Assembly: GCA_005778115.1 (NCBI GenBank)
Contig: SXKJ01000145.1
Span: 13,916-77,915, forward strand
DNA from: Planctomyces sp.
Lineage (GTDB): Bacteria; Planctomycetota; Planctomycetia; Planctomycetales; Planctomycetaceae
Direction: 5' to 3'
DNA: 64,000 nucleotides
The number at the start of each line of letters is the position of its first letter. The stretch's first letter is position 1. The notes beneath the pieces were generated by a model, which made no database searches, was not told the DNA's origin, and worked only from the letters and a program-made list of their open reading frames with translations. Of the stretch, positions 1 to 64,000 are shown piece after piece. The position numbers were made by a program, and so were the translations under genes.

Positions 1-787
<787 letters not shown>

Positions 788-796
788 TTTTTGAGC

Positions 797-862
797 GTAG
801 CCGAAGTCGTAAGACTTCGGTGCGTTTTTCCCCGATCACCGAAGTCTCACGACTTCGGCTAC
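797..862. repeat. Two tandem hairpins (CCGAAGTC-N4-GACTTCGG at 801..820 and 839..858) that together form one larger inverted repeat, GTAGCCGAAGTC...GACTTCGGCTAC
   Basis: Read directly from the sequence between the hslU stop (787) and the dgkA ATG (868). Confidence 0.8.
801..829 (+). terminator. Probable intrinsic terminator of hslU
   Basis: An 8-bp GC-rich stem, CCGAAGTC gtaa GACTTCGG, is followed by tgcgTTTTT, 14 nt after the hslU stop. Confidence 0.5.
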
Positions 863-867
863 GAAAC

Positions 868-1236
868 ATGAAAACGCGCTCGCTGTGGCACAGCTTTGAA
901 TGTGCTTTCGCCGGCCTGATCGCGGTCGTTCGTGGCGGTCGCAATGCCAAGATTCATGTCGGCGTCGCACTGGCCGTGATCGTTGTTGGATGTTGTTTGA
1001 GAATCTCTCGAACCGATTGGGCGATCCTCGTGCTGACCATCGGAGCCGTCTTCTCCGCCGAAGCCGCGAACACCGCGATTGAGAGCGTGGTCGATCTCGT
1101 CTCCCCCGAACATCACGATCTCGCGCGGCGAGCCAAAGACTGCGCGGCCGGAGCAGTCTTCGTGCTGGCGGTCGCTGCCGTTGTCGTCGGCCTCATGATC
1201 CTCGGCCCGCCACTTGCCGCCGCAATCAGGCCATGA
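868..1236 (+). CDS. dgkA: Diacylglycerol kinase family protein (DgkA-like, 122 aa)
   Basis: Internal ATG at 868 of ORF 784..1236. The translation has WHSFECAFAGL, NAKIH and SAEAANTAIESVVDLVSPEHHDLARRAKDCAAGAV, has about three TM segments, and is the typical prokaryotic DgkA size. Confidence 0.8.
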   Translation: MKTRSLWHSFECAFAGLIAVVRGGRNAKIHVGVALAVIVVGCCLRISRTDWAILVLTIGAVFSAEAANTAIESVVDLVSPEHHDLARRAKDCAAGAVFVLAVAAVVVGLMILGPPLAAAIRP

Positions 1237-1261
1237 CTCGGCTGCCAATCCTCGCTCCTTC

Positions 1262-1343
1262 CCATCCGTGCTCCGGCTTTGCCATCCATGCGAGAAAGCT
1301 ACTCGGATTTCGCGCACGGATGACAAAGCCGTGGCACGGATGG
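1262..1343. repeat. Imperfect 30-bp-arm palindrome just downstream of dgkA
   Basis: The left arm CCATCCGTGCTCCGGCTTTGCCATCCATGC (1262..1291) pairs with the right arm GCACGGATGACAAAGCCGTGGCACGGATGG (1314..1343). Confidence 0.7.
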
Positions 1344-1868
1344 AACACAGTTGTGTCCGAAACGTCATCAACTTTTCCGGCAGTTCCGATTACACAACGG
1401 TCGCACGCCGTGATCCCGTCGAAGAATCGAGAAATCTCCATTCGCAGTCCGCGAGCCACTCGGTTCGACGATACGATTTCTCGTCATTTTTATTGCTGGA
1501 ACGGTCATCATGCTCGGTGTTCCCACCTCTGCCATCTCTGCTCAAACCCGCTGCCTCGAGCATCACTTGCCGGAGGATTGTCCCAGTTCTGTCGGACTGA
1601 TTTGCCGGGAGTGCTACGCGCACTTGCAGCAAGATCCGCCACGCGGTCCCTGTCGCAGCTTCTGGGAGAGTCAGCCGGTCTTCAGCAACGGCGATTCGTG
1701 CTCGGTGTTTGCGTTGGTCTGGGACGACTTTCAGATTAGATCGTTACATCCAACCACGGCCTGGGAGGATTTGGAGCGTGACGCGCTCAATGTTTTGAGC
1801 TCTGCCAATCGACGAACAAAAAAGTGAGATAACGGCGATCGGCTCTCGGCGTTGGGCTGGATAAGGGG

Positions 1869-2663
1869 CTATCCGACCGCTAACTCTTCGTCGCGCACGT
1901 CGGTCACGAACATGCAGCCGGGGCTGTGCGTAATAACCAGCGGGGGCTTGGCGGCCATGATCGCTGCTTGGGGAGTCACGCCGCAGGCCCAAAAGACGGG
2001 AACCTCGCCGGCCTGAATTGGCACCGCATCTCCGAAATCGGGACGTGAGATGTCCGCGATGCCAATCGCTGAAGGATCGCCGATGTGGACCGGAGCGCCA
2101 TGCACCGAAGGGTAGCGCGTCGTGATCTGCACGGCTCGCACTGCATCGCTCGGAATCAGCGGCCGCATCGAAACGACCAGCGGACCATGAAACGCTCCGG
2201 CCGAGCGGCACGCGATGTTCGTTCGAAACATCGGCACGTTGACACCGAGTTCGATGTGTCGCACCGGCAGGCCGGCTCGCAGCATTGCCGACTCAAACGT
2301 GAACGAGCAGCCGATGACGAAGCTCACAAAATCGTCTTGCCAGTACGAAGGGATTTCCCTCGGCTCGTCCACCAACTTGCCGTCGCGCCAGACTCGGTAA
2401 CCTGGCAAGTCCGTTCGCAAATCTGCGTCCGGTGCGACGTGGTGAGGAACGGGATCTCCCGGCTCGGTGACATCCAGCAACGGGCACGGCTTGGGATTTC
2501 GCTGACAGAAGAGCAAGAAGTCGAACGCCAATGCTTTGGGAAGTACGACGAGATTCGCCTGAGCGAATCCGTCCGCCAGCCCGCAGGTCGGTGCGGTCCA
2601 GGCCCCGTTTCGGCAAGCGGCACGGACAGTCTTTCCCGTCACGAGTTGATTCGGATTGATCAT
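1869..2663 (-). CDS. Putative hydro-lyase, DUF1445/UPF0317 family (D-glutamate cyclase-like)
   Basis: From the internal ATG at 2663 (MINPNQL...). Motifs: [65 protein letters not shown]. Confidence 0.85.
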
Positions 2664-2789
2664 TGGTGATTGGCTATTAGCTGTTGGTGATTTGAAATCT
2701 GAGATCTGACATCTCAAAGTCCGGTTTCGATTCGACAGAGGGTTCTATCTCCAACGATCAATAGCCAATAGCCAATGACCAATCACCCA
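2662..2789. promoter_or_regulatory. Divergent intergenic region built from an inverted repeat (GGTGATTGGCTATTAGC / CAATAGCCAATGACCAATCACC) that flanks an AAATCT[CG]A heptamer-type repeat
   Basis: Read from the sequence. The right arm contains the MOSC start codon (ATGACCAATCACC). The heptamer-type motif GATTTGAAATCTGAGATCTGACATCTCAAAG (2689..2719) recurs at 45507..45540. Confidence 0.5.
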
Positions 2790-3245
2790 TCTGTTTCCGC
2801 TGCCCGCGTCGAATGGATCGGAATCAGCCCCGGCAATCGACAACCCATTAAATCGCGTGACGAAGTGGCCGTCGCTGTCGGCACGGGCGTTGACGGCGAC
2901 TATCACTCAAAGAAGAAGCCAGGGGGCAAGCGACAAGTGACGCTGATTCAAGCGGAGCACTTCGCCGTGATCGCGGCCAACGCCGGACGAGATTCTGTCA
3001 CTCCAGAGTTATTCCGCCGCAACATTGTTGTCAGTGGCATCGAACTGGCTCCGCTGATCGGCCGCCGCTTCCGCATCGGGGAAGCGCTGCTCGAAGGGAC
3101 TGGTCCCTGCACTCCCTGTTCGCGAATGGATGAAAACCTTGGCGAGGGGGGCCGACTCGCCATGTCGGGGCTGGGAGGACTGACGACAATCGTGATCGAA
3201 CCGGGACGCATCCGCCGGGGTGATCCCATCACGATTGCGGAGTGA
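2775..3245 (+). CDS. MOSC domain-containing protein
   Basis: Translation has GDYHS, RQVTLIQAEH, FRRNIVVSG, RFRIGEALLEGTGPCTPCSRMDE and GGLTTIVIEPGRIRRGDPI, including the conserved MOSC Cys motif. Confidence 0.8.
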   Translation: MTNHPSVSAARVEWIGISPGNRQPIKSRDEVAVAVGTGVDGDYHSKKKPGGKRQVTLIQAEHFAVIAANAGRDSVTPELFRRNIVVSGIELAPLIGRRFRIGEALLEGTGPCTPCSRMDENLGEGGRLAMSGLGGLTTIVIEPGRIRRGDPITIAE

Positions 3246-4806
3246 ATCGTGACCAGCCGATCGCTCGCTGCAACTGAAACTGAGCGACGTTGTAGTCGTT
3301 GACCGCTCGCAGATATTCCCGGCGGGCTTGAGCGAGTGCTTGCAGTGATTGCAGCGTCTCCAATGGCAGGCCCTGAGCGTTGCGAATGCGTTCCGAGTTT
3401 CGTTCAAACGAACTGGCCGCCGCGTGAATACCTTCCTTGGCCACGCTGATTTGCCGCTGACGGGCCGCGACTTGAGTGTGTGCCTCGACCACTTCCCGCG
3501 CGATCCGATCAAGCGTTGCGATCTCGCGCCAACGAGCTTGATTCACACGCGAGGTCGCTTCCGCTCGCGCGGCTTTCTCACCCAGGCCGAGGTTGCGGAC
3601 TTCCCAGTAGGCTACGGCATCGACATCTAATCGCTGATCAGGGCGTCGAAAGTTGTCGCCCAGGCCCCCTCCAAATCCGCCGTAGCTGACTCCTAGCAAA
3701 ACACTCGGCAACAGCGGTGCGTGTTGTTCTCGCTTCAATCGCGCGCATGCTTCGGCGACGAACTGCTGTTGCTCACAAATCTCCGCGCGGTGCGATAAGC
3801 CCTCCGCCACCAGTTCCTGGATCGAACCGCCCGGACTTTGGAGCGACATCGGGACGACGGTCGTTTCGGTCGGCAGCAGTTCCACAGTCGGGTCGATGTG
3901 CAGTAACTGCGCGAGCCGTGCCGACGCGACTTGTACCGCCTCTTCTGCTCGAACGGAGTCATTGCGTCGCACCGAGAGTTCCGCGCGAGCGCGGTCGTAG
4001 TCGGCGACGAGTCCCTGGCCGAGGTCGGCGTAGGCTTTGGTCACCTCGGCCAACTTGTTCGCATGACGTTCAATCTCACGAGCGATCGCCAACTCCTGAT
4101 TGGCTCGCAAGAGTTCCAGGTACGCGACCGCGGCGGCGAGCATCGTGTCTTGCTCGGCCACCGTGGCGGAATACTGGCGCGAGGCGGCGGCGTGCTCGGT
4201 GATGTTCGGTTGATGAATCGCATCCGCCAAATGAAACGAGGCCAGGATCCCCGGCACGGCGGGCGAACCGGCTCCGACCGCGCTGGCTCCGAGACCAGCG
4301 AAGCCCGCGTTCCGACTGGTACTGAAGATGTCCCCCTCGACGTTTTGAATTCGGCCTTCATGCTTATTCCAGTTGGCACCGGCTCTGATCGACGGCAGCC
4401 ACAATGCTTCGGCCCGCGCGTGCTGCGCGTAGGCTTCATTGATCCGCTCGCGAGCAAACGCGACGTTGGGATTCTGGCCGGCCGCAAGCTGCATCGCAGA
4501 AGCGAGGTCGATGGCGAATCCGGTTGGCGAAGTCGGCACCTCCCCATTCTTGGCATTCGCTGACTGATCTGCGCTTGGCTTGGCAGGAACCTCCAAATCC
4601 ATCGTAAACGAAGAGGGCTGAATGATGTTGGATGACTCGGAAGTGTCGGCGCTAGAAACATGAAGCTTGCCGTTCGCCGGCTGGCTGGCCACCGGATGCG
4701 GAACGATCTGACGAACCTCGGCGGTGGGCGCGGTCGCGCAGCCGCCGACAATGGCCAGCAGACCACAGCCACTCGCGAAGCCAAGTTGTCGCAGCACGGC
4801 GAACAC
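3229..4806 (-). CDS. Outer-membrane efflux protein (TolC/OEP family), lipoprotein-type signal
   Basis: GTG start. There is a lipobox-like LLAIVGGC, two OEP-like helical repeats (e.g. LPSIRAGANW, RAELSVRRND, LLPSVLLGVSYGGFGGG) and an RREYLRAVNDYNVAQFQLQRAIG end. It is the last gene of the RND operon. Confidence 0.85.
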   Translation of the reverse strand: MFAVLRQLGFASGCGLLAIVGGCATAPTAEVRQIVPHPVASQPANGKLHVSSADTSESSNIIQPSSFTMDLEVPAKPSADQSANAKNGEVPTSPTGFAIDLASAMQLAAGQNPNVAFARERINEAYAQHARAEALWLPSIRAGANWNKHEGRIQNVEGDIFSTSRNAGFAGLGASAVGAGSPAVPGILASFHLADAIHQPNITEHAAASRQYSATVAEQDTMLAAAVAYLELLRANQELAIAREIERHANKLAEVTKAYADLGQGLVADYDRARAELSVRRNDSVRAEEAVQVASARLAQLLHIDPTVELLPTETTVVPMSLQSPGGSIQELVAEGLSHRAEICEQQQFVAEACARLKREQHAPLLPSVLLGVSYGGFGGGLGDNFRRPDQRLDVDAVAYWEVRNLGLGEKAARAEATSRVNQARWREIATLDRIAREVVEAHTQVAARQRQISVAKEGIHAAASSFERNSERIRNAQGLPLETLQSLQALAQARREYLRAVNDYNVAQFQLQRAIGWSRFTPQS

Positions 4807-5088
4807 GAATCAGCGCCCTCCTTGACGCGGCGGCAACTTCTGCCGTTGCCGAGCACGGAAACAGCTCCGCAAACGACACGACGTAACGCCGCGAGTTCGG
4901 AATCGGCAAGGTGGGGCGACCTTATCCACGATTCCGACAGCTCGGAGGAATCATGTGGCAATAGTCGTGTCTGTCACGTAAGCCGGGCCGACTTGTCAGC
5001 TACCGTTGAGTTTGCGGTCTACAGCCGATTTCTTTGCCAAAAAGCTGCGGCAAAGGAATGGAGCCAGAGGAATGATCCTCAGCGGCGA

Positions 5089-6450
5089 CTACTTGGCGAC
5101 GATGACTTCGACCGCTTGACCTTCTTTGTAAGCGGTGAGATTTGCGCCGATCAGCAACTCGTCGCCGGTCAGGCCGGAGAGGATTTCGATGTCGGTGCCG
5201 GTGGACGTGACCGCAACGATGCCGGTCTTGATTGGAAGTTCCTTGATCTTGTTGTCGGAGGAGATGCTCAAACAGAACGACTTGCCATCTCGCTTGAGAA
5301 TCGCCGACTTTGGCAACGACAGCGCGTCGTCTCGGCGAGCGACTTCGATCTCAGCGGTGGCGTACATGCCGGGACGTAAGCGGCCGTTGGGATTGGGGAC
5401 GTCGATCTCGGTGCGAAGCGTGCGTGAACTCGTTTGCAACGTCCACGCAGTGCGAGCCACTTTTCCCGTGAACGACTCGGACAGCGACGGAACTTTGATC
5501 TTGGCCGGGCTGTCCACTGCGATGGCGGCGGCGTCGGACTCCGGGACGTCCAGGAAGATGCGAACGATGTCCGCTTGGACGATAACGAAGAGCGGTTTTC
5601 CAGAAGTCCCGCTGGGCTGCACGAGATGCCCCACATCGAGATTCCGCTCAGTGATGACGCCGCTAAACGGTGCTCGCAGCGTGGCATAGCTTAGCAACGC
5701 CCGCGTCTTGTCTTCCTCGGCCTGAGCCACCTTGTGTTTCGATTGAGCGGCGACGACATCGGCCTCTGCCTTCTCGATGTTGGCGTCCGATTCGCTGAGC
5801 TTGGCCTGAGCCGATTTGATCTTGGCCGCGACCTCGCGCCGCGCCGCATCGGCGGCTTTGAATTGTTGCTCGGTCTCATCGGCGACCTTCTGAGCGACCG
5901 CTTGTTTGGCGACGAGTTCGCGGACCCGTTCAAACTCGGACTTCCAGCGTTCATACATCGCGTCGGCACGATCGACCGAAGCACGAGCTTCCGCAACCAG
6001 CGCTTCGGCCGACTTCTTCGCTGACATCGCGACTTTGATCCCCGCTTCCGCTTGCGTGACCTCGGCCGCCGCCTGGGCGACGAGCGCTTGTTTCTGTTTC
6101 AACTCGGCATCGAGTTCCGGCATCTCCAATTCGGCGAGAACCTGTCCCGGCTGCTCCGGCTGATCGGTACTGATTCGCAACGGCCCCGCGACTTTGTCGC
6201 CGATATCGACATGCACCTTCTTCACGAACCCAGCCAGCTTGGCGTGGATCGCCGTCTGTTCGAACGCCTCGATCTGCCCGGGCTGCTCGGTAACGCGGAC
6301 CAACGTCTTCGGAACCGCCTTGATCGGAGTGACTCGCATCACGACGTGGGCAGATTCAGCGGCGGGCATCGTCGAAGTCGTGTCAGTTTTTCCGCAGCCG
6401 GTGCAGGCGGTCGTCGCGGTAAGCAGAGTGACTGAGAGGATCGTTCGCAT
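5089..6450 (-). CDS. Efflux RND periplasmic adaptor subunit (HlyD/MFP family)
   Basis: Internal ATG at 6450 gives MRTILSVTLLTATTACTGC (lipobox). There is a long Ala/Glu/Lys coiled-coil hairpin, followed by YATLRAPFSGVITERNLDVGHLV and a beta-barrel/MPD-like C-terminus. Confidence 0.85.
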   Translation of the reverse strand: MRTILSVTLLTATTACTGCGKTDTTSTMPAAESAHVVMRVTPIKAVPKTLVRVTEQPGQIEAFEQTAIHAKLAGFVKKVHVDIGDKVAGPLRISTDQPEQPGQVLAELEMPELDAELKQKQALVAQAAAEVTQAEAGIKVAMSAKKSAEALVAEARASVDRADAMYERWKSEFERVRELVAKQAVAQKVADETEQQFKAADAARREVAAKIKSAQAKLSESDANIEKAEADVVAAQSKHKVAQAEEDKTRALLSYATLRAPFSGVITERNLDVGHLVQPSGTSGKPLFVIVQADIVRIFLDVPESDAAAIAVDSPAKIKVPSLSESFTGKVARTAWTLQTSSRTLRTEIDVPNPNGRLRPGMYATAEIEVARRDDALSLPKSAILKRDGKSFCLSISSDNKIKELPIKTGIVAVTSTGTDIEILSGLTGDELLIGANLTAYKEGQAVEVIVAK

Positions 6451-6520
6451 GATTTTCTCTTGTGTGGCGGAGCGTTCCGCATCCAACTGACGCGAGACGC
6501 GTCGTTCACGGAATTGGCAG

Positions 6521-9500
6521 TTAGATGTCGGAATGAAAAGCGCTCTCCGGGTCTTCGGGATCGAGAGAGGCGGACTTAGTCGTGGCACGCGATTGAACGA
6601 TCGCGAAGATGGCGGGCAGGATCAGCAATGTTGCGAACGTGGCGGCCAGTAGACCACCCATCACGGCTCGGCCGAGCGGTGCGGTTTGCTGGCCGGATTC
6701 GCCGAGGCCCAAGGCCAGTGGCAACATGCCGGCGAGCATGGCGGCGCTGGTCATCGTGATCGCTCGCAAGCGGCTGGTCGCGCCGTACACAGCGGCGATG
6801 TGGGACGGGCACTCTTGCCCGTCAGTCCCATCTTCGGGTCGGGCAAGAGTGCCCGACCTACGGCGTTCCTCGGCGAACGTCACCAACAGAATCGCATTGG
6901 CCATCGCGACGCCGAGACTCATGATCGCGCCGATGAAGCTTTGGATGTTGAGCGTGCTGCCGGTCAGCAGCAGCGATAGCGCGACACCGGTGATCACGGC
7001 CGGCGCGGTTGAGACCGTGATGAACGCCAGTCGCCACGACTGAAAGTTGGCGGACAACATCAGGAAGATCACGAGCACCGCCAGCAGCAGTCCGATGCCC
7101 AGTCCATTCATGATCGAGTTCAGCGGGGGGATTTGGCCGCGTAGTTCGTGTGAAATGGTGGGGGGCTTCGGCGGGTCGGGCTTGTCAGCGGCTTTCGCGG
7201 CGGCGACCGCTTCGGCGTGAGATTTCGCTTTGGCGTCCGCGTCTTGTTTGGCGACGGCGTCCAGGGCTTGCCTGATTTGTTGCGAGACCGCGCCGATATC
7301 AGCTCCGGCGATGTTCGCGGTGAGGCTGAGTTCACGTTTCATGTTGTAACGGTCATATTCGCCGGGCGCGACCGCGTTCGTGAGCGACGCGACATCACGC
7401 AGCAACAGCGGTTGCCCCGCATGACTTCCACTGCCCCGTTGGATCGGAACTGCTCCGAGATCTTCGACACTGTCGAGCTGCCGCTGGGGAATCTCAACCT
7501 GCACTTGATAGCCGATGCCGGTCTTCGGATCGGGCCAGTAGTTCGGGACGACGAAGCGGCTCGACGATGTCGCAGTCACGACCGAGCGGGTGACGTTCGA
7601 CATCGTCGTGCCGCTCATCCCGGCTTTCTCGCGATCGACTTTGATCTCGACGGTCGGATAGTCGAGCGATTGTGCGACCTGCATGTCTCGGATCGCGGGG
7701 AGTTTCGTCAGCGCGGCTTGAACTTTGCCGATGTACTCGCGGTTCTCGTCAAGATTGCCGCCACGAGCGGCGATCTCGATCGGCGTGGCCGAGCCGAAGC
7801 TCATGACTTCGCTGATGATGTCGGCCGGCTCGAACGAGAACCGCACGTCGGGAAAACGATTGCGGAACTCGGCGCGAATTTCTTCTTTCATTGCTTCCGT
7901 GCTGATCCCGGAATCGGGTTTGAGGGCGATTCGCAGTAATCCTTCCTCCGGCCCACGCGAGAAGTGATAGACCGAATTGATTGGAAAGCTCGCCGGTACG
8001 GTGCCGATGTAGCCGAGCGTCAACCCGACGTTGTTCTCGCCGACTTTTTGTTTGACCGTGTCGAGGATCTTCAGCGCGATCTGCTCAGTCGTGTCGATAT
8101 GCGTGCCATCGGGAGCCCGGAATCGCAAACGGAATTCGCCAGCATCGACGGTGGGAAAGATCTCGATGCCGAGTTGGCCGCTCGCCCAGAAGAGGGTTGC
8201 ACCGCAGGCGACGAGGTAAGCCGGAACGATAAGCCAACGCAGGCGAACAGAGGCAACGACAAAGCGGGAGAACCAACCGTTTGCTGGCGAGCCGGAGGGC
8301 GTTAGCCCCCGGACAATCTGCAACGTCCGGGGGCTAACGCCCTCCGGCTCACCAAGTCGGCTTTCATTCGACGAGCTGCGCAATAGCCACGTCGAGACCA
8401 CCGGCACGAAGGTGCTCGACAGGATGTAGGAGGCGATCATCGAGAAACCAACCGCGAGCGACAGCGGGACGAAGAGTTCGCGAGCAGCTCCCTGCATGAA
8501 GAAGCTCGGTACAAAGACCGCCAGGATGCAAAGCATCGCCAGCAATCGCGGGATCGCGGTTTGAGCGTTGCCCATCCGCACGGCCCAGGCGATTGAGTTC
8601 ACACGCCGCATCTGCGTGTGGATGTTTTCGATTTCCACCGTCGCTTCATCGACCAAGATGCCGACCGCCAGGGCGAGTCCGCCGAGGGTCATCAGGTTGA
8701 TCGTCTGACCGCACAGCCACAGGCCCACGATCGACGCGGCGATCGCCAGCGGGATATTGAGCACGACGACCAACGCGCTCCGCCAGTCGCGCAGGAACAC
8801 CAACACCATCAGGCCAGTGAGGATCGCCCCCAGGACTCCTTCGGTCGCAAGGCTGTTGATCGCGCGTGTGACATACGGTGACTGATCGAACTCGAACGAG
8901 ACGTTGATGTCCGGCGGAACTTCGGCGCGGAACTTCGGCATCGCCCCTTTGATTTCGTCGATAACGCTCATAGTGGAAGCGTCGGCTCGCTTGGTCGCGA
9001 GGATGTAAACCGCTCGGCGGCCGTTGACGAGCGAGTAGCCAGCCGTGATGTCGGCGGCGTCTTCGATGACACCGATGTCGCGCAGATAGACGGTGCTCGC
9101 GCTGCCGATCGAGGAGGCTCCACCAGTTGGTCCGCCTCCCGTACCGACTTTGATCGGGATGTTGCCCAGCTCGCGAATGTCTTTGACCATCGCGTTGGTC
9201 GGGACCATCGGATAGCTGTCACCGATCTTCAGATTGCCCGACGGGCTGACGGCATTTCCAGCCACGAGCGCACTGACGACGTCATCCGGTGCGATGCCAT
9301 ACGCTCGCAAGCGATCTGGGTCGGTCCTCACGACGATGCTGCGTGCGCTCCCGCCGAAGGGGGGCGGAGCGCTCACACCAGGGAGCGCCGAAAACATCGG
9401 CCGCACTTTCATCAGCGCCATGTCGGAGATTTCGGCAATCGTGCGAGTCTCAGACGAAAAGACCAGATAGCCGACCGGCACGCTGCCAGTGTCGAACCGC

Positions 9501-9940
9501 ATGACGAACGGCGGAACGGTGCCGGGAGGCATCATGGCTCGCGAGCGATTGACGTAATTGATCGTCTCGGCCATCGCCTGAGCCATGTTCGTCCCCGGAT
9601 GGAACATGAGCTTCATCAACGCTGTTCCTTGAACGTTGCGGCTCTCGACGTGATGGATGCCGTTGATGTAAAGAAAATGGTACTCGTAGTAATTGGTCAG
9701 CAACCCTTCCATCTGAGCCGGGTCCATGCCGCCATACGGCTGGCAGACGTAAATCACCGGCAGGTTGAGCGCCGGGAAGATGTCGATGGGCATCCGCTTG
9801 AGCGGCAATTCGATGCCGACCTTCGCCAGCGCGGAATCAAACGCCTTCGGCCGCACGGCAACGAACGCCGTCAGCAGGACAGCAATGATCCCGACCATCA
9901 CGGTGATTGGGCGACGCAGAGCAAAAATAATCGGGTTCAT
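6521..9940 (-). CDS. Efflux RND transporter permease (AcrB/CzcA superfamily), 1139 aa, carrying two in-frame palindromic insertions
   Basis: Internal ATG at 9940 gives MNPIIFALRRPITVMVGIIAVLL. The protein has a 12-TM RND layout, DQSPYVTRAINSLATEGVLGAILTGLMVLVFLRDWRSALVV, and TMTSAAMLAGMLPLALGLGESG near the C-terminus. The ORF track extends the ORF to 10162, but that extension looks non-coding. Confidence 0.9.
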   Translation of the reverse strand: MNPIIFALRRPITVMVGIIAVLLTAFVAVRPKAFDSALAKVGIELPLKRMPIDIFPALNLPVIYVCQPYGGMDPAQMEGLLTNYYEYHFLYINGIHHVESRNVQGTALMKLMFHPGTNMAQAMAETINYVNRSRAMMPPGTVPPFVMRFDTGSVPVGYLVFSSETRTIAEISDMALMKVRPMFSALPGVSAPPPFGGSARSIVVRTDPDRLRAYGIAPDDVVSALVAGNAVSPSGNLKIGDSYPMVPTNAMVKDIRELGNIPIKVGTGGGPTGGASSIGSASTVYLRDIGVIEDAADITAGYSLVNGRRAVYILATKRADASTMSVIDEIKGAMPKFRAEVPPDINVSFEFDQSPYVTRAINSLATEGVLGAILTGLMVLVFLRDWRSALVVVLNIPLAIAASIVGLWLCGQTINLMTLGGLALAVGILVDEATVEIENIHTQMRRVNSIAWAVRMGNAQTAIPRLLAMLCILAVFVPSFFMQGAARELFVPLSLAVGFSMIASYILSSTFVPVVSTWLLRSSSNESRLGEPEGVSPRTLQIVRGLTPSGSPANGWFSRFVVASVRLRWLIVPAYLVACGATLFWASGQLGIEIFPTVDAGEFRLRFRAPDGTHIDTTEQIALKILDTVKQKVGENNVGLTLGYIGTVPASFPINSVYHFSRGPEEGLLRIALKPDSGISTEAMKEEIRAEFRNRFPDVRFSFEPADIISEVMSFGSATPIEIAARGGNLDENREYIGKVQAALTKLPAIRDMQVAQSLDYPTVEIKVDREKAGMSGTTMSNVTRSVVTATSSSRFVVPNYWPDPKTGIGYQVQVEIPQRQLDSVEDLGAVPIQRGSGSHAGQPLLLRDVASLTNAVAPGEYDRYNMKRELSLTANIAGADIGAVSQQIRQALDAVAKQDADAKAKSHAEAVAAAKAADKPDPPKPPTISHELRGQIPPLNSIMNGLGIGLLLAVLVIFLMLSANFQSWRLAFITVSTAPAVITGVALSLLLTGSTLNIQSFIGAIMSLGVAMANAILLVTFAEERRRSGTLARPEDGTDGQECPSHIAAVYGATSRLRAITMTSAAMLAGMLPLALGLGESGQQTAPLGRAVMGGLLAATFATLLILPAIFAIVQSRATTKSASLDPEDPESAFHSDI
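6801..6862. repeat. Double-hairpin palindrome (GACGGGCActctTGCCCGTC ... GTCGGGCAagagTGCCCGAC-CTAC) inside the RND pump CDS
   Basis: Read from the sequence. On the coding (minus) strand it reads GTAGGTCGGGCA..., which matches the GTAGGTC-hairpin family. It encodes ...TLARPEDGTDGQECPS... in the pump. Confidence 0.75.
8286..8353. repeat. 28-bp-arm palindrome inside the RND pump CDS; sister copy of the intergenic element at 38956..39026
   Basis: GGCGAGCCGGAGGGCGTTAGCCCCCGGA (8286..8313) pairs with TCCGGGGGCTAACGCCCTCCGGCTCACC (8326..8353). It encodes ...GEPEGVSPRTLQIVRGLTPSGSP... in frame. Confidence 0.85.
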
Positions 9941-10054
9941 GCGGCGTATCGGAATGAAACGACGGGCCAACATCAAGCTGGAAATCTTATCGGACTTGCG
10001 GTCGCGAACAGATTCGTGACCATATTGGGAACAACCCAAACCGAGGCGTCCCAC

Positions 10055-10315
10055 ATGAACCCGGCGAGCTCCAACAATCCAGCGACGGACTTCCTCACGG
10101 CCGACGCCGAGTGGGATGCGGGGGACTTGGCCTGCGGGGAACTGTTGCTGGATTTGCTCCACAAAATGCGAGCGCTACCTCCCGGTTCCGTGCTGAAGCT
10201 GATTGCCACAGATCCGGCCGCTCGGATCGATATCGGGGCTTGGTGCCGGGTCACGAAAAATCCGCTGGTGGCGAAGTCGCCCCCAGTCTTCTTCATTCAA
10301 CGAAAAGAGAACTGA
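10055..10315 (+). CDS. TusA/SirA-like small sulfur-carrier-fold protein (86 aa)
   Basis: Internal ATG at 10055 of ORF 9599..10315. DAGDLACGELLLDLLHKMRALPPGSVLKLIATDPAARIDIGAWCR matches the TusA layout, with CGEL replacing the canonical CPxP. The upstream part of the ORF is antisense to the RND gene. Confidence 0.6.
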   Translation: MNPASSNNPATDFLTADAEWDAGDLACGELLLDLLHKMRALPPGSVLKLIATDPAARIDIGAWCRVTKNPLVAKSPPVFFIQRKEN

Positions 10316-10318
10316 GTC

Positions 10319-10681
10319 ATGGCTGGTCAATTCTGTGTCAGCATCACACACGCCAAGGACAACGCGGACAAAGCGACGGTTGGGTTCGTTATCGCCAACG
10401 CCGCACTCGGAAGCGAGAAGGACACGCTCGTCTTCTTGAGCGTTGAAGCAGTCCGCCTCGCTCAACAGGGCTACGCCGACGACATCCATGAGGAGGGCTT
10501 TGCTCCGCTCAGGGATCTGATGGCCAACTTCGCGGCGAGCGGCGGGAAGATTTATGTCTGCTCCCCTTGCTTCAAACGCCGCAAGCTCGATGACCAGAAA
10601 CTGGTCGCCGGAGCGGTCATCGTCGGCGGAGCGAAGCTGGTCGAGTTTCTCTCGGATGGCGCGCCCTGCGTGTCCTATTAG
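10319..10681 (+). CDS. DsrE/DsrF-like family protein
   Basis: 120 aa, starting 4 nt after the TusA-like stop. The translation has VGFVIANAAL, TLVFLSVEAVRL, GKIYVCSPCFKRR and GGAKLVEFL, a YchN/DsrE-type pattern. Confidence 0.7.
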   Translation: MAGQFCVSITHAKDNADKATVGFVIANAALGSEKDTLVFLSVEAVRLAQQGYADDIHEEGFAPLRDLMANFAASGGKIYVCSPCFKRRKLDDQKLVAGAVIVGGAKLVEFLSDGAPCVSY

Positions 10682-10690
10682 CGGCAAGTT

Positions 10691-10790
10691 CAAAACCGAC
10701 GTAGGTCAGGCTTTCCAGGCGGACTCGATCAACGATTAACGTGATTTGGCCAATTCGAGTCAGGCTGGAAAGCCTGACCTACGGTTTTTG
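10691..10790. repeat. About 36-bp-arm palindrome of the GTAGGTCAGGC-hairpin family
   Basis: CAAAACCGACGTAGGTCAGGCTTTCCAGGCGGACTCGA (10691..10728) pairs with TCGAGTCAGGCTGGAAAGCCTGACCTACGGTTTTTG (10755..10790). It lies between the DsrE-like and MetE-like genes. Confidence 0.85.
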
Positions 10791-10812
10791 AATCAGTTCC
10801 CAGGAACGCCAC

Positions 10813-12342
10813 ATGCAATACGTCGATCGGCACGCATTGGAACCCGACGTCAGCTTTAACGGCGGTGACATGGACTGCGGCAGCGGGTTGCTGTTGCTTA
10901 TTCGTCGCCACATGGACCCGCTGCGAGCCGGCGGATTGCTCGAAATCCGATCGACCGAATCGAGTGTCGAAGAGGATCTGCCAGCGTGGTGCCGCATGAC
11001 CAAGAACGAATTGGTTTCGTGCGTACGATCAAACTCGGAATGGCGTTTTCTTGTCTGCCGAGGGTCTCTCGCGGATCGAGAGCCGACGAGTATTCCAGGT
11101 AGCCGACATCGTGAGAGTTCGGACCGAACTCTCACGGCTTTAGCTACGGCCACGCCTCTGCCCGCACCAGCGCCTCCGATCGCGCCACTGTCGGTCATGG
11201 GGATCGGGAGTTGGCCGCGGCCGCGCTGGATGTTGCAAACGATTCACGAGCACATGGAAGGGCGGCTGACGAATCAGGAGTTTCACGAGATTGGTGACGA
11301 CGCAGTGCGGTTCGCGGTTGATTCGCAGCTTAAAGCCGGTGTCGATGTCGTGACCGATGGCGAACAGCGTCGCGACAGCTACGCCAGTTTCGTTGGCGGA
11401 CTGCTCGATGGCTGCCAACTTATTCCAATCACCGACCTGCTGCCGTATGTGGACGATCCAGTAAAGTTCGAAGCCGAGTTGCGGGCGCTCGATGTACCGG
11501 CGGGAAGCGTGCGGCATCCGGCTGTGTTCGGACCGATCCGTCGCAGCCGACCGCTGGCCGTTCATGAAATTCAGTTCGCCAAAACGTTGACGGATCGACC
11601 CATCAAAGTTGCTCTGCCTGGACCGTACCTGCTGACTCGCACGATGTGGATGGACTGCATCACCGATCGCGTGTACGAGACTCGTGACAAACTCGCCGAC
11701 GATGTGGTGCGTGTGATGCGTGAAGAGTTGCAGGGATTGCTCGCTGCGGGTGCGGCACTCGTGCAGTTTGACGAACCGGTCCTCACCGAAGTGGTCTTTG
11801 GCCAATCGGCCGGCAATCGCAGTTTCATGTGCGGCGCTCTCAGCGAGAAGCTCGGCACGGTGGAGGAACTGGCGTTCGCAGGCGAATTGATCAATCGCGT
11901 CGTCGAGGGAATTCCACGCGATCGGACGGCTCTGCACATCTGCCGTGGCAATTGGACTCGCGACGAATCGGTCGCGTTAGCCGGCAGCTATGAACCGCTC
12001 GTGCCGCTGCTGAGGTCTCTCAAGGTGGGCACGTTTTTTCTGGAGCTGTGTACTCCGCGCGCCGGCGAGATCGACGTGCTGGCCGCGCTTCCGGACGACT
12101 GCCGCATCGGCGTGGGAGTCGTCAATCAAAAGCTTGATGTGATTGAATCGATAGAAGAGATCATGGCCAAGGCCGAGATTGCCATCCGTGTCTTTGGCCC
12201 ACACCGAGTCTTGATGAATCCTGACTGCGGCTTCGCCACGTTCGCCGACAACCCGGTGGCGTCCGCACATGTCGCCACAGAAAAGCTCGCGGCGATGGTG
12301 AGCGCCGCTCGGCAATTGCGAACCCGACACCACGTCGAGTAG
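10813..12342 (+). CDS. Fusion protein: N-terminal TusA-like domain plus C-terminal cobalamin-independent methionine-synthase-like (MetE C-terminal/UROD-fold) Zn-methyltransferase domain
   Basis: N-terminus: GGDMDCGSGLLLLIRRHMDPLRAGGLLEIRSTE...AWCRMTKNELV. C-terminus: GSWPRPRW, VVTDGEQRRDSY, LVQFDEP, and the MetE-type Zn ligand pattern LHICRGN (H-x-C), FLELCTPRAGE and NPDCGFATF. Confidence 0.75.
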   Translation: MQYVDRHALEPDVSFNGGDMDCGSGLLLLIRRHMDPLRAGGLLEIRSTESSVEEDLPAWCRMTKNELVSCVRSNSEWRFLVCRGSLADREPTSIPGSRHRESSDRTLTALATATPLPAPAPPIAPLSVMGIGSWPRPRWMLQTIHEHMEGRLTNQEFHEIGDDAVRFAVDSQLKAGVDVVTDGEQRRDSYASFVGGLLDGCQLIPITDLLPYVDDPVKFEAELRALDVPAGSVRHPAVFGPIRRSRPLAVHEIQFAKTLTDRPIKVALPGPYLLTRTMWMDCITDRVYETRDKLADDVVRVMREELQGLLAAGAALVQFDEPVLTEVVFGQSAGNRSFMCGALSEKLGTVEELAFAGELINRVVEGIPRDRTALHICRGNWTRDESVALAGSYEPLVPLLRSLKVGTFFLELCTPRAGEIDVLAALPDDCRIGVGVVNQKLDVIESIEEIMAKAEIAIRVFGPHRVLMNPDCGFATFADNPVASAHVATEKLAAMVSAARQLRTRHHVE

Positions 12343-12349
12343 CGGAATT

Positions 12350-12399
12350 CCGGTCGCGGAGCGACCGGACTACGTAACTCAGTCGCTCCCTGACTGAGA
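12350..12399. terminator. Two adjacent hairpins between convergent genes (possible bidirectional terminators)
   Basis: The hairpins are CCGGTCGCggaGCGACCGG (12350..12368) and CTCAGTCgctccctGACTGAG (12379..12399). They lie between the stops at 12342 (+) and 12401 (-). No strong T-run is present. Confidence 0.4.
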
Positions 12400-12400
12400 T

Positions 12401-13051
12401 TTACGGACTCGGCGTCTCAATTGGGCGATTCTTGCGATAGCGACTCAGCAATTGGCGGAGTTTCTGAATGGCATCCTGGCTGAGATCGCAATGCAATTTC
12501 GCCTTGGGGCCGTACAACTTCACTTCGCCATCCTCCAAACTGATCACGACGTGAGTGGTCTCTTTGCTGGCTTTCCACTCCAGGCAGTAGTCGGCATGAA
12601 AGCCGCCTCCTTTCTTTCCGTCGGTGTACGGTGCGAACGAAGTCCGCGCCGAGAACATCGCCGTGAATTGCTCGCCATCGGTCCCCTGCATGGCAAGCAA
12701 CTCTTCATAGAACGGATAGCCGTGCCGCTTGATCGTCTTCGCCCGAGAAAGTTCCTGCACCAGCGACTCCGGTTCCCAGAATTCACTGGGAAGACCTTCG
12801 TAAAGCAGCGCCACTCCCGTTTTCGGAATGCCCGCCAGAACCGTTTGCAGACGATTGAAGTTGGTTTCGATCGCCGGAGGTGGCGCTGCGTCAAAGGTGA
12901 CTTTGACCTCCTGCTTGCACCCGACGAGCCACACGACACACAACACGATCAACCCGCGAAGAGACACGACAGTGCTCCAGAACAAATCACCGTAGCCCGC
13001 CCCCTTGTGGGGCGGATGATTCCAACAATCTGCGCGAATCATCCGAGCCAC
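12401..13051 (-). CDS. Hypothetical lipoprotein
   Basis: The ORF has protein-like composition and a signal/lipobox, LIVLCVVWLVGC. I recognised no family. The start is GTG at 13051 or ATG at 13042. Confidence 0.55.
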   Translation of the reverse strand: MARMIRADCWNHPPHKGAGYGDLFWSTVVSLRGLIVLCVVWLVGCKQEVKVTFDAAPPPAIETNFNRLQTVLAGIPKTGVALLYEGLPSEFWEPESLVQELSRAKTIKRHGYPFYEELLAMQGTDGEQFTAMFSARTSFAPYTDGKKGGGFHADYCLEWKASKETTHVVISLEDGEVKLYGPKAKLHCDLSQDAIQKLRQLLSRYRKNRPIETPSP

Positions 13052-13112
13052 ATGAGCCTGAGCTACAAAAAATCAGAAAGGCAATCATTCGCCGCGATCG
13101 AAGCCGGCTCGA

Positions 13113-14066
13113 CTAAAACTCTCCGACGGGCTTTCCGTCGTTCCGCACCGCGAGCTTATGCAGCACGTCGATATCGGTTGTGACATTCAAATTCGCGACA
13201 TGTCCGTCCGCAAAAGCGAAGTGGCAGGCACCGGGATGATGGCTCCCGAAGCGGCAATGCCAGGGACCGCTGAGATCTTCACCATGGGCGGCGATCTTGA
13301 ACCTCGGTTGCCCCACGTTGTCACGTCCGGCAAGCCGGTTGTAGTTGCGCGGGAAGTCGCCGTTGTAGATCGCCCCATCACCCCACGAGGGACCGCTCTG
13401 GCCGAACTTGCTCTCAGGCACATGCTTCTCGCCGACGAGGAAAACGTTGCTGGTTCCATCCTTGAAGTCACGCAGTCCCGTCCGCGACTGAGTTTTCACG
13501 ATTTGGCTGCCGGTCAGTTGCGACTGAGCCTCGCACATGGCCCCGTTGCACAGCGGATTGTCCACGATCGCGTTGACGTGAGCTCCGCCGTTGGCCGCGT
13601 AGTCCCCCAACGCACCTGGGTAAGGTTGGGTATCAGGCAGGCCGGTGCTGGAGATTTCAAACTGAGTGCTCAGCATCGGAGCCCGCCGACTCGGACAATA
13701 GAACATCGGGATCGACGTGGTTCGCGCGACGGGCTTTTGCAGATAGTAGGTGTCGTTGAGATTCCACTGTTTGTAGAGCGGAGTCTGATCAATGTAGGGC
13801 AGGATTTGAACGACCCAACTCGCATGCTGTGGCCCCAGCCGGCTGGATGGCAGAGTTCCCTTCACTTCATGGAAGTTCTGGATCGCCAAGCCGATCTGCT
13901 TGAGGTTGTTCTTACATTGACTGCGGCGTGCCGCCTCACGCGCCTGTTGTACGGCGGGCAACAGCAAGGAGATCAGCACGGCGATGATGGCAATCACCAC
14001 GAGCAATTCGATCAAAGTGAATCCAGATCGCGCGCGGATCGAGTTGCGAGTACGAAGACATTTCAT
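13113..14066 (-). CDS. DUF1559 domain protein with N-terminal prepilin-type cleavage/methylation motif (H-X9-DG protein)
   Basis: Translation has GFTLIELLVVIAIIAVLISLLLPAVQQAREAARRSQCKNNLKQIGLA, and near the C-terminus HPGACHFAFADG, which is H-X9-DG. Confidence 0.9.
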   Translation of the reverse strand: MKCLRTRNSIRARSGFTLIELLVVIAIIAVLISLLLPAVQQAREAARRSQCKNNLKQIGLAIQNFHEVKGTLPSSRLGPQHASWVVQILPYIDQTPLYKQWNLNDTYYLQKPVARTTSIPMFYCPSRRAPMLSTQFEISSTGLPDTQPYPGALGDYAANGGAHVNAIVDNPLCNGAMCEAQSQLTGSQIVKTQSRTGLRDFKDGTSNVFLVGEKHVPESKFGQSGPSWGDGAIYNGDFPRNYNRLAGRDNVGQPRFKIAAHGEDLSGPWHCRFGSHHPGACHFAFADGHVANLNVTTDIDVLHKLAVRNDGKPVGEF

Positions 14067-14449
14067 GATTTGTCCTTCTCTGAAAAATGCTCAGCTGGCA
14101 GTGACCGCTGTTCGCGGCGCACAGAACGCAAAGCCGAGACTCCAAACCGCGCCGGTAACGACCACCAGCGGTCGGCGATAGCCTAGGGAACCATCATGAC
14201 AACGTGGCGATGATGAAACAGCGGAGTCGATAACGACTCAGGGTAACTGGCACGCAGCTAGAGAGAGGCGCATAGTCAGGTGAAGCCCGGCCGCGCATAG
14301 GCAGCCGGGAGATGAGACGAGGCAAATGTGAGAGCAGGTCTCTGCATGAGCACGACATCAACAGGTCGTTGAAAAGTTTTCGCGGGCGGACTCTACAAAG
14401 CAGAGCCAACGCGATCAAACAAACCGCGACAAAAAAAAACTCTGCCTAT

Positions 14450-15310
14450 TCAAGAGTCTCGAAAGTGTCGGCAGGGAGCAGGTGGCAGGCCGCGCCGAAA
14501 CGGCAGCAGCAGAAGCAGCACAAACGACAGTCGCTCGACTTGTGCGTCGCGAAATTCGGGACGGCCGATGATCATGCCGTCGTGACCAGCATTGGGTTGG
14601 GCGTCGTAGGTGCGAAACAGAAGATCCCACCACGACAGGCAAAAGCCGTAGTTGCTGTTGGTCTCGTGATTCTCAATCGAATGATGCACGCGGTGCATGT
14701 CGGGAGTGACGAGAACCAGACGCAGCACTCGGTCGAGCCACTGCGGCAGTCGAGCGTTGCTGTGATTGAACAGAGCCGTCGCATTCAGCAGGATCTCAAA
14801 GATCATCACGGCCAACGCGGACGCACCAAGCAACGCGATGACGGCAGCCTTCCAGACGAACGACAGCAACGTCTCGACCGTGTGAAAGCGAATGCCGGTG
14901 GTCACGTCGATGTCGAGATCGACGTGATGCACCAGATGCAACCGCCAGAGCCACGGGACTCGGTGAAAGACCCAGTGCTGGCCGTAAATCGCGAGGTCGA
15001 GCAACACGACCGAGGCCGCGACCTCAAACCACGCCGGCAACTCGACGGCGTTGAACAATCCCCAGCCACGAGCTTGCACGCTGATCGCCAGCCCAACCGC
15101 TCCGGCCGGCATCAGTAGTCGCCACACAAAGTTGTTCAACAGCCCCAGGCCCAAGTTGCAATACCATCGCAGCGTCTTGTTCTGCGTCAGCGGTCGCCGC
15201 GGCGCGAGTCGTTCCCACATCGTCATCACAAGCAGTGTTCCGAAGAAACACACGAAGCGATTCACAGCGTCTTGAGCCGGATGGTGCACGACGTCAATTC
15301 TTCGGAGCAA
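14450..15310 (-). CDS. Fatty acid hydroxylase / sterol desaturase family membrane protein
   Basis: Histidine boxes HWVFHRV, WRLHLVHH and HRVHHS are present, along with NYGFCLSWWDLLFRTY. The start is uncertain: the track start is TTG, and it overlaps the upstream gene by 17 nt. Confidence 0.8.
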   Translation of the reverse strand: MLRRIDVVHHPAQDAVNRFVCFFGTLLVMTMWERLAPRRPLTQNKTLRWYCNLGLGLLNNFVWRLLMPAGAVGLAISVQARGWGLFNAVELPAWFEVAASVVLLDLAIYGQHWVFHRVPWLWRLHLVHHVDLDIDVTTGIRFHTVETLLSFVWKAAVIALLGASALAVMIFEILLNATALFNHSNARLPQWLDRVLRLVLVTPDMHRVHHSIENHETNSNYGFCLSWWDLLFRTYDAQPNAGHDGMIIGRPEFRDAQVERLSFVLLLLLPFRRGLPPAPCRHFRDS

Positions 15311-15899
15311 TGAAGGGACGGCGACAGGTATCGAGCGGTTGTTTCACCGAGTCGTAGGCGGCCGCGGGCACCGGCGGCAGAGGCGGAGCACTCTTCACGC
15401 ACGCTCCTTCCATGATGGCCCCGAGTATCACCGCGACGATCAGCGTACAGGCTCGTTGCCGTGGCGACTCCTGGCGGCCACACCAAGCGCCTCCAGTGAC
15501 TGCGACGGTCAGTGCGATGAAGACAGCCAAACTTTGTGCTGGAGCCGTGCCGATCCCGAACAACGCTTGCGGACATTCCAGGACGCCGGTCAGCACGAGG
15601 TATTCGTGAAACGCGGCGACTCCCAATCCGGCCCACGTCGGCGGAACGCTCAGCAAACAGATCAAGCCAGGACGTGATCGTTCGAGAAATCGGCCGAGCG
15701 CCAGCACGACGAGCACGGCCATGACAAACGACCGTTGGTAGAAACAAAGCGGGCAGGCTTTGAGACCAAGCCCCATGCTCAAATACACGCTGCCGCCGGT
15801 CCCGACGACAGCAATCACGATCGCAGCGACCAGACACCTCGCCGCACAGTTCGTGGACGAGTCACCGGAACTCTGCTCTAACGATGCTGAGTCGGTCAT
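15294..15899 (-). CDS. DsbB-family (BdbC-like) disulfide bond formation membrane protein
   Basis: About 4 TM segments with the motif ACPLCFYQR in TM1 and a second Cys pair region (ECPQALFG). Confidence 0.65.
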   Translation of the reverse strand: MTDSASLEQSSGDSSTNCAARCLVAAIVIAVVGTGGSVYLSMGLGLKACPLCFYQRSFVMAVLVVLALGRFLERSRPGLICLLSVPPTWAGLGVAAFHEYLVLTGVLECPQALFGIGTAPAQSLAVFIALTVAVTGGAWCGRQESPRQRACTLIVAVILGAIMEGACVKSAPPLPPVPAAAYDSVKQPLDTCRRPFIAPKN

Positions 15900-15993
15900 T
15901 TCGTGTCTCTCCTTAGACGACCAGTAGGACTTTTCACCGTCGCCACATTCGCCAGAACGAGGGGGACCCGCACTCTGACGGTTACAGCTATGT

Positions 15994-17178
15994 TCAATTC
16001 ACGGGCACGTGATGCCAAGCATTAAAGAGGTAGCCCTTGGCATTCCAACGGACGGTCTCCGGCTGAACGTCTCCGCGCGAGTCGATCGCTCGGACGATCA
16101 ATTCCTTCGTCGTTGAGTTCACCGCGATTTCGGCGGTCCACAGTTGCCAGCAGAACTCGGACGCCATTGAAGTCAGCTTGGCCTCCGCCCACGAGCGACC
16201 TTGGTCGGCGGAGACTTCGACTTTGCGGATCGAAACTCCCGGCACGCCCGAAGGCAGTGCATAGCCGGCGACTTCGATTCTGCCTGGTTTCAAAGCGGCT
16301 CCGGCCATCGGCGAACAGATCGCGGAGTTGAGCGGCATCCGATAGATGGGAGCATTCTCGGCGACCTCCAGTAGAGTTCCCTCATCGACCAGTTTGTAGA
16401 CATCGGCCACGAAATGATTCGGCGACGGACGGTCGCTGACGACGATTTTGCTCAGCCACTTCACGCTGCGAGCACCGATGTAACCGGGAACGACCGTCCG
16501 CACGGGAAAACCATGATCGGCCGTCAGCGGCTTGTCGTTCATCATCGTGGCGAGCAACGCCCCCGGCGCGACATCGCGGTCCAGCAACGCTTTCTCCAAC
16601 GGGATTGAACCGCCAAATGCAAACGTCTTGCCACCGTCCTCGACCGAATCGAGTCCTTCAAACCAGACATGCTTGGCCGATTCTCGCACGCCGGCCTTTT
16701 TCAACAGATCCGATAATCGAGCGCCGCGCCACTTCGCGTTGCCGATCGCACCCTCACGCCATTGAACGCCTTTGACCGGCTTGAGGCGACTGTGCTCGGA
16801 ACGGCGATTCCCGGCACAGGTCAGCGTGGCCGTGACCGCGTGTTGCTCAAAGCGGCCGAGTTCCGCCAGCGACAACGCCTGCGGCGTTTCAACCAAGCCC
16901 TCGACCGTCAGGCGAAACGAGTCGGCGTTGATCTCCGGCGTGTTGCCGTGACTGCGGATAAAGAACGACTCGACCGGCGTGATCCACGACCGCACGAGAT
17001 CCGGCAACGGCGGCTCGGCATTCATTGGGGCTTTCGAATGAACGAGCAGGCGACTCTCATCGGCGGCGAGAATCGACGGCAGTTTCCCACCGATCAACAT
17101 TAAACCAATGGCACCCGCCGACCAGTTTTTCAACAGCGTTCGGCGGCTGATCAGCGAAGCAATGGAAGCTTGATTCAC
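15994..17178 (-). CDS. Molybdopterin-dependent oxidoreductase of the sulfite-oxidase family (SorA-like), Tat signal
   Basis: GTG start. Twin-arginine-like SRRTLLKNW is present. FFIRSHG, TLTCAGNRR, HGFPVRTVVPGYIGARSVKWL and a C-terminal Mo-co dimerisation-like beta domain fit the family. Confidence 0.85.
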   Translation of the reverse strand: MNQASIASLISRRTLLKNWSAGAIGLMLIGGKLPSILAADESRLLVHSKAPMNAEPPLPDLVRSWITPVESFFIRSHGNTPEINADSFRLTVEGLVETPQALSLAELGRFEQHAVTATLTCAGNRRSEHSRLKPVKGVQWREGAIGNAKWRGARLSDLLKKAGVRESAKHVWFEGLDSVEDGGKTFAFGGSIPLEKALLDRDVAPGALLATMMNDKPLTADHGFPVRTVVPGYIGARSVKWLSKIVVSDRPSPNHFVADVYKLVDEGTLLEVAENAPIYRMPLNSAICSPMAGAALKPGRIEVAGYALPSGVPGVSIRKVEVSADQGRSWAEAKLTSMASEFCWQLWTAEIAVNSTTKELIVRAIDSRGDVQPETVRWNAKGYLFNAWHHVPVN

Positions 17179-17391
17179 GGCAGCACGTCTCCTGATTCAA
17201 AGCGGGAAAGTCACCCTCAGACGGAAATCGTAATGGCCGGATTCTGGTCTGTCGTGCCTTCTCGAAGCGGCGACGAATGAGCGGCCTTGTCGAGTCCATG
17301 AACTCGTGGACGTGCCAACGTCCGCCGAGTCGATAGAATCTCGCCGCGTTTCTCGTTCGAGGTCATCCCGGTTTCTCGGAACAATCTCCAC

Positions 17392-18582
17392 ATGCCCCCC
17401 CAAGCTGATTCCCCATCACCGGGCACGCCCGAGAATGATGACCTGCCACTTCTCGAGACCGCTCCGGCGATCGTCGACAATGCGGAAGTGCTCGAAGTTT
17501 TGGAATTGGATGCCTCGCCGAGCGACGAGGGGCGGCCGCACCATGACAACACGCTCACGGTCGGAGACTTTCGGCTGCCACGTTGGGGCTATGCGGTCCT
17601 GTGGACGCTGCTGCTATTCGGGTCGCAATTGATTGTCGGATTGATTGTGGGTGTCGTCGTCGCCGTGGTCCTCATCCCGACAGGCCGAATGAGCAACCTT
17701 GATCCGCAAGCTCAAGCGGCCGAATTAGAAGTCATCGGCAATCGCTATATCGTCCCGATCGCGACACTGGCCACGCTGGCAACCTCGGTGGGGGTTGTTG
17801 TCGGAGCGTTTCGGAAACAGGCGGCTCGATGCATAGGGCTGCGCGGGATGACCGTGACACAAACAGGCTTGGTATTGCTCAGTGCTCTGCCGCTGGCTTT
17901 GCTGGCTAGCGAAGTCACGAACTGTGCGTCACATCTTTTTCCACACATCTCGATGGATTTGTTTGGCGTCTTTTCTCAGCAGCCCTGGCCGCTGGTGTTC
18001 GTCGCGGCCTGTTTCTTTCCGGGATTGGGAGAAGAACTCTTTTTTCGCGGGTTTTTGAGCCGCGGACTGGTCGCTCATCACGGTGTGCGGCACGGGACAT
18101 TGATGGCGTCATTCTTGTTCGGAGCCATCCATCTGCATCCCGTCCAGGCGTGCGGAGCGTTCGCGTTGGGAATCGCCTTGCAGTTCGTCTTTCTGGAAAC
18201 AGGATCGTTATGGGGAGCCGTGTTGCTCCACACGGCAAACAACACGCTGGCGTTCGTGGCGATGAAGTACGGACAGCAATTCCCGATTTCTGGTTTCACG
18301 TCTACAGCACCGGCTGGCACGATCGCTCACACACCTTTGCCGCTTGTCATCGCGGCGGCAGCGACGGTCGCCACATTGTTCGTTGCCTTACATCGCACTC
18401 GCACTCGTTGGCTGTTGCCCAACGGCACCGAGTGGTCTCGCGGATTCGTCTCGGCAGAAGGCCCTCGTCCGGAAGTTGCGGTGCGAAAAGTCTCAGACTC
18501 GCTGGACCTCCGCATTGCCGGATTCGTGCTGCTGACCTATGTCGGGTTCTTGGCGGCGCTATGGCGGTTCGTCGAAGTTTGA
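17392..18582 (+). CDS. CPBP family intramembrane glutamic endopeptidase (CAAX protease/Abi)
   Basis: The family motifs GLGEELFFRGFL, FGAIHLHP and LLHTANN are present in a polytopic protein. Confidence 0.8.
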   Translation: MPPQADSPSPGTPENDDLPLLETAPAIVDNAEVLEVLELDASPSDEGRPHHDNTLTVGDFRLPRWGYAVLWTLLLFGSQLIVGLIVGVVVAVVLIPTGRMSNLDPQAQAAELEVIGNRYIVPIATLATLATSVGVVVGAFRKQAARCIGLRGMTVTQTGLVLLSALPLALLASEVTNCASHLFPHISMDLFGVFSQQPWPLVFVAACFFPGLGEELFFRGFLSRGLVAHHGVRHGTLMASFLFGAIHLHPVQACGAFALGIALQFVFLETGSLWGAVLLHTANNTLAFVAMKYGQQFPISGFTSTAPAGTIAHTPLPLVIAAAATVATLFVALHRTRTRWLLPNGTEWSRGFVSAEGPRPEVAVRKVSDSLDLRIAGFVLLTYVGFLAALWRFVEV

Positions 18583-18654
18583 GTCGGTCCCTCTCGAAGA
18601 TGAATTTCCCACGAACACTTTCCCACCTCTCTGGCAACTGTTGAAAGCAAACTC

Positions 18655-20319
18655 ATGGCTTCACGCCTCCTCTGTCTCTGCCTGCTGGCGGTCACTCCGA
18701 CTGTCTTTGCCGAGGATTACCTGCGCGATCTGCAAACTGCGGCGATCGAAAGCGGCTATTCACCCGTCGCTCATTGGGGCGTCAATCCCAAGAACTACAA
18801 AGAGTGGGCCACGCACAGCAATCGACTGATCCCGATCTACACCTTCGGAACGCACGGAGCGGGCGAAGGGGTCGATCTCAATAGCTACCTCGGCAAGAAC
18901 AGTGCCTACCGCAGCGAAGCGAAGCTGAAGGCGATCTATGGCCGCGTGCCGACGAACACGCTCAATTCCAATGCCGAGTACTGCGATCAAACCGACCTCG
19001 CCACGCTGCAACGAGCCGCGTTCAAGGCGGGAAAAAAGCATGTCATCCTGATGATCTTCGACGGCATGGACTGGCAAACGACTCGTAACGCAGCCATCTA
19101 CAACGAACGGCGAGTTAGCTACTCGGAAGGTCGTGGCACTGGAACTGACTTTCAAAACTACTCGGCCAATGGGACCACTCAGTTCGGCTTCATGTGCGTC
19201 GCTCCCCACAACGACGGCACAGATTCGGATGTGGACACGCAAACGATCGCCAATCCTGGAGGCAAGATCTTCGGCGGCTACAACTTCGCCAAGGGAGGAG
19301 CATTCCCGTGGTCGCCCCCCAGAGCCGACATCTATTACCTCACCGGCCGAGCCCTCGACGGCAAGAGCAAAGGGGAGCACCCTTATCCCGACTCGGCCAA
19401 TACCGCGCAAGCCATGACCTCAGGCGTGAAGAGCTATAACAACTCGATCAACGTCGATTACGCCGGAAAGCAGGTGAGTCCCATCGCTCACGAAGTTCAG
19501 GCGGCAGGATTCGCGGTCGGAGCAGTGACCAGCGTGCCAATCAGTCATGCAACTCCGGCATGCTCGTACGCACAAAACGTGGACCGCGACGACTATCAAG
19601 ATTTGACCCGCGACCTGCTCGGCCTGCCGTCGATCTCACATCCTCGAAAGCCGCTGCCAGGACTCGACGTGCTGATCGGCGGAGGGTTCGGAGACTCCGC
19701 AAAGACAACGGGAGATCCTGAGAAAAAGACGCAAGGACAGGGAAAGAACTTCGTCCCCGGCAACATCTGGCTCACCGACTCCGACCGCAAAACGATTGAT
19801 GCCGCCAACGGAGGCAAGTACGTGGTAGCCGAACGCAGGGCCGGGACTATTGGACGCGACGTCTTATTCGCCGCCGCCACCAGCGCGGTTTCTTCAAAGC
19901 ACCGGCTGCTCGGATTCTTCGGAAACGGCAAGGCGAAGGGACACCTGCCGTTCGCGACCGCCGACGGAGACTTCCATCCCACCATCGGTCGCACCAACAA
20001 GGCCGAGTCGTACACCGCCGCCGATCTCTCTGAGAACCCGACTCTCGCCGACATGACCGCTGCCGCCCTGACCGTGCTCGGCAAGAATCCAAAGGGATTC
20101 TGGTTGATGGTCGAGGCTGGCGATGTCGATTGGGCCAATCACGACAACAATCTCGACAATTCGATCGGAGCGGTGAACTCCGGCGACCGAGCCTTCCAGG
20201 TCATCACCGCTTGGGTCGAGAAACACAGCAACTGGCAAGAGACCGTAGTGATCGTCACTGCCGATCACGGCCATTATCTATGGTTGGACCAGCCGGAAGG
20301 ATTGATTCCACTGAAGTGA
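18655..20319 (+). CDS. Alkaline phosphatase family protein, signal peptide
   Basis: Translation has ILMIFDGMDWQT, SHATPA, VEAGDVDWANHDNN and IVTADHGH (metal-ligand motifs), with the signal MASRLLCLCLLAVTPTVFA. Confidence 0.85.
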   Translation: MASRLLCLCLLAVTPTVFAEDYLRDLQTAAIESGYSPVAHWGVNPKNYKEWATHSNRLIPIYTFGTHGAGEGVDLNSYLGKNSAYRSEAKLKAIYGRVPTNTLNSNAEYCDQTDLATLQRAAFKAGKKHVILMIFDGMDWQTTRNAAIYNERRVSYSEGRGTGTDFQNYSANGTTQFGFMCVAPHNDGTDSDVDTQTIANPGGKIFGGYNFAKGGAFPWSPPRADIYYLTGRALDGKSKGEHPYPDSANTAQAMTSGVKSYNNSINVDYAGKQVSPIAHEVQAAGFAVGAVTSVPISHATPACSYAQNVDRDDYQDLTRDLLGLPSISHPRKPLPGLDVLIGGGFGDSAKTTGDPEKKTQGQGKNFVPGNIWLTDSDRKTIDAANGGKYVVAERRAGTIGRDVLFAAATSAVSSKHRLLGFFGNGKAKGHLPFATADGDFHPTIGRTNKAESYTAADLSENPTLADMTAAALTVLGKNPKGFWLMVEAGDVDWANHDNNLDNSIGAVNSGDRAFQVITAWVEKHSNWQETVVIVTADHGHYLWLDQPEGLIPLK

Positions 20320-20346
20320 CCCGCCCCCCAACGTAAGGCTGCTCCC

Positions 20347-20388
20347 GTCGATGAAAAGGCAGCGATCTCGTCGATGAAAAGGCAGCGA
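20347..20388 (+). promoter_or_regulatory. Perfect 20-bp direct repeat, two copies, 22-bp period (CGTCGATGAAAAGGCAGCGA)
   Basis: Copies at 20347..20366 and 20369..20388, in the 172-bp gap upstream of the DUF1549/1553 gene. The repeat itself is certain. The regulatory role is only a guess. Confidence 0.35.
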
Positions 20389-20491
20389 ACAAAAGATCTT
20401 TCCCTATTCGTCTCGTGATTTCAGCGAACTTTTATAGATTGCGCTGGGTTTCGGACGGGAATTTCAATTCGTTTCACCAGAGGAGTTACCC

Positions 20492-22732
20492 GTGAAGCGT
20501 TGGCCATTCGTCGTCGTTGCTATCTGCTTGTCGTTGGGAGTCTTGGGGTTGAGCGTTTCGGACGCGAAGCCGCCGGTGGCTCAAAAGAAGGTCGAGAAGG
20601 CTCCAGTCGACCCGAAAGCCGAAGCCGCTTTCCGGGAGGCCGCCAAGAAACTGGCGGGGGGTACGGAACTCGACAAGGTGCTTGCCCTCGAAAATAACGA
20701 GCGTGGCGTCAAACTCGATCCGATGCCGGTCATCGACGACCTAACGTTCCTCCGACGTATTTTTTGTGATCTCGTCAGCCGTATTCCAACGACCGACGAG
20801 ATCGCTTCATTTGAAGCAGATAAGAATCCGGCCAAACGCGCCGAATTGGTCGATCAACTGATCGCCGACGAACGCTTCATCGACCGCTGGACCGTGTTCT
20901 ATTCCGACATGTTCCGCCTGCGTGCTCAGGCTGACGGAGGTCGGGCCGCGATTGCGTGGATTCATGAAGCGATCTCTGAGGCGATGCCCCATGATGAGAT
21001 TTGTCGGCGACTCATCACGACCAACGGCAAGGCGGGAGCTGCTCCTGAAGTCGCGTTCGTGCTTGGTGATAACGCCGATCCGATGATTCTCGCAGGCGTG
21101 ACCTCGCAGGTCTTCATGGGTGTGCGGATTCAATGTGCTCAGTGCCATGACCACCCGTTCGACGTCTGGACCCAAGAAAACTTCTACGGCTTTGCAGCAT
21201 ACTTTGGCAAAACTCAGCGGATCGAGAATCAATTCACCCGAACGATCTACGCCAAGGAAAACGAAGCCTCGACGGTCCTCTGGCCCCCAGAAGGCAAAGC
21301 GAAACCGAGCGAACGCAAACCGGCCAAACCGACCTTTCCGTTCGACATGACTTCAGCCGACGAGAAACCGGAATACCTCGTTCGACTGACCTCGCTGCGA
21401 GCCAAGCAAAAGGCTGAGAAAGACGCTTTGCTCGCCAAGACGAACTCAAAGGACGCAGACGTCGACGCCCTGCTCAGCGGTGCGGAGGAGAACGAAGCCA
21501 AAGCGAAGGGCAAGAAGCAGGACGACGACGTTACTCGTGGCGCCAAGACCGATGCCAAGAACCTCAACATCAAGGCCGGGCTCTACACCACCAGTGACTG
21601 GCGGAACGAGTTGGCCAATCTTGTGACGAGCCCCCGCAACCGTTTCTTCGCAAAGAATCTGGTCAACCGCGTCTGGGCAGACTTGGTGGGGCGAGGCATC
21701 GTCGATCCGATCGACGACTTCAGTGACAACAACCCGGCCAGCCATCCAAAGATGCTCGACTACCTCGCCGATGAATTCGTGGCGAACGGTTACGACCTGC
21801 GGTCGCTGGTGCGACTGATCGTCAACACCCAGGTCTATCAACGCGGCCACATTTACGGGGCAGAAGAACAACAAGTCACGGAGATGGAGAAATCGTTTCT
21901 CGCCACGCCAATGCGACGCATGCTCAGCGAGACGCTCTACGACAGCATCATCACTGCCGGACACATCTTCGACGTGAAGCACACGCCCGGCAAGAACATG
22001 AAGACGACCTGGAAGCTCTCGCAAGTCGCAAAGCCGAACTCCGGCCGCCAAGGCTTGGCTCTGACCGCAATGAAGTTTCAGCAGAAGGTGGAAATGACCG
22101 CCGCAATGGCGAAAGACGACGAAGAAGCCGCCCCTGGCGTCGATCTGGAAAAAGGGATCGAAATCGACTTCGGCAAAGTCCTGGCTAAGGCCAAAGCAGA
22201 TGGCCAAAAAGTTGAAGTCGAAGAGATGCGAGTCATGTCGAAAGAAGAGATCGAAGCCGAGCGGATGCGCGCTCAGATGCAGACACAACGCCGTGGCGTC
22301 GATTACATCGACCGCTACGTGAAGGCGACCTTCGACGACAACCCGAAGTTCGGCTCATCACTCCGCATGTCTTCACCCGCCGCGCCGGAGCACTTCCTTC
22401 GGGTCTTCGGTCAAACCGACCGCGAAGTGCTCGGTGAGACTCGTGACCACGCTCCGAACATGCGGCAAGCTCTGATGATGCTCAACGGCTCGTTGACTCA
22501 TGAAGCGGCCCGCGTCGGCGAATTCGAGCCGATGTATGCTCTTCTGATCGAACAGAAGAATCTTGATGGTGCTGTGAAACTCGCCTACCGCGAGATCCTG
22601 ACTCGCGAACCGAGTGCCGACGAAATCAAAGAGGCCAAGTCGATCATCGCGACGCACAAAGACGTCCTTGATGGCATGGCCGACTTTCGCTGGATTCTTC
22701 TGAACTGCAATGAATTCCGTTTCCTGCCGTAA
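20492..22732 (+). CDS. DUF1549/DUF1553 domain-containing protein
   Basis: GTG start preceded by AGGAG. Translation has FLRRIFCDLVSRIPTTDEIASF, DRWTVFYSDMFRL, CAQCHDHPFDVWTQENFY and a C-terminal ILLNCNEFRFLP. Confidence 0.85.
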   Translation: MKRWPFVVVAICLSLGVLGLSVSDAKPPVAQKKVEKAPVDPKAEAAFREAAKKLAGGTELDKVLALENNERGVKLDPMPVIDDLTFLRRIFCDLVSRIPTTDEIASFEADKNPAKRAELVDQLIADERFIDRWTVFYSDMFRLRAQADGGRAAIAWIHEAISEAMPHDEICRRLITTNGKAGAAPEVAFVLGDNADPMILAGVTSQVFMGVRIQCAQCHDHPFDVWTQENFYGFAAYFGKTQRIENQFTRTIYAKENEASTVLWPPEGKAKPSERKPAKPTFPFDMTSADEKPEYLVRLTSLRAKQKAEKDALLAKTNSKDADVDALLSGAEENEAKAKGKKQDDDVTRGAKTDAKNLNIKAGLYTTSDWRNELANLVTSPRNRFFAKNLVNRVWADLVGRGIVDPIDDFSDNNPASHPKMLDYLADEFVANGYDLRSLVRLIVNTQVYQRGHIYGAEEQQVTEMEKSFLATPMRRMLSETLYDSIITAGHIFDVKHTPGKNMKTTWKLSQVAKPNSGRQGLALTAMKFQQKVEMTAAMAKDDEEAAPGVDLEKGIEIDFGKVLAKAKADGQKVEVEEMRVMSKEEIEAERMRAQMQTQRRGVDYIDRYVKATFDDNPKFGSSLRMSSPAAPEHFLRVFGQTDREVLGETRDHAPNMRQALMMLNGSLTHEAARVGEFEPMYALLIEQKNLDGAVKLAYREILTREPSADEIKEAKSIIATHKDVLDGMADFRWILLNCNEFRFLP

Positions 22733-22735
22733 CCT

Positions 22736-22800
22736 CGTGGGGCAGGTTTTCAACCTGCCCGTCTTTCCTTTGTTGATGCAGGTCGAAAGCCTGCCCCACG
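22736..22800. repeat. Palindromic element CGTGGGGCAGG...CCTGCCCCACG with an internal hairpin
   Basis: CGTGGGGCAGGTTTTCAACCTGCCC (22736..22760) pairs with GCAGGTCGAAAGCCTGCCCCACG (22778..22800). It lies between the DUF1553 and DUF1501 genes. Confidence 0.8.
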
Positions 22801-22828
22801 ATTAACCCGTTTCAGAAAGGAACTCGAC

Positions 22829-24082
22829 ATGGGCTGCCTGGATTACCGAACGAATCGCCGAGCTGTGTTGCAGGCGTCACTGGCCTCGATCCTCGGATAC
22901 TCGATGCGCGACTTGATCGCCTTCGGCGGAACCGATCATGCGCCGACCGCCGAGCACGTCATTTTCTTCTGGAATGGCGGAGGAATGTCGCATATCGACA
23001 CATTTGATCCAAAACCAGGTCGGCCGACCGGCGGTGAGTTCGATCCCATCGACACCTCGGTCGAAGGGGTGAAGATTTCGCAAATCTTCCCAGAAGTGGC
23101 CAAGGTTATGCATCATTGTGCTCTTGTCCGCTCGATCGCCGGAACCAACGGAGATCACGGTCGTGGCACGTATCAATTGCAGACCAGCTATCAGGCTTCT
23201 GCCAACTTGATTCATCCGGGTTTCGGCTCAGTGGTGACTCACGAGAAAAAGCAACTCGGCGACTTGCCGGCCTACGTCACGATCAGTGGTCGTGCTCCTA
23301 AGGCCAGCTACCTCGGCCAGAAGTGCGAAGCGTACTTCATTGGCGCTCCCGGCGAGAAAGACCCGTACCTGTCGTTCCCGGAAGGAATCGCCTCGGCACG
23401 TGGCAATCAACGCTTGGAAGTGCTCGAAAAGTTCAACGGCCGCTTCGCCGAGAAGAGCAGCAACAAAGAGTTGAAGTCGACTCAGACCTCGATCGACGAA
23501 GCGCTGACACTGATGCGGAGCCCCGCCTTGGCCGCGTTCGAACTCGACAAAGTTCCGACGTCGCAGTTGAACCGTTACGGCGACACTCCGTTCGGCCGCG
23601 GCTGCCTCACGGCCAAGCAACTGGTTGAGACTGGTGTGCGGTTCGTCCAAGTGAACCGCGGCGGTTTCGATACGCACATGAACAACTTCCCCGCGATGGA
23701 GGCTCATGGCGAGATCATGGACCCGGCGATCGCGTCGCTGATCGCCGATCTCGCTGAATCGGGACTGCTCAAGAAGACCCTGATCGTCATGCTCAGCGAA
23801 TTCGGCCGCACACCGAAGATCAACAAAGACGCGGGCCGCGATCACTGGGCTAACGTCTTCACCTGCTTCATGGCCGGTGGCGGCATCAAGGGTGGCACGG
23901 TTATCGGCTCGTCCGACGAAGACGGCTACGAACCGAAGAACAACCCGGTGAAGGTTTCGAACCTGCACGCCACCTTCTGCCACGCGTTGGGAATCGACCC
24001 GGACAAGAAGGTCATGACGCCGCTTCAACGTCCATTCAAGCTGGTTGAAGACGGCACCCCGATCAAGGAACTGTTCGCATAA
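22829..24082 (+). CDS. DUF1501 domain-containing protein (sulfatase-like fold)
   Basis: Translation has HVIFFWNGGGMSHIDTFDPKP, SEFGRTPKINKDAGRDHWANVF and GGGIKGGTVIGSSD. Confidence 0.9.
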   Translation: MGCLDYRTNRRAVLQASLASILGYSMRDLIAFGGTDHAPTAEHVIFFWNGGGMSHIDTFDPKPGRPTGGEFDPIDTSVEGVKISQIFPEVAKVMHHCALVRSIAGTNGDHGRGTYQLQTSYQASANLIHPGFGSVVTHEKKQLGDLPAYVTISGRAPKASYLGQKCEAYFIGAPGEKDPYLSFPEGIASARGNQRLEVLEKFNGRFAEKSSNKELKSTQTSIDEALTLMRSPALAAFELDKVPTSQLNRYGDTPFGRGCLTAKQLVETGVRFVQVNRGGFDTHMNNFPAMEAHGEIMDPAIASLIADLAESGLLKKTLIVMLSEFGRTPKINKDAGRDHWANVFTCFMAGGGIKGGTVIGSSDEDGYEPKNNPVKVSNLHATFCHALGIDPDKKVMTPLQRPFKLVEDGTPIKELFA

Positions 24083-24123
24083 GCGGGGCAACACCCACGA
24101 ACGAACGTGATTCGATGAGTTTT

Positions 24124-24153
24124 GCGTGAGGCAGGTGTAAGCCTGCCTCACGC
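24124..24153 (+). terminator. 12-bp-stem hairpin GCGTGAGGCAGGtgtaagCCTGCCTCACGC, terminator-like
   Basis: It lies 42 nt after the DUF1501 stop and is followed by a weak T tract (cgTTTcT). It has the same CAGGC/GCCTG core as the other hairpin repeats. Confidence 0.45.
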
Positions 24154-24402
24154 CGTTTCTGCCAAGTGTGGCCAAACGGCGACAAACCGATACGACAAGT
24201 GCGCGCTCTGCAATCGACGACATGGTGATTGCAAGCACCTTACTAATCTGTGGGATCGAAGCCGGCCAACTTGGACTGGTTTCTTCGACAGACTTTTGCC
24301 AACCTGTTTTGAGGCTGCGGATGCGGCCTCCTCCAATTGCACACGGACGTGCGCGATCGTCTTGGAACGGTCCCTTCCATCTTCAACTGGATTGAGCACG
24401 TC

Positions 24403-26820
24403 ATGCGAGCATCAAGCATTGCTTTGGGGGTCGTTTGTGGGGCGTTGTATTTGGGCAGCACCGCGTTAGCGCAGCCAGCCGCTAAGCCCAGCGAAACCCC
24501 TTCGCTAAAAGGCTCGATCGTCGAGGATCGAGCGGCCAAAAAGTTGGTCGAAGCGGGGGACGCTCGATACGAGGCGGATGAAGTCTCAAAGGCCGTTGAG
24601 GTTTGGCAGTCCGTGATCGAGCGGTATCCCAAAAGCAAGGTGCGGTACGAAGCCTACATGCGGCTGGGGAAATTCTTCCTACAGCGGGATCGGCAATACG
24701 ACAAAGCTCGCGCGCAGTTTGAGGCTGTCGCTGCGGAAGAAAACAAAGACGAAGAAATGCGGGCGGAGGCGACGCTCAAAGCAGGCATCTGCTTTTATGA
24801 GGCTCGCAACTTTGGCAAGTGCTTTCAGGTCATGCGAGAAGTCATCGAGAAGTTCCCGGTTAGCAAGCAGGTCAACGAAGCGTACTACTACATTGGACTC
24901 GGCCACTTCCAACTCGGCCATTACAGCCGAGCGATCTCGGCGCTGGAAAAAGTCGGCACGACGCTGGCCAGCGAAGAGGGCAAGGTCGAGAAACTGGAAG
25001 CCGGTAAGCGACTGTTTGTGAAAATCGAAGACGCGGACTTGTCGGCGCTCGAACCTGGTCAATCCATCAAGGTCGAGTGCATCGCGACCAGCGGCGACAA
25101 AGAGGTCGTCGAGTGCTTCTCAGTTGGCCGCAATGTGCGGATCGCACTGGGTAGCTTGCTGACGAAGCTCGGCAAGCCACAGTCCGGCAACGGGACGCTG
25201 GAATTGAAGGGAGACGACACTGTCGAAGTCTCGTACATCGACGAGCAAACGGCCGACAAGCAATTCAACCGCAAGCTTCTGCACAAGGTCACGGTCGTCG
25301 GCAACGGGCTCCTTTCGATCACCGACGGAGCCTTTAAGGAAACACTGCGCGGCGTGGTGCTCGGTAAGACGATCAATCTGCAAATCATCGATGCAGATCG
25401 CGACTTAACCGACGCCGCAGATACGATCAAAGCGTCCGTCGAGGTCGTTCGGCCGAAGACTGATGAGGAGATTGAGAACGAATTGCTCGAACTCAAGAAG
25501 TCCGGCAAGGCGGTCGCAACCGACGATGATGGGGAGCCGAAGATCGAGAAGTTCAAGAAGGTGGATCGCGTCGAAGTCACGATGACAGAGGTCAAAGTCG
25601 AGAATCAGTTCGAGAAGAAGCCGGCTGCTGATGACGCAACTGAGGCACCCAAAACAACGGCAGCGATCACGACCGGTCAACCCAACACAACGGACGGCGC
25701 TCCGCCCACGAAAGGCGAAACGAAACCGGCCGACTCGACGGCCCAACCCGCAGCGAAGCCAGTCGAGGACAATTCAATCCACTCCGGCGTCTTTCGAGTG
25801 ACGGTTGCGTTGGTTAAGGCTGAGGAGGTCGTTTCGACGGACGATGTCCTGCAAGCGTTGCCGGGAGACTTCGTCAGGCTGACCTATGCCGACGCGAAGA
25901 ACACAACGCCGGAAGCTCGCACCGTTACGTTCGACGCGAAGGCGATTGAAGGAAACCTTGGCGGCGTGCGAGTCACCAAGGCTTTGATCTCCGACCGCGA
26001 ATTGCGAGTGCAGACGCAGCTCAAGACGGCTCACGCGCTGACCAACATCGGGAATCGTTACAAGGAATTCGGTCTGAAGAAGAACGCCGACGCCAAGTAT
26101 GAGCAGGCGCTCGACCTGTGCGACGAAATCATGACAGAGGCCACAAAGCTGGGCGGCAAGTTGCTCGAAGAGACTTACGTGCAGCTTTGGAAGATCTACT
26201 ACGAGATGGACAAGCTGGAACTCGCCGCCGCGATGGCTGAGCGGTTGCAGCGGCAGTTTCCCGACAGCGGTTTTGTGGATGACGCACTGTTGCAACTCGC
26301 GGACGTCGCACTCAAGCAAAACAATTTCAACCGCGCGATCGGGGTCTATCAGCGTCTGGTCAACATGCCGACGAGCCAACTCCGCGGCGAGGCTCAATTC
26401 GGCATCGCTCAGTGCTACGACAAGATGGCGGAGCAGCAGCCCAACGAAGCGGCGAAGGCGCAGCTCTTCGACCGGTCGTTCCAGGAATACAAAAAGGTCT
26501 TCGACAACTTCCCCGAAAGCGGTCGAGTCGGCGAAGCAGTCGCTCAGATGGCCAACTACTACTACCGCCAGAAGGATTACGCTCGCGCCGTGGATATCTT
26601 TGAGACCGTGCTGGAGAACCATCCGGACGCGAAGTTCTTGGACGTGATCCTGTTCAATTACGGCCGCTGCCTGTATCGCATGGACCGCAAGGCGGAAGCT
26701 CGCAAACGATTCGATCAACTCATCGGCGACTACCCCGAAAGCCCGCTCGCCGGTGATGCGAAGAAGATCTCGGAAGCGTTGAACAAGGCGGAACGCACGG
26801 CGGCACCGAAGGGAAACTGA
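24403..26820 (+). CDS. Secreted TPR-repeat protein (805 aa) with central beta-module region and a Thr/Pro/Ala-rich linker
   Basis: Internal ATG at 24403 gives the signal peptide MRASSIALGVVCGALYLGSTALAQP. YbgF-like TPRs occur at both ends (e.g. YPKSKVRYEAYMRLGKFF, YPESPLAGDAKK). The central region carries D-x-D-x-D...GVF modules. Confidence 0.8.
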   Translation: MRASSIALGVVCGALYLGSTALAQPAAKPSETPSLKGSIVEDRAAKKLVEAGDARYEADEVSKAVEVWQSVIERYPKSKVRYEAYMRLGKFFLQRDRQYDKARAQFEAVAAEENKDEEMRAEATLKAGICFYEARNFGKCFQVMREVIEKFPVSKQVNEAYYYIGLGHFQLGHYSRAISALEKVGTTLASEEGKVEKLEAGKRLFVKIEDADLSALEPGQSIKVECIATSGDKEVVECFSVGRNVRIALGSLLTKLGKPQSGNGTLELKGDDTVEVSYIDEQTADKQFNRKLLHKVTVVGNGLLSITDGAFKETLRGVVLGKTINLQIIDADRDLTDAADTIKASVEVVRPKTDEEIENELLELKKSGKAVATDDDGEPKIEKFKKVDRVEVTMTEVKVENQFEKKPAADDATEAPKTTAAITTGQPNTTDGAPPTKGETKPADSTAQPAAKPVEDNSIHSGVFRVTVALVKAEEVVSTDDVLQALPGDFVRLTYADAKNTTPEARTVTFDAKAIEGNLGGVRVTKALISDRELRVQTQLKTAHALTNIGNRYKEFGLKKNADAKYEQALDLCDEIMTEATKLGGKLLEETYVQLWKIYYEMDKLELAAAMAERLQRQFPDSGFVDDALLQLADVALKQNNFNRAIGVYQRLVNMPTSQLRGEAQFGIAQCYDKMAEQQPNEAAKAQLFDRSFQEYKKVFDNFPESGRVGEAVAQMANYYYRQKDYARAVDIFETVLENHPDAKFLDVILFNYGRCLYRMDRKAEARKRFDQLIGDYPESPLAGDAKKISEALNKAERTAAPKGN

Positions 26821-26821
26821 C

Positions 26822-27055
26822 ATGAAGGCGGTGGACGAACTGACGAACGTGAGCGAAGCAGAACGCAGTGAGTGGATCGCGGAGTTTGACGCGATGGCTC
26901 GTCGGCCATTGCCGATTCGGGTGCGATACGGATTCATTCACACCGTCAAGCCGGTGCTAGATGATGCACCGTCGCGCGTATTCGACACAATGCAGCAATA
27001 CCGGGACTGGTGCGAGCAACAACTTCCGGCATGGTTGGGTTATGGCCGCGTTTGA
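26822..27055 (+). CDS. Small hypothetical protein (77 aa), first gene of a small-ORF/nucleotidyltransferase cassette
   Basis: The ATG lies 1 nt after the TPR gene stop (TGAcATG). There is a 14-nt overlap with the next ORF. I recognised no family. Confidence 0.4.
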   Translation: MKAVDELTNVSEAERSEWIAEFDAMARRPLPIRVRYGFIHTVKPVLDDAPSRVFDTMQQYRDWCEQQLPAWLGYGRV

Positions 27056-27521
27056 ATATCGACAAGCGGAGGAAATTCGAGAGACATTCGCGCGGTGGAA
27101 CGTGCGGTATTTGTTCTTGGGAAAGTCCGCCGCAATCTTAATGGGGTTTCCCGACACAACTCAGGACGTAGATCTTTATCCGCAACGATCCGCCGACAAC
27201 GGTGACAAGTAGGTTCAGGCTTTGATGGAACTGGGGTTTCAACTGACGGATCGGGACAAGGATGGCATTCGGGCGGGAAAGGATTTCGTGCAACTGAAGA
27301 ATGGGCCGTTTGACGTGGACTTGATCTTCGCGCCGGACGGCATTGAGCAATTCGAGGACGCTTGGAAGCGTCACCTGGAGATTGAAGGATTTCCGCTCTG
27401 CCATCTGGACGACATCATCGCCAGCAAGCGAGCGGCAAATCGGCGAAAGGACATTGAATCGCTGCCAAGGCTGGTCGCGTTTCGAGACTACTGGAAGCAG
27501 AAGCAAGCGTTGCTCGATTGA
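27042..27521 (+). pseudogene. Minimal nucleotidyltransferase-fold protein interrupted by one in-frame TAG (27210..27212)
   Basis: ORFs 26961..27212 and 27222..27521 are in the same frame and are separated only by the TAG. The joined product has FLGKSAAILMGFPDTTQDVDLYP (a G-S...D-x-D NTase motif) and resembles the intact paralogue at 35931..36359. Confidence 0.6.
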
Positions 27522-27567
27522 GCCGCGCCGGGAATTCACGAAGAACTTGAAGACAGGACTGATTCCG

Positions 27568-30500
27568 ATGCAACGAATTGCTTTGTTCGGTCTGTTGCTC
27601 GCCTTGGGCGGCCTTCCCACATCGACAACATTCGCTCAGCAGGCGAATGCGCCGGCTCAGGCAACAGCGGAAGATTCCAAGCAGCTTGATGCCGTTTCGC
27701 AAGAAGCGGCGAAGCTGGAGGCGGACCTGAATAAGTTCAAGGACACGTCGCCGGAGGCTGCGGAGTTGTTGGTCAAGTTGACCGACCTCTATCACCTGCA
27801 TGGGCGAGTGTTCGGCCTGATCCGCGCGGGGCAGCGGTTTTCGGCGGCCCATCCTGGCGATCCGCGAAATCAGGCGGTGATGTTGAAGCTGATCGACGGG
27901 CTGGAGGCGATGTCTCGGCACAAAGAGCTCACGGTTTCGATTCGGCAGTTCATTCAGAAGTACCCGACAGCTCCGCAGAACTTGGAATTGGAAGAGCGAT
28001 TGGCGAAGGCGCTCGACAAGTTGGGTGATCGTGCAAAGGCGGCGGAAACGTATAGAGCGATGTGGCAGCGACAGCCGAATGTGAACGGACGGAAGTTTGG
28101 TGAGGCAGCAGTCGCGCGATTCAATAACGGCACACAGAACGAAATCTTTGAAGGCAACGTGCTCGCCGAGGACATGCTCGACAAGTTGCCGGCCGGTGAG
28201 TTCACGAAGTTGCTGGCGGCGAACGCTCATTACCGTTGGCGACAGTACGGACAGTGGGCGAAGGCCAATACGCTCGGAGCCAAGATGTTGGCCAAGGGGC
28301 TGCCGTACACGCCGGAGGAAACTCGCGAGTTGCAGCGAATGCAGGGTGATCAGTTCAACTATCTCGGCCAATACGCGAACGCGGCGAATCATTATCGACA
28401 GGTGCGGGCTATCCGCGACGACTGGTCGGCGCTGAATCAACTCATCTACTCGATGTACTACTCACAAGCGAAGGGGGCCGAGTTCGAACCGCTTGTGAAT
28501 GAGTTCGACGCGAAGTACCCGGATCGCGAGGAGCGGTTCGAGAAGCGAGCTCTGTTGGCGACGGCGTTGATTCGGGACGGCGACAAAGCTCGCGGGCTGG
28601 AGATGATCAAGCCGATTCTGGCGATCAACCCGTATCACCACAGTATCGCGTCCCTGTTCGTTCAGAACGCCGGAACCGAACCGGCTCAGTTTCAGACGGC
28701 TGAGGCGGTGCTCAAGGACGCTCTGGCCAAGAATCCGAAGTACAACGCCTACTATTTGCGACATTCGCTGGCATTGGAAATCTATCGCGACCGTATGAAG
28801 GACGACGCCAAGTGCAAGGCGATGTGCCGCGAGTTCCTCGATCAAGTCCCCGGCAACGATGGGCATTCGTGGAACATTCTTTCGCACCTGCTGTTCCAGG
28901 CGACGAACGACGCCGAGTTTCAGCAGGACGTGCAGCGTTATCTGGCCGCTCGGCGGAAGAACTTGCACATGGCCACCTTCGCCTCCTACTTGCAGTCCTA
29001 CATTGACCAGGCGAAGCCGAACAAGGAACTGAAGGACCGCGTCGCTTATGCGGTGGCGGAACTCAAGAAGCAAAATGACGATCCAGTCGTCGCGTTGTGG
29101 CTGAAGTGGACTCACAACATTTATTCCGGTCCAGACGCTCAGATTCGGGCAAACTTGCGAGCGAACCACCTCGCCACGTTGCCGGAGCCAATGTGGGAAC
29201 AGCTCATGGCCGAGGATGCGTACTACTTCCGGCATGTGCCTCCGCAAGCAAAGCAGCGTGAGGATTCCGCTCGGACATACCTGCTACTCGCGCAGCGGTT
29301 CCCCAAGAATCGCAGCTACATCGACGAAGCGTTGAGCTCGGTCAGCGATTACGGGCCGATCGACATCAGCAAGCAGATCTTCGACTTATTCGTCGCTCAG
29401 GAACCGTTGCTGAACAACTCGGATCAGTGGCGGCGGTTGTTCATGATTGCCGATCAGCACAAGGACCAATCTCTGGCGAAGCGGACGCTGGAATACATCC
29501 AGAAGTCGCACGCAAAATTCGGCAAGGACAGCGGCTATGCATCGGGCATTGGTGACGCACTAACGCGGCATCAATTACTTGCCGAAGCGACGGCCTACTG
29601 GCAGTTCGGCCGCATGCACGACCGGCAGTCGTACGAGTCCTCCGAATGTGCGGCGCGTCTTTTTGCCCCGCTGAAGACCCCCGATGAACGGATTGCGTTC
29701 GCCAACGAGATGCTGCAAACCAATACGAACTCCAACACGCGATTCGCGCAGTGGGCGGCGAACGCCTACATGGAGAAGGGCGACCTCGCCAGCGTCGAGC
29801 GAGTCACTCGTGATGCGCTGACCAAGCAGCAAGAGAAGTGCTTCCTGGCCGCCAATTGGGACGCGACGCAGTGGTACAACATGGTCTACGGCGTGCGCAC
29901 TCAGCCGGACAAGATGAAGGAGTTGCCGCCCGCCTCGAAGCAGCAGATTTACGCTCTGGTCCGCGACATCAATTTCGATTGGGGTTCGTCGCAGGCTCAG
30001 ATTTATCACCTGGAAGGGCTGACGCCAGCCGAACTCGCTCAAGTGCCGCCGACCAAGCGGCTGCTGATCATCGCCGACGCGACTCGCAAGCTTTACGCGG
30101 ACTCGTATCGCTGGGACCAGATGATGGCCGTCGCGCAGCAAAAGGTGGCGGCCAAGGACTACATCAGCGGGGCGACTCTGCTGACTGGATTGCTGACGAA
30201 CATTCCGCAGGTCGATGAGCCGCGCAAGGCTGTGGCCCGTAACCTCGTCAGTCAGTGTTACACGCGGATTGGCGCAGTCGGCCTGACCATCGACGAGAAG
30301 TCGCCCATCGCGCCACTGTTGCAGGCGGCGATGTATTTGCGGCTGGGTGACGAGCGGCTCGCCATCGAGTCTTACACGGCCAACAAGAAACTGTTCGATG
30401 ACCACCGTGACGAAGTCCCGGTCGATCTCGTGATGTTCGTCTGCCAGAACCTGATGGCGGCGGGGGGCAATGACAACTTGGAGAAGGTCGAAGATACGTT

Positions 30501-33500
30501 GCGCTCCTGGCTGATCAAGAATGAGATGAGCACGACGTATGACGCTGCGACCAAGGCCGGCGTGCAATTGCTGCTGGCGAAGAATTTCTTCACAGCCCAG
30601 CGATACGACGTCGCACGATCCGAATACACGACGGTCATCAATCGTTTCCCGAATACGCCGTATTCGACCGAGGCGGAGTTCGGCATCGGCGAGACGTTCA
30701 TGGCTCAGAAGGTCTACGACCAGGCGGAAGCGGTCTTTGAAAAGCTGGCGACCAGCCGCGAGGCCGACGTCGTCGTGCGAGCGGAATTCCTGCGCGGGGT
30801 GCTCGCGCATCGCCGTGGCGATCAGGATGAGGCGCGGCTCATCTTCCGCAATGTGCTCGACCGAGTACCGAACATCGAACTCGCCAACCAGGCGCTGTTT
30901 AATCTTGCCGAAGTTTATGGCTCGGAAGAGCGATTCATGGATCAGCTCAACCTGCTCCGCACGGTCGGACGGCTGGGGCGATCCAGCAAGCGGTTCCACT
31001 CGCCGGGACAGGCGTTATCGATCGTCGTGCAGGACAGCGACCTGGGCATCAGCCGCGGACACAACAAGATTCCGGTGATCGTCAGGACGATTCCCGGCGG
31101 CGATGAAGAGATCGTTTATCTGACCAGCGGCGGCGCGGGCAAAGGCTTGTTCCGCACCGATCTTGAAACGGCGCTCGGATCCGTCAAGAAGCGTGACAAG
31201 GTGCTGCAACTCACTGGCAAGGATCAGATCAAGTGCGACTATCCGGACGAGTTCAAGAAAGAGTTCAAGAGCGTCCCGCTGTCCGACGTCGAGATCAAGA
31301 TCGCGTCGAACGCGCGGTTTGAAATCGCCAGCCAGAAGATCGTCGATGAAAAGGAAGAAACGTTCTCACAAAAGCTGGCTCGCGAGGAACAGGAGCAGGA
31401 CAACGAACGTAATCGTCGGACTCAAGTGCGGCCGAAGAATCAGGTCAAGCCGGGCAATCAGGTCTTCCTCAAAGTGACCGATCAGGATCGTGATCTGACC
31501 GACGAGCCAGACACCGTCATGGTCAAGCTGACCGCCGACAGCGGCGATCAAGTGCAGGTGGCGGTCAAGGAAACTGGCCCGCACACCGGCGTCTTCGAGG
31601 GGATCGCTCAGACCGGCGAGCTACCGGCCGGGGCGCTCGCCAGCGATACGTCGATCGATCACAGCCCGCTGATGGCGATCGACAAGAAGAAGGAGTCGTA
31701 CTGGCTCAGTGAACCAGACGGAGCCGTCCCCAAGTTTTTGACCATCGACATGAAGGATCTCAATCCGGTCGATCGCGTGAAGATTTGGTCGCCGAAACCG
31801 GACACGCAAATTCCGATTCGCGGAGAATTGCTGGGCAGTAACGACGGCGAATTCTGGTTCCGCCTCGCGTCGCATCCAGAACCGCTGAAGGCCGACAAAT
31901 TGTTCGACGAGTACGCCGCAATGCGCCGCCGCGTCTATGCCGGCATCTTCACGAACTACACAACCTGGGATCAGGTCAAGCAGCTTGCGAAGAGCAACAA
32001 GCCGTCCGAAGAAGAGGACGTCGTCAACGGCCTGACATGGTCGCGAGCCGAAGATGCCGAGGACTCGAAGAAGCCCTATGGAGTCATCTGGTACGGCAAG
32101 CTCGTGCAACCAAGAGCCGGAGCGGCTCGCCTGCAAATTCAAGGGGTGACCACCGCACTGGCGATCGACGGTGTGCTGGAAATGCCGCTTGGCCCGGGCA
32201 ATCGCACGGTCGATGTGTGGCTCGAAAAAGGCTTGCACGACGTGACGATCTTCGCCGCCGTGAATCAGGCGACGCAGATCTCGCAGGCGATCTGGGCGCG
32301 AGCTGACATCAATCGGCAACAAGTTCAACTCGGACCGTTCCTGAAGTCCGATTTCGATCTCGCCCTGGCCGAAGCCCGCGAGGTTGTGCAGACCGCGAAG
32401 CCGGTGGCTACGGAGATCGTGCTCGGCATCGACACGATCAAGCTCACCAAGAAGACCGAGGCTTTTGGCGTCATCAAAGAGCGGAATCCGGCACAGATTG
32501 GTTCTTGGGTCGCGCTGGAAGATTCGGCCGTGTGGGAATTCGACGGTGCTCAGCAGGGCGTCTACGACGTGTATCTGGAATGTGCTCACGGCGGAGGTGG
32601 CGGTTCAACCTTTGATCTCGAATGCGCCGGCACAAAGCTGAAGGGGACTGTCCCGAATACTGGCAATTGGACCGTCGCCCAACTCACACGCTTCGGCACG
32701 ATCATCATCGATAAGCCGGGCAAGCAAACGCTGTCGATCAAGCCGACCGCGATTGCAGGTGGCGGTCTGATGGAACTGCGCTCCGCGAAACTCGTCCCCG
32801 CGATCGACGCTCGCATCGTGCAAACGCCGGGTGCTTGGGAGTTCCGATTCCCGTCAAATGACCTCCGCTACACGCGGTTCAAGATCAACGAATACCTCGG
32901 CGACGCGGTCGCCGTGAATCATGTCGAGATCGGCGGCCGAGGTATCGCCCACTCGAAGGTCGAGGCCGGTAAAGCGGCGGATGACACCGAGCGGCTTTAT
33001 ATCCCGACCGATTCGGACGTGCTCGAACTCTCGAACAACAACACGCTGGAGATCGCCGGCGGCGACATGGTCTCGGCGGGCTACACTGATGAGTTCACGC
33101 AGAACGAGAACTCGAATTCGGTGTTGCTCAGCGAGAAGCTATTCGCGACGTACTTCAACGCGACGGTGGGAGCCATCAACTACGACTTCGTTCGTCTCGA
33201 CAACGGCCAAGTGCAGAACATCACGAAGACCGTCGTGCGGGCCGACCCCGGCGAACGCTTCGTCGTCGAGATCAACGACTACGATCTCGACACGACCATC
33301 GGCCAGGACACGCTCGAATTCGAGGTCTCCGTCAACGACGGCGAGCCGGTCAAGTTGTCGGCTGTCGAACGGGAACTGAACCTGAGCGGCACATTCACGA
33401 AAGAGATCGACACGGTTCTGGCTGGTTCTTCCGCCGCCGAGGCGGACAACACCGAAGGCAAGCTGAAGGTCAAACCGGGCGATCGCATCGTCATCCGGTA

Positions 33501-35583
33501 TCTCGACGCGCAGAACACGTTCCCCGGCCACTCGGTCAAGCGGGAATCGGTCGTGTACATCAACAAGCCGACCACCGCGCAGATTCGGATCGTCGAAACG
33601 CGAGTCCTCCCCGGCAACCCAAAACAGAACACCGCCCCGCAGGCTGTGTATCTCAAGGAAGCGGACGCAAAAGATCGCAAGGAAGTCGCACATGTCGCGT
33701 TCGAGGCTCCGTTGACGATCGAGGTCATCGACCCGGACATGGCCAAGGACAGCAAATCGGAAGTACTCGTCACGCTGACAACGACGGATGGAGCCAAGAT
33801 CGAAGCCCGCTGCGTCGTGAGCGGCCAGCACGCTCACTTCGGCAATTTTCAAGCGGTTGATGCGGAACGCTGGGCTCTCGAAGAGGGCCGTTTCCTCGGT
33901 CAGGTAATTTTGCAACTCGGCAGCAAAGGAAGTGCGGATGTGATTCCGCTCACTTCCGAGATGCCTCGTAACCTGATCGGAGGAGGCAAGCTGGAAGATT
34001 CGCAAACCAACTCTGGCAAGGACCGTAGTTTGGTCACTCGAGTTTTGAACCTCACAGGCAAAGACAAGATCATCGCAACCTATGCTGACGAACGGCGTCC
34101 CGACGCGAAGCCGCGAACGAAAGCCGCCGTGGCTGTGCCAAACGGCGCTGGCACGTCCCCCGCAACAAACGGTGCGACCAAGACGGCTGCTGTGACTCCC
34201 ACAACAAAGCCGGCGATGACAAAAACGGACACCACGAAGTCCACGACCGGAGCAGCGAAGACGGGAACTGGGACCGCGAAGACAACGGCTCCCGCTCAAC
34301 CTGTCGCGCCACCGAAGCCGGAGATTCCGACCGTCACGGCGCAAGCTCGGCTGATCAGCAATGGTGTGCTGGGTGTCGTCGATCGCGACTACGACAATGC
34401 GATCTCTCAACTCCATGTCGGTGAGAAGTTGTACCTGCAAGTCACCGACGCCGATCAAGACTCGTCCGACGAACGCGATCGCGTCGCGGTCGAAATCACC
34501 ACCGAGTTCGGCGAGAAAGAAACGGTCCAATTGGAAGAGACGCTGGCTCACAGCGGCGTCTTCACCGGCTCGCTGCAACTGAAGGCGAACGATAAGCCGA
34601 CGCCCGGCAACTTGAACGCCGATGTGCCGGTCATTGAGTGCTACTTCGGCGACACGCTGAAAGTGAAATACGTCGATCTCGCCGCTAGCACCGAAGATGG
34701 CAAGCTCGAATCGGAGAAGACCATCCCAGTCGTGATCGGCACCGATGGACTCGTGGCTGCGTTCTCAAAGGCGTTCAACGACGAACGGCTCGCGGTCGAA
34801 ACCAAGTTCCACATCGCCGAGAGCTTCTTCGAGTTGTTCAAGTCGCATAAAGCACTCGCCCGCAAGGACGAGGAGTTGGCGGACCTGGAAGCCGGTCGCC
34901 GCATCCTGCAAGAAGTGATGGAAGACTATCCCGATCCGAGGTACGTCCCCCGCATCCAATATCTGCTCGGCCAGTTCGCACAGGAGTTGGGTCAGTGGGA
35001 CGACGCGGTCGATGCCTACGAGCAGATCATCAACCACTACGCCGACCACTTGCTGGCCCCGGATGCGCAGTACAAGCTGGCTCAGTGCTATGAAGAGAAG
35101 GGAGACTTCGACGCGGCGTTGGAGGCTTATGTCACACTCGCCGCGACGTACCCGAAGAGCCCGCTGATCTCCAGCGTGATGATCCGCATCAGCGATCACT
35201 TCTACAAAGCCGAGGAGTATACGATCGCAGCACAAGTCGGTGAGAAGTTCATCGAGAAGTTTGAAGGCCACCAACACGCTCCGAAGATGGCGTTCCGCAT
35301 CGGCCAGTGCTTCTACAAAGCGAAGAAGTACACCGACGCGGGCAAGTCGTTCGACCGCTTCGGCAAGGCATTCCCAGACGACGCTCTCTCCCCGGACGCC
35401 TTGTTCTGGTCCGGCGAGAGCTACCGTATGGGTGGAGCAACCTCCGAAGCCTTCCGTCGCTATAACAACTGCCGCTGGAATCATCCTTCGAGCGAAGCCG
35501 CCAAATTCGCTCGCGGCCGACTCGCGCTGCCAGAGATGTTGCAGCAGTTCGAATCGGAGGCGAACGCGATCGAGAACCAGTAA
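27568..35583 (+). CDS. Giant secreted protein (2671 aa): N-terminal helical/TPR-like region, repeated beta modules, discoidin/PA14/CBM-like domains, Thr/Ala/Pro-rich linker, C-terminal TPR block
   Basis: Internal ATG at 27568 gives the signal peptide MQRIALFGLLLALGGLPTSTTFAQQ. A single uninterrupted frame runs to 35583. The C-terminus has YbgF-like TPRs (YPDPRYVPRIQYLLGQF, YPKSPLISSVMIRISDHFY). The central-region motifs are listed in the findings. Confidence 0.85.
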   Translation: MQRIALFGLLLALGGLPTSTTFAQQANAPAQATAEDSKQLDAVSQEAAKLEADLNKFKDTSPEAAELLVKLTDLYHLHGRVFGLIRAGQRFSAAHPGDPRNQAVMLKLIDGLEAMSRHKELTVSIRQFIQKYPTAPQNLELEERLAKALDKLGDRAKAAETYRAMWQRQPNVNGRKFGEAAVARFNNGTQNEIFEGNVLAEDMLDKLPAGEFTKLLAANAHYRWRQYGQWAKANTLGAKMLAKGLPYTPEETRELQRMQGDQFNYLGQYANAANHYRQVRAIRDDWSALNQLIYSMYYSQAKGAEFEPLVNEFDAKYPDREERFEKRALLATALIRDGDKARGLEMIKPILAINPYHHSIASLFVQNAGTEPAQFQTAEAVLKDALAKNPKYNAYYLRHSLALEIYRDRMKDDAKCKAMCREFLDQVPGNDGHSWNILSHLLFQATNDAEFQQDVQRYLAARRKNLHMATFASYLQSYIDQAKPNKELKDRVAYAVAELKKQNDDPVVALWLKWTHNIYSGPDAQIRANLRANHLATLPEPMWEQLMAEDAYYFRHVPPQAKQREDSARTYLLLAQRFPKNRSYIDEALSSVSDYGPIDISKQIFDLFVAQEPLLNNSDQWRRLFMIADQHKDQSLAKRTLEYIQKSHAKFGKDSGYASGIGDALTRHQLLAEATAYWQFGRMHDRQSYESSECAARLFAPLKTPDERIAFANEMLQTNTNSNTRFAQWAANAYMEKGDLASVERVTRDALTKQQEKCFLAANWDATQWYNMVYGVRTQPDKMKELPPASKQQIYALVRDINFDWGSSQAQIYHLEGLTPAELAQVPPTKRLLIIADATRKLYADSYRWDQMMAVAQQKVAAKDYISGATLLTGLLTNIPQVDEPRKAVARNLVSQCYTRIGAVGLTIDEKSPIAPLLQAAMYLRLGDERLAIESYTANKKLFDDHRDEVPVDLVMFVCQNLMAAGGNDNLEKVEDTLRSWLIKNEMSTTYDAATKAGVQLLLAKNFFTAQRYDVARSEYTTVINRFPNTPYSTEAEFGIGETFMAQKVYDQAEAVFEKLATSREADVVVRAEFLRGVLAHRRGDQDEARLIFRNVLDRVPNIELANQALFNLAEVYGSEERFMDQLNLLRTVGRLGRSSKRFHSPGQALSIVVQDSDLGISRGHNKIPVIVRTIPGGDEEIVYLTSGGAGKGLFRTDLETALGSVKKRDKVLQLTGKDQIKCDYPDEFKKEFKSVPLSDVEIKIASNARFEIASQKIVDEKEETFSQKLAREEQEQDNERNRRTQVRPKNQVKPGNQVFLKVTDQDRDLTDEPDTVMVKLTADSGDQVQVAVKETGPHTGVFEGIAQTGELPAGALASDTSIDHSPLMAIDKKKESYWLSEPDGAVPKFLTIDMKDLNPVDRVKIWSPKPDTQIPIRGELLGSNDGEFWFRLASHPEPLKADKLFDEYAAMRRRVYAGIFTNYTTWDQVKQLAKSNKPSEEEDVVNGLTWSRAEDAEDSKKPYGVIWYGKLVQPRAGAARLQIQGVTTALAIDGVLEMPLGPGNRTVDVWLEKGLHDVTIFAAVNQATQISQAIWARADINRQQVQLGPFLKSDFDLALAEAREVVQTAKPVATEIVLGIDTIKLTKKTEAFGVIKERNPAQIGSWVALEDSAVWEFDGAQQGVYDVYLECAHGGGGGSTFDLECAGTKLKGTVPNTGNWTVAQLTRFGTIIIDKPGKQTLSIKPTAIAGGGLMELRSAKLVPAIDARIVQTPGAWEFRFPSNDLRYTRFKINEYLGDAVAVNHVEIGGRGIAHSKVEAGKAADDTERLYIPTDSDVLELSNNNTLEIAGGDMVSAGYTDEFTQNENSNSVLLSEKLFATYFNATVGAINYDFVRLDNGQVQNITKTVVRADPGERFVVEINDYDLDTTIGQDTLEFEVSVNDGEPVKLSAVERELNLSGTFTKEIDTVLAGSSAAEADNTEGKLKVKPGDRIVIRYLDAQNTFPGHSVKRESVVYINKPTTAQIRIVETRVLPGNPKQNTAPQAVYLKEADAKDRKEVAHVAFEAPLTIEVIDPDMAKDSKSEVLVTLTTTDGAKIEARCVVSGQHAHFGNFQAVDAERWALEEGRFLGQVILQLGSKGSADVIPLTSEMPRNLIGGGKLEDSQTNSGKDRSLVTRVLNLTGKDKIIATYADERRPDAKPRTKAAVAVPNGAGTSPATNGATKTAAVTPTTKPAMTKTDTTKSTTGAAKTGTGTAKTTAPAQPVAPPKPEIPTVTAQARLISNGVLGVVDRDYDNAISQLHVGEKLYLQVTDADQDSSDERDRVAVEITTEFGEKETVQLEETLAHSGVFTGSLQLKANDKPTPGNLNADVPVIECYFGDTLKVKYVDLAASTEDGKLESEKTIPVVIGTDGLVAAFSKAFNDERLAVETKFHIAESFFELFKSHKALARKDEELADLEAGRRILQEVMEDYPDPRYVPRIQYLLGQFAQELGQWDDAVDAYEQIINHYADHLLAPDAQYKLAQCYEEKGDFDAALEAYVTLAATYPKSPLISSVMIRISDHFYKAEEYTIAAQVGEKFIEKFEGHQHAPKMAFRIGQCFYKAKKYTDAGKSFDRFGKAFPDDALSPDALFWSGESYRMGGATSEAFRRYNNCRWNHPSSEAAKFARGRLALPEMLQQFESEANAIENQ

Positions 35584-35632
35584 CGATTCAGTGCTGTCAG
35601 TCGCCACACCAGAACAACGCGAGGACATTGCC

Positions 35633-35977
35633 ATGTCAGCCGTCAAGGAAACCGCTGGAGAACTCCTTGAGCCTCTTTCGGATGAATCGTCTCAGAAAGA
35701 AGCTCAGTATCGACTGTATGTGCGACAGACTATCGAGCAGGGGCTAGCTGACGTGGAAGCAGGAAGAGTTATCTCTCACGGCGAAGCCAAGCGTCAAATC
35801 GTTCCCGTTTTTGTCGAACGCGATCTCAGTGATCCGAATGACGATGCTTCCTACTGGCGTTCGCGTCCTGCGGAAGAACGAATCGCTGCGTTGGAAGAGA
35901 TCCGCGCGGAATACCACCATTTGTTAGGCGATGCTGAATCAAGACTTCAAAGAGTTTTTACAGTCGTTGAACACTAA
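35633..35977 (+). CDS. Small antitoxin-like protein (114 aa), partner of the downstream nucleotidyltransferase-fold gene
   Basis: Internal ATG at 35633. QTIEQGLADVEAGRVISHGEAKRQI resembles addiction-module antitoxin tails. The C-terminus is RPAEERIAALEEIRAEY...RLQRVFTVVEH. It overlaps the next gene by 47 nt. Confidence 0.5.
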   Translation: MSAVKETAGELLEPLSDESSQKEAQYRLYVRQTIEQGLADVEAGRVISHGEAKRQIVPVFVERDLSDPNDDASYWRSRPAEERIAALEEIRAEYHHLLGDAESRLQRVFTVVEH

Positions 35978-36359
35978 CGGCGTCAGGTACTTGGTGATTG
36001 GCGGTTACGCGGTGGCGTTTCACGGGCACCCGCGCTACACGAAGGATATTGACGTCTGGATTGATCGGTCGGAGGAAAATGCCGCACGCTTGGTGAAGGC
36101 CCTGGATGATTTTGGGTTCGGCTCGTTGAATCTGGCGGCCGAAAGATTTCTGAAACCTCACAAGGTTTTTCAATTGGGAATCCCTCCCCGACGGATCGAC
36201 ATTTTGACTTCTCCCATCGGAGTCGAGTTTGACGGTTGCCATTCACGCCGGGTTGAGCAGACTATCAACGGAGTACTCGTTCCGTTTATCGGCCTGGAAG
36301 ACCTGAAGATGGCCAAACAATCCGCCGGAAGACATCAAGACCTCGACAACTTGTCGTAA
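35931..36359 (+). CDS. Minimal nucleotidyltransferase-fold protein (142 aa)
   Basis: LVIGGYAVAFHGHPRYTKDIDVWI is a G-G...D-I-D motif. The C-terminus is GLEDLKMAKQSAGRHQDLDNL. Confidence 0.6.
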   Translation: MLNQDFKEFLQSLNTNGVRYLVIGGYAVAFHGHPRYTKDIDVWIDRSEENAARLVKALDDFGFGSLNLAAERFLKPHKVFQLGIPPRRIDILTSPIGVEFDGCHSRRVEQTINGVLVPFIGLEDLKMAKQSAGRHQDLDNLS

Positions 36360-36403
36360 TTGTTTTCACCCGCAAACTAATCCCGCCTTCGAATGATTGC
36401 ACG

Positions 36404-37387
36404 ATGACACATCTGATCCTTGCTCTCGCGTTGTTGACCCAAGACCCGCTGGACGCGCTCGATGCCAAGCAAGGTATCAAGAAAGCCGCGCCGCCGGCTG
36501 CAACGGCTCCAGCCCAGCCGACTCCACCGGATGCGAAGAGCGCGAAGCCCAGCATTCCGGGCTTTTCCGATACGGCGGGACAGCCGGCTCAGGAAGTCGC
36601 GCCGCCCAATGAAGCCAAATCGGACGAGAAGCCGGCCGAGGAGTCGGTCAGTGATTCCGGGATCGGTTTCTGGGACTGGGTCGACAAGATGATGCACACC
36701 GGTGCGATGGGCTTAATGATTCGCGGTGGGATTTTCATGTGGCCGATTCTGGCCTGCGGAATTCTCATGACGGGGGTCATCATCGAGCGGTATCGCACTT
36801 TGAAGATGCTGACGACGGACGCTAGCGGGCTTCGACAGCAAGTGACTGAATTACTTCACGACGACAATGTTGAGGACGCGCTCGCGAGGTGTGACTCCGA
36901 ACAAGGTCCGGTGGCAGCAATCCTCTCTGCCGGACTGCGGAAATTCGTTGTGCTCAGGCGGCTGGGTTACGACTCCGGCAAGGTTGAGGAGCAGGTCATC
37001 AAGGCGATGGACGATTATGGAGTCCACATCGTGGCGGCGCTCGAAAAGCACCTGTCGATTTTGGCGACCGTGTCGAGCGTGGCTCCGATGCTCGGCTTTT
37101 TGGGAACAGTCAGCGGCATGGTCAACGGCTTTGATCACATCGTGGCGACGCTCGGCGAGCAGAACATCGTGAAGGCAGCCGCCGACGGTATCGCGGAAGC
37201 GTTGCTGACGACCGCCCTCGGACTGATCGTCGGCATTCCCGCGTTCACGGCTTACAACTATTTCACAGGGGTCATCAACCAATTCGTGCTGGATGTCGAA
37301 GAGACCGCGACGGAGCTGATTGAGACCGTGACATTGCAGTTGGCGATCGAAAGACGTGAAACCGAAACAGAAGCGGCCAACGCCTGA
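36404..37387 (+). CDS. exbB: MotA/TolQ/ExbB proton-channel family protein with a ~100-aa Pro/Ala/Lys-rich N-terminal extension
   Basis: The C-terminal two thirds carry FMWPILACGILMTGVIIERY, LSILATVSSVAPMLGFLGTVSGMV and IAEALLTTALGLIVGIPAFTAYNYF, the ExbB TM2/TM3 signature. Confidence 0.85.
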   Translation: MTHLILALALLTQDPLDALDAKQGIKKAAPPAATAPAQPTPPDAKSAKPSIPGFSDTAGQPAQEVAPPNEAKSDEKPAEESVSDSGIGFWDWVDKMMHTGAMGLMIRGGIFMWPILACGILMTGVIIERYRTLKMLTTDASGLRQQVTELLHDDNVEDALARCDSEQGPVAAILSAGLRKFVVLRRLGYDSGKVEEQVIKAMDDYGVHIVAALEKHLSILATVSSVAPMLGFLGTVSGMVNGFDHIVATLGEQNIVKAAADGIAEALLTTALGLIVGIPAFTAYNYFTGVINQFVLDVEETATELIETVTLQLAIERRETETEAANA

Positions 37388-37396
37388 TCTCCACTA

Positions 37397-37468
37397 ACCG
37401 TACCGCGACCGCTGGGAAGGGGTTGGGGGCCGGTGTCCCAGCAGGCCGCTCCCTAACGGTCGCGGTAC
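37397..37468. repeat. Palindromic element (GTACCGCGACCG ... CGGTCGCGGTAC with an inner CTGGGA...TCCCAG pair)
   Basis: Read from the sequence between exbB and the first exbD. Confidence 0.65.
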
Positions 37469-37489
37469 AGTCCCGAGAATTGATCCGAA

Positions 37490-37921
37490 ATGAAAGTCCG
37501 TCGTTCCACCAAAGTGCTTGTCGATGTTCCGGCTGTGGCCAGCGGGGACATCGCGTTTAATTTGATCGTGTTCTTTCTGGTGTGTGCCTCGACCCAGCCG
37601 GACACCGGACGGTCGCAGATTCTTCCGAAGAGCGAACAGACTCAACAGCAGCAGGAACAACAGGACGAGCATCTGACTGTCGAACTCAAACGCAATGCGC
37701 TGCTCATCAATGGCGATCCGGTGAAAGTGTCTGAGATCAAAGCTCGTGTGAAGGCGAAATTGTCCGGAAAGTCGCGTCCGGAAGACCGCGTCGTGATCGT
37801 GAAGAGCGCCGATGACGTGCCGTATCACGCCTGGATCGACGTCACCTCGCAAATCGAGGATGCGGGTGGGATCATCACTTTGCAACTTGAGGAAGAACGA
37901 ACCGTCGATGTGCCGCAGTAA
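37490..37921 (+). CDS. exbD: ExbD/TolR family biopolymer transport protein
   Basis: A single N-terminal TM with the conserved Asp (VASGDIAFNLIVFFLV) and a periplasmic domain (LLINGDPV...VVIVKSADDVPYHAWIDV). Confidence 0.85.
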   Translation: MKVRRSTKVLVDVPAVASGDIAFNLIVFFLVCASTQPDTGRSQILPKSEQTQQQQEQQDEHLTVELKRNALLINGDPVKVSEIKARVKAKLSGKSRPEDRVVIVKSADDVPYHAWIDVTSQIEDAGGIITLQLEEERTVDVPQ

Positions 37922-37978
37922 CGTAGGTTGGGGCTCTGCCCCGACCGCTCGGCACAGAGAGCCAAGCTACAAAACACC

Positions 37979-38386
37979 ATGAAGATGAAACGCGGAAAAC
38001 CGAAGGTCGATATCCCCAGCGTGGCGATGGGGGATATCGCTTTCAATTTGCTGATCTTTTTCGTGATCCTGGCTCAGTCGCAGGATGACAGCCACATTCA
38101 GTGGACTCCGGCCAAGGCGGACAATCTGAAAGGGGCGGGTTACACGCGAGTCACCGTCACCATCGACAAAGATCAGAAGGTCTATCTCAACGGCCAGGAG
38201 CTTTCCGAAGGTCAGCTTGCCTCGCGAATCGAAAGCCATTTAGGTGACGCTCCAGCCGGCCAGCGAAAAGTCATGTTGAAGGCTCATAGCGATTGCACGG
38301 CGGCAAAGTTCGAGCCGGTGATCGAGGCCATCAGTCAGGCGGGTGGCGAGTTGGTGCATATTTTGGAAGACAAGAAGCAGAATTGA
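37979..38386 (+). CDS. exbD: ExbD/TolR family biopolymer transport protein (second paralogue)
   Basis: Internal ATG at 37979. Translation has VAMGDIAFNLLIFFVILA and VYLNGQEL...KVMLKAHSDCTAAKFEPVIEAI. Confidence 0.85.
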   Translation: MKMKRGKPKVDIPSVAMGDIAFNLLIFFVILAQSQDDSHIQWTPAKADNLKGAGYTRVTVTIDKDQKVYLNGQELSEGQLASRIESHLGDAPAGQRKVMLKAHSDCTAAKFEPVIEAISQAGGELVHILEDKKQN

Positions 38387-38388
38387 CC

Positions 38389-38447
38389 CGTCGCTTGACT
38401 CTCTTAGTCGAGTCTTCGGGCTGCTCGACTCAGAGAGTTGAGCGACG
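38389..38447. repeat. 24-bp-arm imperfect palindrome directly after the second exbD stop
   Basis: CGTCGCTTGACTCTCTTAGTCGAG (38389..38412) pairs with CTCGACTCAGAGAGTTGAGCGACG (38424..38447), with 2 mismatches. Confidence 0.8.
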
Positions 38448-38468
38448 ACAAACAAACCGAGGTGTGCC

Positions 38469-38948
38469 GTGGACAAACTGCGTGAAAAATTGACCGAGGA
38501 TATTCCGCCGAAGACCGGCATGATGAGTGGCGCAAAGCGACTCTCGACAGACGCGGCGGCGACGACATCCGAGTTGCGTGACTTCGTGCGCAGCTTGAAA
38601 GGCCGCAGTCCGCAGGAAGTGATGGGAATCGTCGCGTCGAATGCGCTGACTCAGGCGATGATCGGCTCGACGATTGCGACGGTCGTGTTGCTGGCGGTGC
38701 TGACCGTGCCATTCGCCTTTGGCAACTCGGCGAAAGCCAAGCCCACCAAGCCGGGGGCAGCTGCCGCCAATGTCGAACCGGCCAAGACCGACGCCGCATC
38801 CTCGAAGGCTGCAAATTCTGGCGACACTCCTTCGGAAGAGGACATCAAAAAGGCCAGCAAGGCGATGGGCTTGGACGAGACAAAAACGGCTGACCCGAAA
38901 AAGAATCCGCTCGACAGCTTCGACAACCTGCTGGACAAGGTGAAGTAG
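38469..38948 (+). CDS. Hypothetical single-TM protein with a Lys/Ala/Pro-rich tail (159 aa)
   Basis: GTG start. One TM segment, AMIGSTIATVVLLAVLTVPFAF, is followed by AKAKPTKPGAAAANVEPAKTDAASSKAA.... I saw no TonB C-terminal domain motif. Confidence 0.5.
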   Translation: MDKLREKLTEDIPPKTGMMSGAKRLSTDAAATTSELRDFVRSLKGRSPQEVMGIVASNALTQAMIGSTIATVVLLAVLTVPFAFGNSAKAKPTKPGAAAANVEPAKTDAASSKAANSGDTPSEEDIKKASKAMGLDETKTADPKKNPLDSFDNLLDKVK

Positions 38949-38955
38949 AAGTTTT

Positions 38956-39026
38956 GGCGAGCCGGGTGGCGTCAGCCCCCGGATGTCGTGGAGATGAGTC
39001 CGGGGGCTGACGCCACCCGGCTCGCC
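38956..39026. repeat. Perfect 28-bp inverted repeat with 15-nt spacer; sister of the copy inside the RND pump gene
   Basis: GGCGAGCCGGGTGGCGTCAGCCCCCGGA (38956..38983) pairs with TCCGGGGGCTGACGCCACCCGGCTCGCC (38999..39026). Confidence 0.9.
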
Positions 39027-39063
39027 TGATTCTCGCTCGATGCAACTCACAGGCTCTTAAGAA

Positions 39064-40662
39064 ATGTTTCCACATCTGACATTCCCCCCGAAGCTCGTCA
39101 AACAGACGGCCATTTATCTGGCGGTCTGGGTGTTGTGCTTGGCGGACTGGATGTGGGGACGCTCGATCGAAACCTGGTGGCGAGCGTGGCCGGAGGGAAT
39201 CTGGTTTGCGCTGGGCGTGCCACTGTCGACGTATTGGATTGCGTGGACGGGTTGGCTGTGCCGGTTGGAGGACGGAGACAACGCGAATCTCATCGCCTTG
39301 CGGCGAATCGCGGGAGACCTTGGCTCCGCGACTCTGGATGAACGCTCGGACGAAACGGCGTTACTAGTTCGTCGAAATTTGGTGTGGAGCGTCTCGGCGA
39401 TTTTACTCTGGCAGGTGAGCGTCTTCTTCGCGGATGCGCTCGACCTGCCGCACATGCGAGTTGGCTTGGCGACGTGGGGAACCTGGAGCCTGTTCTTTCT
39501 CGGCATGGTGTGGGTGGTGTGGTTGGTTGAACGGGCATCGCGGTTCTATGAAGAGCGGCGTTACGAACGTCGGCGACGCGAGCAATCAGCGGCCATCGAG
39601 TTCGCGCGGTCCGCTCACCGAGCGACGCACGACGATGATGCGGACGACGAGCGAGTCCACAATCCGCTCGATCCGCACGCTTGGTATTACGGACGACGGG
39701 CGCGGAAGCTGAATCAATCGCTGACTTGGATGTCGGTCTATTCGTTGTGCTTTTCGATCGCGTTTCTGGTTTTCACACAAATCGGCGGTTGCAGTGACAT
39801 CTACGAAATGCCGGCCGGCGGCGGACAGCAGGCTCAGATCGCTCAGGCCGTGAAGATCCAGAAGATCATCAAGAAGAAGTTCGTGGTGAATCCGTTTTCG
39901 GCGATTAGCTTCAAAGTGCCGCCGATCGACGAGATCAAGCTGCAGCTTCAAGAAATCACACAGCACGCCTACACGGTCGGCTACGGCGAAGGAACGGGAG
40001 CGGGCTTCGCGGGCGGGACAAGCTCAGGCAAAGTTCGATTCCTGCGGCTGGAGTATTCCGGCGGCGACTGGGATCAGGACATGAGTGTGTACTCCGGCGA
40101 CAACTTGCTCCGCGAGTACGGTCTGCGCACGAAGCAGAAAGTGAACGACAAGGAAGAGACGCGGACCATCTCCGCGCTCAAGGCATTTCCGGCCGAGAAG
40201 TCTCCGCCGTTCGTGTACATGACCGGCGAGAAAAACATTTCGATCTCAGCCAACGAAGCGAAGACGTTGCGAGATTATCTGGTCGACAAGCACGGAATGT
40301 TGTTCATCGACAACGGTGGCAGCGGGCACTTTCACAACCAGGTTTTGTCGATAATGCGGCAAGTCCTCCCCAACGTTCGTCCGTCCCATGTGCCGCTCGA
40401 TGACACGATCCATCGCATCCCCTATCCGATTCCGTTCCTGCCGTATGTCGCCCCGCACGGCGGCAAAGAGGCGCTCGGCTGGCGAGTCGATGGCCGCTTG
40501 GTCGCGTATTACCACCCCGGCGACATCGGCGACGCCTGGGCCGACGGCCACGCCGGTGTAAAGCCGGAGATCACAGAGTTCTGCTATCAACTCGGCGTCA
40601 ACGTGGTCTTCTACGCTCACGCTGAGTACTCGAAGTGGCTGTTGTCGCGGATGAAAAAGTAA
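39064..40662 (+). CDS. Polytopic membrane protein with C-terminal DUF4159-like domain
   Basis: The N-terminus has about 5 TM segments. The C-terminus has LRLEYSGGDWDQD, PPFVYMTGEKNISISANEAKTLRDYLVDKHGMLFIDNGG, YYHPGDIGDAW and GVNVVFYA, which fits my recollection of the DUF4159 pattern. Confidence 0.7.
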   Translation: MFPHLTFPPKLVKQTAIYLAVWVLCLADWMWGRSIETWWRAWPEGIWFALGVPLSTYWIAWTGWLCRLEDGDNANLIALRRIAGDLGSATLDERSDETALLVRRNLVWSVSAILLWQVSVFFADALDLPHMRVGLATWGTWSLFFLGMVWVVWLVERASRFYEERRYERRRREQSAAIEFARSAHRATHDDDADDERVHNPLDPHAWYYGRRARKLNQSLTWMSVYSLCFSIAFLVFTQIGGCSDIYEMPAGGGQQAQIAQAVKIQKIIKKKFVVNPFSAISFKVPPIDEIKLQLQEITQHAYTVGYGEGTGAGFAGGTSSGKVRFLRLEYSGGDWDQDMSVYSGDNLLREYGLRTKQKVNDKEETRTISALKAFPAEKSPPFVYMTGEKNISISANEAKTLRDYLVDKHGMLFIDNGGSGHFHNQVLSIMRQVLPNVRPSHVPLDDTIHRIPYPIPFLPYVAPHGGKEALGWRVDGRLVAYYHPGDIGDAWADGHAGVKPEITEFCYQLGVNVVFYAHAEYSKWLLSRMKK

Positions 40663-40841
40663 ACCTTCACCTGGCAGATTGCGGCGTCCCTTCGGTGTGG
40701 CGCGACGTATTAGATCAGCGGCCATTATCGCAAGACCCATCGGGCTTCTCGCATGTTTTCACCCCCGCGACGTTACACTGCTCGCCACTTCGCCCGCGCT
40801 GTGCGAGCCTCTTTCCGTGGTCTGGGATTCGGAGGTTAATC

Positions 40842-42404
40842 ATGCGTCGTTCTCGTCGTGAATTCTTGGCGGATGTCGGCAGCGGGATGTTGGTCGCTGG
40901 AGTCGGATACAGCACAGCCCTCGACCTGGGATTATCCACGGTCAGAGCGGCGGAAGGTTCCGAGGCGAATGGGTTGACGTTCGGTGGTCTCGAACCGCTT
41001 GTCGGTTTGATGCAGGACACGCCGGTCAACAAGCTGCTCTCGACGCTGGTCGAGAAGATGCACGATGGCACGGACTTGAAGACCCTCGTGGCTGCCGCGG
41101 CACTCGCAAACGCTCGAACCTTCGGCGGCGAGGACTACATCGGCTTCCACACGATGATGGCCATGATGCCGGCCTATCAGATGTCTCAGGAACTGCCGAC
41201 CGAGAAGAAGGCTCTGCCCGTCTTGAAAGTGCTCTATCGAAACACGAATCGGATTCACGATTTCGGTGGACGCAAGAAAGAGGTTCTGCATCCCATCACA
41301 GCGGGCACGCTGCCAACGAGTGTCGTGCCGGGCGATGCGGTGCGGGCCGCCGTTCACAGCAAAGACATCGACAATGCAGAGAAGACATTCGCGGCGGCGG
41401 CGATCTCTCCGGAAGAAGCCTTCAATGCTGTGATGTATGCCGTCGATGACAACACCGAAGTGCATCGCGTCGTGCTGCCGTACCGAGCTTATGCGTTGCT
41501 CGATCTCGTCGGACCGGAGCAAGCGGTGACGATGTTGAGGCAATCGGTTCGTTACTGCGTGAAGAGCGAGCGAAACGTCAACCGCAACGCCGAATTCGAT
41601 CGGCCGCGCACGCTGTTGCCGAAGGTGTTCGATCAACACAAGCTCGCAGGCAAGACGCCAGGGACGCGGGTGCCGGATGATGCTTGGGTGGAATCCTTCT
41701 GTCAGACGCTCTTCAAGGCGACGCCCGATCAAGCCGCTGACTTCGCGGGGGCCGCTTTGGCCGAAGGGATCGCTCCCGATGCGATCTGCGAAGCGATCTG
41801 CCTGGCTGCGAACCAATTGGTCTTGCGCGACGTCGGACGTCGCGAGAAGGAAGTTCAACCGGGCAAGCCTCTGGGAAGCGTGCATGGCGATTCGATCGGC
41901 GTGCATGCGTCCGACTCGGCGAATGCGTGGCGGAACATGGTTAAGTTCAGCAATGCTCGCAATCAGTTCGCTTGCACGATTCTGGGGGCGTTCCAAGTTG
42001 CCTACGACCGCATCAATCGCGGTGGCGACTTCCTCAACTGGCAGCCTCGCCCGCACGCAGAGCATCTCGAAAAGATCACGACCCGCGATCCCAATAAGTT
42101 GTTGGCCGAAGCCGAAGCCGCGATCCGAGCAAACGAGCAAGCTCAGGCCGCCGCGATCGTGCATCTGATCGGAGAGTTGCGTCATTCGCCGCGACCGGTG
42201 CTCGATCTGTTGTTGAAGTATGCGATCACCGAAGACGGTGCTCTGCACGCCGAGAAGTACTACCGCACCGCCAGCGAAGAGTTCGCCAACATGCGGCAAC
42301 CGTTCCGCTGGCGACAACTCACGGCGCTGGCCCGCGTCACCGCCAGCGAATTTGGTTCGCCCGCTGCCGGTTGTGATGAGGCAATGGAGTTATTGAAGGT
42401 GTGA
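40842..42404 (+). CDS. Hypothetical protein with twin-arginine-type signal (520 aa), family not recognised
   Basis: Internal ATG at 40842 gives MRRSRREFLADVGSGMLVAGVG. The protein looks all-helical. Its stop overlaps the start region of the next gene (GTGAgcATG). Confidence 0.6.
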   Translation: MRRSRREFLADVGSGMLVAGVGYSTALDLGLSTVRAAEGSEANGLTFGGLEPLVGLMQDTPVNKLLSTLVEKMHDGTDLKTLVAAAALANARTFGGEDYIGFHTMMAMMPAYQMSQELPTEKKALPVLKVLYRNTNRIHDFGGRKKEVLHPITAGTLPTSVVPGDAVRAAVHSKDIDNAEKTFAAAAISPEEAFNAVMYAVDDNTEVHRVVLPYRAYALLDLVGPEQAVTMLRQSVRYCVKSERNVNRNAEFDRPRTLLPKVFDQHKLAGKTPGTRVPDDAWVESFCQTLFKATPDQAADFAGAALAEGIAPDAICEAICLAANQLVLRDVGRREKEVQPGKPLGSVHGDSIGVHASDSANAWRNMVKFSNARNQFACTILGAFQVAYDRINRGGDFLNWQPRPHAEHLEKITTRDPNKLLAEAEAAIRANEQAQAAAIVHLIGELRHSPRPVLDLLLKYAITEDGALHAEKYYRTASEEFANMRQPFRWRQLTALARVTASEFGSPAAGCDEAMELLKV

Positions 42405-42406
42405 GC

Positions 42407-44887
42407 ATGAAACGCTGGTTGATCGCATTCGCCGTCCTCGTTTTGGGGGCGGCGAATTTTTTCGTTCTGGGACAGGACGCTTCGCCGAAAGGCGAAACGG
42501 CCGCGGCCGATCTCGATTTCTTCGAGAGGCGGGTCCGACCGCTGTTGGTGCAGCGCTGCTTTGAGTGTCACTCGGCGAAGGCGGAGAAGTTGAAGGGTGG
42601 ATTGCTGCTCGACAGCCGCGAGGCGATTCTCACGGGAGGTGATACCGGACCGGCGGCGGTGGTCGGCGATGTCGAGAAGAGCCTGATCGTGCAGGCGATT
42701 CGATTCGACAACGAGAACGTACAGATGCCTCCGGCGGGAAAATTGCCGGAGGCGGAGATCGCCGTCCTGACCGAATGGGTGCGTCGCGGACTTCCGTTCC
42801 CGGCGGTCAATGCGGCAAAGGCAAACCGACGAGCCATCGACATCGCTGAAGGGAAGAAGCATTGGGCGTTTCAAAAGTTCGTAGTTCCGCCTTTAGGCGG
42901 TTCTCCCACGGACCGCCTCCAGGCGGAACTACGAACTCGGATCGACGACTTCATCCACACGGCACAGCGCAAGCACGGATTATCGCCGTCGCCAGAGGCA
43001 TCCAAGGGAACTCTGATTCGGCGATTGACGTTTGATTTGCTCGGCTTGCCGCCGTCACCGGAGGACGTTCAAGAGTTTCTCGCGGATGAATCTCCCGATG
43101 CTTACGAGCGACTCGTCGAGCGATTGCTGGCTGATCCCCGATTCGGCGAGCGTTGGGCACGGATGTGGCTCGATCTGGCGCGGTATTGTGACATCGGTGA
43201 GTCGTGGCGAACCGGCGAAGGGCAGCCGTGGCTGTTTCGCGATTGGGTCGTGAGGACGATGAACGAAGACCTGCCGTATGACGAGTTTGTTCGCAAGCAA
43301 TTGGCGGCCGATCTGCTGCCCGACTTCCAGCCGACCGACGCGGCGGCGCTGGGATTCCTTGGGCTCAGCCCTTCGTATTGGAAGGAATTGAAGCTCGACC
43401 ACAATGTCATCAAGCAGGTTGTCTCGGAGGAGTGGGAAGAAAGGATTGAGGCGATCGGCGGGACGTTTCTGGGACTGACTCTGGCGTGTGCACGATGTCA
43501 CGACCACAAGTTTGACCCGATCACACAGCAGGATTACTACGGGCTGGCGGGAGTGCTGGCGAGCATCAAGATCGACGACAGGCCGATCATCGCCAAGCCG
43601 CTCGCGGATCAGGCGGCGGCAGCGCGAGCGCAATTGAAAGACTCGCAGGCTCAGTTGGACAAACTGCTCAAGGAGCCGAAGCTGTCTGACACCGCGACCG
43701 ACGAAGAGAAAGCGAAGGCTGCGGACGTCGCGAAGCAGGTCGAGTCGCTGCGAAACAGGATCTCGGCGTTGCAGCAGACGCCGCAGCTCAACACGCCGGT
43801 GGCATTTGGTGTCACCGAGGCGGCGATGATCGTGCTACCCGATGGGCCGAATCGGACGAAGATCGAATACAAGTCGAGTGAACCGCAAAACGTGGCGATG
43901 CAAATTCGCGGGAATGCGGCGAATCCCGGAGCGGTGGTGTCACGTCGGTTCGTGACGGTGCTTTCGCCCAATGAGCCAGCTCCATTCAAGAACGGCAGCG
44001 GGCGATTGGAATTGGCAAACGCGGTCGTCACTGATGCGGCTCCGCTGGCGGCGCGGGTCATCGTCAATCGGATTTGGGCACATCACTTCGGACGCGGTCT
44101 CGTGGCGACGCCAAGCAACTTCGGCACGCAAGGAGAGAAACCGACTCATCCGGAATTGCTGGATGACCTTGCCGCGCGATTCATCGAGCATGGCTGGTCG
44201 CTGAAGTGGCTGCATCGCGAAATCGTGTTATCGGGGACTTATCGGCAAAGTTCGGCCGACCGCCGAGAGCCGACAGCCGAAAGCCGTTATCACACTTCTC
44301 CCGACGAAGGCAAAGTGGATCGACGGCTGTCGGCTGTCGGCTCTCGGCATTCGGCCGATCCGGAGAATGTTTGGCTGGCGCGAATGCCGGTGCGGAAGTT
44401 GGACGTTGAGGCTTGGCGGGACTCAATGCTCATGGCAACGGAAGAATTGGATCGCCGCGTTGGTGGTGTTCCGCAGGAGTTGAGCGAGACGGGGAATGTT
44501 CGGCGGACGGTTTATGGTCTCATCCGGCGACGTGAGTTGTCGGACTTGTTGCGGCTACATGATTTTCCTGATCCGGTTGCTCACAGCGGATCGCGGACGC
44601 CGACGACGACTCCGTTGCAGCAGCTCTTTGTGTTGAACAGCTCGTTTCTGCAAGCTCGCGCGGCGGCGTTGGCCGGTCGGGTGTTGCGTGAGTACCCGCA
44701 AGACACGGCGGCTCAGATTCGAACGGTGCATCGTTGGCTCTTTGCTCGTGAAGCGACGGACGAAGACATTCAATTCGGGACTGAGTTCCTGGCAACGTCG
44801 CAAGCCGAGGGGGTAATTGCCGACCAGGCGTGGCGTCACTACGCTCAGGCTCTGCTGGCGACCAACGAGTTGCAGTTCGTCGAGTGA
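42407..44887 (+). CDS. PSCyt1 (planctomycete cytochrome c) + DUF1549 + DUF1553 + PSD1 domain protein, carrying two in-frame palindromic insertions
   Basis: Translation has FFERRVRPLLVQRCFECHS (CxxCH), LIRRLTFDLLGLPPSPEDVQEF, CARCHDHKFDPITQQDYY and a C-terminal LLATNELQFVE. Confidence 0.9.
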   Translation: MKRWLIAFAVLVLGAANFFVLGQDASPKGETAAADLDFFERRVRPLLVQRCFECHSAKAEKLKGGLLLDSREAILTGGDTGPAAVVGDVEKSLIVQAIRFDNENVQMPPAGKLPEAEIAVLTEWVRRGLPFPAVNAAKANRRAIDIAEGKKHWAFQKFVVPPLGGSPTDRLQAELRTRIDDFIHTAQRKHGLSPSPEASKGTLIRRLTFDLLGLPPSPEDVQEFLADESPDAYERLVERLLADPRFGERWARMWLDLARYCDIGESWRTGEGQPWLFRDWVVRTMNEDLPYDEFVRKQLAADLLPDFQPTDAAALGFLGLSPSYWKELKLDHNVIKQVVSEEWEERIEAIGGTFLGLTLACARCHDHKFDPITQQDYYGLAGVLASIKIDDRPIIAKPLADQAAAARAQLKDSQAQLDKLLKEPKLSDTATDEEKAKAADVAKQVESLRNRISALQQTPQLNTPVAFGVTEAAMIVLPDGPNRTKIEYKSSEPQNVAMQIRGNAANPGAVVSRRFVTVLSPNEPAPFKNGSGRLELANAVVTDAAPLAARVIVNRIWAHHFGRGLVATPSNFGTQGEKPTHPELLDDLAARFIEHGWSLKWLHREIVLSGTYRQSSADRREPTAESRYHTSPDEGKVDRRLSAVGSRHSADPENVWLARMPVRKLDVEAWRDSMLMATEELDRRVGGVPQELSETGNVRRTVYGLIRRRELSDLLRLHDFPDPVAHSGSRTPTTTPLQQLFVLNSSFLQARAAALAGRVLREYPQDTAAQIRTVHRWLFAREATDEDIQFGTEFLATSQAEGVIADQAWRHYAQALLATNELQFVE
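42878..42936. repeat. Palindrome GTTCGTAGTTCCGCC...GGCGGAACTACGAAC inside the PSCyt/DUF1553 CDS
   Basis: Arms at 42878..42900 and 42913..42936. It encodes ...KFVVPPLGGSPTDRLQAELRT.... A sister copy is at 46389..46455. Confidence 0.85.
44253..44356. repeat. About 104-nt palindrome (GCCGAGAGCCGACAGCCGAAAGCCGTTATCACACTT ...) inside the PSCyt/DUF1553 CDS
   Basis: Arms at 44253..44296 and 44313..44356. It encodes ...SADRREPTAESRYHTSPDEGKVDRRLSAVGSRHSA.... An intergenic sister copy is at 55812..55916. Confidence 0.8.
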
Positions 44888-44917
44888 CCGCCGGCGATCG
44901 GAGTTGAGGCACTCGCG

Positions 44918-45502
44918 ATGCTGGAGACATCTCACAGTTTGCTCGACCGTTTGCGAGCGTCGCCCGACGATGCGGATTGGTCGCGATTGGTTGAACTCTA
45001 CACGCCGCTGCTGCGAGCCTGGTTGACACGATCAGAGGTGCAGGCGGCCGATGTGGATGATCTGATCCAAGAGGTTTTGTTGGTCGTGCATCGCGAGCTG
45101 CCGGCGTTTCAGCACAATCAGCGGCAGGGCGCATTTCGGTGTTGGCTGCGGCAGATTGTGGTGTATCGATTGCGAAACTTCTGGCGTTCGCGCGGGCGAT
45201 TGATCGCGGCTGGGAATGACAGCCAGCTCGAAGAGCAACTGCGGCAGTTGGAGGACGATGGCAGTCATCTCAGCCAGATGTGGGATCGCGAGCACAATTT
45301 GGCGATCGCTCGCAAGCTGCTGGAGATGATCGAGTCGCGATTCACGGAGTCGACTCGGTTGGTATTCCGTCGGCTGGTGCTGGATGGGGCGGACGCGGAC
45401 ACGGTCGCGAGCGAGACTGGCCTGTCGCTGAATGCGATCTTCACGGCGAAGTCGCGAGTGTTGCGAGAACTGCGGCGGTTGGGGCAACGGCTGCTGGATT
45501 GA
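44918..45502 (+). CDS. ECF-type RNA polymerase sigma factor (sigma-70 family)
   Basis: The sigma-2 region is WSRLVELYTPLLRAWL...DDLIQEVLLVVHRELPAFQ and FRCWLRQIVVYRLRNFWR. The sigma-4 region is VFRRLVLDGADADTVASETGLSLNAIFTAKSRVLRELR. Confidence 0.85.
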   Translation: MLETSHSLLDRLRASPDDADWSRLVELYTPLLRAWLTRSEVQAADVDDLIQEVLLVVHRELPAFQHNQRQGAFRCWLRQIVVYRLRNFWRSRGRLIAAGNDSQLEEQLRQLEDDGSHLSQMWDREHNLAIARKLLEMIESRFTESTRLVFRRLVLDGADADTVASETGLSLNAIFTAKSRVLRELRRLGQRLLD

Positions 45503-45506
45503 AGGA

Positions 45507-45540
45507 GATTTCAAATCTCAAATCTGAAATCTCAAATTTC
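45507..45540. repeat. AAATCT[CG]A heptamer-type repeat (GATTTCAAATCTCAAATCTGAAATCTCAAATTTC); second copy of the motif at 2689..2719
   Basis: Read from the sequence, 5 nt after the sigma-factor stop. Confidence 0.75.
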
Positions 45541-45651
45541 GGGAGAATCGCTGCAAGAATTCGCTGCCGGCTGCACTTCAGGTTGTTAGCGTGTGACCGC
45601 CCTTCGTAGGTCGGCATTCGCCCCGCAACTTGAGATCCTCCCTGGTGCCGC

Positions 45652-45870
45652 ATGGCGGACGGATTGTTGATACATCCGACGCACGAACAGCTCGCCGCGT
45701 TTGAGACCGGCCGGTTGAGCGATGACGACTCGGCCGTCGTCGAGCAGCACTTGTCGGCGTGTGCGGATTGTTGTCAGTGGCTCAAGCAGTCGCCGGAACA
45801 CGACAGTTACGTTGCGTTGCTGCGCGAGGCCGCCTCGTCCGGCGTGGCAGAAGAGACTCCCGCGAATTAA
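45652..45870 (+). CDS. Small zinc-finger-like (anti-sigma N-terminal-like) protein, 72 aa; possibly the detached N-terminus of the downstream kinase
   Basis: HEQLAAFETGRLSDDDSAVVEQHLSACADCCQWL is an H-x3-C-x2-C pattern. It is in the same frame as the kinase ORF and is separated from it by TAA plus 15 nt. Confidence 0.5.
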   Translation: MADGLLIHPTHEQLAAFETGRLSDDDSAVVEQHLSACADCCQWLKQSPEHDSYVALLREAASSGVAEETPAN

Positions 45871-45885
45871 CCGACAGACATCGCG

Positions 45886-47259
45886 ATGAGCGGCGAGACT
45901 CCCCTCCCGCGCGAATCGAGTTTGCCAGTCTTGTCCGAGGATGTCGTCCCACCGATCGCCGGATTGCCGAGCGAGCTGGTGAACCATCCGCGTTACCGAG
46001 TGATCCGCTCGTTGGGTTGCGGTGGAATGGGTGCCGTCTTCGAGGCGGAGCATCGGTTGATGCAGCGGCGTGTGGCGTTGAAGATCATCAAGCCGCAATG
46101 GCTGAGCAATTCGGAAGCGGTCGCTCGATTCCGACGTGAGATGCAGGCGGCGAAGCTGGTGCATCCGCACGTCGTCACCGCATTCGATGCCGAGCAAGCG
46201 GGGGATGTGCATTTCCTGGCGATGGAGTTTGTCGACGGAGTGAATCTCGCCGAGTTGGTTTCGCAGCGCGGGCCGTTGTCGGTCGAGATGGCGTGCGAGT
46301 GCATTCGGCAGGCGGCGTTGGGACTGCAACATGCGTACGAGCATGGGATGGTGCATCGCGATATCAAGCCAGGGAATTTGATGGTGACGTTCGTAGTTCC
46401 ACCTTCAGGCGGTTCTGGTTCTCAACGAAGACCACCTGAAGGCGGAACTACGAACGTCAAGATCCTCGACTTCGGGCTGGCTCGGTTTGCCAGCGAAGGG
46501 ATCGAAGGGGGCGACACATCGGCGGGGACGCTGCTGGGCACGCCGGACTTCATGGCTCCGGAGCAAGCACGGAATTCGCATGAAGCAGATATTCGGAGCG
46601 ATCTCTATAGCGTGGGATGCACGTTGTATTTTTTGCTGACTGGCGAGGTGCCCTATCCGGGTGGGAAGACCGCATTGGAGCGGGCGCTCGCACATGCCGA
46701 GCGTGCTCCGCAGTTGTTGGCGACTTTTCGTGGCGATGTGCCGCCGGCGCTGCAAGCGGTGCTCGATCGCTTGTTGGCGAAGCGGCCGGAGGATCGGTTT
46801 CAGACGCCGGCGGAACTTGCGGTGGCATTGGAGCCGTTCGTTTCTTCGTCGCAGTTTATCCGTCATCTGGCGGCTGGGTTGATTTCGAACGCTCCTGTTT
46901 CGCATCGGCCCATGGCGGCGGGATTGAAGCGAGTGTTGATGGCGTTCGGATGCGTCGGGTTCGTGTTGGTGATGGCGATCGTCGTGCAGGTGGCCACCGA
47001 TAAAGGGGACTTGCGAATTCGATCCGACGTTGACGGCGTGGTCCTGCTGCTCAGCCAAGAAGGCCAGGCGGTGTGGCGAATCGAGGCCGAGGCGGGGGAT
47101 TCGGTCAAGCGGTTGCCATCGGGGCAGTATGCGTTGGAGTTAAAAGATTCTCCGAACGACTTGCGATTGAGCACGACTCGCGTTGTGCTTCGCCGTGGTT
47201 GCTCGGCGGAGGTGGTTGTTTCACGCGAGCATCGGAATTCAATCAATCCTCCCCACTGA
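45886..47259 (+). CDS. Serine/threonine protein kinase with a C-terminal TM anchor and an in-frame palindromic insertion in the catalytic core
   Basis: Kinase motifs LGCGGMGAVFEA, VALKIIK, HRDIKPGNLMV, KILDFGLA and GTPDFMAPEQ are present, with a TM segment VLMAFGCVGFVLVMAIVVQV. Confidence 0.9.
   Translation: MSGETPLPRESSLPVLSEDVVPPIAGLPSELVNHPRYRVIRSLGCGGMGAVFEAEHRLMQRRVALKIIKPQWLSNSEAVARFRREMQAAKLVHPHVVTAFDAEQAGDVHFLAMEFVDGVNLAELVSQRGPLSVEMACECIRQAALGLQHAYEHGMVHRDIKPGNLMVTFVVPPSGGSGSQRRPPEGGTTNVKILDFGLARFASEGIEGGDTSAGTLLGTPDFMAPEQARNSHEADIRSDLYSVGCTLYFLLTGEVPYPGGKTALERALAHAERAPQLLATFRGDVPPALQAVLDRLLAKRPEDRFQTPAELAVALEPFVSSSQFIRHLAAGLISNAPVSHRPMAAGLKRVLMAFGCVGFVLVMAIVVQVATDKGDLRIRSDVDGVVLLLSQEGQAVWRIEAEAGDSVKRLPSGQYALELKDSPNDLRLSTTRVVLRRGCSAEVVVSREHRNSINPPH
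46389..46455. repeat. Palindrome GTTCGTAGTTCCACC...GGCGGAACTACGAAC inside the kinase CDS
   Basis: Arms at 46389..46412 and 46432..46455. It encodes FVVPPSGGSGSQRRPPEGGTTN, between the HRDIKPGN catalytic loop and the DFG motif. Confidence 0.9.
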
Positions 47260-47353
47260 GCTTGCCTCAGTGGTTCACGGGTTTCTGCGCTACTGACGTG
47301 TATGCGAGCGTAGTGCAGAGGCCCGCGAGCCACTGAGGCAAGCTCAGTGGGGG
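47251..47353. repeat. About 103-bp palindromic element with perfect 23-bp terminal arms; the kinase stop codon lies in the left arm
   Basis: CCCCACTGAGCTTGCCTCAGTGG (47251..47273) pairs with CCACTGAGGCAAGCTCAGTGGGG (47330..47352). Each arm is itself a hairpin, and there is an inner pair CTGCGCTAC/GTAGTGCAG. Confidence 0.9.
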
Positions 47354-47454
47354 AAATTTCAATTGAGAAAACATTCGTAGCCGCGTTCGCCAGAACGCGG
47401 GAGTTCATTGAGGCAGGCCCGCACTCTGGCGAGTGCGGCTGCGAGGAGCGTTTT

Positions 47455-50400
47455 ATGTCGTCGGAACCAACAGCGATGTCGGTCGCGTGGGAAAATGTCG
47501 TCTCGACCTTTGAGCGTGCCGAAGAGTGGTTCACGCGCTGGGCGACCGAAGGGCAGATCTTGGAGGCGCAGCGCGACGTGATCTTGGGGTTGCTGCGCGA
47601 ACGGTTGCAGTACGTTCGCACTCTCGCGGCAGACAACGTGGATTGCCCGGCGATACCGGGTGTGCTGCCGCCTCAAGAAAACGAAGCACCGGCCGTCCGA
47701 GCGTTGCGGTTGTGGCGATTCTTGGGAAACGAAGTCGCGCAGCACAAACAGGCCGGTCGACTCACGCTCTCGCAGGCGCATGCTCTGGCGGAAGAGTGCC
47801 GCGAACGGATTACCTCGTTGAAGCGGCGGCTGGCTGATGACGGCATCACGATCGTGACTGCGGCGGCGCAGCCTCCCAGTTCGGCACAGAAGCCGGCGTC
47901 GGAATCCGGCGTGAAAGACATCCTCAACGAATGGTCGCAGCCAGCAGAACCGCAGATCGCATGGCAACCGCCGGTGGCCTCGAACGAGGAAGTGATGCCG
48001 ACGTTGGAGGCGGTGAAGCCGCGACGCAACATTCTCGAAATGCTGCTCGATCCGCGCAGCATTCAGTGGTTGATGGGGATTGGCGGCGCGTTGATGGCCG
48101 TCGGCCTGGTGATCCTGTTGTGGGTCAAGAACTATTTCACGCCGCCGGTGATGGCGACGGTCATGGGTGGAACCAACGTCGCCGTGATGGTCGGCGGTTG
48201 GATGATGATCTTGAAGTCACGCTACCAGACGGCCGGCAAAGGGCTGACGCTGCTGGCGTGCCTCTTAATGCCGCTCAATCTTTGGTACTACCACTCACAT
48301 GGGTTGGTGACGCTCGACGGGCATCTGTGGGTCGTGGCGGCCATCATGTGTGCCCTGTATGGGGCGTCGGCGTGGACTCTCAAGGATGAGATGTTCGTGT
48401 ATGTCTTCAATGCCGGCGTGGCGATGACTGGGTTGCTGTTGCTGGCCGACATGCACAAGTTCGTGGAGATCGCGGCTCCGGCGACGCTGCTGGTGATTCT
48501 CGGCATGGCAGGGATTCATGCCGAGCGAGCGTTCGCCAACAACGACGGGCCGTTCAGCCGGAAACGATTCGGCTTGGCATTCTTCGCAAGCGGGCATGTG
48601 CTGCTCGGTTCCGGGTTGCTGATGGTCTTCATCGCTCAGTTGGCGGGCGATTGGCTGTACGACGCCTGGTTTCAGTCGGTGTATCTGTCGTTTCAAGCGG
48701 TGCCGTCACCGATCTGTGGGCCGCAGCGGTGGCTCGCGTTGGTGTTGGTGCTGGCTGGGATCTATGCCTACATCTACTCGGACATCGTGGTGCGGAAGCA
48801 TGGAGCCTACATCCACTTCGCGGCGGCGCTGTTGCTGTGGGCGGAAGTGCTGGTCGTGCAGTTGCTGCACCTGACGCTGGGATTGGACGCCGTCATCGCC
48901 GTGCTGGCGGTGACGTCGCTGGCGGTGAATTTGATTCAGGCGACGATGACTCGCGACCAGAAGATGACGCGAGCGTTTCCGGTGTTCGGTTTGTTGCTGT
49001 CGCTGTTGCCGGTACTGCTGGGGGTTTTCGAGTACCTGCGATTTCTCGGCTTCCGCGCCGCGTTTGAGAAGCATCCGCCGGAATGGAGCTACGTCGGTGC
49101 GATGGTGCTGACAGCGATCGCTTCTCGGCTGGGAGCGTTCATTTATCGGAATGCCGGCAAGTGGTTGCCGACGGCATATCACTTCGCGACCGCCGCGGCC
49201 ACGATGGTTGCCGCCGTCGCCTTGTTGGCCACGCCGACGTTTGGATTGGAGCGTTGGCAGGAACACGCTCCGATCATGATGCTGATTCCGATCGCGTACC
49301 TCGTCGCCGCGAGGCTGTATGGCAATCGCGGTCCTTCTGAGCCGCTGACGGCGGTCGCTCACACGGCGACTGTGGTGATGCTGGCCTCGTCGCTGGCGTC
49401 AGCGTTCCTCGGATTCACGAAGCTGGACCCGGATAAGAATCTGAACCTCGCTTTGGCTGCGTTCTTCGCGGAAGCGGCGGTGTTCTACGGACTGGCGACG
49501 TCGTTCCAGCGCAAGCCGTTCTGCGTGCATCTGGCGACGCTGATGGCCAGCGGTTCGCTGTGGCAAATGCTGATGTACTTCGGCGTCACGAGTGCCAACG
49601 CCTATTTGCTGACCTTCGCGTTCCTCGGCTTGGGGTTGTTGCTGGTCTACCGATTCTCGGTGTTGGAACAGACGGCCGCCGCGCCACTGACGGAAGCGGC
49701 GTTCCAAGCGGCGAACTCGCTGCTGAGCCTCGCGTTCGTCGCCTCGGTCTGCAAAGGGCTGGCAAGTCTGGCCTCGGATGCGTTCAGCTCGTCAACCAAA
49801 GTCGAATGGGGCTTCGTTGGGTTCAGCATCACAATGCTGGTCATCACGGGATTGTCCGTCGCCATCGTGAGAGTCGCGGGCTGGCGGCGCTGGTACATCG
49901 TCAACGTGGTGGCTCAAGGAGCGTTGACGCTGCTCGGTCTGCATCAGTTGATCAGTCTCAACGGCTGGCAACAGGTGGAGTTGTTCTCCGTCATCGTCGG
50001 GCTGCTGCTACTGGCGGTCGGACATCTCGGCTGGTATCGCGAGCAAGGCCGCGAGACCGACAGCGATCTCGTCAGCACGAGCCTGTTCTTCGGCAGTCTG
50101 CTGACCGCCGTGCCGCTGGGGATCGCGACGTGCTATCACCGCTGGAATCCGCCGATCCTCATGGTGGACGAGGCCGGCTTCCTGTTCGTGAGTGTGCTGT
50201 TGCTTGGTACGGGCCTCGTCTTCCGGCTGAAATCGACGACGCTGGTCGGCAGCCTTTCGACCGTGTTGTACTTCGTCACGTTGCTGCTGTTCATTCCGTG
50301 GAGCCGCCTGGACACGATCGCGATCCTGATCATCGTCGGCGGCAGCACGCTGTTCGGGACAGGATTAGTCTTGGCGTTCTTCCGCGATCGGCTGCTCACG

Positions 50401-50457
50401 CTGCCAGAGCGGATCAAGAACCGGGAAGGGATCTTCAAAGTGCTGAATTGGCGGTAA
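47455..50457 (+). CDS. Large polytopic membrane protein (1000 aa), family not recognised
   Basis: Internal ATG at 47455. A soluble N-terminal region of about 200 aa is followed by more than 20 hydrophobic segments to the C-terminus. The track start at 47347 is a GTG inside the palindrome and is unlikely. Confidence 0.7.
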   Translation: MSSEPTAMSVAWENVVSTFERAEEWFTRWATEGQILEAQRDVILGLLRERLQYVRTLAADNVDCPAIPGVLPPQENEAPAVRALRLWRFLGNEVAQHKQAGRLTLSQAHALAEECRERITSLKRRLADDGITIVTAAAQPPSSAQKPASESGVKDILNEWSQPAEPQIAWQPPVASNEEVMPTLEAVKPRRNILEMLLDPRSIQWLMGIGGALMAVGLVILLWVKNYFTPPVMATVMGGTNVAVMVGGWMMILKSRYQTAGKGLTLLACLLMPLNLWYYHSHGLVTLDGHLWVVAAIMCALYGASAWTLKDEMFVYVFNAGVAMTGLLLLADMHKFVEIAAPATLLVILGMAGIHAERAFANNDGPFSRKRFGLAFFASGHVLLGSGLLMVFIAQLAGDWLYDAWFQSVYLSFQAVPSPICGPQRWLALVLVLAGIYAYIYSDIVVRKHGAYIHFAAALLLWAEVLVVQLLHLTLGLDAVIAVLAVTSLAVNLIQATMTRDQKMTRAFPVFGLLLSLLPVLLGVFEYLRFLGFRAAFEKHPPEWSYVGAMVLTAIASRLGAFIYRNAGKWLPTAYHFATAAATMVAAVALLATPTFGLERWQEHAPIMMLIPIAYLVAARLYGNRGPSEPLTAVAHTATVVMLASSLASAFLGFTKLDPDKNLNLALAAFFAEAAVFYGLATSFQRKPFCVHLATLMASGSLWQMLMYFGVTSANAYLLTFAFLGLGLLLVYRFSVLEQTAAAPLTEAAFQAANSLLSLAFVASVCKGLASLASDAFSSSTKVEWGFVGFSITMLVITGLSVAIVRVAGWRRWYIVNVVAQGALTLLGLHQLISLNGWQQVELFSVIVGLLLLAVGHLGWYREQGRETDSDLVSTSLFFGSLLTAVPLGIATCYHRWNPPILMVDEAGFLFVSVLLLGTGLVFRLKSTTLVGSLSTVLYFVTLLLFIPWSRLDTIAILIIVGGSTLFGTGLVLAFFRDRLLTLPERIKNREGIFKVLNWR

Positions 50458-50551
50458 TTCCTGGTTCGACTGTCTGATTTCTGTGTTGAAGACCCCACCC
50501 GGCTTGCCCGGATGGTGAATACGATGGTGAGCTAACGGGCAAGGGATCACT

Positions 50552-50607
50552 CCCCCTACCTCTCCTTTTCCTCCGCCGCAGGCAGAGGAAAAGGAGAGGT
50601 GGGGGGA
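50552..50607. repeat. 22-bp-stem hairpin (CCCCCTACCTCTCCTTTTCCTC ... GAGGAAAAGGAGAGGTGGGGGG)
   Basis: Read from the sequence, with one mismatch and an 12-nt loop, about 95 nt after the membrane-protein stop. Confidence 0.8.
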
Positions 50608-50713
50608 CGACAATCGACTAGCCCACCATCGGCTTCACCAACGGCACAAGGCCGTTGGGGTCGAAACTCCAAATGAATTGAGGGCAGCGTCGAGCCGCAG
50701 CACTCCGAGGGAG

Positions 50714-51514
50714 ATGACGATGACGTCAGACGCAGTGACGAGTAGACGATGGTTTGTCGCGGGGGGAGTGCTGAGCGTTGTCTCGGCACTGGCGTTGGCG
50801 TGGTCGGGCACGGTATGTGTTGACGTGTTGAAGATCTTGCTGGCTCGCAATCTTGCTGAGCTGACGACTCTGGGCCAGCAACTCGGCCGAGTCAGTTGGT
50901 GTCCGCTGGGACTCGCCGTGGGGACGACACTCATCGCATCGGGGTTTCGGAGAACGGCGCTGCGCGGACGGCTTTCTCAGCGGTGTCTGTTGTTGGTTGG
51001 GTTGTACGGAGTGCTGGCCGCGTGCGGTGCGTTTTTACTCTTCCAGGGAACGAGCAGCGCGCGGTTCACCATGTCGGTCATTACGACGTCCGATCAAGCC
51101 ATCAAGCCGGAGGAAGTCCTGACAGCGGTTTCACAATCGGCCACGGCGGCTTCGGCCGGTTGGGTGCTGCTCGCGGTGGCACAAGTCCTGTTGTCGATCG
51201 GCGGCTTCGTGCTGCACACCGACCAAGCGAAATCGCTCGGCGAACCGCGTGCGTGGCCCAAGAGCGGCAATATGGCCTTGAGCCTCTTGTGGGTCTTCGG
51301 AGCGGTCGCGACCTCCGCTTGGTCACGCCGCAGTTGGGAGATTCTCCAATTGCGAGTCAACGAGCCGATCAAAGCCGCGCTCATCGTGGAGATTCTTAAT
51401 GGCGTGATCTCGATGTGTTGGTTCGCGAGTTTATTTCTGCTCGGCCACGCGATCCTCACGACAATTGTCGTAGTGGCAACCTATCGAACGCTGGGCCGGT
51501 CCCGCGCAACGTGA
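50714..51514 (+). CDS. Hypothetical membrane protein (about 6 TM, 266 aa)
   Basis: ATG at 50714 preceded by GAGGGAG. The profile is hydrophobic and I recognised no family. Confidence 0.5.
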   Translation: MTMTSDAVTSRRWFVAGGVLSVVSALALAWSGTVCVDVLKILLARNLAELTTLGQQLGRVSWCPLGLAVGTTLIASGFRRTALRGRLSQRCLLLVGLYGVLAACGAFLLFQGTSSARFTMSVITTSDQAIKPEEVLTAVSQSATAASAGWVLLAVAQVLLSIGGFVLHTDQAKSLGEPRAWPKSGNMALSLLWVFGAVATSAWSRRSWEILQLRVNEPIKAALIVEILNGVISMCWFASLFLLGHAILTTIVVVATYRTLGRSRAT

Positions 51515-51563
51515 TGTTCAGAGAATGGTCTGTGTTGAATTCCAAATTCAAAAGGCATTCTCC

Positions 51564-53438
51564 ATGTTACGACCATCGACACGATTGAGCTGTGCGACCG
51601 TCGCGGGAGCGATCCTGGTGATGGCCGGTTGGAGTTGCGTTTGTCTTGCCGATACGCCCGTAAAGCCGGCATCGTTCGCGCCGGACATGAGAAGCCGCAT
51701 CGACGACAACTCACTCTGGGGCCCGCGTGAGCGAGTCAACAAGGCGGGGTTCGAGGCGACCGGAAGCCTGATGCAATGGTTGGTGGACCATGCCGCGCTG
51801 CCGGCCTAGGAGGAGCGGCGGCGTGCGGATGATGATCTCAAACAGGCTCTGGAAAAGTTCAAGCCAACAGATGCGCCGGCTGCGGCTCAGAAGCTTTATG
51901 AAGAATTGATCGCCGCGCTGCCGGCGCGGATGGAGCTGGCCAAGCGGCAGACGGGAATCGCGGTCGTTGAAAACGCCGAACGTCCTGCGTGGCTGGTTGG
52001 GTTGGGACGAGTCTACTTCGACCGAGCTTGGCTCGACGCGGTGCTGGCCGACGAACGAACGGGGCGCGATCAACTGGCGTTCGTGATCGCTCACGAGTTG
52101 AGCCATGTCTGTCTGGGACACGCGCGGCGGCGATATCAGCTTCGTTGGCTGGAGCCTCAACTTGTCAAAGAGGTCGAACGGAAGGCTCTATCGCTCGATG
52201 ACAGAAAGTCCGCGGCGTTCTCGCTGGACCTGCTCAAAGCGTTTGAAGCAATCTCCGAGAATGTTTACACGCGAGAGGAGGCGTATCAGTCGGACTTGTT
52301 CGCGATCCACCTGTGCCGTAACGCTGGGTTTGATGTCGAGAACGGCCTCGACGTGCTGCGAGCCGAAGCCGTGCTGAGTAACAAAACGTTGCTCGACGAG
52401 CCTCTCCCGCGCGAGGGAACACCCCCCGTCGAACCGGAAATCCAACCGAAAACGACCGGCGAGTCATGCTCGTTGGCGAACCCACCGTCGGCCGAGCAAC
52501 GGCTGCGGCGGATGCGGCTGGAACTCGATGGCCTGGTGTTCGGCGACTTTGGATTGTTTGAGTTTGATCGCGAGAAGAAGTCGTTCCAGCGTGCGGCCGA
52601 TGCGAGCCTCCCGGCCAGTGAGCGGGCGGTTGTCTGCATTCACGGCATGGAATCTAGCCGCGAGGTTTGGCAGCCGATGCTCGGCCGATTGGCCGAGGAA
52701 ACCTCGACCGAGAAGTCGCCGCGAAGACTCTTCGCGTTTCAATATCCGGCCGACGACAGTCTGGCTCGCAGCGGAAAGTTTCTGCGCCGCGAACTGCTAC
52801 GAGTCTGTGGCTCGGCCAAGCAGATCGACTTCGTGGTTCACAGCGCCGGCGGGTTGGTCTTCCGCTGGTACGCGGAAGTGGAACGAGGCGAATTCCGCCG
52901 AGCGGTCTTTCTCGGCACACCGCATCAGGGATCGGATCTGGCTCGCTTGCGCGGACTGCTCGAAGTGGTGCAGTTCGTAGGAGACATTTCGCTGGGCTTC
53001 GACACGGCGTTGCAGAAGGCGATCCTCGACGGCCGAGGCCAGATGACGTTCGATCTGGCTCCGAACAGTTTGTTTCTCAGCCATCTCAACCGCGAGCGTC
53101 CCGATTTGCATCGCGACCAATACGCCATCCATCGTGGAAAAGCCTTGTCATCCACTCGTGCGCTGGTGCTGAAGGCGTCGGTGGATGCCGCACGAACCGC
53201 TCTGAATCGAAAGTTGAAGAAGGAACAAGAGACGCTGCTGGCCGCGTTCGGAGCAACCGCACTGGAAGCTCTCACGGTCCCACAAGAGATCTACGACGGC
53301 GACCTGTGCGTGACCTCCGACAGCGCGTTACTGGAGGGGGTGAAGTCGGTCGAAACGCACTCGCTGAGCCACACCGCGCTGCCACGCGATGCCGGAGTGA
53401 TTTCGCTGGTGATCAAGCGGTTGATGGCAGAACCGTGA
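51564..53438 (+). pseudogene. M48-like metallopeptidase / alpha-beta hydrolase (PGAP1/lipase-like) fusion with signal peptide, interrupted by one in-frame TAG (51807..51809)
   Basis: ORFs 51525..51809 and 51906..53438 share a frame. The 96 nt between them translate without stops (EERRRADDDLKQALEKFKPTDAPAAAQKLYEEL). Motifs: signal MLRPSTRLSCATVAGAILVMAGWSCVCLA, FVIAHELSHVCLGH (HExxH), VVCIHGMESS, VVHSAGG and FLGTPHQGSDLA. Confidence 0.6.
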
Positions 53439-53613
53439 GTTGATGTGGCGATGCGACGGTTACTGCGATTCGGGTCCGAAGTCCCTCGCTTCCTCGCCCA
53501 TCAAAAACGAGGCCAAGTCTCAAACACAATCCGCAGGTTGTCTTGGCATTCTCCCCCGTGCGGTTCATGATGTCGCTGAAACGTGGGACGCCACACAGTC
53601 CAAGGATCGACAG

Positions 53614-53853
53614 ATGGCAAAATTCACCAGCACCGGCTTTCGGCTCGATGACGGGCAGATCGAAGTGGTCGATCAAGCGATCGCGGACGTCATGCGTCAA
53701 AAGAGTCCGGCTGAGAAGATTGCTCTGGTCGGAATTGCTCATCGAACTGCGAAGCGACTACTGGCTGCCGGAATTCGTCACACTCATCCCGATTGGTCCG
53801 ATGACGCAATCCAGGAAGAAGTTTGCCGGAGATTGCTTCATGGAACAAACTGA
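53614..53853 (+). CDS. Small hypothetical protein (79 aa), partner of the downstream nucleotidyltransferase-fold gene
   Basis: Internal ATG at 53614, with a 14-nt overlap with the next gene. SPAEKIALVGIAHRTAKRLLAAGIRHTHPDWSDDAIQEEVCRRLLHG resembles partners I have seen upstream of such NTases. Confidence 0.45.
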   Translation: MAKFTSTGFRLDDGQIEVVDQAIADVMRQKSPAEKIALVGIAHRTAKRLLAAGIRHTHPDWSDDAIQEEVCRRLLHGTN

Positions 53854-54412
53854 CCTGTTGAGATTCGCGGTCGCGGTGTTGGAGCAAATGCAGATTCCGT
53901 ACGGCCTTGTCGGCTCCTACGCGAGCTCCATTTGGGGCGTCGCACGCTTTACCGAAGACATTGATATCGTGGTCGATTTGAAGCTTGGACAAGTCTCCGA
54001 TCTCTGCGCGGCGTTTCCGCAACCGGACTATTACGTCAGCAAAGACGCCGCCAAAGACGCCGTGCGATTGGGGACTCAATTCAACGTCCTAAATCCGGCA
54101 TCGGGAAGCAAACTCGACTTCATGATGTCTCGTGATGATGTCTGGTCGCGATTGCAGTTTCAGCGACGTCAGCGAGTCGATTTTGACTCCGATTTCTCGG
54201 CGTATGCAGTCAGTCCCGAAGATGTGATTCTCAGCAAACTGCGTTATTACAAAGAAGGTGGGTCCGAGAAACATCCGCGAGACATCAGCGGCATCTTGCG
54301 GACACAAAAGGATCGGATCGATCGAGATTACATCGCCCATTGGGCCGAGCAGATGAAGATCATCGATGTCTGGCAAGCCGTCTTACGACGTGATGAGCAA
54401 GGTGGAAACTGA
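53840..54412 (+). CDS. Nucleotidyltransferase-fold protein (190 aa)
   Basis: Internal ATG at 53840. LVGSYASSIWGVARFTEDIDIVV is a G-S...D-I-D motif. The C-terminus has SKLRYYKEGGSEKHPRDISGIL. Confidence 0.6.
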   Translation: MEQTDLLRFAVAVLEQMQIPYGLVGSYASSIWGVARFTEDIDIVVDLKLGQVSDLCAAFPQPDYYVSKDAAKDAVRLGTQFNVLNPASGSKLDFMMSRDDVWSRLQFQRRQRVDFDSDFSAYAVSPEDVILSKLRYYKEGGSEKHPRDISGILRTQKDRIDRDYIAHWAEQMKIIDVWQAVLRRDEQGGN

Positions 54413-54415
54413 GTC

Positions 54416-55807
54416 ATGGCCGAGCAATTTCATTCCAGACGCGAACTCTTACACCGACTCGGTGGCGGTGCGGGGACCATCGCACTCGCGTCGTTACTGT
54501 CGAATCCCGTATCGCAGGGGGCAGAGTCGTCCGCTGAGCGTCGTTTCCACACGCATCATGCTCCGCGGACCAAGCGGGGCATTCAGCTCTTTATGAATGG
54601 TGGTCCGTTTCAAGGGGACTTCTTCGATCCAAAGCCGGCGATCAATCAGTATGCGGGGCAGCGGCCGAAGGAAGTCGAGTTTCGCACCGAGAACAAGACC
54701 GGTGGGCTAATGCCGGTGCCATACGGATATCGGCCGCGCGGCGAGTCGGGATTGCCGGTTAGCGATCTGTTGCCGCAGATTGGCTCGTGCATCGACGACA
54801 TCTGCGTGATTCGCTCGCTGCACTGCGACAATCCGAATCATGGACCGGCTCTGTTTCAGATGAACAACGGCACGATCACGCCGACTCGGCCAAGCATGGG
54901 GTCGTGGATGCTGTATGGCCTCGGCAGCGAGAACGCCGATCTGCCGGGCTACGTTGTGCTCTGCCCCGGCCGGCCGGTGCGGTTTGCAGAGTTGTGGTCC
55001 AGCGCGTTTCTGCCGGGCGAGTTTCAAGGAACGTACATCAATCACACCGATCTCGATCCGGCGAAGCTGTTGCCGAACCTGCGCAGTTCCGACACGAGCC
55101 TCACGCTGTCTCAGCAGCGACGGCAGTTGGAGTTGCTGCGGCGGATCAACGCGAAGCATCTCGAACAGCATCCCGATGAACCGGCACTGGAGGCTCGCAT
55201 CCGTTCGATGGAGACCGCGTTTCGGATGCAGTTCGCGGCGTCGGAGGCGTTTGACATCCGGCTCGAACCGGAGCCGATCCGCGAGGAGTATGGCAAATCG
55301 CATTACGCTCACGGCTGCTTGATGGCTCGGCGCTTGATCGAGCGTGGTGTGCGGTTCGTTCAGGTCTATTACGGTAACGGCCAACCGTGGGACACTCACA
55401 GCAATCACGACGAACAAGTCAAACGCCTGGCTCGCGACATCGACCAGCCGACCGCCGCGCTGCTGCGAGACCTCAAGCGGCGCGGGCTGCTCGAAGACAC
55501 GCTGGTGATCTGGGGTGGCGAGTTCGGCCGCACCTCAACCACCGAGGGAAGCAACGGCCGCGACCACAATCATCTCGGCTTCACGACGTGGCTGGCCGGC
55601 GGCGGCGTCCGCGGCGGCATGACCTACGGAGCCACCGACGACTTCGCTTTCCGAGCCGTCCAAGACAAAGTCCACGTTCGCGACCTGCACGCCACGATTC
55701 TGCACCTGCTCGGCTTCGATCACGAACATCTCACCTACCGCCACGCGGGCCGCGATTACCGGCTGACTGATGTGTCTGGGCGAGTCGTGAGCGAAGTCCT
55801 CGCCTAA
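54416..55807 (+). CDS. DUF1501 domain-containing protein
   Basis: Translation has RRELLHRLGGGAGTIALASLL, GIQLFMNGGPFQGDFFDPKP, WGGEFGRTSTTEGSNGRDHNHLGFTTWLAGGGVRGG. Confidence 0.9.
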   Translation: MAEQFHSRRELLHRLGGGAGTIALASLLSNPVSQGAESSAERRFHTHHAPRTKRGIQLFMNGGPFQGDFFDPKPAINQYAGQRPKEVEFRTENKTGGLMPVPYGYRPRGESGLPVSDLLPQIGSCIDDICVIRSLHCDNPNHGPALFQMNNGTITPTRPSMGSWMLYGLGSENADLPGYVVLCPGRPVRFAELWSSAFLPGEFQGTYINHTDLDPAKLLPNLRSSDTSLTLSQQRRQLELLRRINAKHLEQHPDEPALEARIRSMETAFRMQFAASEAFDIRLEPEPIREEYGKSHYAHGCLMARRLIERGVRFVQVYYGNGQPWDTHSNHDEQVKRLARDIDQPTAALLRDLKRRGLLEDTLVIWGGEFGRTSTTEGSNGRDHNHLGFTTWLAGGGVRGGMTYGATDDFAFRAVQDKVHVRDLHATILHLLGFDHEHLTYRHAGRDYRLTDVSGRVVSEVLA

Positions 55808-55811
55808 CTGT

Positions 55812-55916
55812 CCGGCCGAAAGCTGAGGGCCGAAAGCCGAAAGCCGTTATCACACTTTCCAGCAATCAAAAAGTGTGATAACGGCTTTCGGCGATCGGCT
55901 CACGGCTTTCGGCCGG
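55812..55916. repeat. About 105-bp palindrome (CCGGCCGAAAGC...GCCGAAAGCCGTTATCACACTT / AAGTGTGATAACGGCTTTCGGC...GGCTTTCGGCCGG)
   Basis: Arms at 55812..55857 and 55871..55916. It fills almost the whole gap between the DUF1501 gene and mnmE. Confidence 0.9.
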
Positions 55917-55929
55917 GCTTGAAATACCT

Positions 55930-57348
55930 ATGACTTTGTTGCTTGATGACACGATTGTGGCATTGGCGTCGGCCCCAGGAGTGGGAGGTCGCGGGATCGT
56001 GCGCGTGAGTGGCAGCGATGTGCGGCGGGTGCTCGAACAGCACTTCACGCCAGGCGATGCCGAGCGTTGGACGAAGGCGACTCGTGCGGAGCGGCATGTG
56101 GGTGAGTGGCGATTGGCCGCGGATGTGCCGTGGAACGACGCTCCGTTTCAGAACGGATTGCGCCTGCCGGTTGACGTAGCCTTGTGGCCGACAAAGCGGA
56201 GTTACACAGGACAGCCATTGGCCGAGCTGCACTTGGTCGGTTCGCCAACATTGCTCGAAGCGATGCTGACGCAGCTGTGTCGCAGCGGTTGCCGAGCAGC
56301 TCGGCCGGGTGAATTCACGTTGCGAGCGTTCTTGGCGGGGCGGCTCGATTTGTTGCAGGCGGAGGCAGTACTGGGGGTCATCGACGCGGCGGATCATGTG
56401 GAGTTGGAGCAGGCGTTGCAGCAGTTGGCGGGTGGTATCTCGCAACAGATGGGAACGCTGCGAGCCGAGTTGCTCGATCTGCTGGCGGATTTGGAAGCGG
56501 GGCTGGACTTCGTAGACGAAGACATTGAGTTCGTTTCGCGCGAGCAATTGCTGTCGCGAGTCACGATGGCTCAACAAACGATCTCGGAGTTGTGCGATCA
56601 AGCGTCGCGGCGATTGCAGAGTTCGTCGCGACCAAGTGTCGTTCTGGCGGGATTGCCGAATGCTGGAAAGAGCACGTTGCTCAACGCTCTGACCGGACGA
56701 TCGACGGCGCTCGTTTCCGAAGTCAGCGGGACGACGCGCGACTATCTCCGTGTGCCATTGGATCGAGACGACTTGCACGTCGATCTAATCGACACGGCCG
56801 GTTGGGATTCGAAGACGAGCGGGATCGAAGCAGTGGCTCAACAGCGGCGGCATGAGCAGTGGCAGCAAGCGGACTTGATCGCGTGGTGCAGCGATTTATC
56901 TGCCGGTTCGGCGCGGGACGAGCAGTTGTTTGCAGAGTTACGCGACGAGGAGCGGCCGGTCGTTTGGGTGGGAACAAAAGCGGATCGAGTCCCCGTAGCT
57001 TGGACGCCCTCGTTTGAGTGCCCGGAGGTAGGCGTCCGAGCTACGGTCAGTGCGCGTGATGGTCGCGGGCTCGACGAATTGTGTGCTCTGTTGGCCATAA
57101 GGCTGTCGGCAGAATCGCATGGACGGCGACAGTGGATCGGCATGACCGCGGCTCGATGTCAGAACAGCCTGCTCGCAGCGCGGGACGCGCTCGGCCAAAC
57201 ACTTGAAGCGGCAAGCCTGGGGTTGAGTGATGACTTGGTGATCGTTGAATTGCGCGACGTGCTTGAACATCTCGGCCACATTGTCGGCGCGGTTTACACC
57301 GACGACGTGCTCGATCGCGTCTTCAGCAGGTTCTGCATTGGAAAGTAG
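55930..57348 (+). CDS. mnmE: tRNA modification GTPase MnmE (TrmE)
   Basis: Translation has DTIVALASAPGVGGRGIVRVSG, GEFTLRAFLAGRLDLLQAEAV, the G-domain motifs GLPNAGKSTLLNAL and DTAG, and the canonical C-terminal FCIGK. Confidence 0.92.
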   Translation: MTLLLDDTIVALASAPGVGGRGIVRVSGSDVRRVLEQHFTPGDAERWTKATRAERHVGEWRLAADVPWNDAPFQNGLRLPVDVALWPTKRSYTGQPLAELHLVGSPTLLEAMLTQLCRSGCRAARPGEFTLRAFLAGRLDLLQAEAVLGVIDAADHVELEQALQQLAGGISQQMGTLRAELLDLLADLEAGLDFVDEDIEFVSREQLLSRVTMAQQTISELCDQASRRLQSSSRPSVVLAGLPNAGKSTLLNALTGRSTALVSEVSGTTRDYLRVPLDRDDLHVDLIDTAGWDSKTSGIEAVAQQRRHEQWQQADLIAWCSDLSAGSARDEQLFAELRDEERPVVWVGTKADRVPVAWTPSFECPEVGVRATVSARDGRGLDELCALLAIRLSAESHGRRQWIGMTAARCQNSLLAARDALGQTLEAASLGLSDDLVIVELRDVLEHLGHIVGAVYTDDVLDRVFSRFCIGK

Positions 57349-57369
57349 GTCAGCCTTTCCAGGCTGACT
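57346..57369. repeat. GTAGGTCAGCCtttccAGGCTGAC hairpin; its TAG is the mnmE stop codon
   Basis: Read from the sequence. It belongs to the same family as 10701..10727 and 10755..10782. Confidence 0.8.
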
Positions 57370-57606
57370 GAAGCGGCAGAATCGATTGCTGGTGAAGCAG
57401 GTCGGATTATCGAGGGGGAATCAGAAACAGCAAACCGCAGCGCCGGCGACGTTTGGTTGCAGGCGAGTAACGCAGGCGGATAGAGCGAGTCTACCGGTCT
57501 TCGCCCAAATTGTTTCCGTGCCCTCGGAGTTCAGCGATGTCCACTCCACCGTTTGACGAAGTGCGAGGCAGTCTCGTACCGCCACTTCGGCTGGGCAGTG
57601 TGGAGA

Positions 57607-58743
57607 ATGGCTGAAAAACCAAATGAGCTGCAGGCGTCGTCGTCGGAATACCGAGAGGTACGGTTTGAGTATTCAACCGACTTTCCGATCGTGCTGTCGC
57701 AGTTGAAGATTTCGCTGCTGGTGTCCACCTACCAGGCGGGCAAGCTGGCCGTGATCGGCACGCATGACGGCAAAGTGACGTTTGACTTTCACCAATTGGA
57801 CCGAGCGATGGGCATCGCCGTCGGCCCACGCCGGATCGCTCTGGGGGCACGGCGGCAGATTTACTTCCTGCACGCCAACCACGAATTGGCTCCGAACCTG
57901 GAACCGCGTGGAACGCGCGACGCCTGTTGGGTGACTCGGAGTTCATTCTTCACGGGCAACATTCACGGACATGAGCTGGCATGGGGATCCGACGGTTTGT
58001 GGGTCGTCAACACGCTGTTCTCGACGCTGTGTACGCTGCATGAAGACTACAGCTTTGTGCCGCGCTGGCGTCCGCCGTTCATTCGGGAACTGGCGGCCGA
58101 AGATCGTTGCCACCTCAACGGTCTGGCAATGCAGAATGGGCAGCCAAAGTTTGTCACGGCCATGTCCGAGACCAACACGGCGGGAGGCTGGCGTCCGACG
58201 AAGGCCAGCACCGGTTGCGTGATTGACGTTCCGAGTGGCGAGGTCGTCGCGCGCGGCTTCGCGATGCCGCATTCGCCACGGCTGCACGAAGGCCGACTGT
58301 GGGTGCTCGATTCAGGGCGAGGTCATCTGGCCTTGGTCGATCCGGCGACGGGACGCAGCGAGAGCGTCGAAAGCGTGCCGGGTTACACGCGCGGGATGAG
58401 CCTCGTGGGGCCGTTCGCGTTCGTGGGCCTCTCGCGTATTCGAGAGACATCGGTGTTCGGCGGGCTGACGATCGAAGAACGCCGCGACGAACTGCGATGT
58501 GGCATTGCGGTCATTGACCTGCGGATTGGCCGGACGGTCGCGGTTCTGAATTTTCTGTCGGGCGTCGAAGAAATCTTCGCGGTCGAGGTGCTGCCGAATT
58601 GTCGCGCCCCCACGCTCTTCGGCCCGCTGGTGGATGACAGCGGCCCGGAAGCCGCCGGCCGGCCGAAGGATGTCTGGATCGTGCCGCCCGAAGGACAAGT
58701 TCCACCTCCGACGTCTCACACGTTCGGCACATCAACCAAGTGA
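57607..58743 (+). CDS. TIGR03032-like conserved hypothetical protein
   Basis: Internal ATG at 57607. FPIVLSQLKISLLVSTYQAGKLAVIG...LDRAMGIAV...RQIYFL...CHLNGLAM...PHSPRLHEGRLWVLDSGRG...PGYTRGMSLVGPFAFVGLS matches my recollection of that family. Confidence 0.65.
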   Translation: MAEKPNELQASSSEYREVRFEYSTDFPIVLSQLKISLLVSTYQAGKLAVIGTHDGKVTFDFHQLDRAMGIAVGPRRIALGARRQIYFLHANHELAPNLEPRGTRDACWVTRSSFFTGNIHGHELAWGSDGLWVVNTLFSTLCTLHEDYSFVPRWRPPFIRELAAEDRCHLNGLAMQNGQPKFVTAMSETNTAGGWRPTKASTGCVIDVPSGEVVARGFAMPHSPRLHEGRLWVLDSGRGHLALVDPATGRSESVESVPGYTRGMSLVGPFAFVGLSRIRETSVFGGLTIEERRDELRCGIAVIDLRIGRTVAVLNFLSGVEEIFAVEVLPNCRAPTLFGPLVDDSGPEAAGRPKDVWIVPPEGQVPPPTSHTFGTSTK

Positions 58744-58788
58744 TTCATGGTCAACACGGAAAGTTCATGGAGAGGCGACAGATCCATT

Positions 58789-58883
58789 AGCCGGAACGCG
58801 CTAGCGTCCGGTTCGTGTGTCTGTTGCACCTCTGATTCAGGTGTCTGATGCACCTCCGAATCGGACGCTAGCGCGTTCCGGCT
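58789..58883. repeat. About 95-bp palindromic element with perfect 22-bp arms and an internal 19-nt direct repeat
   Basis: AGCCGGAACGCGCTAGCGTCCG (58789..58810) pairs with CGGACGCTAGCGCGTTCCGGCT (58862..58883). The inner direct repeats are GTGTCTGTTGCACCTCTGA and GTGTCTGATGCACCTCCGA. Confidence 0.9.
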
Positions 58884-58928
58884 GATTTGTCTCGAACCCA
58901 ACAACGCCTTTCAGGGAGTCCGCTCAAC

Positions 58929-61900
58929 ATGGTCCTTCGCAATTGGCTGAATAGCGTCCAACGGTTTCTGCCCGCTCTGAGTTCTCAACGCCGGACGCGG
59001 CGGCGTGGGCTTGACCGATGTGGTGATCGTGGATCGCGGAACGTGCGTCATGCGGTGGAGTGCCTGGAAGGTCGTGCGTTGCTGAGCGGGGCGAACCTCG
59101 TCGTGGACATCAACGAGGAGTTGATTGATCTGTCGGTGGGGGATGGATCGAGTTCTGGTCCGAGTTACCTGGTCGAAATCAATGGCACGCTGTTCTTTGC
59201 TGCGGGCAACAACGAGACCGGGCGCGAGCTGTGGAAATCAGACGGGACTACTGCCGGGACCGTGCGCGTGAGGGACATCTTTGTGGGGAGCGGCGGTTCG
59301 TATCCCAGTGAGCTGACGAATGTCGGAGGGACTCTGTTGTTTACGGCAGACGATGGAATTCGAGGTCGGGCGTTGTGGAAGTCGGACGGCACGACGGCGG
59401 GCACCGTGCTGGTGAAGGATTTCTTTTTTGGTCTCGGACTTTCTGGTGCGAACTTTTTGGTGAACGTCGAAGGGACGCTGTTCTTCAGAACCGACAATCG
59501 GTTCGACGGCGAACTGTGGAAGTCGGACGGCACCGAGTCGGGGACCGTCCAAGTGAAAGACATCAACCCGGGCGGGAGCAGCTCGAATCCGTATCCACTG
59601 GCGAGCATCGGGGGAACGCTGTTCTTCAGCGCCAACGACGTCACTCATGGAGCTGAGTTGTGGAAGACCGACGGCACGGAGGCGGGCACGGTGCTGGTCA
59701 AAGACATTAATGAGGGAGCCGGTAGCGGAGTTTTCGGCTTTACGGATTCGGCTGTCGTGGGGAGCACGCTGTTCTTTCAAGCGAATGACGGAATCAACGG
59801 CCCCGAACTCTGGAAAACGGATGGGACCGAAGCGGGCACCGTCTTGGTCAAGGACATCCGGGAGGGAGACGGCCCTACCTATCTGTCTTATTTCACCAAC
59901 GTAGGCGGCACGCTGTTCTTTTCCGCGTATGATCGTGTCAACGGCCGCGAGTTGTGGAAGTCGGACGGTTCGGAAGCGGGGACCGTGCTCGTCAAAGACA
60001 TTGATGCCGAGAATCCGGTTTTCCTAGGCTCGAATCCCCAAGACTTGTTCAACTTTGGAGGCACGTTGTTCTTTTCGGCCAGCGACGGCTTCGTTGGCGA
60101 AGAGCTGTGGAAATCGGACGGCACGGAAGCGGGCACGGTCCTCGTCAAAGACATCCGACCTCAGATCTTTGGCGGTGAGGGGTCGGCTCCAAGAGGATTC
60201 ACCATCCATGACGGCGCGCTGTTCTTCAGTGCCGGCGACGGGAGCAACGGCGTTGAGCTTTGGAAAACGGACGGCACGGAGTCGGGCACGGTGCTGGTCG
60301 ATGACATCGCCCCGGACGGATCGGCATTTCCCTCGGAGTTGACCAGCGTAGGTGGGACGCTGCTGTTTCGAGCCACGGACGGAAGCAACGGAACCGAGCT
60401 TTGGAAATCCAACGGCACCTCGAACAATGAATTGGTCAAGGACATCAACTCGTCCAACTTCGACTCGCAATCCCCCTTCAACCTCGGTTCGGTGGCGAGT
60501 CTGGGAGACACGTTGATCTTCAGCGCGGCGGATGGCGTGACCTTCGGCGGGACGTTGCGGAGATCGGATGGAACCAGCGGCGACACGCGGCGAGTTCGAG
60601 ATGCGGTCGACTTTCCGGACGCCCCCAACCCATTTGAAGAGCGTGATCTGACCACCGTCGGGAACCTGGTTTACTTCAGCGCCTCAAGCTCCATTGACGG
60701 GATCGGCACCGGGCGCGAACTGTGGGTGACGGATGGCACGGAACTGGGCACCGTGCTCGTCATGAATATCGCCGAGGAGGTCGAATCGGGCGGCGTCATT
60801 CTCGTCTTCAGCTCCGACCCCCGCTCGTTCACAGACGTCGGTGGGACGGCGTTCTTCAGCGCCAGTGACGGGATTCACGGCCGCGAATTGTGGAAGGCCA
60901 GCGGTTCGAGCGGTGCCCTGCTGGTCAAAGACATCAACACGGAGAATGGCACCAACGCTTACGCCAGTTCGTCGCCAGACTATCTGGCGAACGTCGGAGG
61001 CATTCTGTTCTTTGCCGCGAATGATGGGATCAACGGAACCGAATTGTGGAAGTCGGACGGCACGGAAGCCGGCACGGTGCTCGTCAAGGATATCATTGAA
61101 GGAGTCAACGGTTCCGCGCCGCGTGAATTGACCAACGTGAACGGCACGCTGTTCTTTGTCGCCGACGACGGCATCAATGGAGAGCAACTCTGGAAGTCCG
61201 ATGGCACCACAGCGGGCACGGTGCTCGTCAAGGAAAATCGCGTCGAAGGTTTCGATTATTTGTTTTTGCGATTGTCCGAGTTGACGGCCGTGGGGGATAC
61301 GTTGTTCTTCAACGCCGATGACGGGATCAACGGATACGAACTGTGGAAGTCGGACGGCACGGAAGCGGGCACGGTGCTCGTCAGAGACATCAACACGGGC
61401 GAAGGTTTCTATGGCGACTCCCGCCCGTCCCTGCTGACGGCCGTGGGAGACACGCTGTACTTCGTCGCCGACGACGGAATCCACGGGTTCGAGCTGTGGA
61501 AATCGAACGGCACGGAAGCGGGCACCCTGCTGGTCGAAGACATCCGCGTGGGAGAAGATCCCTCGTTGATCCAGTCTTTGACGAATGTGGGGGGCACGCT
61601 GTACTTCCGAGCGAATGACGGCATCACCGGAGATGAAGTCTGGAAATCCGACGGCACTGCCGGGGGCACGATCATCGTCGCGGACATTGGTGAGGAAGGC
61701 GGCTCGAACCCGCAGAATTTCATCAACGTCAACGGACGCTTGTTCTTCACGGCGACCGACAACGAGTTCGGCAACGAATTGCGACTTTTTGAACCCCCGG
61801 AAGAGGAACCAATTCCATCCGTCACTCTGAGTGTCGCGCCCGAGACGCTCGCGGAAGCCGCGGGGACGACGACCGTCACAGCCACATTGTCCGCGGCATC

Positions 61901-64000
61901 AAGCCAGGACGTCACCGTCGTTCTCGGCTTCGGCGGCACGGCAACGAACGTCACGGATTACACGCGGTCAGGTTCTCAAATCGTGATCACCGCTGGCAAC
62001 ACCTCTGGTTCGATCACGCTAACCGCCGTTCAAGACACACGCGATCAAGCCAACGAGACGATCGTGGTAGACATCACGGAAGTGACCAACGGCACGGAAT
62101 CAGGCTCGCAACAAGTGACCGCCACCATCACGGACGACGACGCGCAGCCGACCGTCGCGCTGGACATCTCGGCGGCTATGCTGGCCGAAGCCGGCGGAAC
62201 ATCCACCGTCACGGCGACCTTGTCGGCCGCTTCCAGTTTTGACGTCACGGTCGAACTGGGCTTCGGCGGCTCGGCGACGATCGACTCGGACTACATACGC
62301 TCGAACACACAAATCGTCATCGCGGCCGGCAACACGACAGGTTCGATCACGTTGACGGCGGTGCAAGACACGTTTGGCGAAGAGAACGAGACCATTGCGG
62401 TCGAGATTCTCAGCGTGACGAACGGCACGGAGTCTGGCACGCAGGCGGTCACGGGCACGATTGTTTCCGACGATACCGAAGTTTCAGTCGAGGTCTCGCC
62501 GAGCAGTGTGATCGAGGACGGCGCTACGAACCTCGTTTACACCTTTACGCGATCTGGAATCACGACTGGCACGACGACCGTGAACCTCACACTTGGCGGA
62601 ACCGCCACGTTGACCACTGACTACGCTCAGACAGGAGCGACCACGTTCTCGACCAAGTCCAAGACGCTGGTGTTCACGGCCGGGCAGACGATCAAGTCGA
62701 TCACCATCAATCCCGTCACCGACACGACGATTGAAGCAGACGAGACCGTGATCCTTACCGTGAATCCGTCAGCCAGCTATTCGGTCGGCGCGTCGACTTC
62801 GGCCACCGGCACCATCACCAACGATGATTTTCCGAGCATCACCTTGGCCGCCTCGCCCGCCAGCGTAATGGAGAACGGCACCGCGAACATCGTTTACACA
62901 TTCACTCGCCCCGGTCCCACGACCAGTCCGTTGACGGTCAACTTCACCGTTGGCGGAACGGCGACGTTCGACACCGATTACTCGGCCAGCGGCGCGGCCT
63001 CCTTTTCCGCGACGACCGCCAGCGTGACCTTTGGCGTCGGACAGGCGTCCAAGACCGTCACGCTCGACCCCACTGGCGATACGACCGTCGAACCGAACGA
63101 AACGATCCTCCTCAACTTAGTGGCCGGAACCGGGTATATCGTGGGTACGCTGACTCCGGTCACGACGACCATCACCAACGATGACGCCGAAGTTTCGGTC
63201 GCAGTCGCTCCGGCCAGCGTAACCGAGGACGGCACTCCGAACTTGGTCTACACGTTCACTCGCGTCGGAGCGACGGCCAGCGCGTTGACGGTGAACTATA
63301 CGGTCAGTGGCAGCGCGACACTCACGACAGACTACGCTCAAACCGGCGCGGCGACATTCACCGCTTCCGCCGGAACCGTGTCAATCGCTGCGGGTCAGAC
63401 CACAAAGACGATCATCATCAATCCCGTCGCGGACACGCTGATCGAATCGGATGAGACCGTGATTCTGACGCTTGCGGCTGCGCCGACCTACTCGATCGGG
63501 ACCGCGAACGCCGCCACGGGAACAATCGCGAATGACGATCCGCGCGTGTCGCTCGCCGTCACACCCGCCAGCCTCTTGGAAAACGGAACGGGGAATGCCA
63601 CTTACACGTTCACGCGAACGGGACCAACAACCAATCTATTGACCGTGAGCTTCGACGTCGGCGGAACTGCCACGTTCAATTCCGACTATGCGACGAGCGG
63701 CGCAGCGTCGTTCTCGGAAACCACGGGCACCGTCACTTTCGCGGCGGGACAAGCCTCCAAAACCGTCATCGTCGATCCGACGAGTGACACGCAGGTCGAA
63801 GCGAATGAGACCGTCGTTTTGACTCTGGCAGCCGGAATGGATTATGTGATTGGTTCGCCTCTCGCGGCGATGGCCACGATTGCCAACGACGATGCGGAAG
63901 TCACGGTCTCCGTCTCACCCAGCAGCGTCGAGGAAGACGGAACAACGAATTTGATCTACACGTTCTCACGCGTCGGTCTGACAACGAGCGCGTTGACGGT
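58929..64000 (+). CDS. Giant secreted repeat protein, 5' part only: about 17-18 ELWxxDG repeats followed by at least 7 Calx-beta-like domains; runs off the window
   Basis: This ORF is not in the ORF track because it has no stop in the window. From the ATG at 58929, I read the frame as open to base 64000. The N-terminus is MVLRNWLNSVQRFL...VECLEGRALLSG. Repeats have the form G.ELWKSDGT.AGTVLVKDI. From about 61815, modules have the form TV.A.LS...DVTV.LGFGGTAT...DY.......I.AG.TSGSITLTAVQD......ETI.V....V.........TI.DDD. Confidence 0.85.
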   Translation, partial: MVLRNWLNSVQRFLPALSSQRRTRRRGLDRCGDRGSRNVRHAVECLEGRALLSGANLVVDINEELIDLSVGDGSSSGPSYLVEINGTLFFAAGNNETGRELWKSDGTTAGTVRVRDIFVGSGGSYPSELTNVGGTLLFTADDGIRGRALWKSDGTTAGTVLVKDFFFGLGLSGANFLVNVEGTLFFRTDNRFDGELWKSDGTESGTVQVKDINPGGSSSNPYPLASIGGTLFFSANDVTHGAELWKTDGTEAGTVLVKDINEGAGSGVFGFTDSAVVGSTLFFQANDGINGPELWKTDGTEAGTVLVKDIREGDGPTYLSYFTNVGGTLFFSAYDRVNGRELWKSDGSEAGTVLVKDIDAENPVFLGSNPQDLFNFGGTLFFSASDGFVGEELWKSDGTEAGTVLVKDIRPQIFGGEGSAPRGFTIHDGALFFSAGDGSNGVELWKTDGTESGTVLVDDIAPDGSAFPSELTSVGGTLLFRATDGSNGTELWKSNGTSNNELVKDINSSNFDSQSPFNLGSVASLGDTLIFSAADGVTFGGTLRRSDGTSGDTRRVRDAVDFPDAPNPFEERDLTTVGNLVYFSASSSIDGIGTGRELWVTDGTELGTVLVMNIAEEVESGGVILVFSSDPRSFTDVGGTAFFSASDGIHGRELWKASGSSGALLVKDINTENGTNAYASSSPDYLANVGGILFFAANDGINGTELWKSDGTEAGTVLVKDIIEGVNGSAPRELTNVNGTLFFVADDGINGEQLWKSDGTTAGTVLVKENRVEGFDYLFLRLSELTAVGDTLFFNADDGINGYELWKSDGTEAGTVLVRDINTGEGFYGDSRPSLLTAVGDTLYFVADDGIHGFELWKSNGTEAGTLLVEDIRVGEDPSLIQSLTNVGGTLYFRANDGITGDEVWKSDGTAGGTIIVADIGEEGGSNPQNFINVNGRLFFTATDNEFGNELRLFEPPEEEPIPSVTLSVAPETLAEAAGTTTVTATLSAASSQDVTVVLGFGGTATNVTDYTRSGSQIVITAGNTSGSITLTAVQDTRDQANETIVVDITEVTNGTESGSQQVTATITDDDAQPTVALDISAAMLAEAGGTSTVTATLSAASSFDVTVELGFGGSATIDSDYIRSNTQIVIAAGNTTGSITLTAVQDTFGEENETIAVEILSVTNGTESGTQAVTGTIVSDDTEVSVEVSPSSVIEDGATNLVYTFTRSGITTGTTTVNLTLGGTATLTTDYAQTGATTFSTKSKTLVFTAGQTIKSITINPVTDTTIEADETVILTVNPSASYSVGASTSATGTITNDDFPSITLAASPASVMENGTANIVYTFTRPGPTTSPLTVNFTVGGTATFDTDYSASGAASFSATTASVTFGVGQASKTVTLDPTGDTTVEPNETILLNLVAGTGYIVGTLTPVTTTITNDDAEVSVAVAPASVTEDGTPNLVYTFTRVGATASALTVNYTVSGSATLTTDYAQTGAATFTASAGTVSIAAGQTTKTIIINPVADTLIESDETVILTLAAAPTYSIGTANAATGTIANDDPRVSLAVTPASLLENGTGNATYTFTRTGPTTNLLTVSFDVGGTATFNSDYATSGAASFSETTGTVTFAAGQASKTVIVDPTSDTQVEANETVVLTLAAGMDYVIGSPLAAMATIANDDAEVTVSVSPSSVEEDGTTNLIYTFSRVGLTTSALT

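Follow-up and report, generated by a model that had tools for sequence, protein, structure and literature searches.

The REPINs of Pseudomonas fluorescens SBW25 and E. coli are dispersed, inverted doublets of REP hairpin units that fall into subfamilies, occur beside single units and lack target-site duplications (PMC3116915, PMC3337134). They join conserved arms, in which compensatory changes are common, to a poorly conserved spacer, and two alternative folds are open to them, a single long hairpin and a two-hairpin "clover" (PMC3116915). Intragenic REP dimers that code for 20 to 30 amino acids have been described, as have GTAG REPs in Planctomycetes (PMC3733652). In Opitutus terrae, a member of the PVC superphylum, REPs tagged with GTAG or CGTC lie within ORFs as monomers or dimers, encode 20 to 30 amino acids and are sometimes present twice in one gene (PMC3733652). 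The Rickettsia RPEs (Ogata et al. 2000), as summarised in PMC3733652, are palindromes that sit in frame in many unrelated host genes and are translated. Class 3 HuH-Y1 genes of Planctomycetes, Acidobacteria and Proteobacteria are accompanied by REPtron-like hairpins, which are high in copy number, atypical and without GTAG (PMC6006769).

The GGYGAG family described here is a new family of this known REP/REPIN and Rickettsia RPE-like sort. Like REPINs, it consists of short stem-loop units arranged as inverted doublets, with an excess of compensated variation between the arms, and it shares with them the features of fold, spacer, subfamilies, single units and insertion boundaries given above. 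Unlike them, it carries the tail GGYGAG rather than GTAG, it has a far higher share of copies in genes, its spacer ranges from 3 to 35 nt by subfamily, its host is a planctomycete, and our search of 1.78 Mb yielded no cognate RAYT. Neither GTAG nor CGTC stands at the foot of its stem (CGTC is confined to the apical loop of some variants), which also sets it apart from the Opitutus terrae REPs. With RPEs it has in common the in-frame palindrome in an intact gene, found here in an efflux pump, in five further Pfam-confirmed hosts and in five other palindromes of the stretch analysed. RPE-1, compared by its description in that summary, is longer (∼100 to 150 bp), AT-rich and from an obligate intracellular alphaproteobacterium, and kinship between the GC-rich unit and the RPE-1 to RPE-8 sequences is improbable. 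A further difference from the RPEs as summarised there is that, among close planctomycete orthologues, the same loops are contested by many families; PMC3733652 describes no protein loop occupied repeatedly, by at least eight families, in orthologues.

The 64-kb stretch of DNA that was analysed (the window) contains two copies of the family. Copy A, a REPIN-like inverted doublet of the AG..T subfamily (8285..8354, minus strand), lies in the gene for an RND (AcrB/ACR_tran) efflux pump permease (6521..9973, minus strand). The start of this gene was set by database protein P0001, the raw ORF being 6521..10162(-), and the ORF matches Pfam ACR_tran at 5e-159 and stays intact at 1,150 amino acids with copy A inside it. 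In the reading frame of the pump, the element encodes (L)GEPEGVSPRTLQIVRGLTPSGSP, amino acids 541 to 563. Alignment to solved RND pumps places it directly behind the TM6-equivalent segment and ahead of TM7, which bears out the loop position proposed in the first-pass annotation. Copy A was defined by its fold and by its presence at the same site in three other genomes (L002, L003 and L004). Its first arm (8286..8313, GGCGAGCCGGAGGGCGTTAGCCCCCGGA) was assigned from sequence and the fold of the single arm, its 12-nt spacer (8314..8325) from orthologue alignment, and its second arm (8326..8353), which bears a single unpaired difference on the plus strand, from sequence, orthologues and fold. Because the outer C and G of the spacer add to the stem, the arms can be extended to 30 nt (8285 to 8314 and 8325 to 8354), at 97% complementarity with a loop of 10 nt. 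The sense RNA hairpin is predicted to fold at -74.2 kcal/mol, against approximately -31 ± 3.6 kcal/mol for shuffles of the element (z of about -12; 0 of 200 folded equally well), and the window as a whole has 13 strong hairpins, compared to 0 in each of five dinucleotide shuffles. An assembly artefact as the source of copy A was ruled out by the presence of the element in four independent assemblies.

Copy B (38956..39026), assigned to the GT..C subfamily from sequence, fold and gene context, is a perfect doublet whose 28-nt arms (38956 to 38983 and 38999 to 39026) are complementary at 28 of 28 positions across a 15-nt spacer, with a predicted hairpin of -76.7 kcal/mol. It is intergenic, beginning 8 nt past the stop of an ORF at 38469 to 38948(+) and ending 37 nt upstream of the ATG of a DUF4159 gene (39064 to 40662, plus strand); on the minus strand it would translate as GEPGGVSPRTHLHDIRGLTPPGS. 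Three positions of the left arm differ between the copies (from B to A, GT to AG and C to T), and each is matched by the complementary change in the right arm (AC to CT and G to A). One further change, from GGCTCGCC to GGCTCACC on the plus strand, is unpaired; on the coding strand it turns GGC into GGT, a silent change of a Gly codon that leaves a G.U in the sense RNA. The sequences of both copies thus agree with the earlier description of three compensated differences and one unpaired difference, and the minus-strand translations given for them were also correct. An intrinsic terminator was considered and rejected: copy B is followed by TGATTCTCGC, which has no T-run, a scan returned no terminator-like site, and copy A lies inside an ORF. 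Rfam 15 covariance models gave 0 matches across the whole window at gathering score, and a plasmid collection queried with copy B gave no match.

Taken singly, an arm is a hairpin unit of about 28 nt, composed of an unpaired 5' tail GGYGAG, a bulged 8-bp hairpin laid out as CCGG-N1N2-GGC / GTNA / GCCCCCGG, and a final A. A doublet is two such units inverted about a short spacer, with a single long hairpin and a pair of small hairpins as its alternative predicted folds. The first arm of copy A alone leaves its GGCGAG tail unpaired and forms the stem CCGG(A)GGGC/GCCCCCGG around a GTTA loop at -16.5 kcal/mol; single arms of both variants fold at this same energy, and the change from GT to AG merely shifts the one-base bulge. 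Among the matches listed, at least one G occupied N1N2 in 151 of 157 arms and exactly one did so in 149, which preserves the eight pairs and the bulge, and the tail read GGC or GGT followed by GAG in 129 of 157.

To survey the family, metagenomes were scanned with a sequence pattern, which returned approximately 134 copies on at least 119 contigs among the matches listed; 73 of these were doublets and 61 were single units. More copies are present in planctomycete MAG contigs. A scan of genome contigs with the inner-stem pattern GCCCCCGGA-N6-30-TCCGGGGGC was too generic, matching ordinary GC-rich hairpins in Streptomyces and others, and yielded about eight useful planctomycete loci among the matches listed. 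Spacers ran from 3 to 35 nt and differed in length between subfamilies. Of the 134 listed copies, 47 lay in long stop-free frames and 87 outside such frames, with at least 13 inside evident genes. The in-frame copies nearly always read GEPGGVSPR...RGLTPPGSP, and this was so in all five of the unrelated hosts confirmed by Pfam (FecR-VIT-vWA, PSD/PSCyt, GSDH, AMP-binding and amine oxidase). A synthetic 48-amino-acid peptide made from two element translations found only five candidates, all tiny ORFs, in a database of 5.8 billion proteins.

The first-pass annotation had proposed that pairing potential is maintained in both copies, either by selection on structure or by the mechanism that generates the copies. 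We examined arm covariation in 65 to 67 unique doublets among the matches listed, with permutation controls. At four variable positions, Watson-Crick pairs were present in 44, 52, 43 and 53 of 65 doublets, whereas the permutation means were 31.7, 31.7, 20.2 and 27.5 (standard deviation, ∼3.5). Controls in slid registers likewise fell below the observed arm pairing, and all four pair types were seen at the loop-N position. In the larger sample, complementary pairs at variable positions thus far exceed expectation. This complementarity is kept imperfectly, as 57% of the doublets among the matches listed were discordant at one or more of three variable positions. The AG..T combination of the pump and the GT..C combination of its twin are separate, older subfamilies, each palindromic in unrelated contigs: perfect AG..T palindromes are present in two of these (L082:1479 and L241:749) and in the L002 pump, and the variant is also found in the pump of L003 and L004. 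The arms of other variants (GC..C, GT..C, TG..T, GC..A and AG..A) are mostly concordant too. Given that AG..T is common to four orthologous pump copies and to unrelated loci, it must be older than the insertion.

Comparison of the pump genes allowed changes after insertion to be observed in place. In the window pump (Q) and those of L002, L003 and L004, the element is of one subfamily and sits at an identical codon position. Among these four copies, 6 of 58 arm columns were variable, all six in a single arm and none compensated, compared to 9 of 10 columns in the loop and 18 of 27 and 27 of 37 in the flanks. Identity showed the same pattern, at 47% for the 10-nt loops and 62% for the upstream flanks, and the arms were 93 to 97% identical among orthologues whose fourfold sites were only 56 to 66% identical, implying some constraint beyond "junk" on the inserted copy. 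Third codon positions within the arms, 13 to 17 of 18 of which were identical pairwise, had also changed less than fourfold sites elsewhere. The in-place changes were mostly synonymous, the one amino acid change being S to A in L003; Q and L004 bear three changes, C to T, that yield G.U in the sense strand, and three changes break pairs of the outer stem in L003. A further orthologous pair from metagenomes (L140 and L234) also differed in one arm only. Since all of these later arm changes are single-arm, there has been no compensation in place. The window itself differs from the near-identical strain L001 at four positions, all inside the element and all lowering pairing; these may be true variants or Illumina errors at an inverted repeat. 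Decay in place would be expected of a purely selfish, neutral insert, and the conservation of the arms counts against copy A being one.

Farther out, the loop turns over between repeat families. Pump orthologues above 75% identity number in the hundreds. Orthologues at 84 to 88% identity carry wholly different peptides at the site, derived from other palindromes, and orthologues at approximately 70% identity have a short loop without a GEPxGVSPR-type motif. A long palindrome of some kind was nevertheless present at the TM6-TM7 loop in 11 of 11 close-clade orthologues that were checked at the DNA level, and close orthologues together bear at least eight palindrome families at this loop. On a neighbor-joining tree of 27 pump orthologues, which is star-like, the families are distributed patchily, so replacement, recombination and poor resolution are inseparable on that tree.

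These comparisons bear directly on how the paired differences arose. One explanation holds that the complementary changes occurred in the pump after insertion, through hairpin-templated repair, template switching or selection for pairing. Mutation by quasi-palindrome correction is well established, and the two window copies do differ by three perfectly compensated pairs. The explanation is nevertheless already contradicted at the pump locus, where AG..T predates the insertion, where every one of the six variable arm columns and the L140/L234 pair show single-arm change, and where all four differences from L001 lower pairing; we regard it as extremely unlikely, and the claim that compensation evolved within the pump should be dropped. 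Of the earlier proposal, the option of a copy-generating mechanism fits better, as does selection on the replicating source elements. Even less credence, practically none, is due to the idea that the segment is a functional, conserved pump peptide motif (GEPxGVSPR...RGLTPxGSP) in which the DNA palindrome is incidental. The near-absence of amino acid change in place (S to A in L003, the remainder synonymous) would suit it, but the orthologue comparison already contradicts it. Close orthologues have unlike, palindrome-derived sequences at the site, the segment being unrelated at 76 to 88% identity and its motif absent at approximately 70%, and identical DNA occurs both between genes and in five unrelated Pfam-confirmed protein families.

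A host role is harder to set aside, although we consider it rather unlikely. On this account, argued from sequence comparison, the hairpin would be kept in the pump for a function at the mRNA or DNA level, any strong palindrome would do, and the repeat families would be the supply. Candidate functions, which share in that same low probability, might include pausing of translation between the homologous pump halves (TM1-6 and TM7-12), a signal for RNA processing or stability, or a site at which a protein binds. The steadiness of the arms relative to loop, flanks and fourfold sites, third codon positions included, argues for such a role, as do the G.U pairs left on the sense strand by the C-to-T changes of Q and L004 and the palindrome of some kind in all 11 close orthologues. 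The pump copy has also stayed AG..T though copies elsewhere in those genomes are of different subfamilies, which argues against homogenization by gene conversion. Against a host role, the same families are intergenic and in many unrelated genes, distant pump orthologues work without a palindrome, a second insertion site in the pump is empty in three genomes, and L003 bears the three outer-stem changes that break pairs. That in-place changes are mostly synonymous also implies that the constraint is at least partly on the peptide rather than on structure. A classical MITE, with a decayed insertion sequence supplying the arms as its terminal inverted repeats and a DDE transposase moving the element, is very unlikely. 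The length of about 70 bp, the inverted-repeat arms, the dispersal and the variable spacer would all suit a MITE, and so would our failure to find a HuH/Y1 gene in 1.78 Mb. Yet lone single units are numerous (61 of 134 among the matches listed), the arm by itself forms a conserved hairpin that has a bulge and an unpaired tail, a REP design rather than a transposase-binding terminal repeat, and 3- to 5-nt direct repeats were absent around 52 doublets at all eight boundary offsets tried. The last result, the lack of a target-site duplication, is as expected of HuH-type and not DDE-type mobilization.

We consider it likely, then, that copy A is one copy of a dispersed, non-coding mobile REPIN/REP-like repeat family of planctomycete genomes and metagenomes, and that the complementarity of its arms comes from propagation. 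An AG..T doublet would have inserted into the cytoplasmic linker after TM6 in an ancestor common to at least three other sampled genomes. It would have survived there because the linker tolerates added residues and because the element is read in a benign, Gly/Pro/Ser-rich frame, giving the same type of peptide from either strand. The three compensated differences would be the marks of two subfamilies that were palindromic before insertion, and arm-to-arm complementarity could have arisen in propagation through copying of the doublet as a unit or through selection on hairpin-competent source elements. Mobilization would be in trans, by a putative single-stranded-DNA HuH/Y1 (RAYT-like) transposase that recognizes the small hairpin and its tail. 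We searched 12,820 ORFs of at least 70 amino acids, in the 1.78 Mb made up of 249 loci and the window, for a HuH/Y1 gene (RAYT or class 3), using phmmer with IS200 TnpA and E. coli RAYT seeds and regular expressions for the HuH...Y(IV)xxNP and class 3 NHVH...YV..EQ motifs. No credible match was obtained, and the class 3 motif was not found in that DNA. Given the shared phylum and the high-copy, atypical hairpins, a class 3 HuH-Y1 enzyme is a plausible candidate mobilizer; the 5' foot reported for that class is CnGA, to which the GGYGAG beside the stem here is no obvious fit, and the supplement of PMC6006769 contained no occurrence of the unit sequence (PMC6006769).

On these data, the coding regions of Planctomycetes seem to admit REP/REPIN-type repeats about as readily as those of Rickettsia admit RPEs. 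The elements account for odd inserts rich in Gly, Pro and Ser, and for numerous spurious small ORFs, in planctomycete genomes, and annotation should mask or flag them. Loop turnover between repeat families among strains 85 to 90% identical in protein also offers a natural system in which to ask how insertions are tolerated, whether integration occurs at existing hairpins and why the inserted arms are conserved while the loop evolves freely.

The same pump carries a second in-frame palindromic doublet (6800..6861, minus strand) in its TM10-TM11 cytoplasmic loop. It belongs to a GTAG-tagged family (GTAGGTCGGGCACTCTTGCCCG) different from that of copy A and is translated as ...SGTLARPEDGTDGQECPSH... 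At least four palindrome families occupy this loop among close orthologues. The site is empty in L245, L247 and L248, and the filled alleles miss seven ancestral codons (ESVxSRD), so this was no clean insertion. It is conceivable, though we think it improbable, that the two pump loops are swap sites at which REPIN-like families replace one another in frame, with arms under roughly 10-fold stronger purifying selection than synonymous sites. If that were true, integration would be targeted to or templated by a hairpin already resident in the coding region, or the hairpin, as mRNA or DNA, would have been taken over by the host, perhaps to pause translation between the transporter halves; either way, hypervariable protein loops would regularly originate from selfish repeats. 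The first-pass annotation had passed over the arm as a hairpin unit, this second palindrome and the loop as a recurrent insertion site. In total, the window has six in-frame palindromes across four genes, copy A among them, and GTAG is present in several other palindromes of the window.

Copy A, the palindrome in the AcrB-family RND pump gene, consists of two arms (8286-8313 and 8326-8353) that extend to 30 nt with 97% complementarity around a 10-nt loop, and the arms of its intergenic twin (copy B; 38956-38983 and 38999-39026) are perfectly complementary across a 15-nt spacer. From copy B to copy A, one arm changes GT to AG and C to T, and the other arm carries the exact complementary changes; one further, unpaired change in copy A is a silent GGC to GGT on the coding strand. 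Copy A lies in frame within the minus-strand ORF 6521..10162, which matches Pfam ACR_tran (5e-159), and, when the protein is aligned to RND pumps of known structure, the insert follows immediately on the helix equivalent to TM6. The first-pass annotation was therefore right about the palindrome, its arm coordinates, the complementary differences with one left unpaired, and an in-frame insert between TM6 and TM7 of an RND pump; its interpretation, that these differences reflect hairpin maintenance by structural selection or by the copying mechanism, held only in part. Copy A is translated as GEPEGVSPRTLQIVRGLTPSGSP, and the minus strand of copy B reads GEPGGVSPRTHLHDIRGLTPPGS. Predicted hairpin energies are -74 kcal/mol for A and -77 kcal/mol for B (z about -12). 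No T-run follows the hairpin of copy B, and a search of Rfam gave no match to the element.

Each 28-nt arm is structured by itself, with an unpaired GGYGAG tail, a stem (CCGG-N1N2-GGC / GCCCCCGG) with a single-base bulge, and a loop of GTNA; the palindrome is thus a doublet, two REP-like units in inverted orientation. A single arm folds at -16.5 kcal/mol in both window variants, and the GT-to-AG change merely moves the bulge. Among 157 sampled arms, N1N2 contains at least one G in 151, for which random bases would give 44%, and exactly one in 149. The doublet is predicted to fold as either one long hairpin or two small ones, an architecture known from REPINs (PMC3116915). REP tails are GTAG/CGTC, however, and the GGYGAG tail is neither.

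A metagenome scan that used one arm as anchor and left the three variable positions free found the family on at least 119 contigs. The metagenome matches listed, together with the earlier loci, provided 134 sampled copies (73 doublets and 61 single units), and planctomycete MAG contigs also carry copies, including, among the matches listed, two doublets of the copy A subfamily (AG..T) on contig L082. In the 65-67 non-redundant doublets among the matches listed, Watson-Crick pairs occupied four variable positions in 44, 52, 43, and 53 cases, compared to permutation expectations of 31.7, 31.7, 20.2, and 27.5 (standard deviation, about 3.5). Control registers slid by one position scored lower at the variable positions, and all four pair types were present at the loop-N position. 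Given these three observations, the arm covariation in the family is real, and the excess of complementary changes for which the first-pass annotation had proposed a larger sample is present. The covariation is organized into subfamilies (GC..C, GT..C, AG..T, TG..T, GC..A, AG..A, and others), and 57% of doublets are discordant at one or more positions. No target-site duplication was detectable around the sampled doublets.

To what extent the compensated differences are local to the pump can be judged from its orthologues, of which about 25 occur in planctomycete MAGs at 76-88% identity. Three of them (L002, L003, and L004) have the AG..T doublet inserted at the codon position of copy A, and the doublet is also present in perfect form at unrelated loci (L082:1479 and L241:749). 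The L002 copy is a perfect palindrome with 29-nt arms, and the single mismatch of copy A is thus derived. Across the four orthologous copies, 6 of 58 arm columns vary, each change affecting one arm only: the window pump and L004 have three C-to-T changes, which leave G.U pairs on the sense strand, and in L003 three changes disrupt pairs in the outer part of the right arm. The shared AG..T orthologues, the unrelated AG..T loci, and the one-arm changes show that the pump and intergenic copies belong to two pre-existing subfamilies. The compensation is accordingly not local to the pump but dates from the earlier evolution of the repeat family.

Within the pump, a long palindrome occupies the TM6-TM7 loop (site 1) in all eleven orthologues whose DNA was examined, and it belongs to eight different families. 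The copy A family is found in the window pump, L002, L003, and L004. The others are an GTGGGGCAGGTTTCCAACCTGCCC type with 29-nt arms in L244, which is also intergenic at window position 22737; palindromes with 31-nt arms in L245, 25-nt arms in L246, 31-nt arms in L247, 26-nt arms (together with a sister-family remnant unit) in L248, and perfect 34-nt arms in L249; and a decayed GTAG palindrome in L250. A second in-frame doublet lies in the TM10-TM11 cytoplasmic loop of the window pump (site 2; 6800-6861) and is GTAG-tagged (GTAGGTCGGGCACTCTTGCCCG). At least four families fill site 2 among the orthologues: this GTAG type in the window pump, L002, and L244; a second in L003; a third, the family of L245 site 1, in L004 and L250; and a fourth, GGCGAG-tailed and sister to the copy A family, in L246 and L249. 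L245, L247, L248, and every distant orthologue lack an insert at site 2. Most families at the two sites are dispersed repeats with copies on other contigs. In the pump tree, which is star-shaped, the families are scattered, a pattern that would fit either repeated replacement or interstrain recombination. The sister family (L249 and L246 site 2; L248 site 1) shares the GGCGAG tail and a GGC-GTCA-GCC apex with the copy A family and differs in its stem (GGCGAGCGGGGGGCGTCAGCCCCC), which points to a tail-defined superfamily. Some orthologues also carry a two-gene cassette between the pump and membrane-fusion protein genes (L245, 6442-7121; L249, 5560-6239; L002, 13531-14258), which the window lacks. 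It consists of an 85-102-aa ORF and a 140-aa ORF, and it looks like a toxin-antitoxin pair from the PIN domain match of the latter in L245 (weak in L249; no domain match in L002).

The orthologous copies differ in how their parts have diverged. Of the 10 loop columns, 9 are variable, as are 18/27 and 27/37 columns of the adjoining coding sequence; this loop and flank similarity of 47-62% fits a single ancestral insertion followed by neutral-like divergence, relative to which the arms have been held back roughly 10-fold. The arms are 93-97% identical, compared to 56-66% at fourfold-degenerate sites of the pump gene, and their third codon positions are more conserved than fourfold sites elsewhere. 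Homogenization by gene conversion is not an easy explanation, because the further family copies on these contigs are of other subfamilies. The changes in place are largely synonymous, so the constraint may in part be on the peptide. A host-level role for the hairpin, for which this in-place conservation is the main support, we consider improbable. The conservation, together with the many-family turnover at two pump loops, merits follow-up. A contig from the window's strain (L001; ENA ERZ27257035) shows 6 differences from the window in 19,973 bases, 4 of them inside the 68-nt palindrome (window 8291, 8304, 8323, and 8334; L001 11683, 11670, 11651, and 11640). These are mostly G/T exchanges that break pairs, with three residues altered, and reflect either local hypermutability or sequencing or assembly error at the inverted repeat.

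Insertion into reading frames extends beyond the pump. Among the matches listed, 47 of 134 sampled copies lay in frames that run on without a stop for at least 60 codons in each direction, a figure above the true in-frame share, as 2 of 10 fully inspected ORFs looked spurious. Pfam confirmed all five host ORFs submitted, which encode unrelated proteins: FecR-VIT-vWA (two copies), planctomycete PSD/PSCyt, glucose/sorbosone dehydrogenase, AMP-binding ligase, and amine oxidase. All five use one frame, GEPGGVSPR(T)...(V)RGLTPPGSP, which avoids the stop codon of one right-arm frame and Arg-rich alternatives. In homologous glucose/sorbosone dehydrogenases from two different soil contigs, a single in-frame unit occupies the same position (L192, 1153-1177; L193, 635-659; ...DGEPGGVSPRRNYAIPKDNPF...), the second homologue having been recognized by eye rather than by Pfam scan; the insertion there likewise seems to be old or recurrent.

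The window itself holds 13 strong hairpins, whereas five dinucleotide shuffles gave 0 each. Besides copy A, five palindromes, all of other families, are in frame, one of them at pump site 2. A GTAG-type doublet (11099-11147) falls in ORF 10813-12342(+), in the linker between TusA (aa 27-82) and Meth_synt_2 (aa 131 onwards). Two doublets of two other families (42876-42937 and 44252-44358) lie in the PSCyt1-PSCyt2-PSD1 protein of ORF 42401-44887, one in an interdomain stretch and the other inside the PSD1 region, and a doublet of the 42876-42937 family (46380-46464; ORF 45886-47259) sits at about aa 165-193 of a Ser/Thr kinase domain spanning 37-307. Eight more strong palindromes (796-863, 1262-1343, 10700-10783, 22735-22801, 47251-47352, 50551-50607, 55812-55916, and 58786-58886) represent at least eight other families, mostly between genes and several GTAG-tagged.

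Taken with its anatomy, the lack of target duplication, single units beside doublets, and covariation, all of which match REP/REPINs, and with in-frame insertion in protein genes, which it shares with RPEs, the element is a REP/REPIN-like repeat with RPE-like in-frame insertion. HuH/Y1 (RAYT) enzymes, which act on hairpins in single-stranded DNA, mobilize REP/REPIN elements (PMC3116915, PMC3733652), and a class of HuH-Y1 genes with atypical high-copy hairpins at their flanks has been reported mainly from Planctomycetes and Acidobacteria (PMC6006769). We only infer that a RAYT-type HuH/Y1 enzyme would mobilize this element, since no HuH/Y1 gene of either kind was found in the 1.78 Mb of DNA searched and the tail, besides not being GTAG/CGTC, is not obviously the CnGA foot of those hairpins. 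On some metagenome contigs the exact 25-nt unit preceded by AAAAA lies inside a longer repeat (L138, 2074 and 2319; L214, 697; L230; L224; L210). Read on the opposite strand, it is a GC hairpin followed by CTCTTTTT, so the unit may act as an intrinsic terminator in some organisms.

Follow-up and report, generated by a model that had tools for sequence, protein, structure and literature searches.

A conserved gene cassette of TusA-like, DsrE-like and TusA-MetE-type fusion proteins as a candidate chalcogen relay at a zinc-bound homocysteine site

Introduction

What does an enzyme of the methionine synthase fold do when it carries a TusA-like domain of its own and is encoded next to a second TusA-like and a DsrE-like protein? 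The question is raised by three consecutive genes in the window, i.e. the whole stretch of 64,000 nucleotides that was analysed. The synthesis of methionine and homocysteine is textbook metabolism. Yet it was not until 2021 that four families of folate-independent "core" methionine synthases were described, one of which still lacks a known methyl source. The cassette adds to this fold another branch, which is both very widespread and very conserved. Automatic pipelines label its members "methionine synthase" or "TusA family protein", and its barrel has a putative catalytic Cys/Sec that is found in no known methionine synthase. Our tentative answer, to which we give a probability of about 0.4, is that the cassette is a Cys/Sec chalcogen relay at a Zn-bound homocysteine site and not a classic methyl-folate methionine synthase.

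The three genes and their layout

The first gene (10055-10315, + strand) encodes a stand-alone TusA-like carrier of 86 aa, the second (10319-10681, + strand) a DsrE-like protein of 120 aa, and the third (10813-12342, + strand) a fusion of 509 aa that matches both Pfam TusA and Meth_synt_2. The gaps between them are 3 nt and 131 nt. The three genes, these gaps and a palindrome in the larger gap had been reported in the initial annotation and are present in the window; the motifs that it quoted (DLACGELLLDL, DMDCGSGLLLL, LHICRGN, FLELCTPRAGE, NPDCGFATF) are all found in the translations. The domain calls proved right in HMM searches for TusA, DsrE and Meth_synt_2, with every Pfam score above the gathering cut-off. 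The gene starts are sound, since homologues align from residue 1 of each protein.

The neighbouring ORF on the - strand spans 6521-10162. Its conserved part begins at about 9940, and the divergent spacer is therefore 114 nt. It had been described as belonging to a divergent RND operon; the ORF is RND-like by inspection of the translation alone, but it is not a conserved neighbour of the cassette. A sigma-70 promoter scan over 9700-12600 gave no match. At Rfam gathering thresholds no riboswitch, including cobalamin and SAM riboswitches, was matched anywhere in the window, nor in a diverse set of 10 loci.

The spacer between the DsrE-like gene and the fusion holds a REP-like palindrome (10700-10783, no strand), an inverted repeat with arms of 29 nt (10700-10728 and 10755-10783) that are 93% complementary. 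The unit recurs a third time at 57345 in the window, where none is expected by chance, and close relatives have a different palindrome or merely a 12-nt gap at this spacer. We therefore see in the palindrome a REP-like insertion specific to this genome and not a regulatory element that is conserved with the module. A permissive RNA-family scan of 9700-10900 gave miRNA matches on the palindrome alone, which we judged spurious.

The TusA-like and DsrE-like carriers

The stand-alone TusA-like protein obtains 36.6 bits with Pfam TusA (PF01206, cut-off 28.6). Its Cys27, within D-L-A-C-G, lies where helix 1 begins; a second cysteine, Cys64, is part of W-C-R-V-T-K-N. Of the 82 loci that were fetched, most have the orthologous gene immediately 5' of the DsrE-like gene; it is absent from the Binatia loci among them.

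The N-terminal domain of the fusion (residues 1-85, 10813-11067, + strand) scores 30.1 bits with Pfam TusA, against the same cut-off of 28.6. The TusA fold proposed for it earlier is also what AF2 predicts, i.e. a TusA-type beta-alpha-beta-alpha-beta-beta arrangement (E13-18, H22-34, E42-47, H52-62, E66-73, E76-82; pLDDT 81-95). Cys22 (codon 10876-10878) is located at the N-terminus of the predicted helix H22-34 and is present in 58/58 sequences having the TusA domain, and Cys60 is nearly invariant in the homologue alignment. Both TusA-like units lack the canonical C-P-x-P, which counts against a chalcogen relay; their motifs are C-G-E-L (stand-alone) and C-G-S-G (fusion). Both are also below the cut-off of 78 bits of the TusA equivalog NF001423, with 36.4 bits for the stand-alone protein and 21.5 for the fusion.

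The DsrE-like protein scores 55.1 bits with Pfam DsrE (PF02635, cut-off 22.7), is 120 aa long in every case and is 66-98% identical across 76 of the 82 loci. Its motif is C81-S/A-P-C84 (codons 10559-10561 for C81 and 10568-10570 for C84), in which C81, P83 and C84 are invariant among 37 sequences. Each of the 82 loci has one DsrE-like gene only, not the three paralogues of DsrEFH or TusBCD, and the window's protein has no match at E<0.01 to NCBIfam YedF (TIGR03527, cut-off 110). The complex prediction for the DsrE-like protein with the full fusion gave a score of 0.11 (mark 0.32), to which we attach no weight for or against an interaction.

The MetE-type barrel

A low-complexity, Pro/Ala-rich linker (residues 86-126, 11068-11190, + strand) joins the TusA-like domain to the barrel. 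Its pLDDT is 52-56, and its length and sequence vary among the aligned homologues. The remainder of the fusion (residues 127-509, 11191-12342, + strand) is a core MetE-type (beta/alpha)8 barrel, as identified by Meth_synt_2 (95.9 bits, cut-off 21), by alignment to 3RPD and by Foldseek. The AF2 model of the two-domain protein has a pTM of 0.87, which is in line with a relay, and the fusion is 58-92% identical among cassette relatives. The nearest sequence relative is MesD (3RPD, E 2.9e-24, about 24% identity). This structure is also the best Foldseek match (TM 0.81), and the top 32 matches are all of the MetE, MesD or YxjG type.

Four residues, H375 (11935-11937), C377 (11941-11943), E411 (12043-12045) and C472 (12226-12228), align with the Zn ligands of 3RPD. 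These putative ligands, which the initial annotation had recognised from three of its motifs, are kept in 66-67 of the 68 aligned homologues. By alignment, the homocysteine-binding residues are S133 (68/68), E184 (68/68) and D320 (67/68). They correspond to S433, E484 and D599 of E. coli, whose roles are described in PMC7857596. In the alignment to MesD 3RPD, they and the Zn ligands fall on the positions that are in contact with selenomethionine. The retention of all seven residues in 66-68 of the 68 homologues favours a relay that ends at a homocysteine site; against it, the fold and the ligand set are exactly those required by a methionine synthase.

According to the reaction suggested at first for this locus, the tethered TusA domain would bring its persulfide to the zinc, where sulfane sulfur would be methylated by the barrel to methanethiol or methyl persulfide. 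A TusA domain is indeed tethered to a Zn thiol-alkylating fold, and the cassette encodes no free-thiol substrate partner. However, the strictly conserved Ser/Glu/Asp triad for the amino-acid end of homocysteine would then be purposeless, and no methyl donor is evident. Features that were absent from the initial annotation (the loop Cys/Sec, the CxPC of the DsrE-like protein, a TusA::OsmC fusion and a YedF-type partner, see below) also point away from a plain thiol methyltransferase, and we regard this reaction as most improbable.

The same ligand set, being complete for Zn and homocysteine, and the fact that MesD, the closest relative with a solved structure, is a methionine synthase both argue for a fifth core methionine synthase family that needs neither folate nor cobalamin. 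The barrel would then methylate homocysteine, with TusA and DsrE as accessory proteins that, for example, keep the Zn-thiolate site reduced or deliver the substrate, as MesX does for MesD. The profile scores speak against such a family: with all 10 NCBIfam models of methionine synthase type that were listed, it remains below the cut-off (at most 175 bits against 258-930). The best equivalog, NF003317, reaches 175.1 bits against 406, and canonical MetE, TIGR01371, 82.7 against 929.95. No conserved methyl-donor partner, i.e. a folate domain, a corrinoid protein or MesX, was found with the cassette. The N-terminal folate-binding barrel is missing (Meth_synt_1, 16.9 bits, cut-off 27), and MesX (DUF1852, PF08908) occurs in 0 of 41 carrier genomes, with the caveat that all 14 control genomes are without it too. 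These absences, and that of cobalamin or SAM riboswitches from the window and the 10 loci, favour a chalcogen relay over methylation. A methionine synthase would furthermore give no role to the Cys/Sec loop, the CxPC motif, the two TusA carriers or the OsmC variant. We consider this explanation somewhat unlikely.

The loop cysteine and its selenocysteine forms

Cys340 (codon TGC, 11830-11832, + strand) is located in the loop R-S-F-M-C-G-A-L, which adds about 19 residues compared with MesD, is absent from 3RPD and has a pLDDT of about 53 in the AF2 model. The cysteine is specific to the clade linked to TusA and DsrE; two relatives without it, P0139 and P0157, are also without TusA or DsrE neighbours. 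In three relatives (L092/L098, L095 and L102) codon 340 is TGA and the reading frame is conserved downstream. From these sequences, we read the TGA as a selenocysteine codon. The window protein, having TGC, lacks the in-frame TGA of a selenoprotein, and there is no Sec form among 4 carriers in 251 genomes of another phylum. The distant Sec form, L102, lies directly downstream of a YedF-type protein (TIGR03527, 117.3 bits, cut-off 110).

The clade-specific Cys340 with its three TGA forms, and its absence from two relatives without neighbouring carriers, support a chalcogen relay. So do the redox-type partners, i.e. the CxPC of the DsrE-like protein, the YedF-type protein beside L102 and a fusion of TusA to a thiol-redox domain of OsmC-like type.

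Cys/Sec pairs are typical marks of redox-active residues. This would also suit a thiol-redox repair of an oxidised metabolite of the methionine branch (free methionine sulfoxide, homocystine or S-sulfo-homocysteine), in which Cys/Sec340 attacks and the cysteines of TusA, DsrE and OsmC resolve. The CxPC motif and the OsmC-like fusion fit such a repair, as does a site that, by its aligned residues, should bind a methionine skeleton. We nevertheless find it very unlikely: what is known of the TusA and DsrE folds is sulfur transport between cysteines and not the reduction of disulfides, and no thioredoxin-type partner is conserved with the cassette.

Distribution and genomic context

Across about ten phyla, 76 of the 82 loci have the same gene order in otherwise different surroundings, a recurrence well beyond what chance would give. 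The three genes form a conserved functional unit, as had been supposed from the single locus, and this constancy amid changing flanks speaks for a relay. The relatives are almost all MAGs, and cultured organisms account for none of the 80 best loci. A sister architecture has an OsmC-like domain in place of the barrel behind its second TusA. Other fusions, suggested by the longer relatives P0152, P0178, P0222 and P0241, probably stem from gene calls that are chimeric or contain a frameshift. The locus has no Dsr, sHdr, rhodanese or Tus partners.

MetH is present in 39 of 40 carrier genomes; the single exception is also without SelD and probably incomplete. No genome is thus seen to rely on the cassette alone, which argues against a methionine synthase. 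Canonical two-domain MetE occurs in just 3 of 41 carriers, with a split MetE in 7 more, and the cassette could for this reason be a B12-independent back-up to MetH. The divergent neighbour of the cassette is metY-metX-metW in 21 loci of Binatia. This neighbourhood is consistent with a methionine synthase and, like the co-occurrence with MetH, links a chalcogen relay to methionine. It is limited to one lineage, however, and counts as one event, which weakens it as evidence for the relay.

A PtxB/HtxB-like oxyanion ABC transporter is found by the cassette in two phyla. Such transporters resemble phosphite and hypophosphite binders, whose ligands are unlinked to sulfur chemistry, and this stands against a relay. 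In one operon (L023) the PhnD-type binding protein, the sole one inspected, has a pocket that suits an XO3 anion; homologues of it are encoded beside the cassette in a further three MAGs of Burkholderiales and in one of Methylomirabilota, and the L023 protein has distant kin in the NCBIfam "putative selenate" binding family. Methylphosphonate was considered as methyl donor in view of the PhnD-type transporter and rejected, as HtxB does not bind it and the pocket has no room.

The pocket and its distant selenate-type kin, the Sec at the loop position of three relatives and the YedF-passing protein upstream of one of them are all compatible with a selenium-specific module. In such a module selenite or a comparable compound would supply selenium, which the carriers would bind in the form of a perselenide or selenotrisulfide. 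The barrel would make or dismantle selenohomocysteine or selenomethionine, or pass selenium to SelD. In one locus (L061) the spacer between the DsrE-like gene and the fusion contains a tRNASec-like tRNA, and in another (L065) SelD is convergent to the fusion and adjoins it. The window's own genome has SelD and SelA, and 40 of 41 carriers have SelD. This last association collapses, as it is barely above a background of about 75% (113/151 genomes in Planctomycetota, 227/301 in Burkholderiales). Among the carriers of these groups SelD is present in 19/20 and 6/8, giving a pooled one-sided Fisher p of 0.053 from genomes that are not independent. L065 is the only one of the 82 loci with SelD within 6 kb, and none of the 82 has a tRNA-Sec with UCA anticodon or SelA beside the cassette. 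In addition, a Sec residue marks a catalytic nucleophile and not a selenium substrate, and the window's DsrE-like protein is not matched by YedF. A selenium-specific function is in our opinion unlikely.

A possible reaction

What the sequences show are the domains, the conservation of ligands and gene order, the Cys or Sec of the loop and the presence of MetH in carrier genomes. From these we infer that the cysteines would pass sulfane sulfur or selenium, and likewise the transfer order, the substrate and the direction of a chalcogen relay. The chalcogen would move from the stand-alone TusA to the C-x-P-C of the DsrE-like protein, then to Cys22 of the tethered TusA and finally to Cys340 (Sec in relatives) of the mobile loop. 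The relay would end at the zinc centre of a MetE barrel that has no folate domain and may still bind the homocysteine/methionine skeleton, and such an end point implies that the enzyme adds, removes or exchanges the S or Se of (seleno)homocysteine. In what seems the most likely direction, the carrier persulfide on Zn and Cys340 would attack an activated C4 amino acid, e.g. O-acyl-homoserine, to give an enzyme-homocysteine mixed disulfide. The relay thiols would resolve this disulfide and free homocysteine, which the MetH of the cell would methylate.

Stated in its most specific form, the cassette would be a PLP-independent route that builds the homocysteine C-S (or C-Se) bond: a persulfide or perselenide would reach the Cys/Sec loop via TusA, DsrE and TusA, be activated on Zn and be alkylated by activated homoserine. 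We hold this form to be quite unlikely. If true, it would be methionine-synthase chemistry with the carbon and chalcogen partners swapped, and aerobic bacteria would need no free sulfide or selenide to form (seleno)homocysteine. A dedicated ABC importer of an XO3 oxyanion (sulfite or selenite-like) may supply the route in some lineages. Against the relay in general stands the PLP-dependent MetY that carrier genomes already have, beside which a second route to homocysteine would be redundant.

Solving the reaction would reveal either a new entry of S or Se into amino acids or a new methyl source, and would correct many thousands of database annotations. It would also improve metabolic models of uncultured phyla that abound in soil and freshwater, among them Binatia, Planctomycetota, Dehalococcoidia, Latescibacterota and Methylomirabilota.

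Comparison with known systems

No paper joining TusA or DsrE to a MetE-type enzyme was found in the literature, in agreement with the initial annotation, which knew of no characterised enzyme with such a fusion. A "MetE-fusion" of Phaeocystis was considered as a precedent and rejected, as its architecture is different (PKS/ACP-MetE-CzcO).

In the TusA-DsrE(FH)/DsrE3 relays of sulfur oxidisers and tRNA thiolation, persulfide or thiosulfonate sulfur is passed from Cys to Cys (e.g. PMC4175335, PMC11094781). The cassette shares with them the adjacent genes for small TusA and DsrE proteins, whose conserved cysteines lie where they are expected. It differs in having a single DsrE-like gene instead of DsrEFH, and its end acceptor would be a MetE-type zinc enzyme, which is unprecedented there.

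YedF, a TusA+DsrE(CGxC) protein, has been tied to selenium by comparative genomics (PMC5322559). The cassette likewise combines a TusA/SirA-like with a DsrE-like fold that has a CxxC redox motif, as in the "sulfurtransferase-like selenium metabolism protein" family TIGR03527. Unlike in YedF, the two folds are separate genes, and the motifs are C-S/A-P-C instead of C-G-x-C and, in TusA, C-G instead of C-P-x-P. We know of no MetE-like partner of YedF.

With canonical MetE (TIGR01371) the fusion shares the C-terminal catalytic barrel (Meth_synt_2), the Zn-thiolate site and the homocysteine-binding residues. It is without the Meth_synt_1 barrel that completes the methyl-folate site, and is 509 aa long, of which about 385 form the barrel.

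The core methionine synthase MesD/MesX corresponds to ACIAD3523/3524 of Acinetobacter, with a Shewanella structure in PDB 3RPD (Price et al. 2021, PMC7857596). Like MesD, the cassette enzyme has a single MetE-type barrel without a folate-binding domain, the Zn ligands H-x-C, E and C, and the Ser, Glu and Asp that hold the amino-acid end of homocysteine; both are found mostly in non-methanogenic, probably aerobic bacteria. Unlike MesD, its barrel contains the Cys/Sec loop of about 19 residues and is fused to an N-terminal TusA domain, and its obligate neighbours are the DsrE-like and TusA-like genes, not MesX.

Gene content of the cassette and its surroundings

The three genes of the cassette lie on the same strand of the window: a stand-alone TusA gene (10055-10315, +, 86 aa), a DsrE-like gene (10319-10681, +, 120 aa) and the TusA::MetE-like fusion (10813-12342, +, 509 aa). 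The first gap measures 3 nt and the second 131 nt. The domains named in the initial annotation were checked with HMM searches, and all four Pfam matches are above the gathering cut-off: TusA (36.6 bits) and DsrE (55.1 bits) in the two small proteins, and TusA (30.1 bits, residues 27-82) followed by Meth_synt_2 (95.9 bits, residues about 130-505) in the fusion. None of the window proteins meets an equivalog cut-off in NCBIfam; there the fusion scores 175 bits on the best methionine-synthase model, whose cut-off is 406, and 83 on canonical MetE, whose cut-off is 930.

The 131-nt spacer contains an inverted repeat with 29-nt arms, whose palindrome unit is seen again at window position 57345 (0 expected by chance). 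Since the same spacer in the closest relatives is only 12 nt long, or filled by a different palindrome in each genome, the palindrome is a REP-like element that has inserted at a permissive site, outside the module. Separate palindromic (REP-like) elements occupy the DsrE-fusion spacer in four close genomes (window 10682-10812, and loci L009:6577-6733, L010:6589-6698 and L012:2677-2854), as independent invasions, and two other close genomes retain the 12-nt gap.

Upstream, on the opposite strand, the translation looks like the RND pump named in the initial annotation, with its conserved part starting at about 9940. This neighbour is not kept in other loci. A DsbB-like membrane protein (15297-15899, -) and a sulfite-oxidase-type molybdoenzyme with a twin-arginine-like leader (15997-17178, -; Oxidored_molyb and Mo-co_dimer) are encoded 3-5 kb downstream of the cassette.

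Conservation and distribution

A search over 5.8 billion proteins gave about 6,000 matches. The best 120 of these are fusions of 501-547 aa, with the exception of one 440-aa partial sequence, at 62-92% identity, and their named sources are Planctomycetota, Acidobacteriota, Burkholderiales, 'Deltaproteobacteria' and Verrucomicrobiota. Scanning one genome per GTDB species yielded 200 relatives, the best 80 of which are all from MAGs and add Binatia, Dehalococcoidia, Latescibacterota, Methylomirabilota and Actinomycetota.

Neighbour conservation was analysed across 82 loci, with tblastn and a clustering of every ORF. Only the DsrE-like gene and the stand-alone TusA gene are conserved next to the fusion across phyla, while the remaining neighbours vary by lineage. 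The DsrE-like gene is found in 76 loci, always with 120 aa and 66-98% identity, one truncated locus aside; TusA is present in most loci and missing from Binatia.

The fusion occurs in 7/151 sampled Planctomycetota genomes, in 8/301 Burkholderiales genomes and in 4/251 genomes of another phylum. The distribution is patchy, as neither the fusion nor its sister form is present in any of the six further genomes from the window's own family. This sister form (44-49% identity), found in 13 more of the 151 Planctomycetota genomes, has the gene order TusA, DsrE-like, TusA::OsmC-like and a stand-alone MetE-like barrel, the OsmC-like domain having one Cys (L092:1184-1909; L093:1926-2630; L094:2842-3567). 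The second TusA is thus in every case attached to a further domain, either the barrel or an OsmC-type thiol-redox domain with one Cys.

Structure of the fusion and its carriers

An AlphaFold2 model of the fusion, built from a 68-sequence alignment, has a mean pLDDT of 89.8 and a pTM of 0.87. Residues 1-85 form a TusA-type beta-alpha-beta-alpha-beta-beta domain, in agreement with the TusA-like N-terminus first proposed, followed by a disordered Pro/Ala linker and a (beta/alpha)8 barrel. By structure, the barrel comes closest to Shewanella MesD (3RPD, TM-score on the target 0.81) and to the C-terminal MetE barrels.

Residue roles were taken from Price et al. 2021 through an alignment to 3RPD. 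The predicted Zn ligands are H375, C377, E411 and C472, and the predicted homocysteine-binding residues S133, E184 and D320. Each of these positions is kept in 66-68 of the 68 aligned homologues, so the Zn site recognised earlier from its motifs is a conserved one. Compared with MesD there is an insertion of about 19 residues past the D-E-P strand, with the loop motif R-S-F-M-C-G-A-L. Its cysteine, C340, is found in all TusA/DsrE-linked members, and the loop is probably mobile, given the low model confidence there. In a divergent paralogue of the fusion (P0128, 503 aa, 47% identical), the loop Cys of FMCG has been lost along with the His of H-x-C and the C472 ligand; this copy is probably non-catalytic or retooled.

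The helix-1 Cys is retained in both TusA-like sequences, where it sits in a C-G motif and not C-P-x-P, and each has a second Cys in W-C-R-x-T-x-N. In the DsrE-like protein the motif C81-x-P83-C84 is invariant.

Selenocysteine at position 340 in relatives

At the position aligned to C340, two genomes from separate Planctomycetota families (loci L092/L098 and L095) have a TGA codon, and the frame past it runs on into the conserved H-x-C-R-G-N-W and later motifs. A distant relative (P0147 in locus L102, 37% identical) likewise has a single in-frame TGA at this position; its contig has 27% G+C, all three Trp codons of the gene are TGG and its stop is TAA. Cys340 is thus, as read from these genes, replaced by selenocysteine in some relatives. 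Such a Cys/Sec pair is the mark of a catalytic nucleophile or redox residue. A redox repair enzyme has to be weighed here, but we regard it as very unlikely. Two relatives, P0139 and P0157, have neither a Cys at position 340 nor a TusA/DsrE neighbour; the presence of the loop residue is thus linked to that of the carrier partners.

The immediate upstream neighbour of the Sec-containing barrel in L102 encodes a DsrE-like protein of 113 aa that carries the motif C-G-I-C. This protein passes the NCBIfam YedF model (117.3 bits vs a cut-off of 110), which the DsrE-like protein of the window fails to match. YedF, a TusA+DsrE fusion, has been tied to SelD and selenium use by comparative genomics (PMC5322559).

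Selenium genes in the carrier genomes

SelD is above the cut-off in 40/41 carrier genomes, a count less striking than at face value. It is found in 19/20 carriers in Planctomycetota and 6/8 in Burkholderiales, on a background of 113/151 and 227/301 sampled genomes (one-sided Fisher p 0.017, 0.69 and, pooled, 0.053, for genomes related to one another). With this high background, the modest p-values, the relatedness and SelD adjoining the cassette in only 1/82 loci, the selenium link is only suggestive. It is better argued from L102, with its YedF-type partner, and from L061, where a tRNASec-like tRNA lies within the locus. A selenium-specific system, which overlaps with the chalcogen relay discussed below, is on this evidence an unlikely explanation.

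The tRNA of L061, from a Planctomycetota MAG, is 94 nt long (5870-5963, +) and lies between the DsrE-like gene and the fusion. It has a 6-bp D stem, a long extra (variable) arm, the anticodon GCA (Cys) and a U73 discriminator, and matches Rfam tRNA-Sec end to end with 44.3 bits (gathering score 47), while ARAGORN classes it as tRNA-Cys. It is similar to the selC*-type tRNACys known from anaerobic bacteria (PMC7609411), here embedded in the cassette.

The window's own genome has SelA and a fused SelD, and is thereby equipped to make selenoproteins; SelU was searched for in this genome and not found. The SelD ORF (G000:C424; L090:2979-5576, -) has 865 aa, which indicates fusion to another domain. 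The Binatia SelD frame is likewise long, about 760 aa.

Genomic context in relatives

In Binatia, 21 loci have metY (Cys_Met_Meta_PP), metX, metW and a PNP_UDP_1 gene in divergent orientation to the cassette; all these loci are from one lineage, so this synteny counts as one event.

Four Burkholderiales MAGs (L023, L026, L030, L087) encode a PhnC/PhnE/PhnD-type ABC transporter upstream of the fusion, placed in L023 and L026 between the DsrE-like gene and the fusion; the Methylomirabilota MAG L039 has this transporter directly upstream of TusA. Downstream of the fusion, L023 was the one locus inspected, and a second binding protein and a permease follow there. The PhnD-family binding protein L023:3237-4277, with homologues in the other four loci, is nearest to the hypophosphite binder HtxB (E 1e-77). 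It keeps the capping Trp52 and has Ser and His at HtxB N128 and F158, recreating the S-T-S...H motif of the phosphite binder PtxB. This hybrid pocket would suit an XO3-type anion, with phosphite and the isosteric sulfite or selenite as candidates.

Eight loci from four phyla (L017, L021, L025, L028, L032, L034, L061, L085) carry a transglutaminase-like gene upstream of TusA and co-oriented with it; in L017:4487-5596 it encodes a 370-aa transglutaminase-core protein. STRING partners of YedF include a transglutaminase-like enzyme (PMC5322559). A riboswitch search of the window and of 10 loci gave no cobalamin, SAM or other match.

Proposed function

Full-length MetH is present in 39/40 carrier genomes, canonical two-domain MetE in 3/41, split MetE in 7/41 (Dehalococcoidia) and MesX in 0/41. 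The check for metE/metH proposed in the initial annotation gives a MetH-type gene in the window's own genome. A core methionine synthase assisted by accessory proteins is an alternative to weigh at this point, and we consider it rather unlikely. The window's genome also contains two more core-MetE-like paralogues (C363:9890-10819, L001:1474-2679, 401 aa; C441:12132-12725, L003), the 401-aa one with a hydrophobic, signal-peptide-like N-terminus that is odd for a methionine synthase.

Taken together, the sequences establish a predicted Zn/homocysteine site, a putatively mobile and catalytic Cys/Sec near it in sequence, and a tethered TusA. The barrel is co-inherited with a DsrE-like protein of the CxPC type and with another TusA, no methyl-donor partner is apparent, and MetH is nearly always present in the same genome. 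The persulfide methyltransferase originally suggested is, to us, highly improbable. We tentatively prefer, at a probability of roughly 40%, a general chalcogen relay in which the cysteines would carry sulfane sulfur (or selenium) to the Zn-bound chalcogen of homocysteine, or away from it. In the favoured version of this relay, a carrier persulfide at Zn and C340 would be alkylated by activated homoserine, and the product, homocysteine, would pass to MetH. This specific mechanism is speculation and quite unlikely to be right in detail; it would explain why no methyl donor is seen, why MetH co-occurs and why metX and metY are neighbours.

Comparison with known systems

The initial annotation knew of no characterised enzyme with this fusion, and a literature search on TusA/DsrE and MetE-type combinations likewise found no paper. 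The functional novelty of the cassette, although unproven, may be high. By fold and ligands, the fusion belongs to the core-MetE superfamily, with MesD as its nearest member. It scores below the cut-off of every curated methionine-synthase model, differs from MesD in having no MesX and in sharing only about 24% identity, and from canonical MetE in being without the folate barrel. The carrier pair would work like a split YedF, yet it is no YedF member, and like a TusA-DsrE relay, while belonging to neither DsrEFH nor TusBCD.

Follow-up and report, generated by a model that had tools for sequence, protein, structure and literature searches.

The window, that is, the whole stretch of 64,000 nucleotides analysed here, carries a conserved envelope locus of PVC bacteria, with nine genes here and ten in most relatives. 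The genes are ordered DUF1549/DUF1553 (PSD746), DUF1501, TPR805, TPR2671, ExbB, ExbD1, ExbD2, p159 and the DUF4159 protein (Table 1). An earlier sequence-only reading described six genes on the + strand, and all were found at the positions it gave; it missed the DUF1549/DUF1553 and DUF1501 pair. The conserved block starts at 20492, upstream of the six genes first described. Also overlooked were a third TPR gene of ~540 aa (TPR540), present in most relatives and absent from the window, and two inserts, each of a small ORF and a nucleotidyltransferase.

Table 1. Positions of genes, inserts and hairpins in the window
Feature	Position	Strand	Assignment
PSD746	20492–22732	+	Pfam PSD1 (DUF1553), 3e-47; PSCyt2 (DUF1549), 1e-34
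DUF1501 protein	22829–24082	+	Pfam DUF1501, 2.5e-104; Tat-like N-terminus (TNRRAVLQ)
TPR805	24403–26820	+	Pfam: TPR families only
Insert 1	26822–27521	+	77-aa ORF (26822–27055); DUF6036-like nucleotidyltransferase (27043–27521), stop-interrupted
TPR2671	27568–35583	+	Pfam: TPR families only
Insert 2	35633–36359	+	114-aa ORF (35633–35977) overlapping 142-aa nucleotidyltransferase (35931–36359)
ExbB	36404–37387	+	Pfam MotA_ExbB, E=6e-27, residues 167–299
Intergenic hairpin	37397–37471		26-nt arms, complementarity 81%
ExbD1	37490–37921	+	Pfam ExbD, E=2e-16; TolR/ExbD family
ExbD2	37979–38386	+	Pfam ExbD, E=2.5e-15; TolR/ExbD family
Intergenic hairpin	38389–38447		24-nt arms, complementarity 88%
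p159	38469–38948	+	No Pfam or NCBIfam match found
Intergenic hairpin, perfect	38956–39026		28-nt arms
DUF4159 protein	39064–40662	+	Pfam DUF4159, E=1.7e-33, residues 325–518

Conservation of the locus

The gene cluster is real and is kept across Planctomycetota, and its conservation seemingly extends to Verrucomicrobiota. Synteny was counted in two sets of sequences, namely genome loci anchored on DUF4159 and metagenome contigs anchored on TPR805. In the genome loci, p159 lies between ExbD2 and DUF4159 in 64/68 cases, and ExbD2 (62/64), ExbD1 (57/60), ExbB (47/54) and, upstream of ExbB, TPR2671 (38/48) are likewise retained. Among the contigs, TPR2671 follows TPR805 in 58/58 and ExbB comes next in 24/25; a DUF1501 orthologue is found directly upstream of TPR805 in 47/55, and a PSD746 orthologue precedes DUF1501-TPR805 in 38/42 and also in loci L020, L027 and L084. 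The last of these, from a MAG labelled Akkermansiaceae, has all nine genes in identical order, its DUF1501 copy being 60% identical. The linkage of stator and TPR genes claimed by the sequence-only reading is thus tight and widespread, and the gene order, on whose conservation in relatives that reading had staked its case, is strongly conserved.

We found that p159 and the DUF4159 protein, the inner-membrane partners, are co-inherited with the ExbD pair, as are the two giant secreted TPR/beta-sandwich proteins and the DUF1549/DUF1553 (CxxCH) and DUF1501 pair. The ExbD1-ExbD2-p159-DUF4159 block is intact even at loci where ExbB is non-adjacent; the DUF4159 protein, previously treated as an accessory, is instead the most conserved partner. 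Two Verrucomicrobiales loci have a giant TPR gene with no adjacent ExbBD, which indicates that the TPR proteins can be encoded away from the motor. One explanation of the locus is that the stator is a common one of the Ton or Tol kind, its TonB or TolA gene lying elsewhere in the genome, and that the TPR, p159 and DUF4159 genes are neighbours only by chance or through shared regulation. Our view covers 64 kb of a genome, and planctomycete genomes have several ExbB-ExbD-ExbD clusters (a second one in L080; five ExbB paralogues in P. limnophila). However, families and phylum labels whose proteins share 30-60% identity have kept the gene order, and p159 and DUF4159 remain with the ExbD pair when ExbB is detached. 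Scores of independent contigs show the same order, so the arrangement is not due to chance. We consider this explanation the least probable of those weighed here.

The stator and its Ton and Tol counterparts

ExbB has three TM segments, with a conserved Thr in GTVSG and a conserved Glu and Thr in IAEALLTTA. It is closest to TolQ, which is its best match both in NCBIfam (113.9 bits, under the cutoff of 221) and in the PDB (E. coli TolQ, 8odt, E=4e-16), and it retains the GTV, AEAL and TT motifs. Both ExbD proteins keep the membrane Asp (GDIAFNL), as had been claimed; they are about 30% identical (27-34% in cross-matches) and thus form a heterologous pair. The residues of the predicted proton path are intact in ExbB and in both ExbD/TolR subunits. 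Several relatives translate the Pro/Ala/Lys-rich N-terminal extension of ExbB in frame. The extension varies, however, and is missing from some relatives, such as L084 with its 232-aa ExbB; it is hence a poor substitute for TonB, a part for which the sequence-only reading had proposed it.

No match to TonB_C, TolA, Plug, TonB_dep_Rec, OmpA or PD40 was found in the cluster products or in the remaining ORFs of the window that were scanned (the majority of the ORFs with at least 200 aa), and no domain of TonB (including the C-terminal domains of TonB and TolA), TolA, Pal, TolB or a TonB-dependent receptor was found among them. Domain searches thus bear out the earlier claim of a MotA/TolQ/ExbB-type stator cluster with no recognisable TonB, TolA or TonB-dependent receptor.

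In the Agl-Glt system, AglR/AglQ/AglS combine one TolQ-like with two TolR-like subunits, the same composition as the stator described here, and Glt includes TPR proteins. A surface motility or adhesion motor of this type would drive the periplasmic TPR proteins so as to move or anchor holdfast, fibres or crateriform structures. The carriers of the cluster are not known to be gliders; moreover, the match to GltE in NCBIfam reaches 21.7 bits where the cutoff is 225, and the locus encodes neither outer-membrane barrels of the Glt type nor the TonB-like proteins GltG/GltJ. Although gliding has been speculated for related vWA clusters (PMC12204202), we regard a motor of this kind as very unlikely.

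Those clusters, reported from PVC bacteria in 2025 under the name "TPR–tolQ–tolR–tolR–vWA transducer", were missed by the sequence-only reading, which could name no characterised system of this composition, and the same paper independently proposed non-TonB transducers next to TPR-tolQ-tolR-tolR genes (PMC12204202). They are the nearest prior art, beside which the present cluster is a distinct variant.

Putative transducers and scaffolds, and proposed mechanism

p159 belongs to a conserved family of 376 cluster representatives, of which the 150 listed are small stand-alone proteins of similar length (nearly all ~110-240 aa, with one of 296 aa). It is a single-pass protein with a TM helix at ~60-85 that has a conserved face, a variable Ala/Pro/Lys/Thr spacer, and conserved motifs at the N-terminus (ELRxFxxxLKGRSPQEVLG) and C-terminus (AMGIxETKxADPKxNPLExxLDxLLDxxK). 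This anatomy makes p159 a plausible substitute for TonB or TolA, the other part of the earlier proposal; the SHLS/His motif of TonB and TolA is, however, absent from the TM helices of both p159 and the DUF4159 protein.

The DUF4159 protein has about four TM helices at its N-terminus, followed by a loop rich in K/R (160-215). Its fifth TM helix (TM5, 220-242) bears a polar face that is invariant (N217, Q218, S219, Y226, S227, F230); a juxtamembrane segment (244-321), itself nearly invariant, leads on to the C-terminal periplasmic alpha/beta domain (323-532). The juxtamembrane segment has a pLDDT of about 30 when modelled alone (AF2), which, together with its near-invariance, suggests that it may fold on binding. 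Judged by alignment and AF2 model, this protein has the better anatomy for a transducer, although its short linker may limit its reach across the periplasm. In Foldseek searches its domain matched 4i66 (target TM-score 0.79), followed by domains of class-I glutamine amidotransferases; no vWA match was found. This fold and its many invariant residues (Ser, His, Asp and Glu, among them those of DNGGS, at a strand-to-helix turn, and of PYVAPHGG) could mark an enzyme instead of a handle. The stator would then gate the activity or position of a hydrolase or amidotransferase-like enzyme acting, for example, on cell-wall peptides, with the TPR proteins as scaffolds; in Tol-Pal, CpoB-like TPR domains coordinate wall synthesis. 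Yet 4i66, the sole close structural match, is an uncharacterised structural-genomics entry, and sequence comparison found no match among enzymes of solved structure; we hold a motor-regulated enzyme to be improbable.

Both TPR proteins have a hydrophobic signal-like segment at the N-terminus, in agreement with the signal peptides assigned earlier, and the proposed layout was seen in TPR805, where TPR, beta modules, a T/A/P-rich linker and a further beta module lead to a CpoB/YbgF-like C-terminal TPR (TIGR02795, 108.7 bits, above the cutoff of 90.1). In TPR2671, a ~1100-aa TPR/helical region is followed by a ~1080-aa array of beta-sandwich modules, a T/A/P linker, more beta modules and a CpoB/YbgF-like TPR (TIGR02795, 135.3 bits, above cutoff). 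Residues 1110-2190 are all-beta in the AF2 model (pLDDT 80.1) and resemble Ig-like S-layer arrays, alpha-2-macroglobulin MG domains and CBM32 (Foldseek); the array includes a discoidin-like domain (F5_F8_type_C, E=0.0013; homologues with PF00754).

PSD746, which opens the block, is secreted or anchored and has a CAQCHDH (CxxCH) motif. Its orthologues are 46-57% identical in distant relatives and 81-82% in close ones; those of the DUF1501 protein are 62-74% and 93-95% identical, its paralogues about 28-30%. The DUF1549/DUF1553 and DUF1501 families are greatly expanded in these phyla, and sulfatase, PSD and DUF1501 genes are abundant in the window and in related loci.

The conserved pair at the head of the cluster could indicate substrate processing or uptake. 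ExbB-ExbD-ExbD-TonB-TPR operons of other phyla serve uptake, and motor and transducers here might likewise energise the import or processing of macromolecules, for example sulfated polysaccharides, either through the outer membrane or inside an enlarged periplasm. Substrate would be captured by the lectin-like modules of TPR2671 (discoidin/CBM32-like and further carbohydrate-binding-like folds) and processed by the haem-motif DUF1549/DUF1553 and phosphatase/sulfatase-superfamily DUF1501 proteins; the local wealth of sulfatase, PSD and DUF1501 genes fits such a role. Against it, no TonB-dependent transporter or other outer-membrane channel was found in the cluster or window, sequence conservation is very high, unlike that of substrate-specific uptake loci, and ExbB and the TPR ends score nearer to TolQ and YbgF than to ExbB. 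We therefore see an uptake energiser as possible but on balance unlikely.

A TolQ/TolR-type stator with DUF4159 and p159 as transducers and giant TPR scaffolds, in a Tol-Pal-like envelope role, has in our judgement about an even chance of being correct as a whole. A TolQ-like pentamer and an ExbD1/ExbD2 heterodimer would form a 5:2-type stator driven by the proton motive force, proton flow being converted into movement. Two proteins are the likely force transducers, the polytopic DUF4159 protein and p159, a small tether. The former would use the conserved TM5 face to dock on the stator; its juxtamembrane segment, comparable to a TonB/TolA 'motor box', would fold against the periplasmic ExbD domains, thereby coupling the motor to its own alpha/beta domain. 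p159, in which a flexible spacer joins the TM helix to a short C-terminal peptide, would be a second tether, similar to TonB; as this peptide is the kind of ligand that TPR domains bind, it may connect the motor with its putative output, the TPR proteins, at the CpoB-like ends of TPR805 and TPR2671 and, in relatives, of TPR540. The giant proteins, with a helical solenoid and roughly ten beta-sandwich/lectin-like modules, would serve as long periplasmic scaffolds towards the wall or outer membrane.

High conservation, with TPR805 53-69% identical between families and phylum labels (L020, L027, L083, L084), fits a core machine. Most likely, we infer, it is an energised envelope-maintenance machine, an analogue of Tol-Pal in lineages such as Planctomycetes, in which Pal is reported absent (PMC12204202); a dedicated nutrient importer is less likely. 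With its TolQ/TolR-type motor paired with unusual partners in place of TonB or TolA, the uncharacterised cluster is a good candidate for a third type of machine that spans the envelope and is driven by a motor.

Inserts and intergenic hairpins

The intergenic gaps of 45-116 nt first reported apply from ExbB to DUF4159 only; TPR805 and TPR2671 are separated by 747 nt, and TPR2671 and ExbB by 820 nt. Each of these longer gaps contains one small ORF and one DUF6036-type nucleotidyltransferase, and both inserts lie outside the machine proper. The interrupted nucleotidyltransferase of insert 1, a region for which the ORF list has no intact ORF of at least 100 aa, is 29% identical to that of insert 2, which matches Pfam DUF6036 (8e-6). 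Both genes of insert 2 occur in only three relatives (L012, L015, L052), and in some close relatives only a partial remnant of its small ORF is present. Long hairpins occupy three of the gaps, consistent with the palindromic filling noted earlier, and the perfect hairpin belongs to one repeat family with a repeat at 8285-8354.

Gene content and extent of the conserved block

ORF listing and translation bore out the six genes claimed by the sequence-only reading, in one direction and at the positions it gave. By Pfam, TPR805 and TPR2671, the TPR proteins of 805 and 2671 aa, match TPR families alone; the motor subunits match MotA_ExbB (ExbB, 6e-27) and the ExbD family (ExbD1, 2e-16; ExbD2, 2.5e-15); the polytopic protein that follows matches DUF4159 (PF13709) over residues 325-518 (1.7e-33; 116.3 bits, cutoff 25.9); and p159, a protein of 159 aa, has no Pfam family match. 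Hydropathy gives TPR805 and TPR2671 each a signal-like N-terminus, ExbB three TM segments and p159 a single one, and the motif GDIAFNL, which includes the TM aspartate, is present in both ExbD1 and ExbD2. Pfam and NCBIfam scans of the cluster products and of most other window ORFs of at least 200 aa yielded no match to TonB_C, TolA, Plug, TonB_dep_Rec, OmpA or PD40, in agreement with the earlier claim that TonB and a TonB-dependent receptor are absent. No canonical TonB or TolA C-terminal domain was detected by these profile searches, and canonical TonB, TolA, Pal, TolB and a TonB-dependent transporter were rejected as candidates on the same scans. The stator encoded by the cluster is complete and of TolQ/TolR type; it has two distinct TolR-like subunits, and neither TonB nor TolA accompanies it. 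The observation of an ExbB/ExbD motor cluster thus stood and could be extended, and its interpretation as a Ton/Tol-like machine was supported in part.

Coordinates of the features discussed
Feature	Source	Position	Strand	Remark
RND efflux set	window	3229-10162	-	outer-membrane factor, HlyD-type adaptor, AcrB-type pump
REP-like element	window	8285-8354		
PSD746	window	20492-22732		DUF1549/DUF1553 protein
DUF1501	window	22829-24082		heads the block with PSD746
TPR805	window	24403-26820	+	
Insert in TPR805/TPR2671 gap	window	26822-27521		small ORF and DUF6036-type nucleotidyltransferase, the latter broken by a stop
TPR2671	window	27568-35583	+	
Insert in TPR2671/ExbB gap	window	35633-36359		small ORF and DUF6036-type nucleotidyltransferase
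ExbB	window	36404-37387	+	
ExbD1	window	37490-37921	+	
ExbD2	window	37979-38386	+	
p159	window	38469-38948	+	
REP-like element	window	38956-39026		
DUF4159 protein	window	39064-40662	+	
Downstream segment	window	40635-44887		p520 and PSCyt1/PSCyt2/PSD1 protein
p520	window	40842-42404		Tat-signal protein, no family match
PSCyt/PSD protein	window	42401-44887		contains FVVPPLGGSPTDRLQAELRT
REP-like element	window	42876-42937		
Ser/Thr kinase	window	45886-47259		contains FVVPPSGGSGSQRRPPEGGTTN
REP-like element	window	~46390-46470		
Another DUF1501 gene	window	54416-55807		
TPR540	L017	11443-13071		
TPR540	L084	20983-22461		
TPR540	L083	3103-4698	-	
DUF4159 gene (206 aa) and TPR540	L083	4468-6904	-	divergent from TPR805-TPR2671
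Second ExbB-ExbD-ExbD cluster	L080	14729-19740	-	

Full-length relatives of the DUF4159 protein number in the hundreds (50-93% identity). A profile search with each species represented by one genome gave 360 DUF4159 loci, and nearly all of the best 80 of these, which we analysed, carry a Planctomycetota label. Counting only loci with enough flank, p159 lies upstream of the DUF4159 gene in 64 of 68 loci, ExbD2 in 62 of 64, ExbD1 in 57 of 60, ExbB in 47 of 54 and TPR2671 in 38 of 48. One lineage lacks an adjacent ExbB, yet its ExbD1, ExbD2, p159 and DUF4159 genes are still contiguous; a short way downstream are the TPR genes, with a DUF1549/DUF1553 gene and a DUF1501 gene ahead of them. This lineage prompted a second scan, of metagenome contigs and anchored on TPR805, in which TPR2671 is immediately 3' of TPR805 in all 58 contigs, ExbB follows TPR2671 in 24 of 25, DUF1501 is immediately 5' of TPR805 in 47 of 55, and a DUF1549/DUF1553 gene is upstream of DUF1501 in 38 of 42. 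Gene order therefore recurs in both sets of loci, and the conserved unit begins upstream of position 24403, where the sequence-only reading had placed its start. Because the cluster's DUF1501 orthologue retains 62-74% identity in distant relatives, against about 28-30% for its many paralogues, this particular PSD/DUF1501 pair is part of the block. We found that p159 and the DUF4159 protein are inherited with the ExbD pair, and that the entire cluster is co-inherited with the PSD/DUF1501 pair and with the giant secreted TPR/beta-sandwich proteins.

In L084, a MAG labelled Akkermansiaceae, the order of all nine genes is identical, and an extra TPR gene comes after DUF4159. This gene, TPR540, encodes a secreted protein of about 540 aa; it lies next after DUF4159 in 38 of the 62 loci from planctomycetes as well as in Akkermansiaceae- and Gemmataceae-labelled ones. 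The window lacks it, its position being taken by p520. Homologues of the TPR2671 centre also bear the labels Verrucomicrobiales, Opitutae, Haloferula and Gemmataceae, and two Verrucomicrobiales loci have the giant TPR gene with ExbBD not adjacent. The cluster is thus conserved across Planctomycetia and seemingly into Verrucomicrobiota, with the caution that taxon labels of MAGs need to be used with care. Some labels on contigs about 90% identical to the window (L003, L006, L065 and others), namely 'Candidatus Kuenenia stuttgartiensis' and 'Planctomyces sp. SH-PL62', look unreliable; an uncultured freshwater relative within Planctomycetaceae is the most probable source of the window. In the Gemmataceae-labelled locus L083, a short DUF4159 gene and TPR540 are divergent from TPR805-TPR2671, and three small ORFs nearby have no ExbD match; this is possibly a reduced or rearranged variant of the cluster. 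Elsewhere in the window, p520 and the neighbouring PSCyt1/PSCyt2/PSD1 protein are kept together only in close relatives (at least 81% identity), another DUF1501 gene is present, and a complete RND efflux set upstream appears unrelated to the cluster.

The gaps within the cluster had been described as short and mostly filled by palindromic repeats. Long hairpins are indeed found in three intergenic gaps, but those between TPR805 and TPR2671 and between TPR2671 and ExbB measure 747 and 820 nt, and each holds a two-gene insert. The nucleotidyltransferases of the two inserts are paralogous (29% mutual identity), and as only three relatives have both genes of the complete insert, we regard these as insertions rather than parts of the machine; they may represent a toxin-antitoxin-like mobile module. 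Scans for promoters and terminators performed no better than on shuffled sequence. REP-like palindromic elements are spread over the window (examples are listed in the table), and one family sits in-frame within coding genes, where it accounts for FVVPPLGGSPTDRLQAELRT in a PSCyt/PSD protein and FVVPPSGGSGSQRRPPEGGTTN in a Ser/Thr kinase; orthologues of the former carry other inserts at the same site.

The stator and its membrane partners

The best NCBIfam match of ExbB is TolQ (TIGR02796), at 113.9 bits against an equivalog cutoff of 221, and ExbD1 and ExbD2 score 30.1 and 21.1 bits against the TolR model (TIGR02801, cutoff 127.3). All three are family-level relatives only of TolQ and TolR, not equivalogs. 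The closest solved structure to ExbB is E. coli TolQ, and the proton-path Thr and Glu/Thr motifs are retained: GTVSG and IAEALLTTA align with TolQ/ExbB motifs, and the Thr and Glu of TM2/TM3 are conserved. ExbD1 and ExbD2 share only about 30% identity and form separate orthologue sets, which implies a heterodimer within the pentamer; AglQ/AglS provide a precedent for a heterodimer inside an ExbB-type pentamer. The N-terminal extension of ExbB, which the sequence-only reading had put forward as a possible substitute for TonB, is in-frame in several relatives, variable, and missing in L084; its variability and its absence from some relatives led us to reject it as a TonB stand-in.

The remaining membrane partners are the DUF4159 protein and p159. 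An AF2 model of the former, built with 26 sequences, has a pLDDT of 66.8. Model and alignment give about four N-terminal helices, which differ among relatives, followed by a loop (residues 160-215) with 14 K/R, a composition that places it in the cytoplasm. In TM5, residues N217, Q218, S219, Y226, S227 and F230 are invariant and lie on a single face; the TM helix has no His. Residues 244-321 are nearly invariant in the alignment and of very low confidence in the model. The DUF4159 domain itself has no match by sequence profile to solved structures; by Foldseek, its model comes closest to 4i66 (target TM-score 0.79), a protein from Haliangium that is itself uncharacterised, and then to class-I glutamine-amidotransferase domains. 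No VWA match was found by Pfam in the DUF4159 protein, and a fold shared with the published vWA transducers was rejected on the Foldseek matches, which include no vWA. The domain may, alternatively, have an enzymatic role.

The p159 family is unannotated and has 376 cluster representatives; among 150 listed, nearly all are about 110-240 aa long and align over most of their length. An N-terminal motif (ELRxFxxxLKGRSPQEVLG) is conserved, as is one face of the TM helix, which contains no His. The spacer that follows is Ala/Pro/Lys/Thr-rich and variable in length and sequence, and the C-terminus carries a conserved motif of about 35 residues ending in an amphipathic LDxLLDxxK.

From these features we infer a possible arrangement in which the DUF4159 protein would dock on the stator via TM5, and its juxtamembrane segment, disordered alone, would take the part of the TonB/TolA 'motor box', the beta-strand that immediately follows the TM helix and binds the ExbD/TolR dimer (PMC12204202). 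p159 could then serve as a second tether, its C-terminal peptide being held by the TPR domains, with the giant TPR proteins as putative long scaffolds in the periplasm.

The secreted proteins

The centre of TPR2671 (residues 1110-2190, modelled with 24 sequences) is entirely beta (pLDDT 80.1, pTM 0.70). Its Foldseek matches are Ig-like S-layer arrays (8c8m, 6e-14), arrays of MG domains as in bacterial alpha-2-macroglobulin and in complement C3, and CBM32 and further carbohydrate-binding jelly rolls. The thioester motif of alpha-2-macroglobulin is absent from TPR2671. By Pfam, 300-aa slices of the protein give only a weak discoidin match, and homologues of its centre contain F5_F8_type_C. This region, DUF1501 and PSD746 have no sequence match to solved structures.

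The C-termini of TPR805 and TPR2671 pass the YbgF/CpoB TPR model (TIGR02795) via several TPR stretches (108.7 and 135.3 bits, cutoff 90.1), and both proteins score 35 and 65.9 bits, respectively, against the full-length CpoB model (cutoff 383). CpoB/YbgF consists of a coiled-coil trimerisation domain and a TPR domain and is about 260 aa long; the two cluster proteins have no CpoB coiled-coil domain. At the head of the block, PSD746 combines a CAQCHDH (CxxCH) motif with a signal or anchor, and DUF1501 has a Tat-like N-terminus.

Relation to known systems and possible role

Defining components of the Ton, Tol-Pal, Agl-Glt and Bat systems were tested for and not found, so the cluster belongs to none of these; it is a 5:2 motor with non-TonB partners. 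It resembles Tol-Pal (TolQ-TolR-TolA-TolB-Pal-CpoB) in having an inner-membrane PMF stator whose ExbB scores best as TolQ, TPR C-terminal domains that pass the YbgF/CpoB TPR-domain model, though not the full-length CpoB model, and a protein that spans the membrane once and has a Lys/Ala-rich spacer in the periplasm. It differs in lacking the TolA C-terminal domain, TolB and Pal, in having two distinct TolR-like subunits where Tol-Pal has one, in the size and beta-sandwich arrays of TPR proteins without the CpoB coiled coil, in its added DUF4159, DUF1549/DUF1553 and DUF1501 components, and in TolQ/TolR scores under the NCBIfam cutoffs. With Ton systems (ExbB-ExbD-ExbD-TonB-TPR operons; Vibrio TonB2 with the TPR protein TtpD) it shares ExbB and ExbD paralogues beside a TPR gene, MotA_ExbB with conserved Thr/Glu, ExbD with the TM aspartate, and a membrane-anchored partner with a flexible periplasmic spacer; however, it has no TonB_C, SHLS/His helix, TonB-dependent transporter or TtpB/TtpC, and neither TonB nor a Plug/TonB_dep_Rec client was found in the scanned window ORFs. 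One TolQ-like and two TolR-like stator subunits and large periplasmic TPR components recall Myxococcus Agl-Glt, but no Glt components, be they the TPR proteins GltE and GltD, TonB-like GltG/GltJ or outer-membrane barrels, were recognised in the cluster (GltE model 21.7 bits, NCBIfam cutoff 225). Bat loci (MoxR-DUF58-BatA/B (vWA)-BatC/E (TPR)) likewise combine membrane-anchored alpha/beta-domain proteins with TPR proteins, and DUF4159 is frequent in BatA-type proteins; Bat loci, however, lack an ExbB/ExbD motor, and MoxR ATPase, DUF58 and vWA BatA/BatB genes were not found within 20492-40662 (BatC model 29.5 bits, cutoff 175).

The nearest published description is that of Williams-Jones et al. 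2025 (PMC12204202), who report TPR-tolQ-tolR-tolR-'vWA force transducer' clusters of unknown function in PVC bacteria; the proteins they propose as new force transducers have a single TM, an SHLS/His helix, a spacer of about 100 residues and a C-terminal vWA domain. Both descriptions concern the same taxa and a clustered TPR gene, tolQ-like gene and two heterologous tolR-like genes. The candidate transducer of the present cluster differs in being polytopic, with a TM helix without His and a C-terminal DUF4159 domain of glutamine-amidotransferase-like fold instead of vWA, and the cluster additionally conserves p159, the giant TPR proteins and the PSD/DUF1501 pair. Full-text searches for DUF4159 with ExbB, for Planctomycetes with TolQ/TolR/ExbB and for DUF1501/1549/1553 returned no paper on the present DUF4159-containing cluster.

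We favour an envelope role like that of Tol-Pal on four grounds: the motor and TPR ends are closer to TolQ/CpoB than to ExbB, the sequences are very strongly conserved, the cluster has no linked outer-membrane transporter, and Planctomycetes are reported to have no Pal (PMC12204202 supplement). A machine for uptake or processing is a serious competing explanation, given the PSD/DUF1501 pair in the block and the lectin-like modules of the giant proteins. A wider reading, which we put forward tentatively and consider less likely than not, is that Ton and Tol have a third counterpart, confined to the PVC lineage, among PMF machines that span the envelope. In it a heteromeric TolQ/TolR-type stator would drive the polytopic DUF4159 protein and p159, a small tether tipped by a peptide, which would act on giant TPR/beta-sandwich scaffolds in the periplasm and on a dedicated PSD/DUF1501 pair; such a machine would take the place of Tol-Pal in organisms that have no Pal and offer a first functional handle on the hugely expanded PSD/DUF1501 families.

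The cluster is of interest because it is widely conserved in Planctomycetota and seemingly in Verrucomicrobiota, uncharacterised and directly testable, and it ties three sets of 'unknown function' families (DUF4159; p159; DUF1549/DUF1553/DUF1501) to a motor of understood mechanism. To our knowledge, Planctomycetes are without FtsZ. Being conserved in Planctomycetia, seemingly in Verrucomicrobiota, and highly constrained, the cluster is therefore a concrete, genetically tractable candidate for the means by which Planctomycetes pass energy from the inner membrane on to the wall and the outer membrane. If the DUF4159 protein or p159 is a force transducer, the partners of 5:2 motors extend past TonB/TolA, alongside the proposed vWA proteins. 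Entries in the Tn-seq supplement for P. limnophila (PMC10632474) mark as essential one member among five ExbB paralogues, one in an ExbD group of three, and one of two hypothetical genes flanking ExbD pairs; for the present cluster, whose candidate counterparts in that species are Plim_3131-3134, Plim_3759-3762 and Plim_3805-3807, they serve as a lead only. Planctomycete contig L080 has a second ExbB-ExbD-ExbD cluster, and after it come genes for a protein of 375 aa that matches no family and for one of 548 aa whose domain resembles squalene-hopene cyclase, which suggests several motor clusters per genome with differing non-TonB partners.
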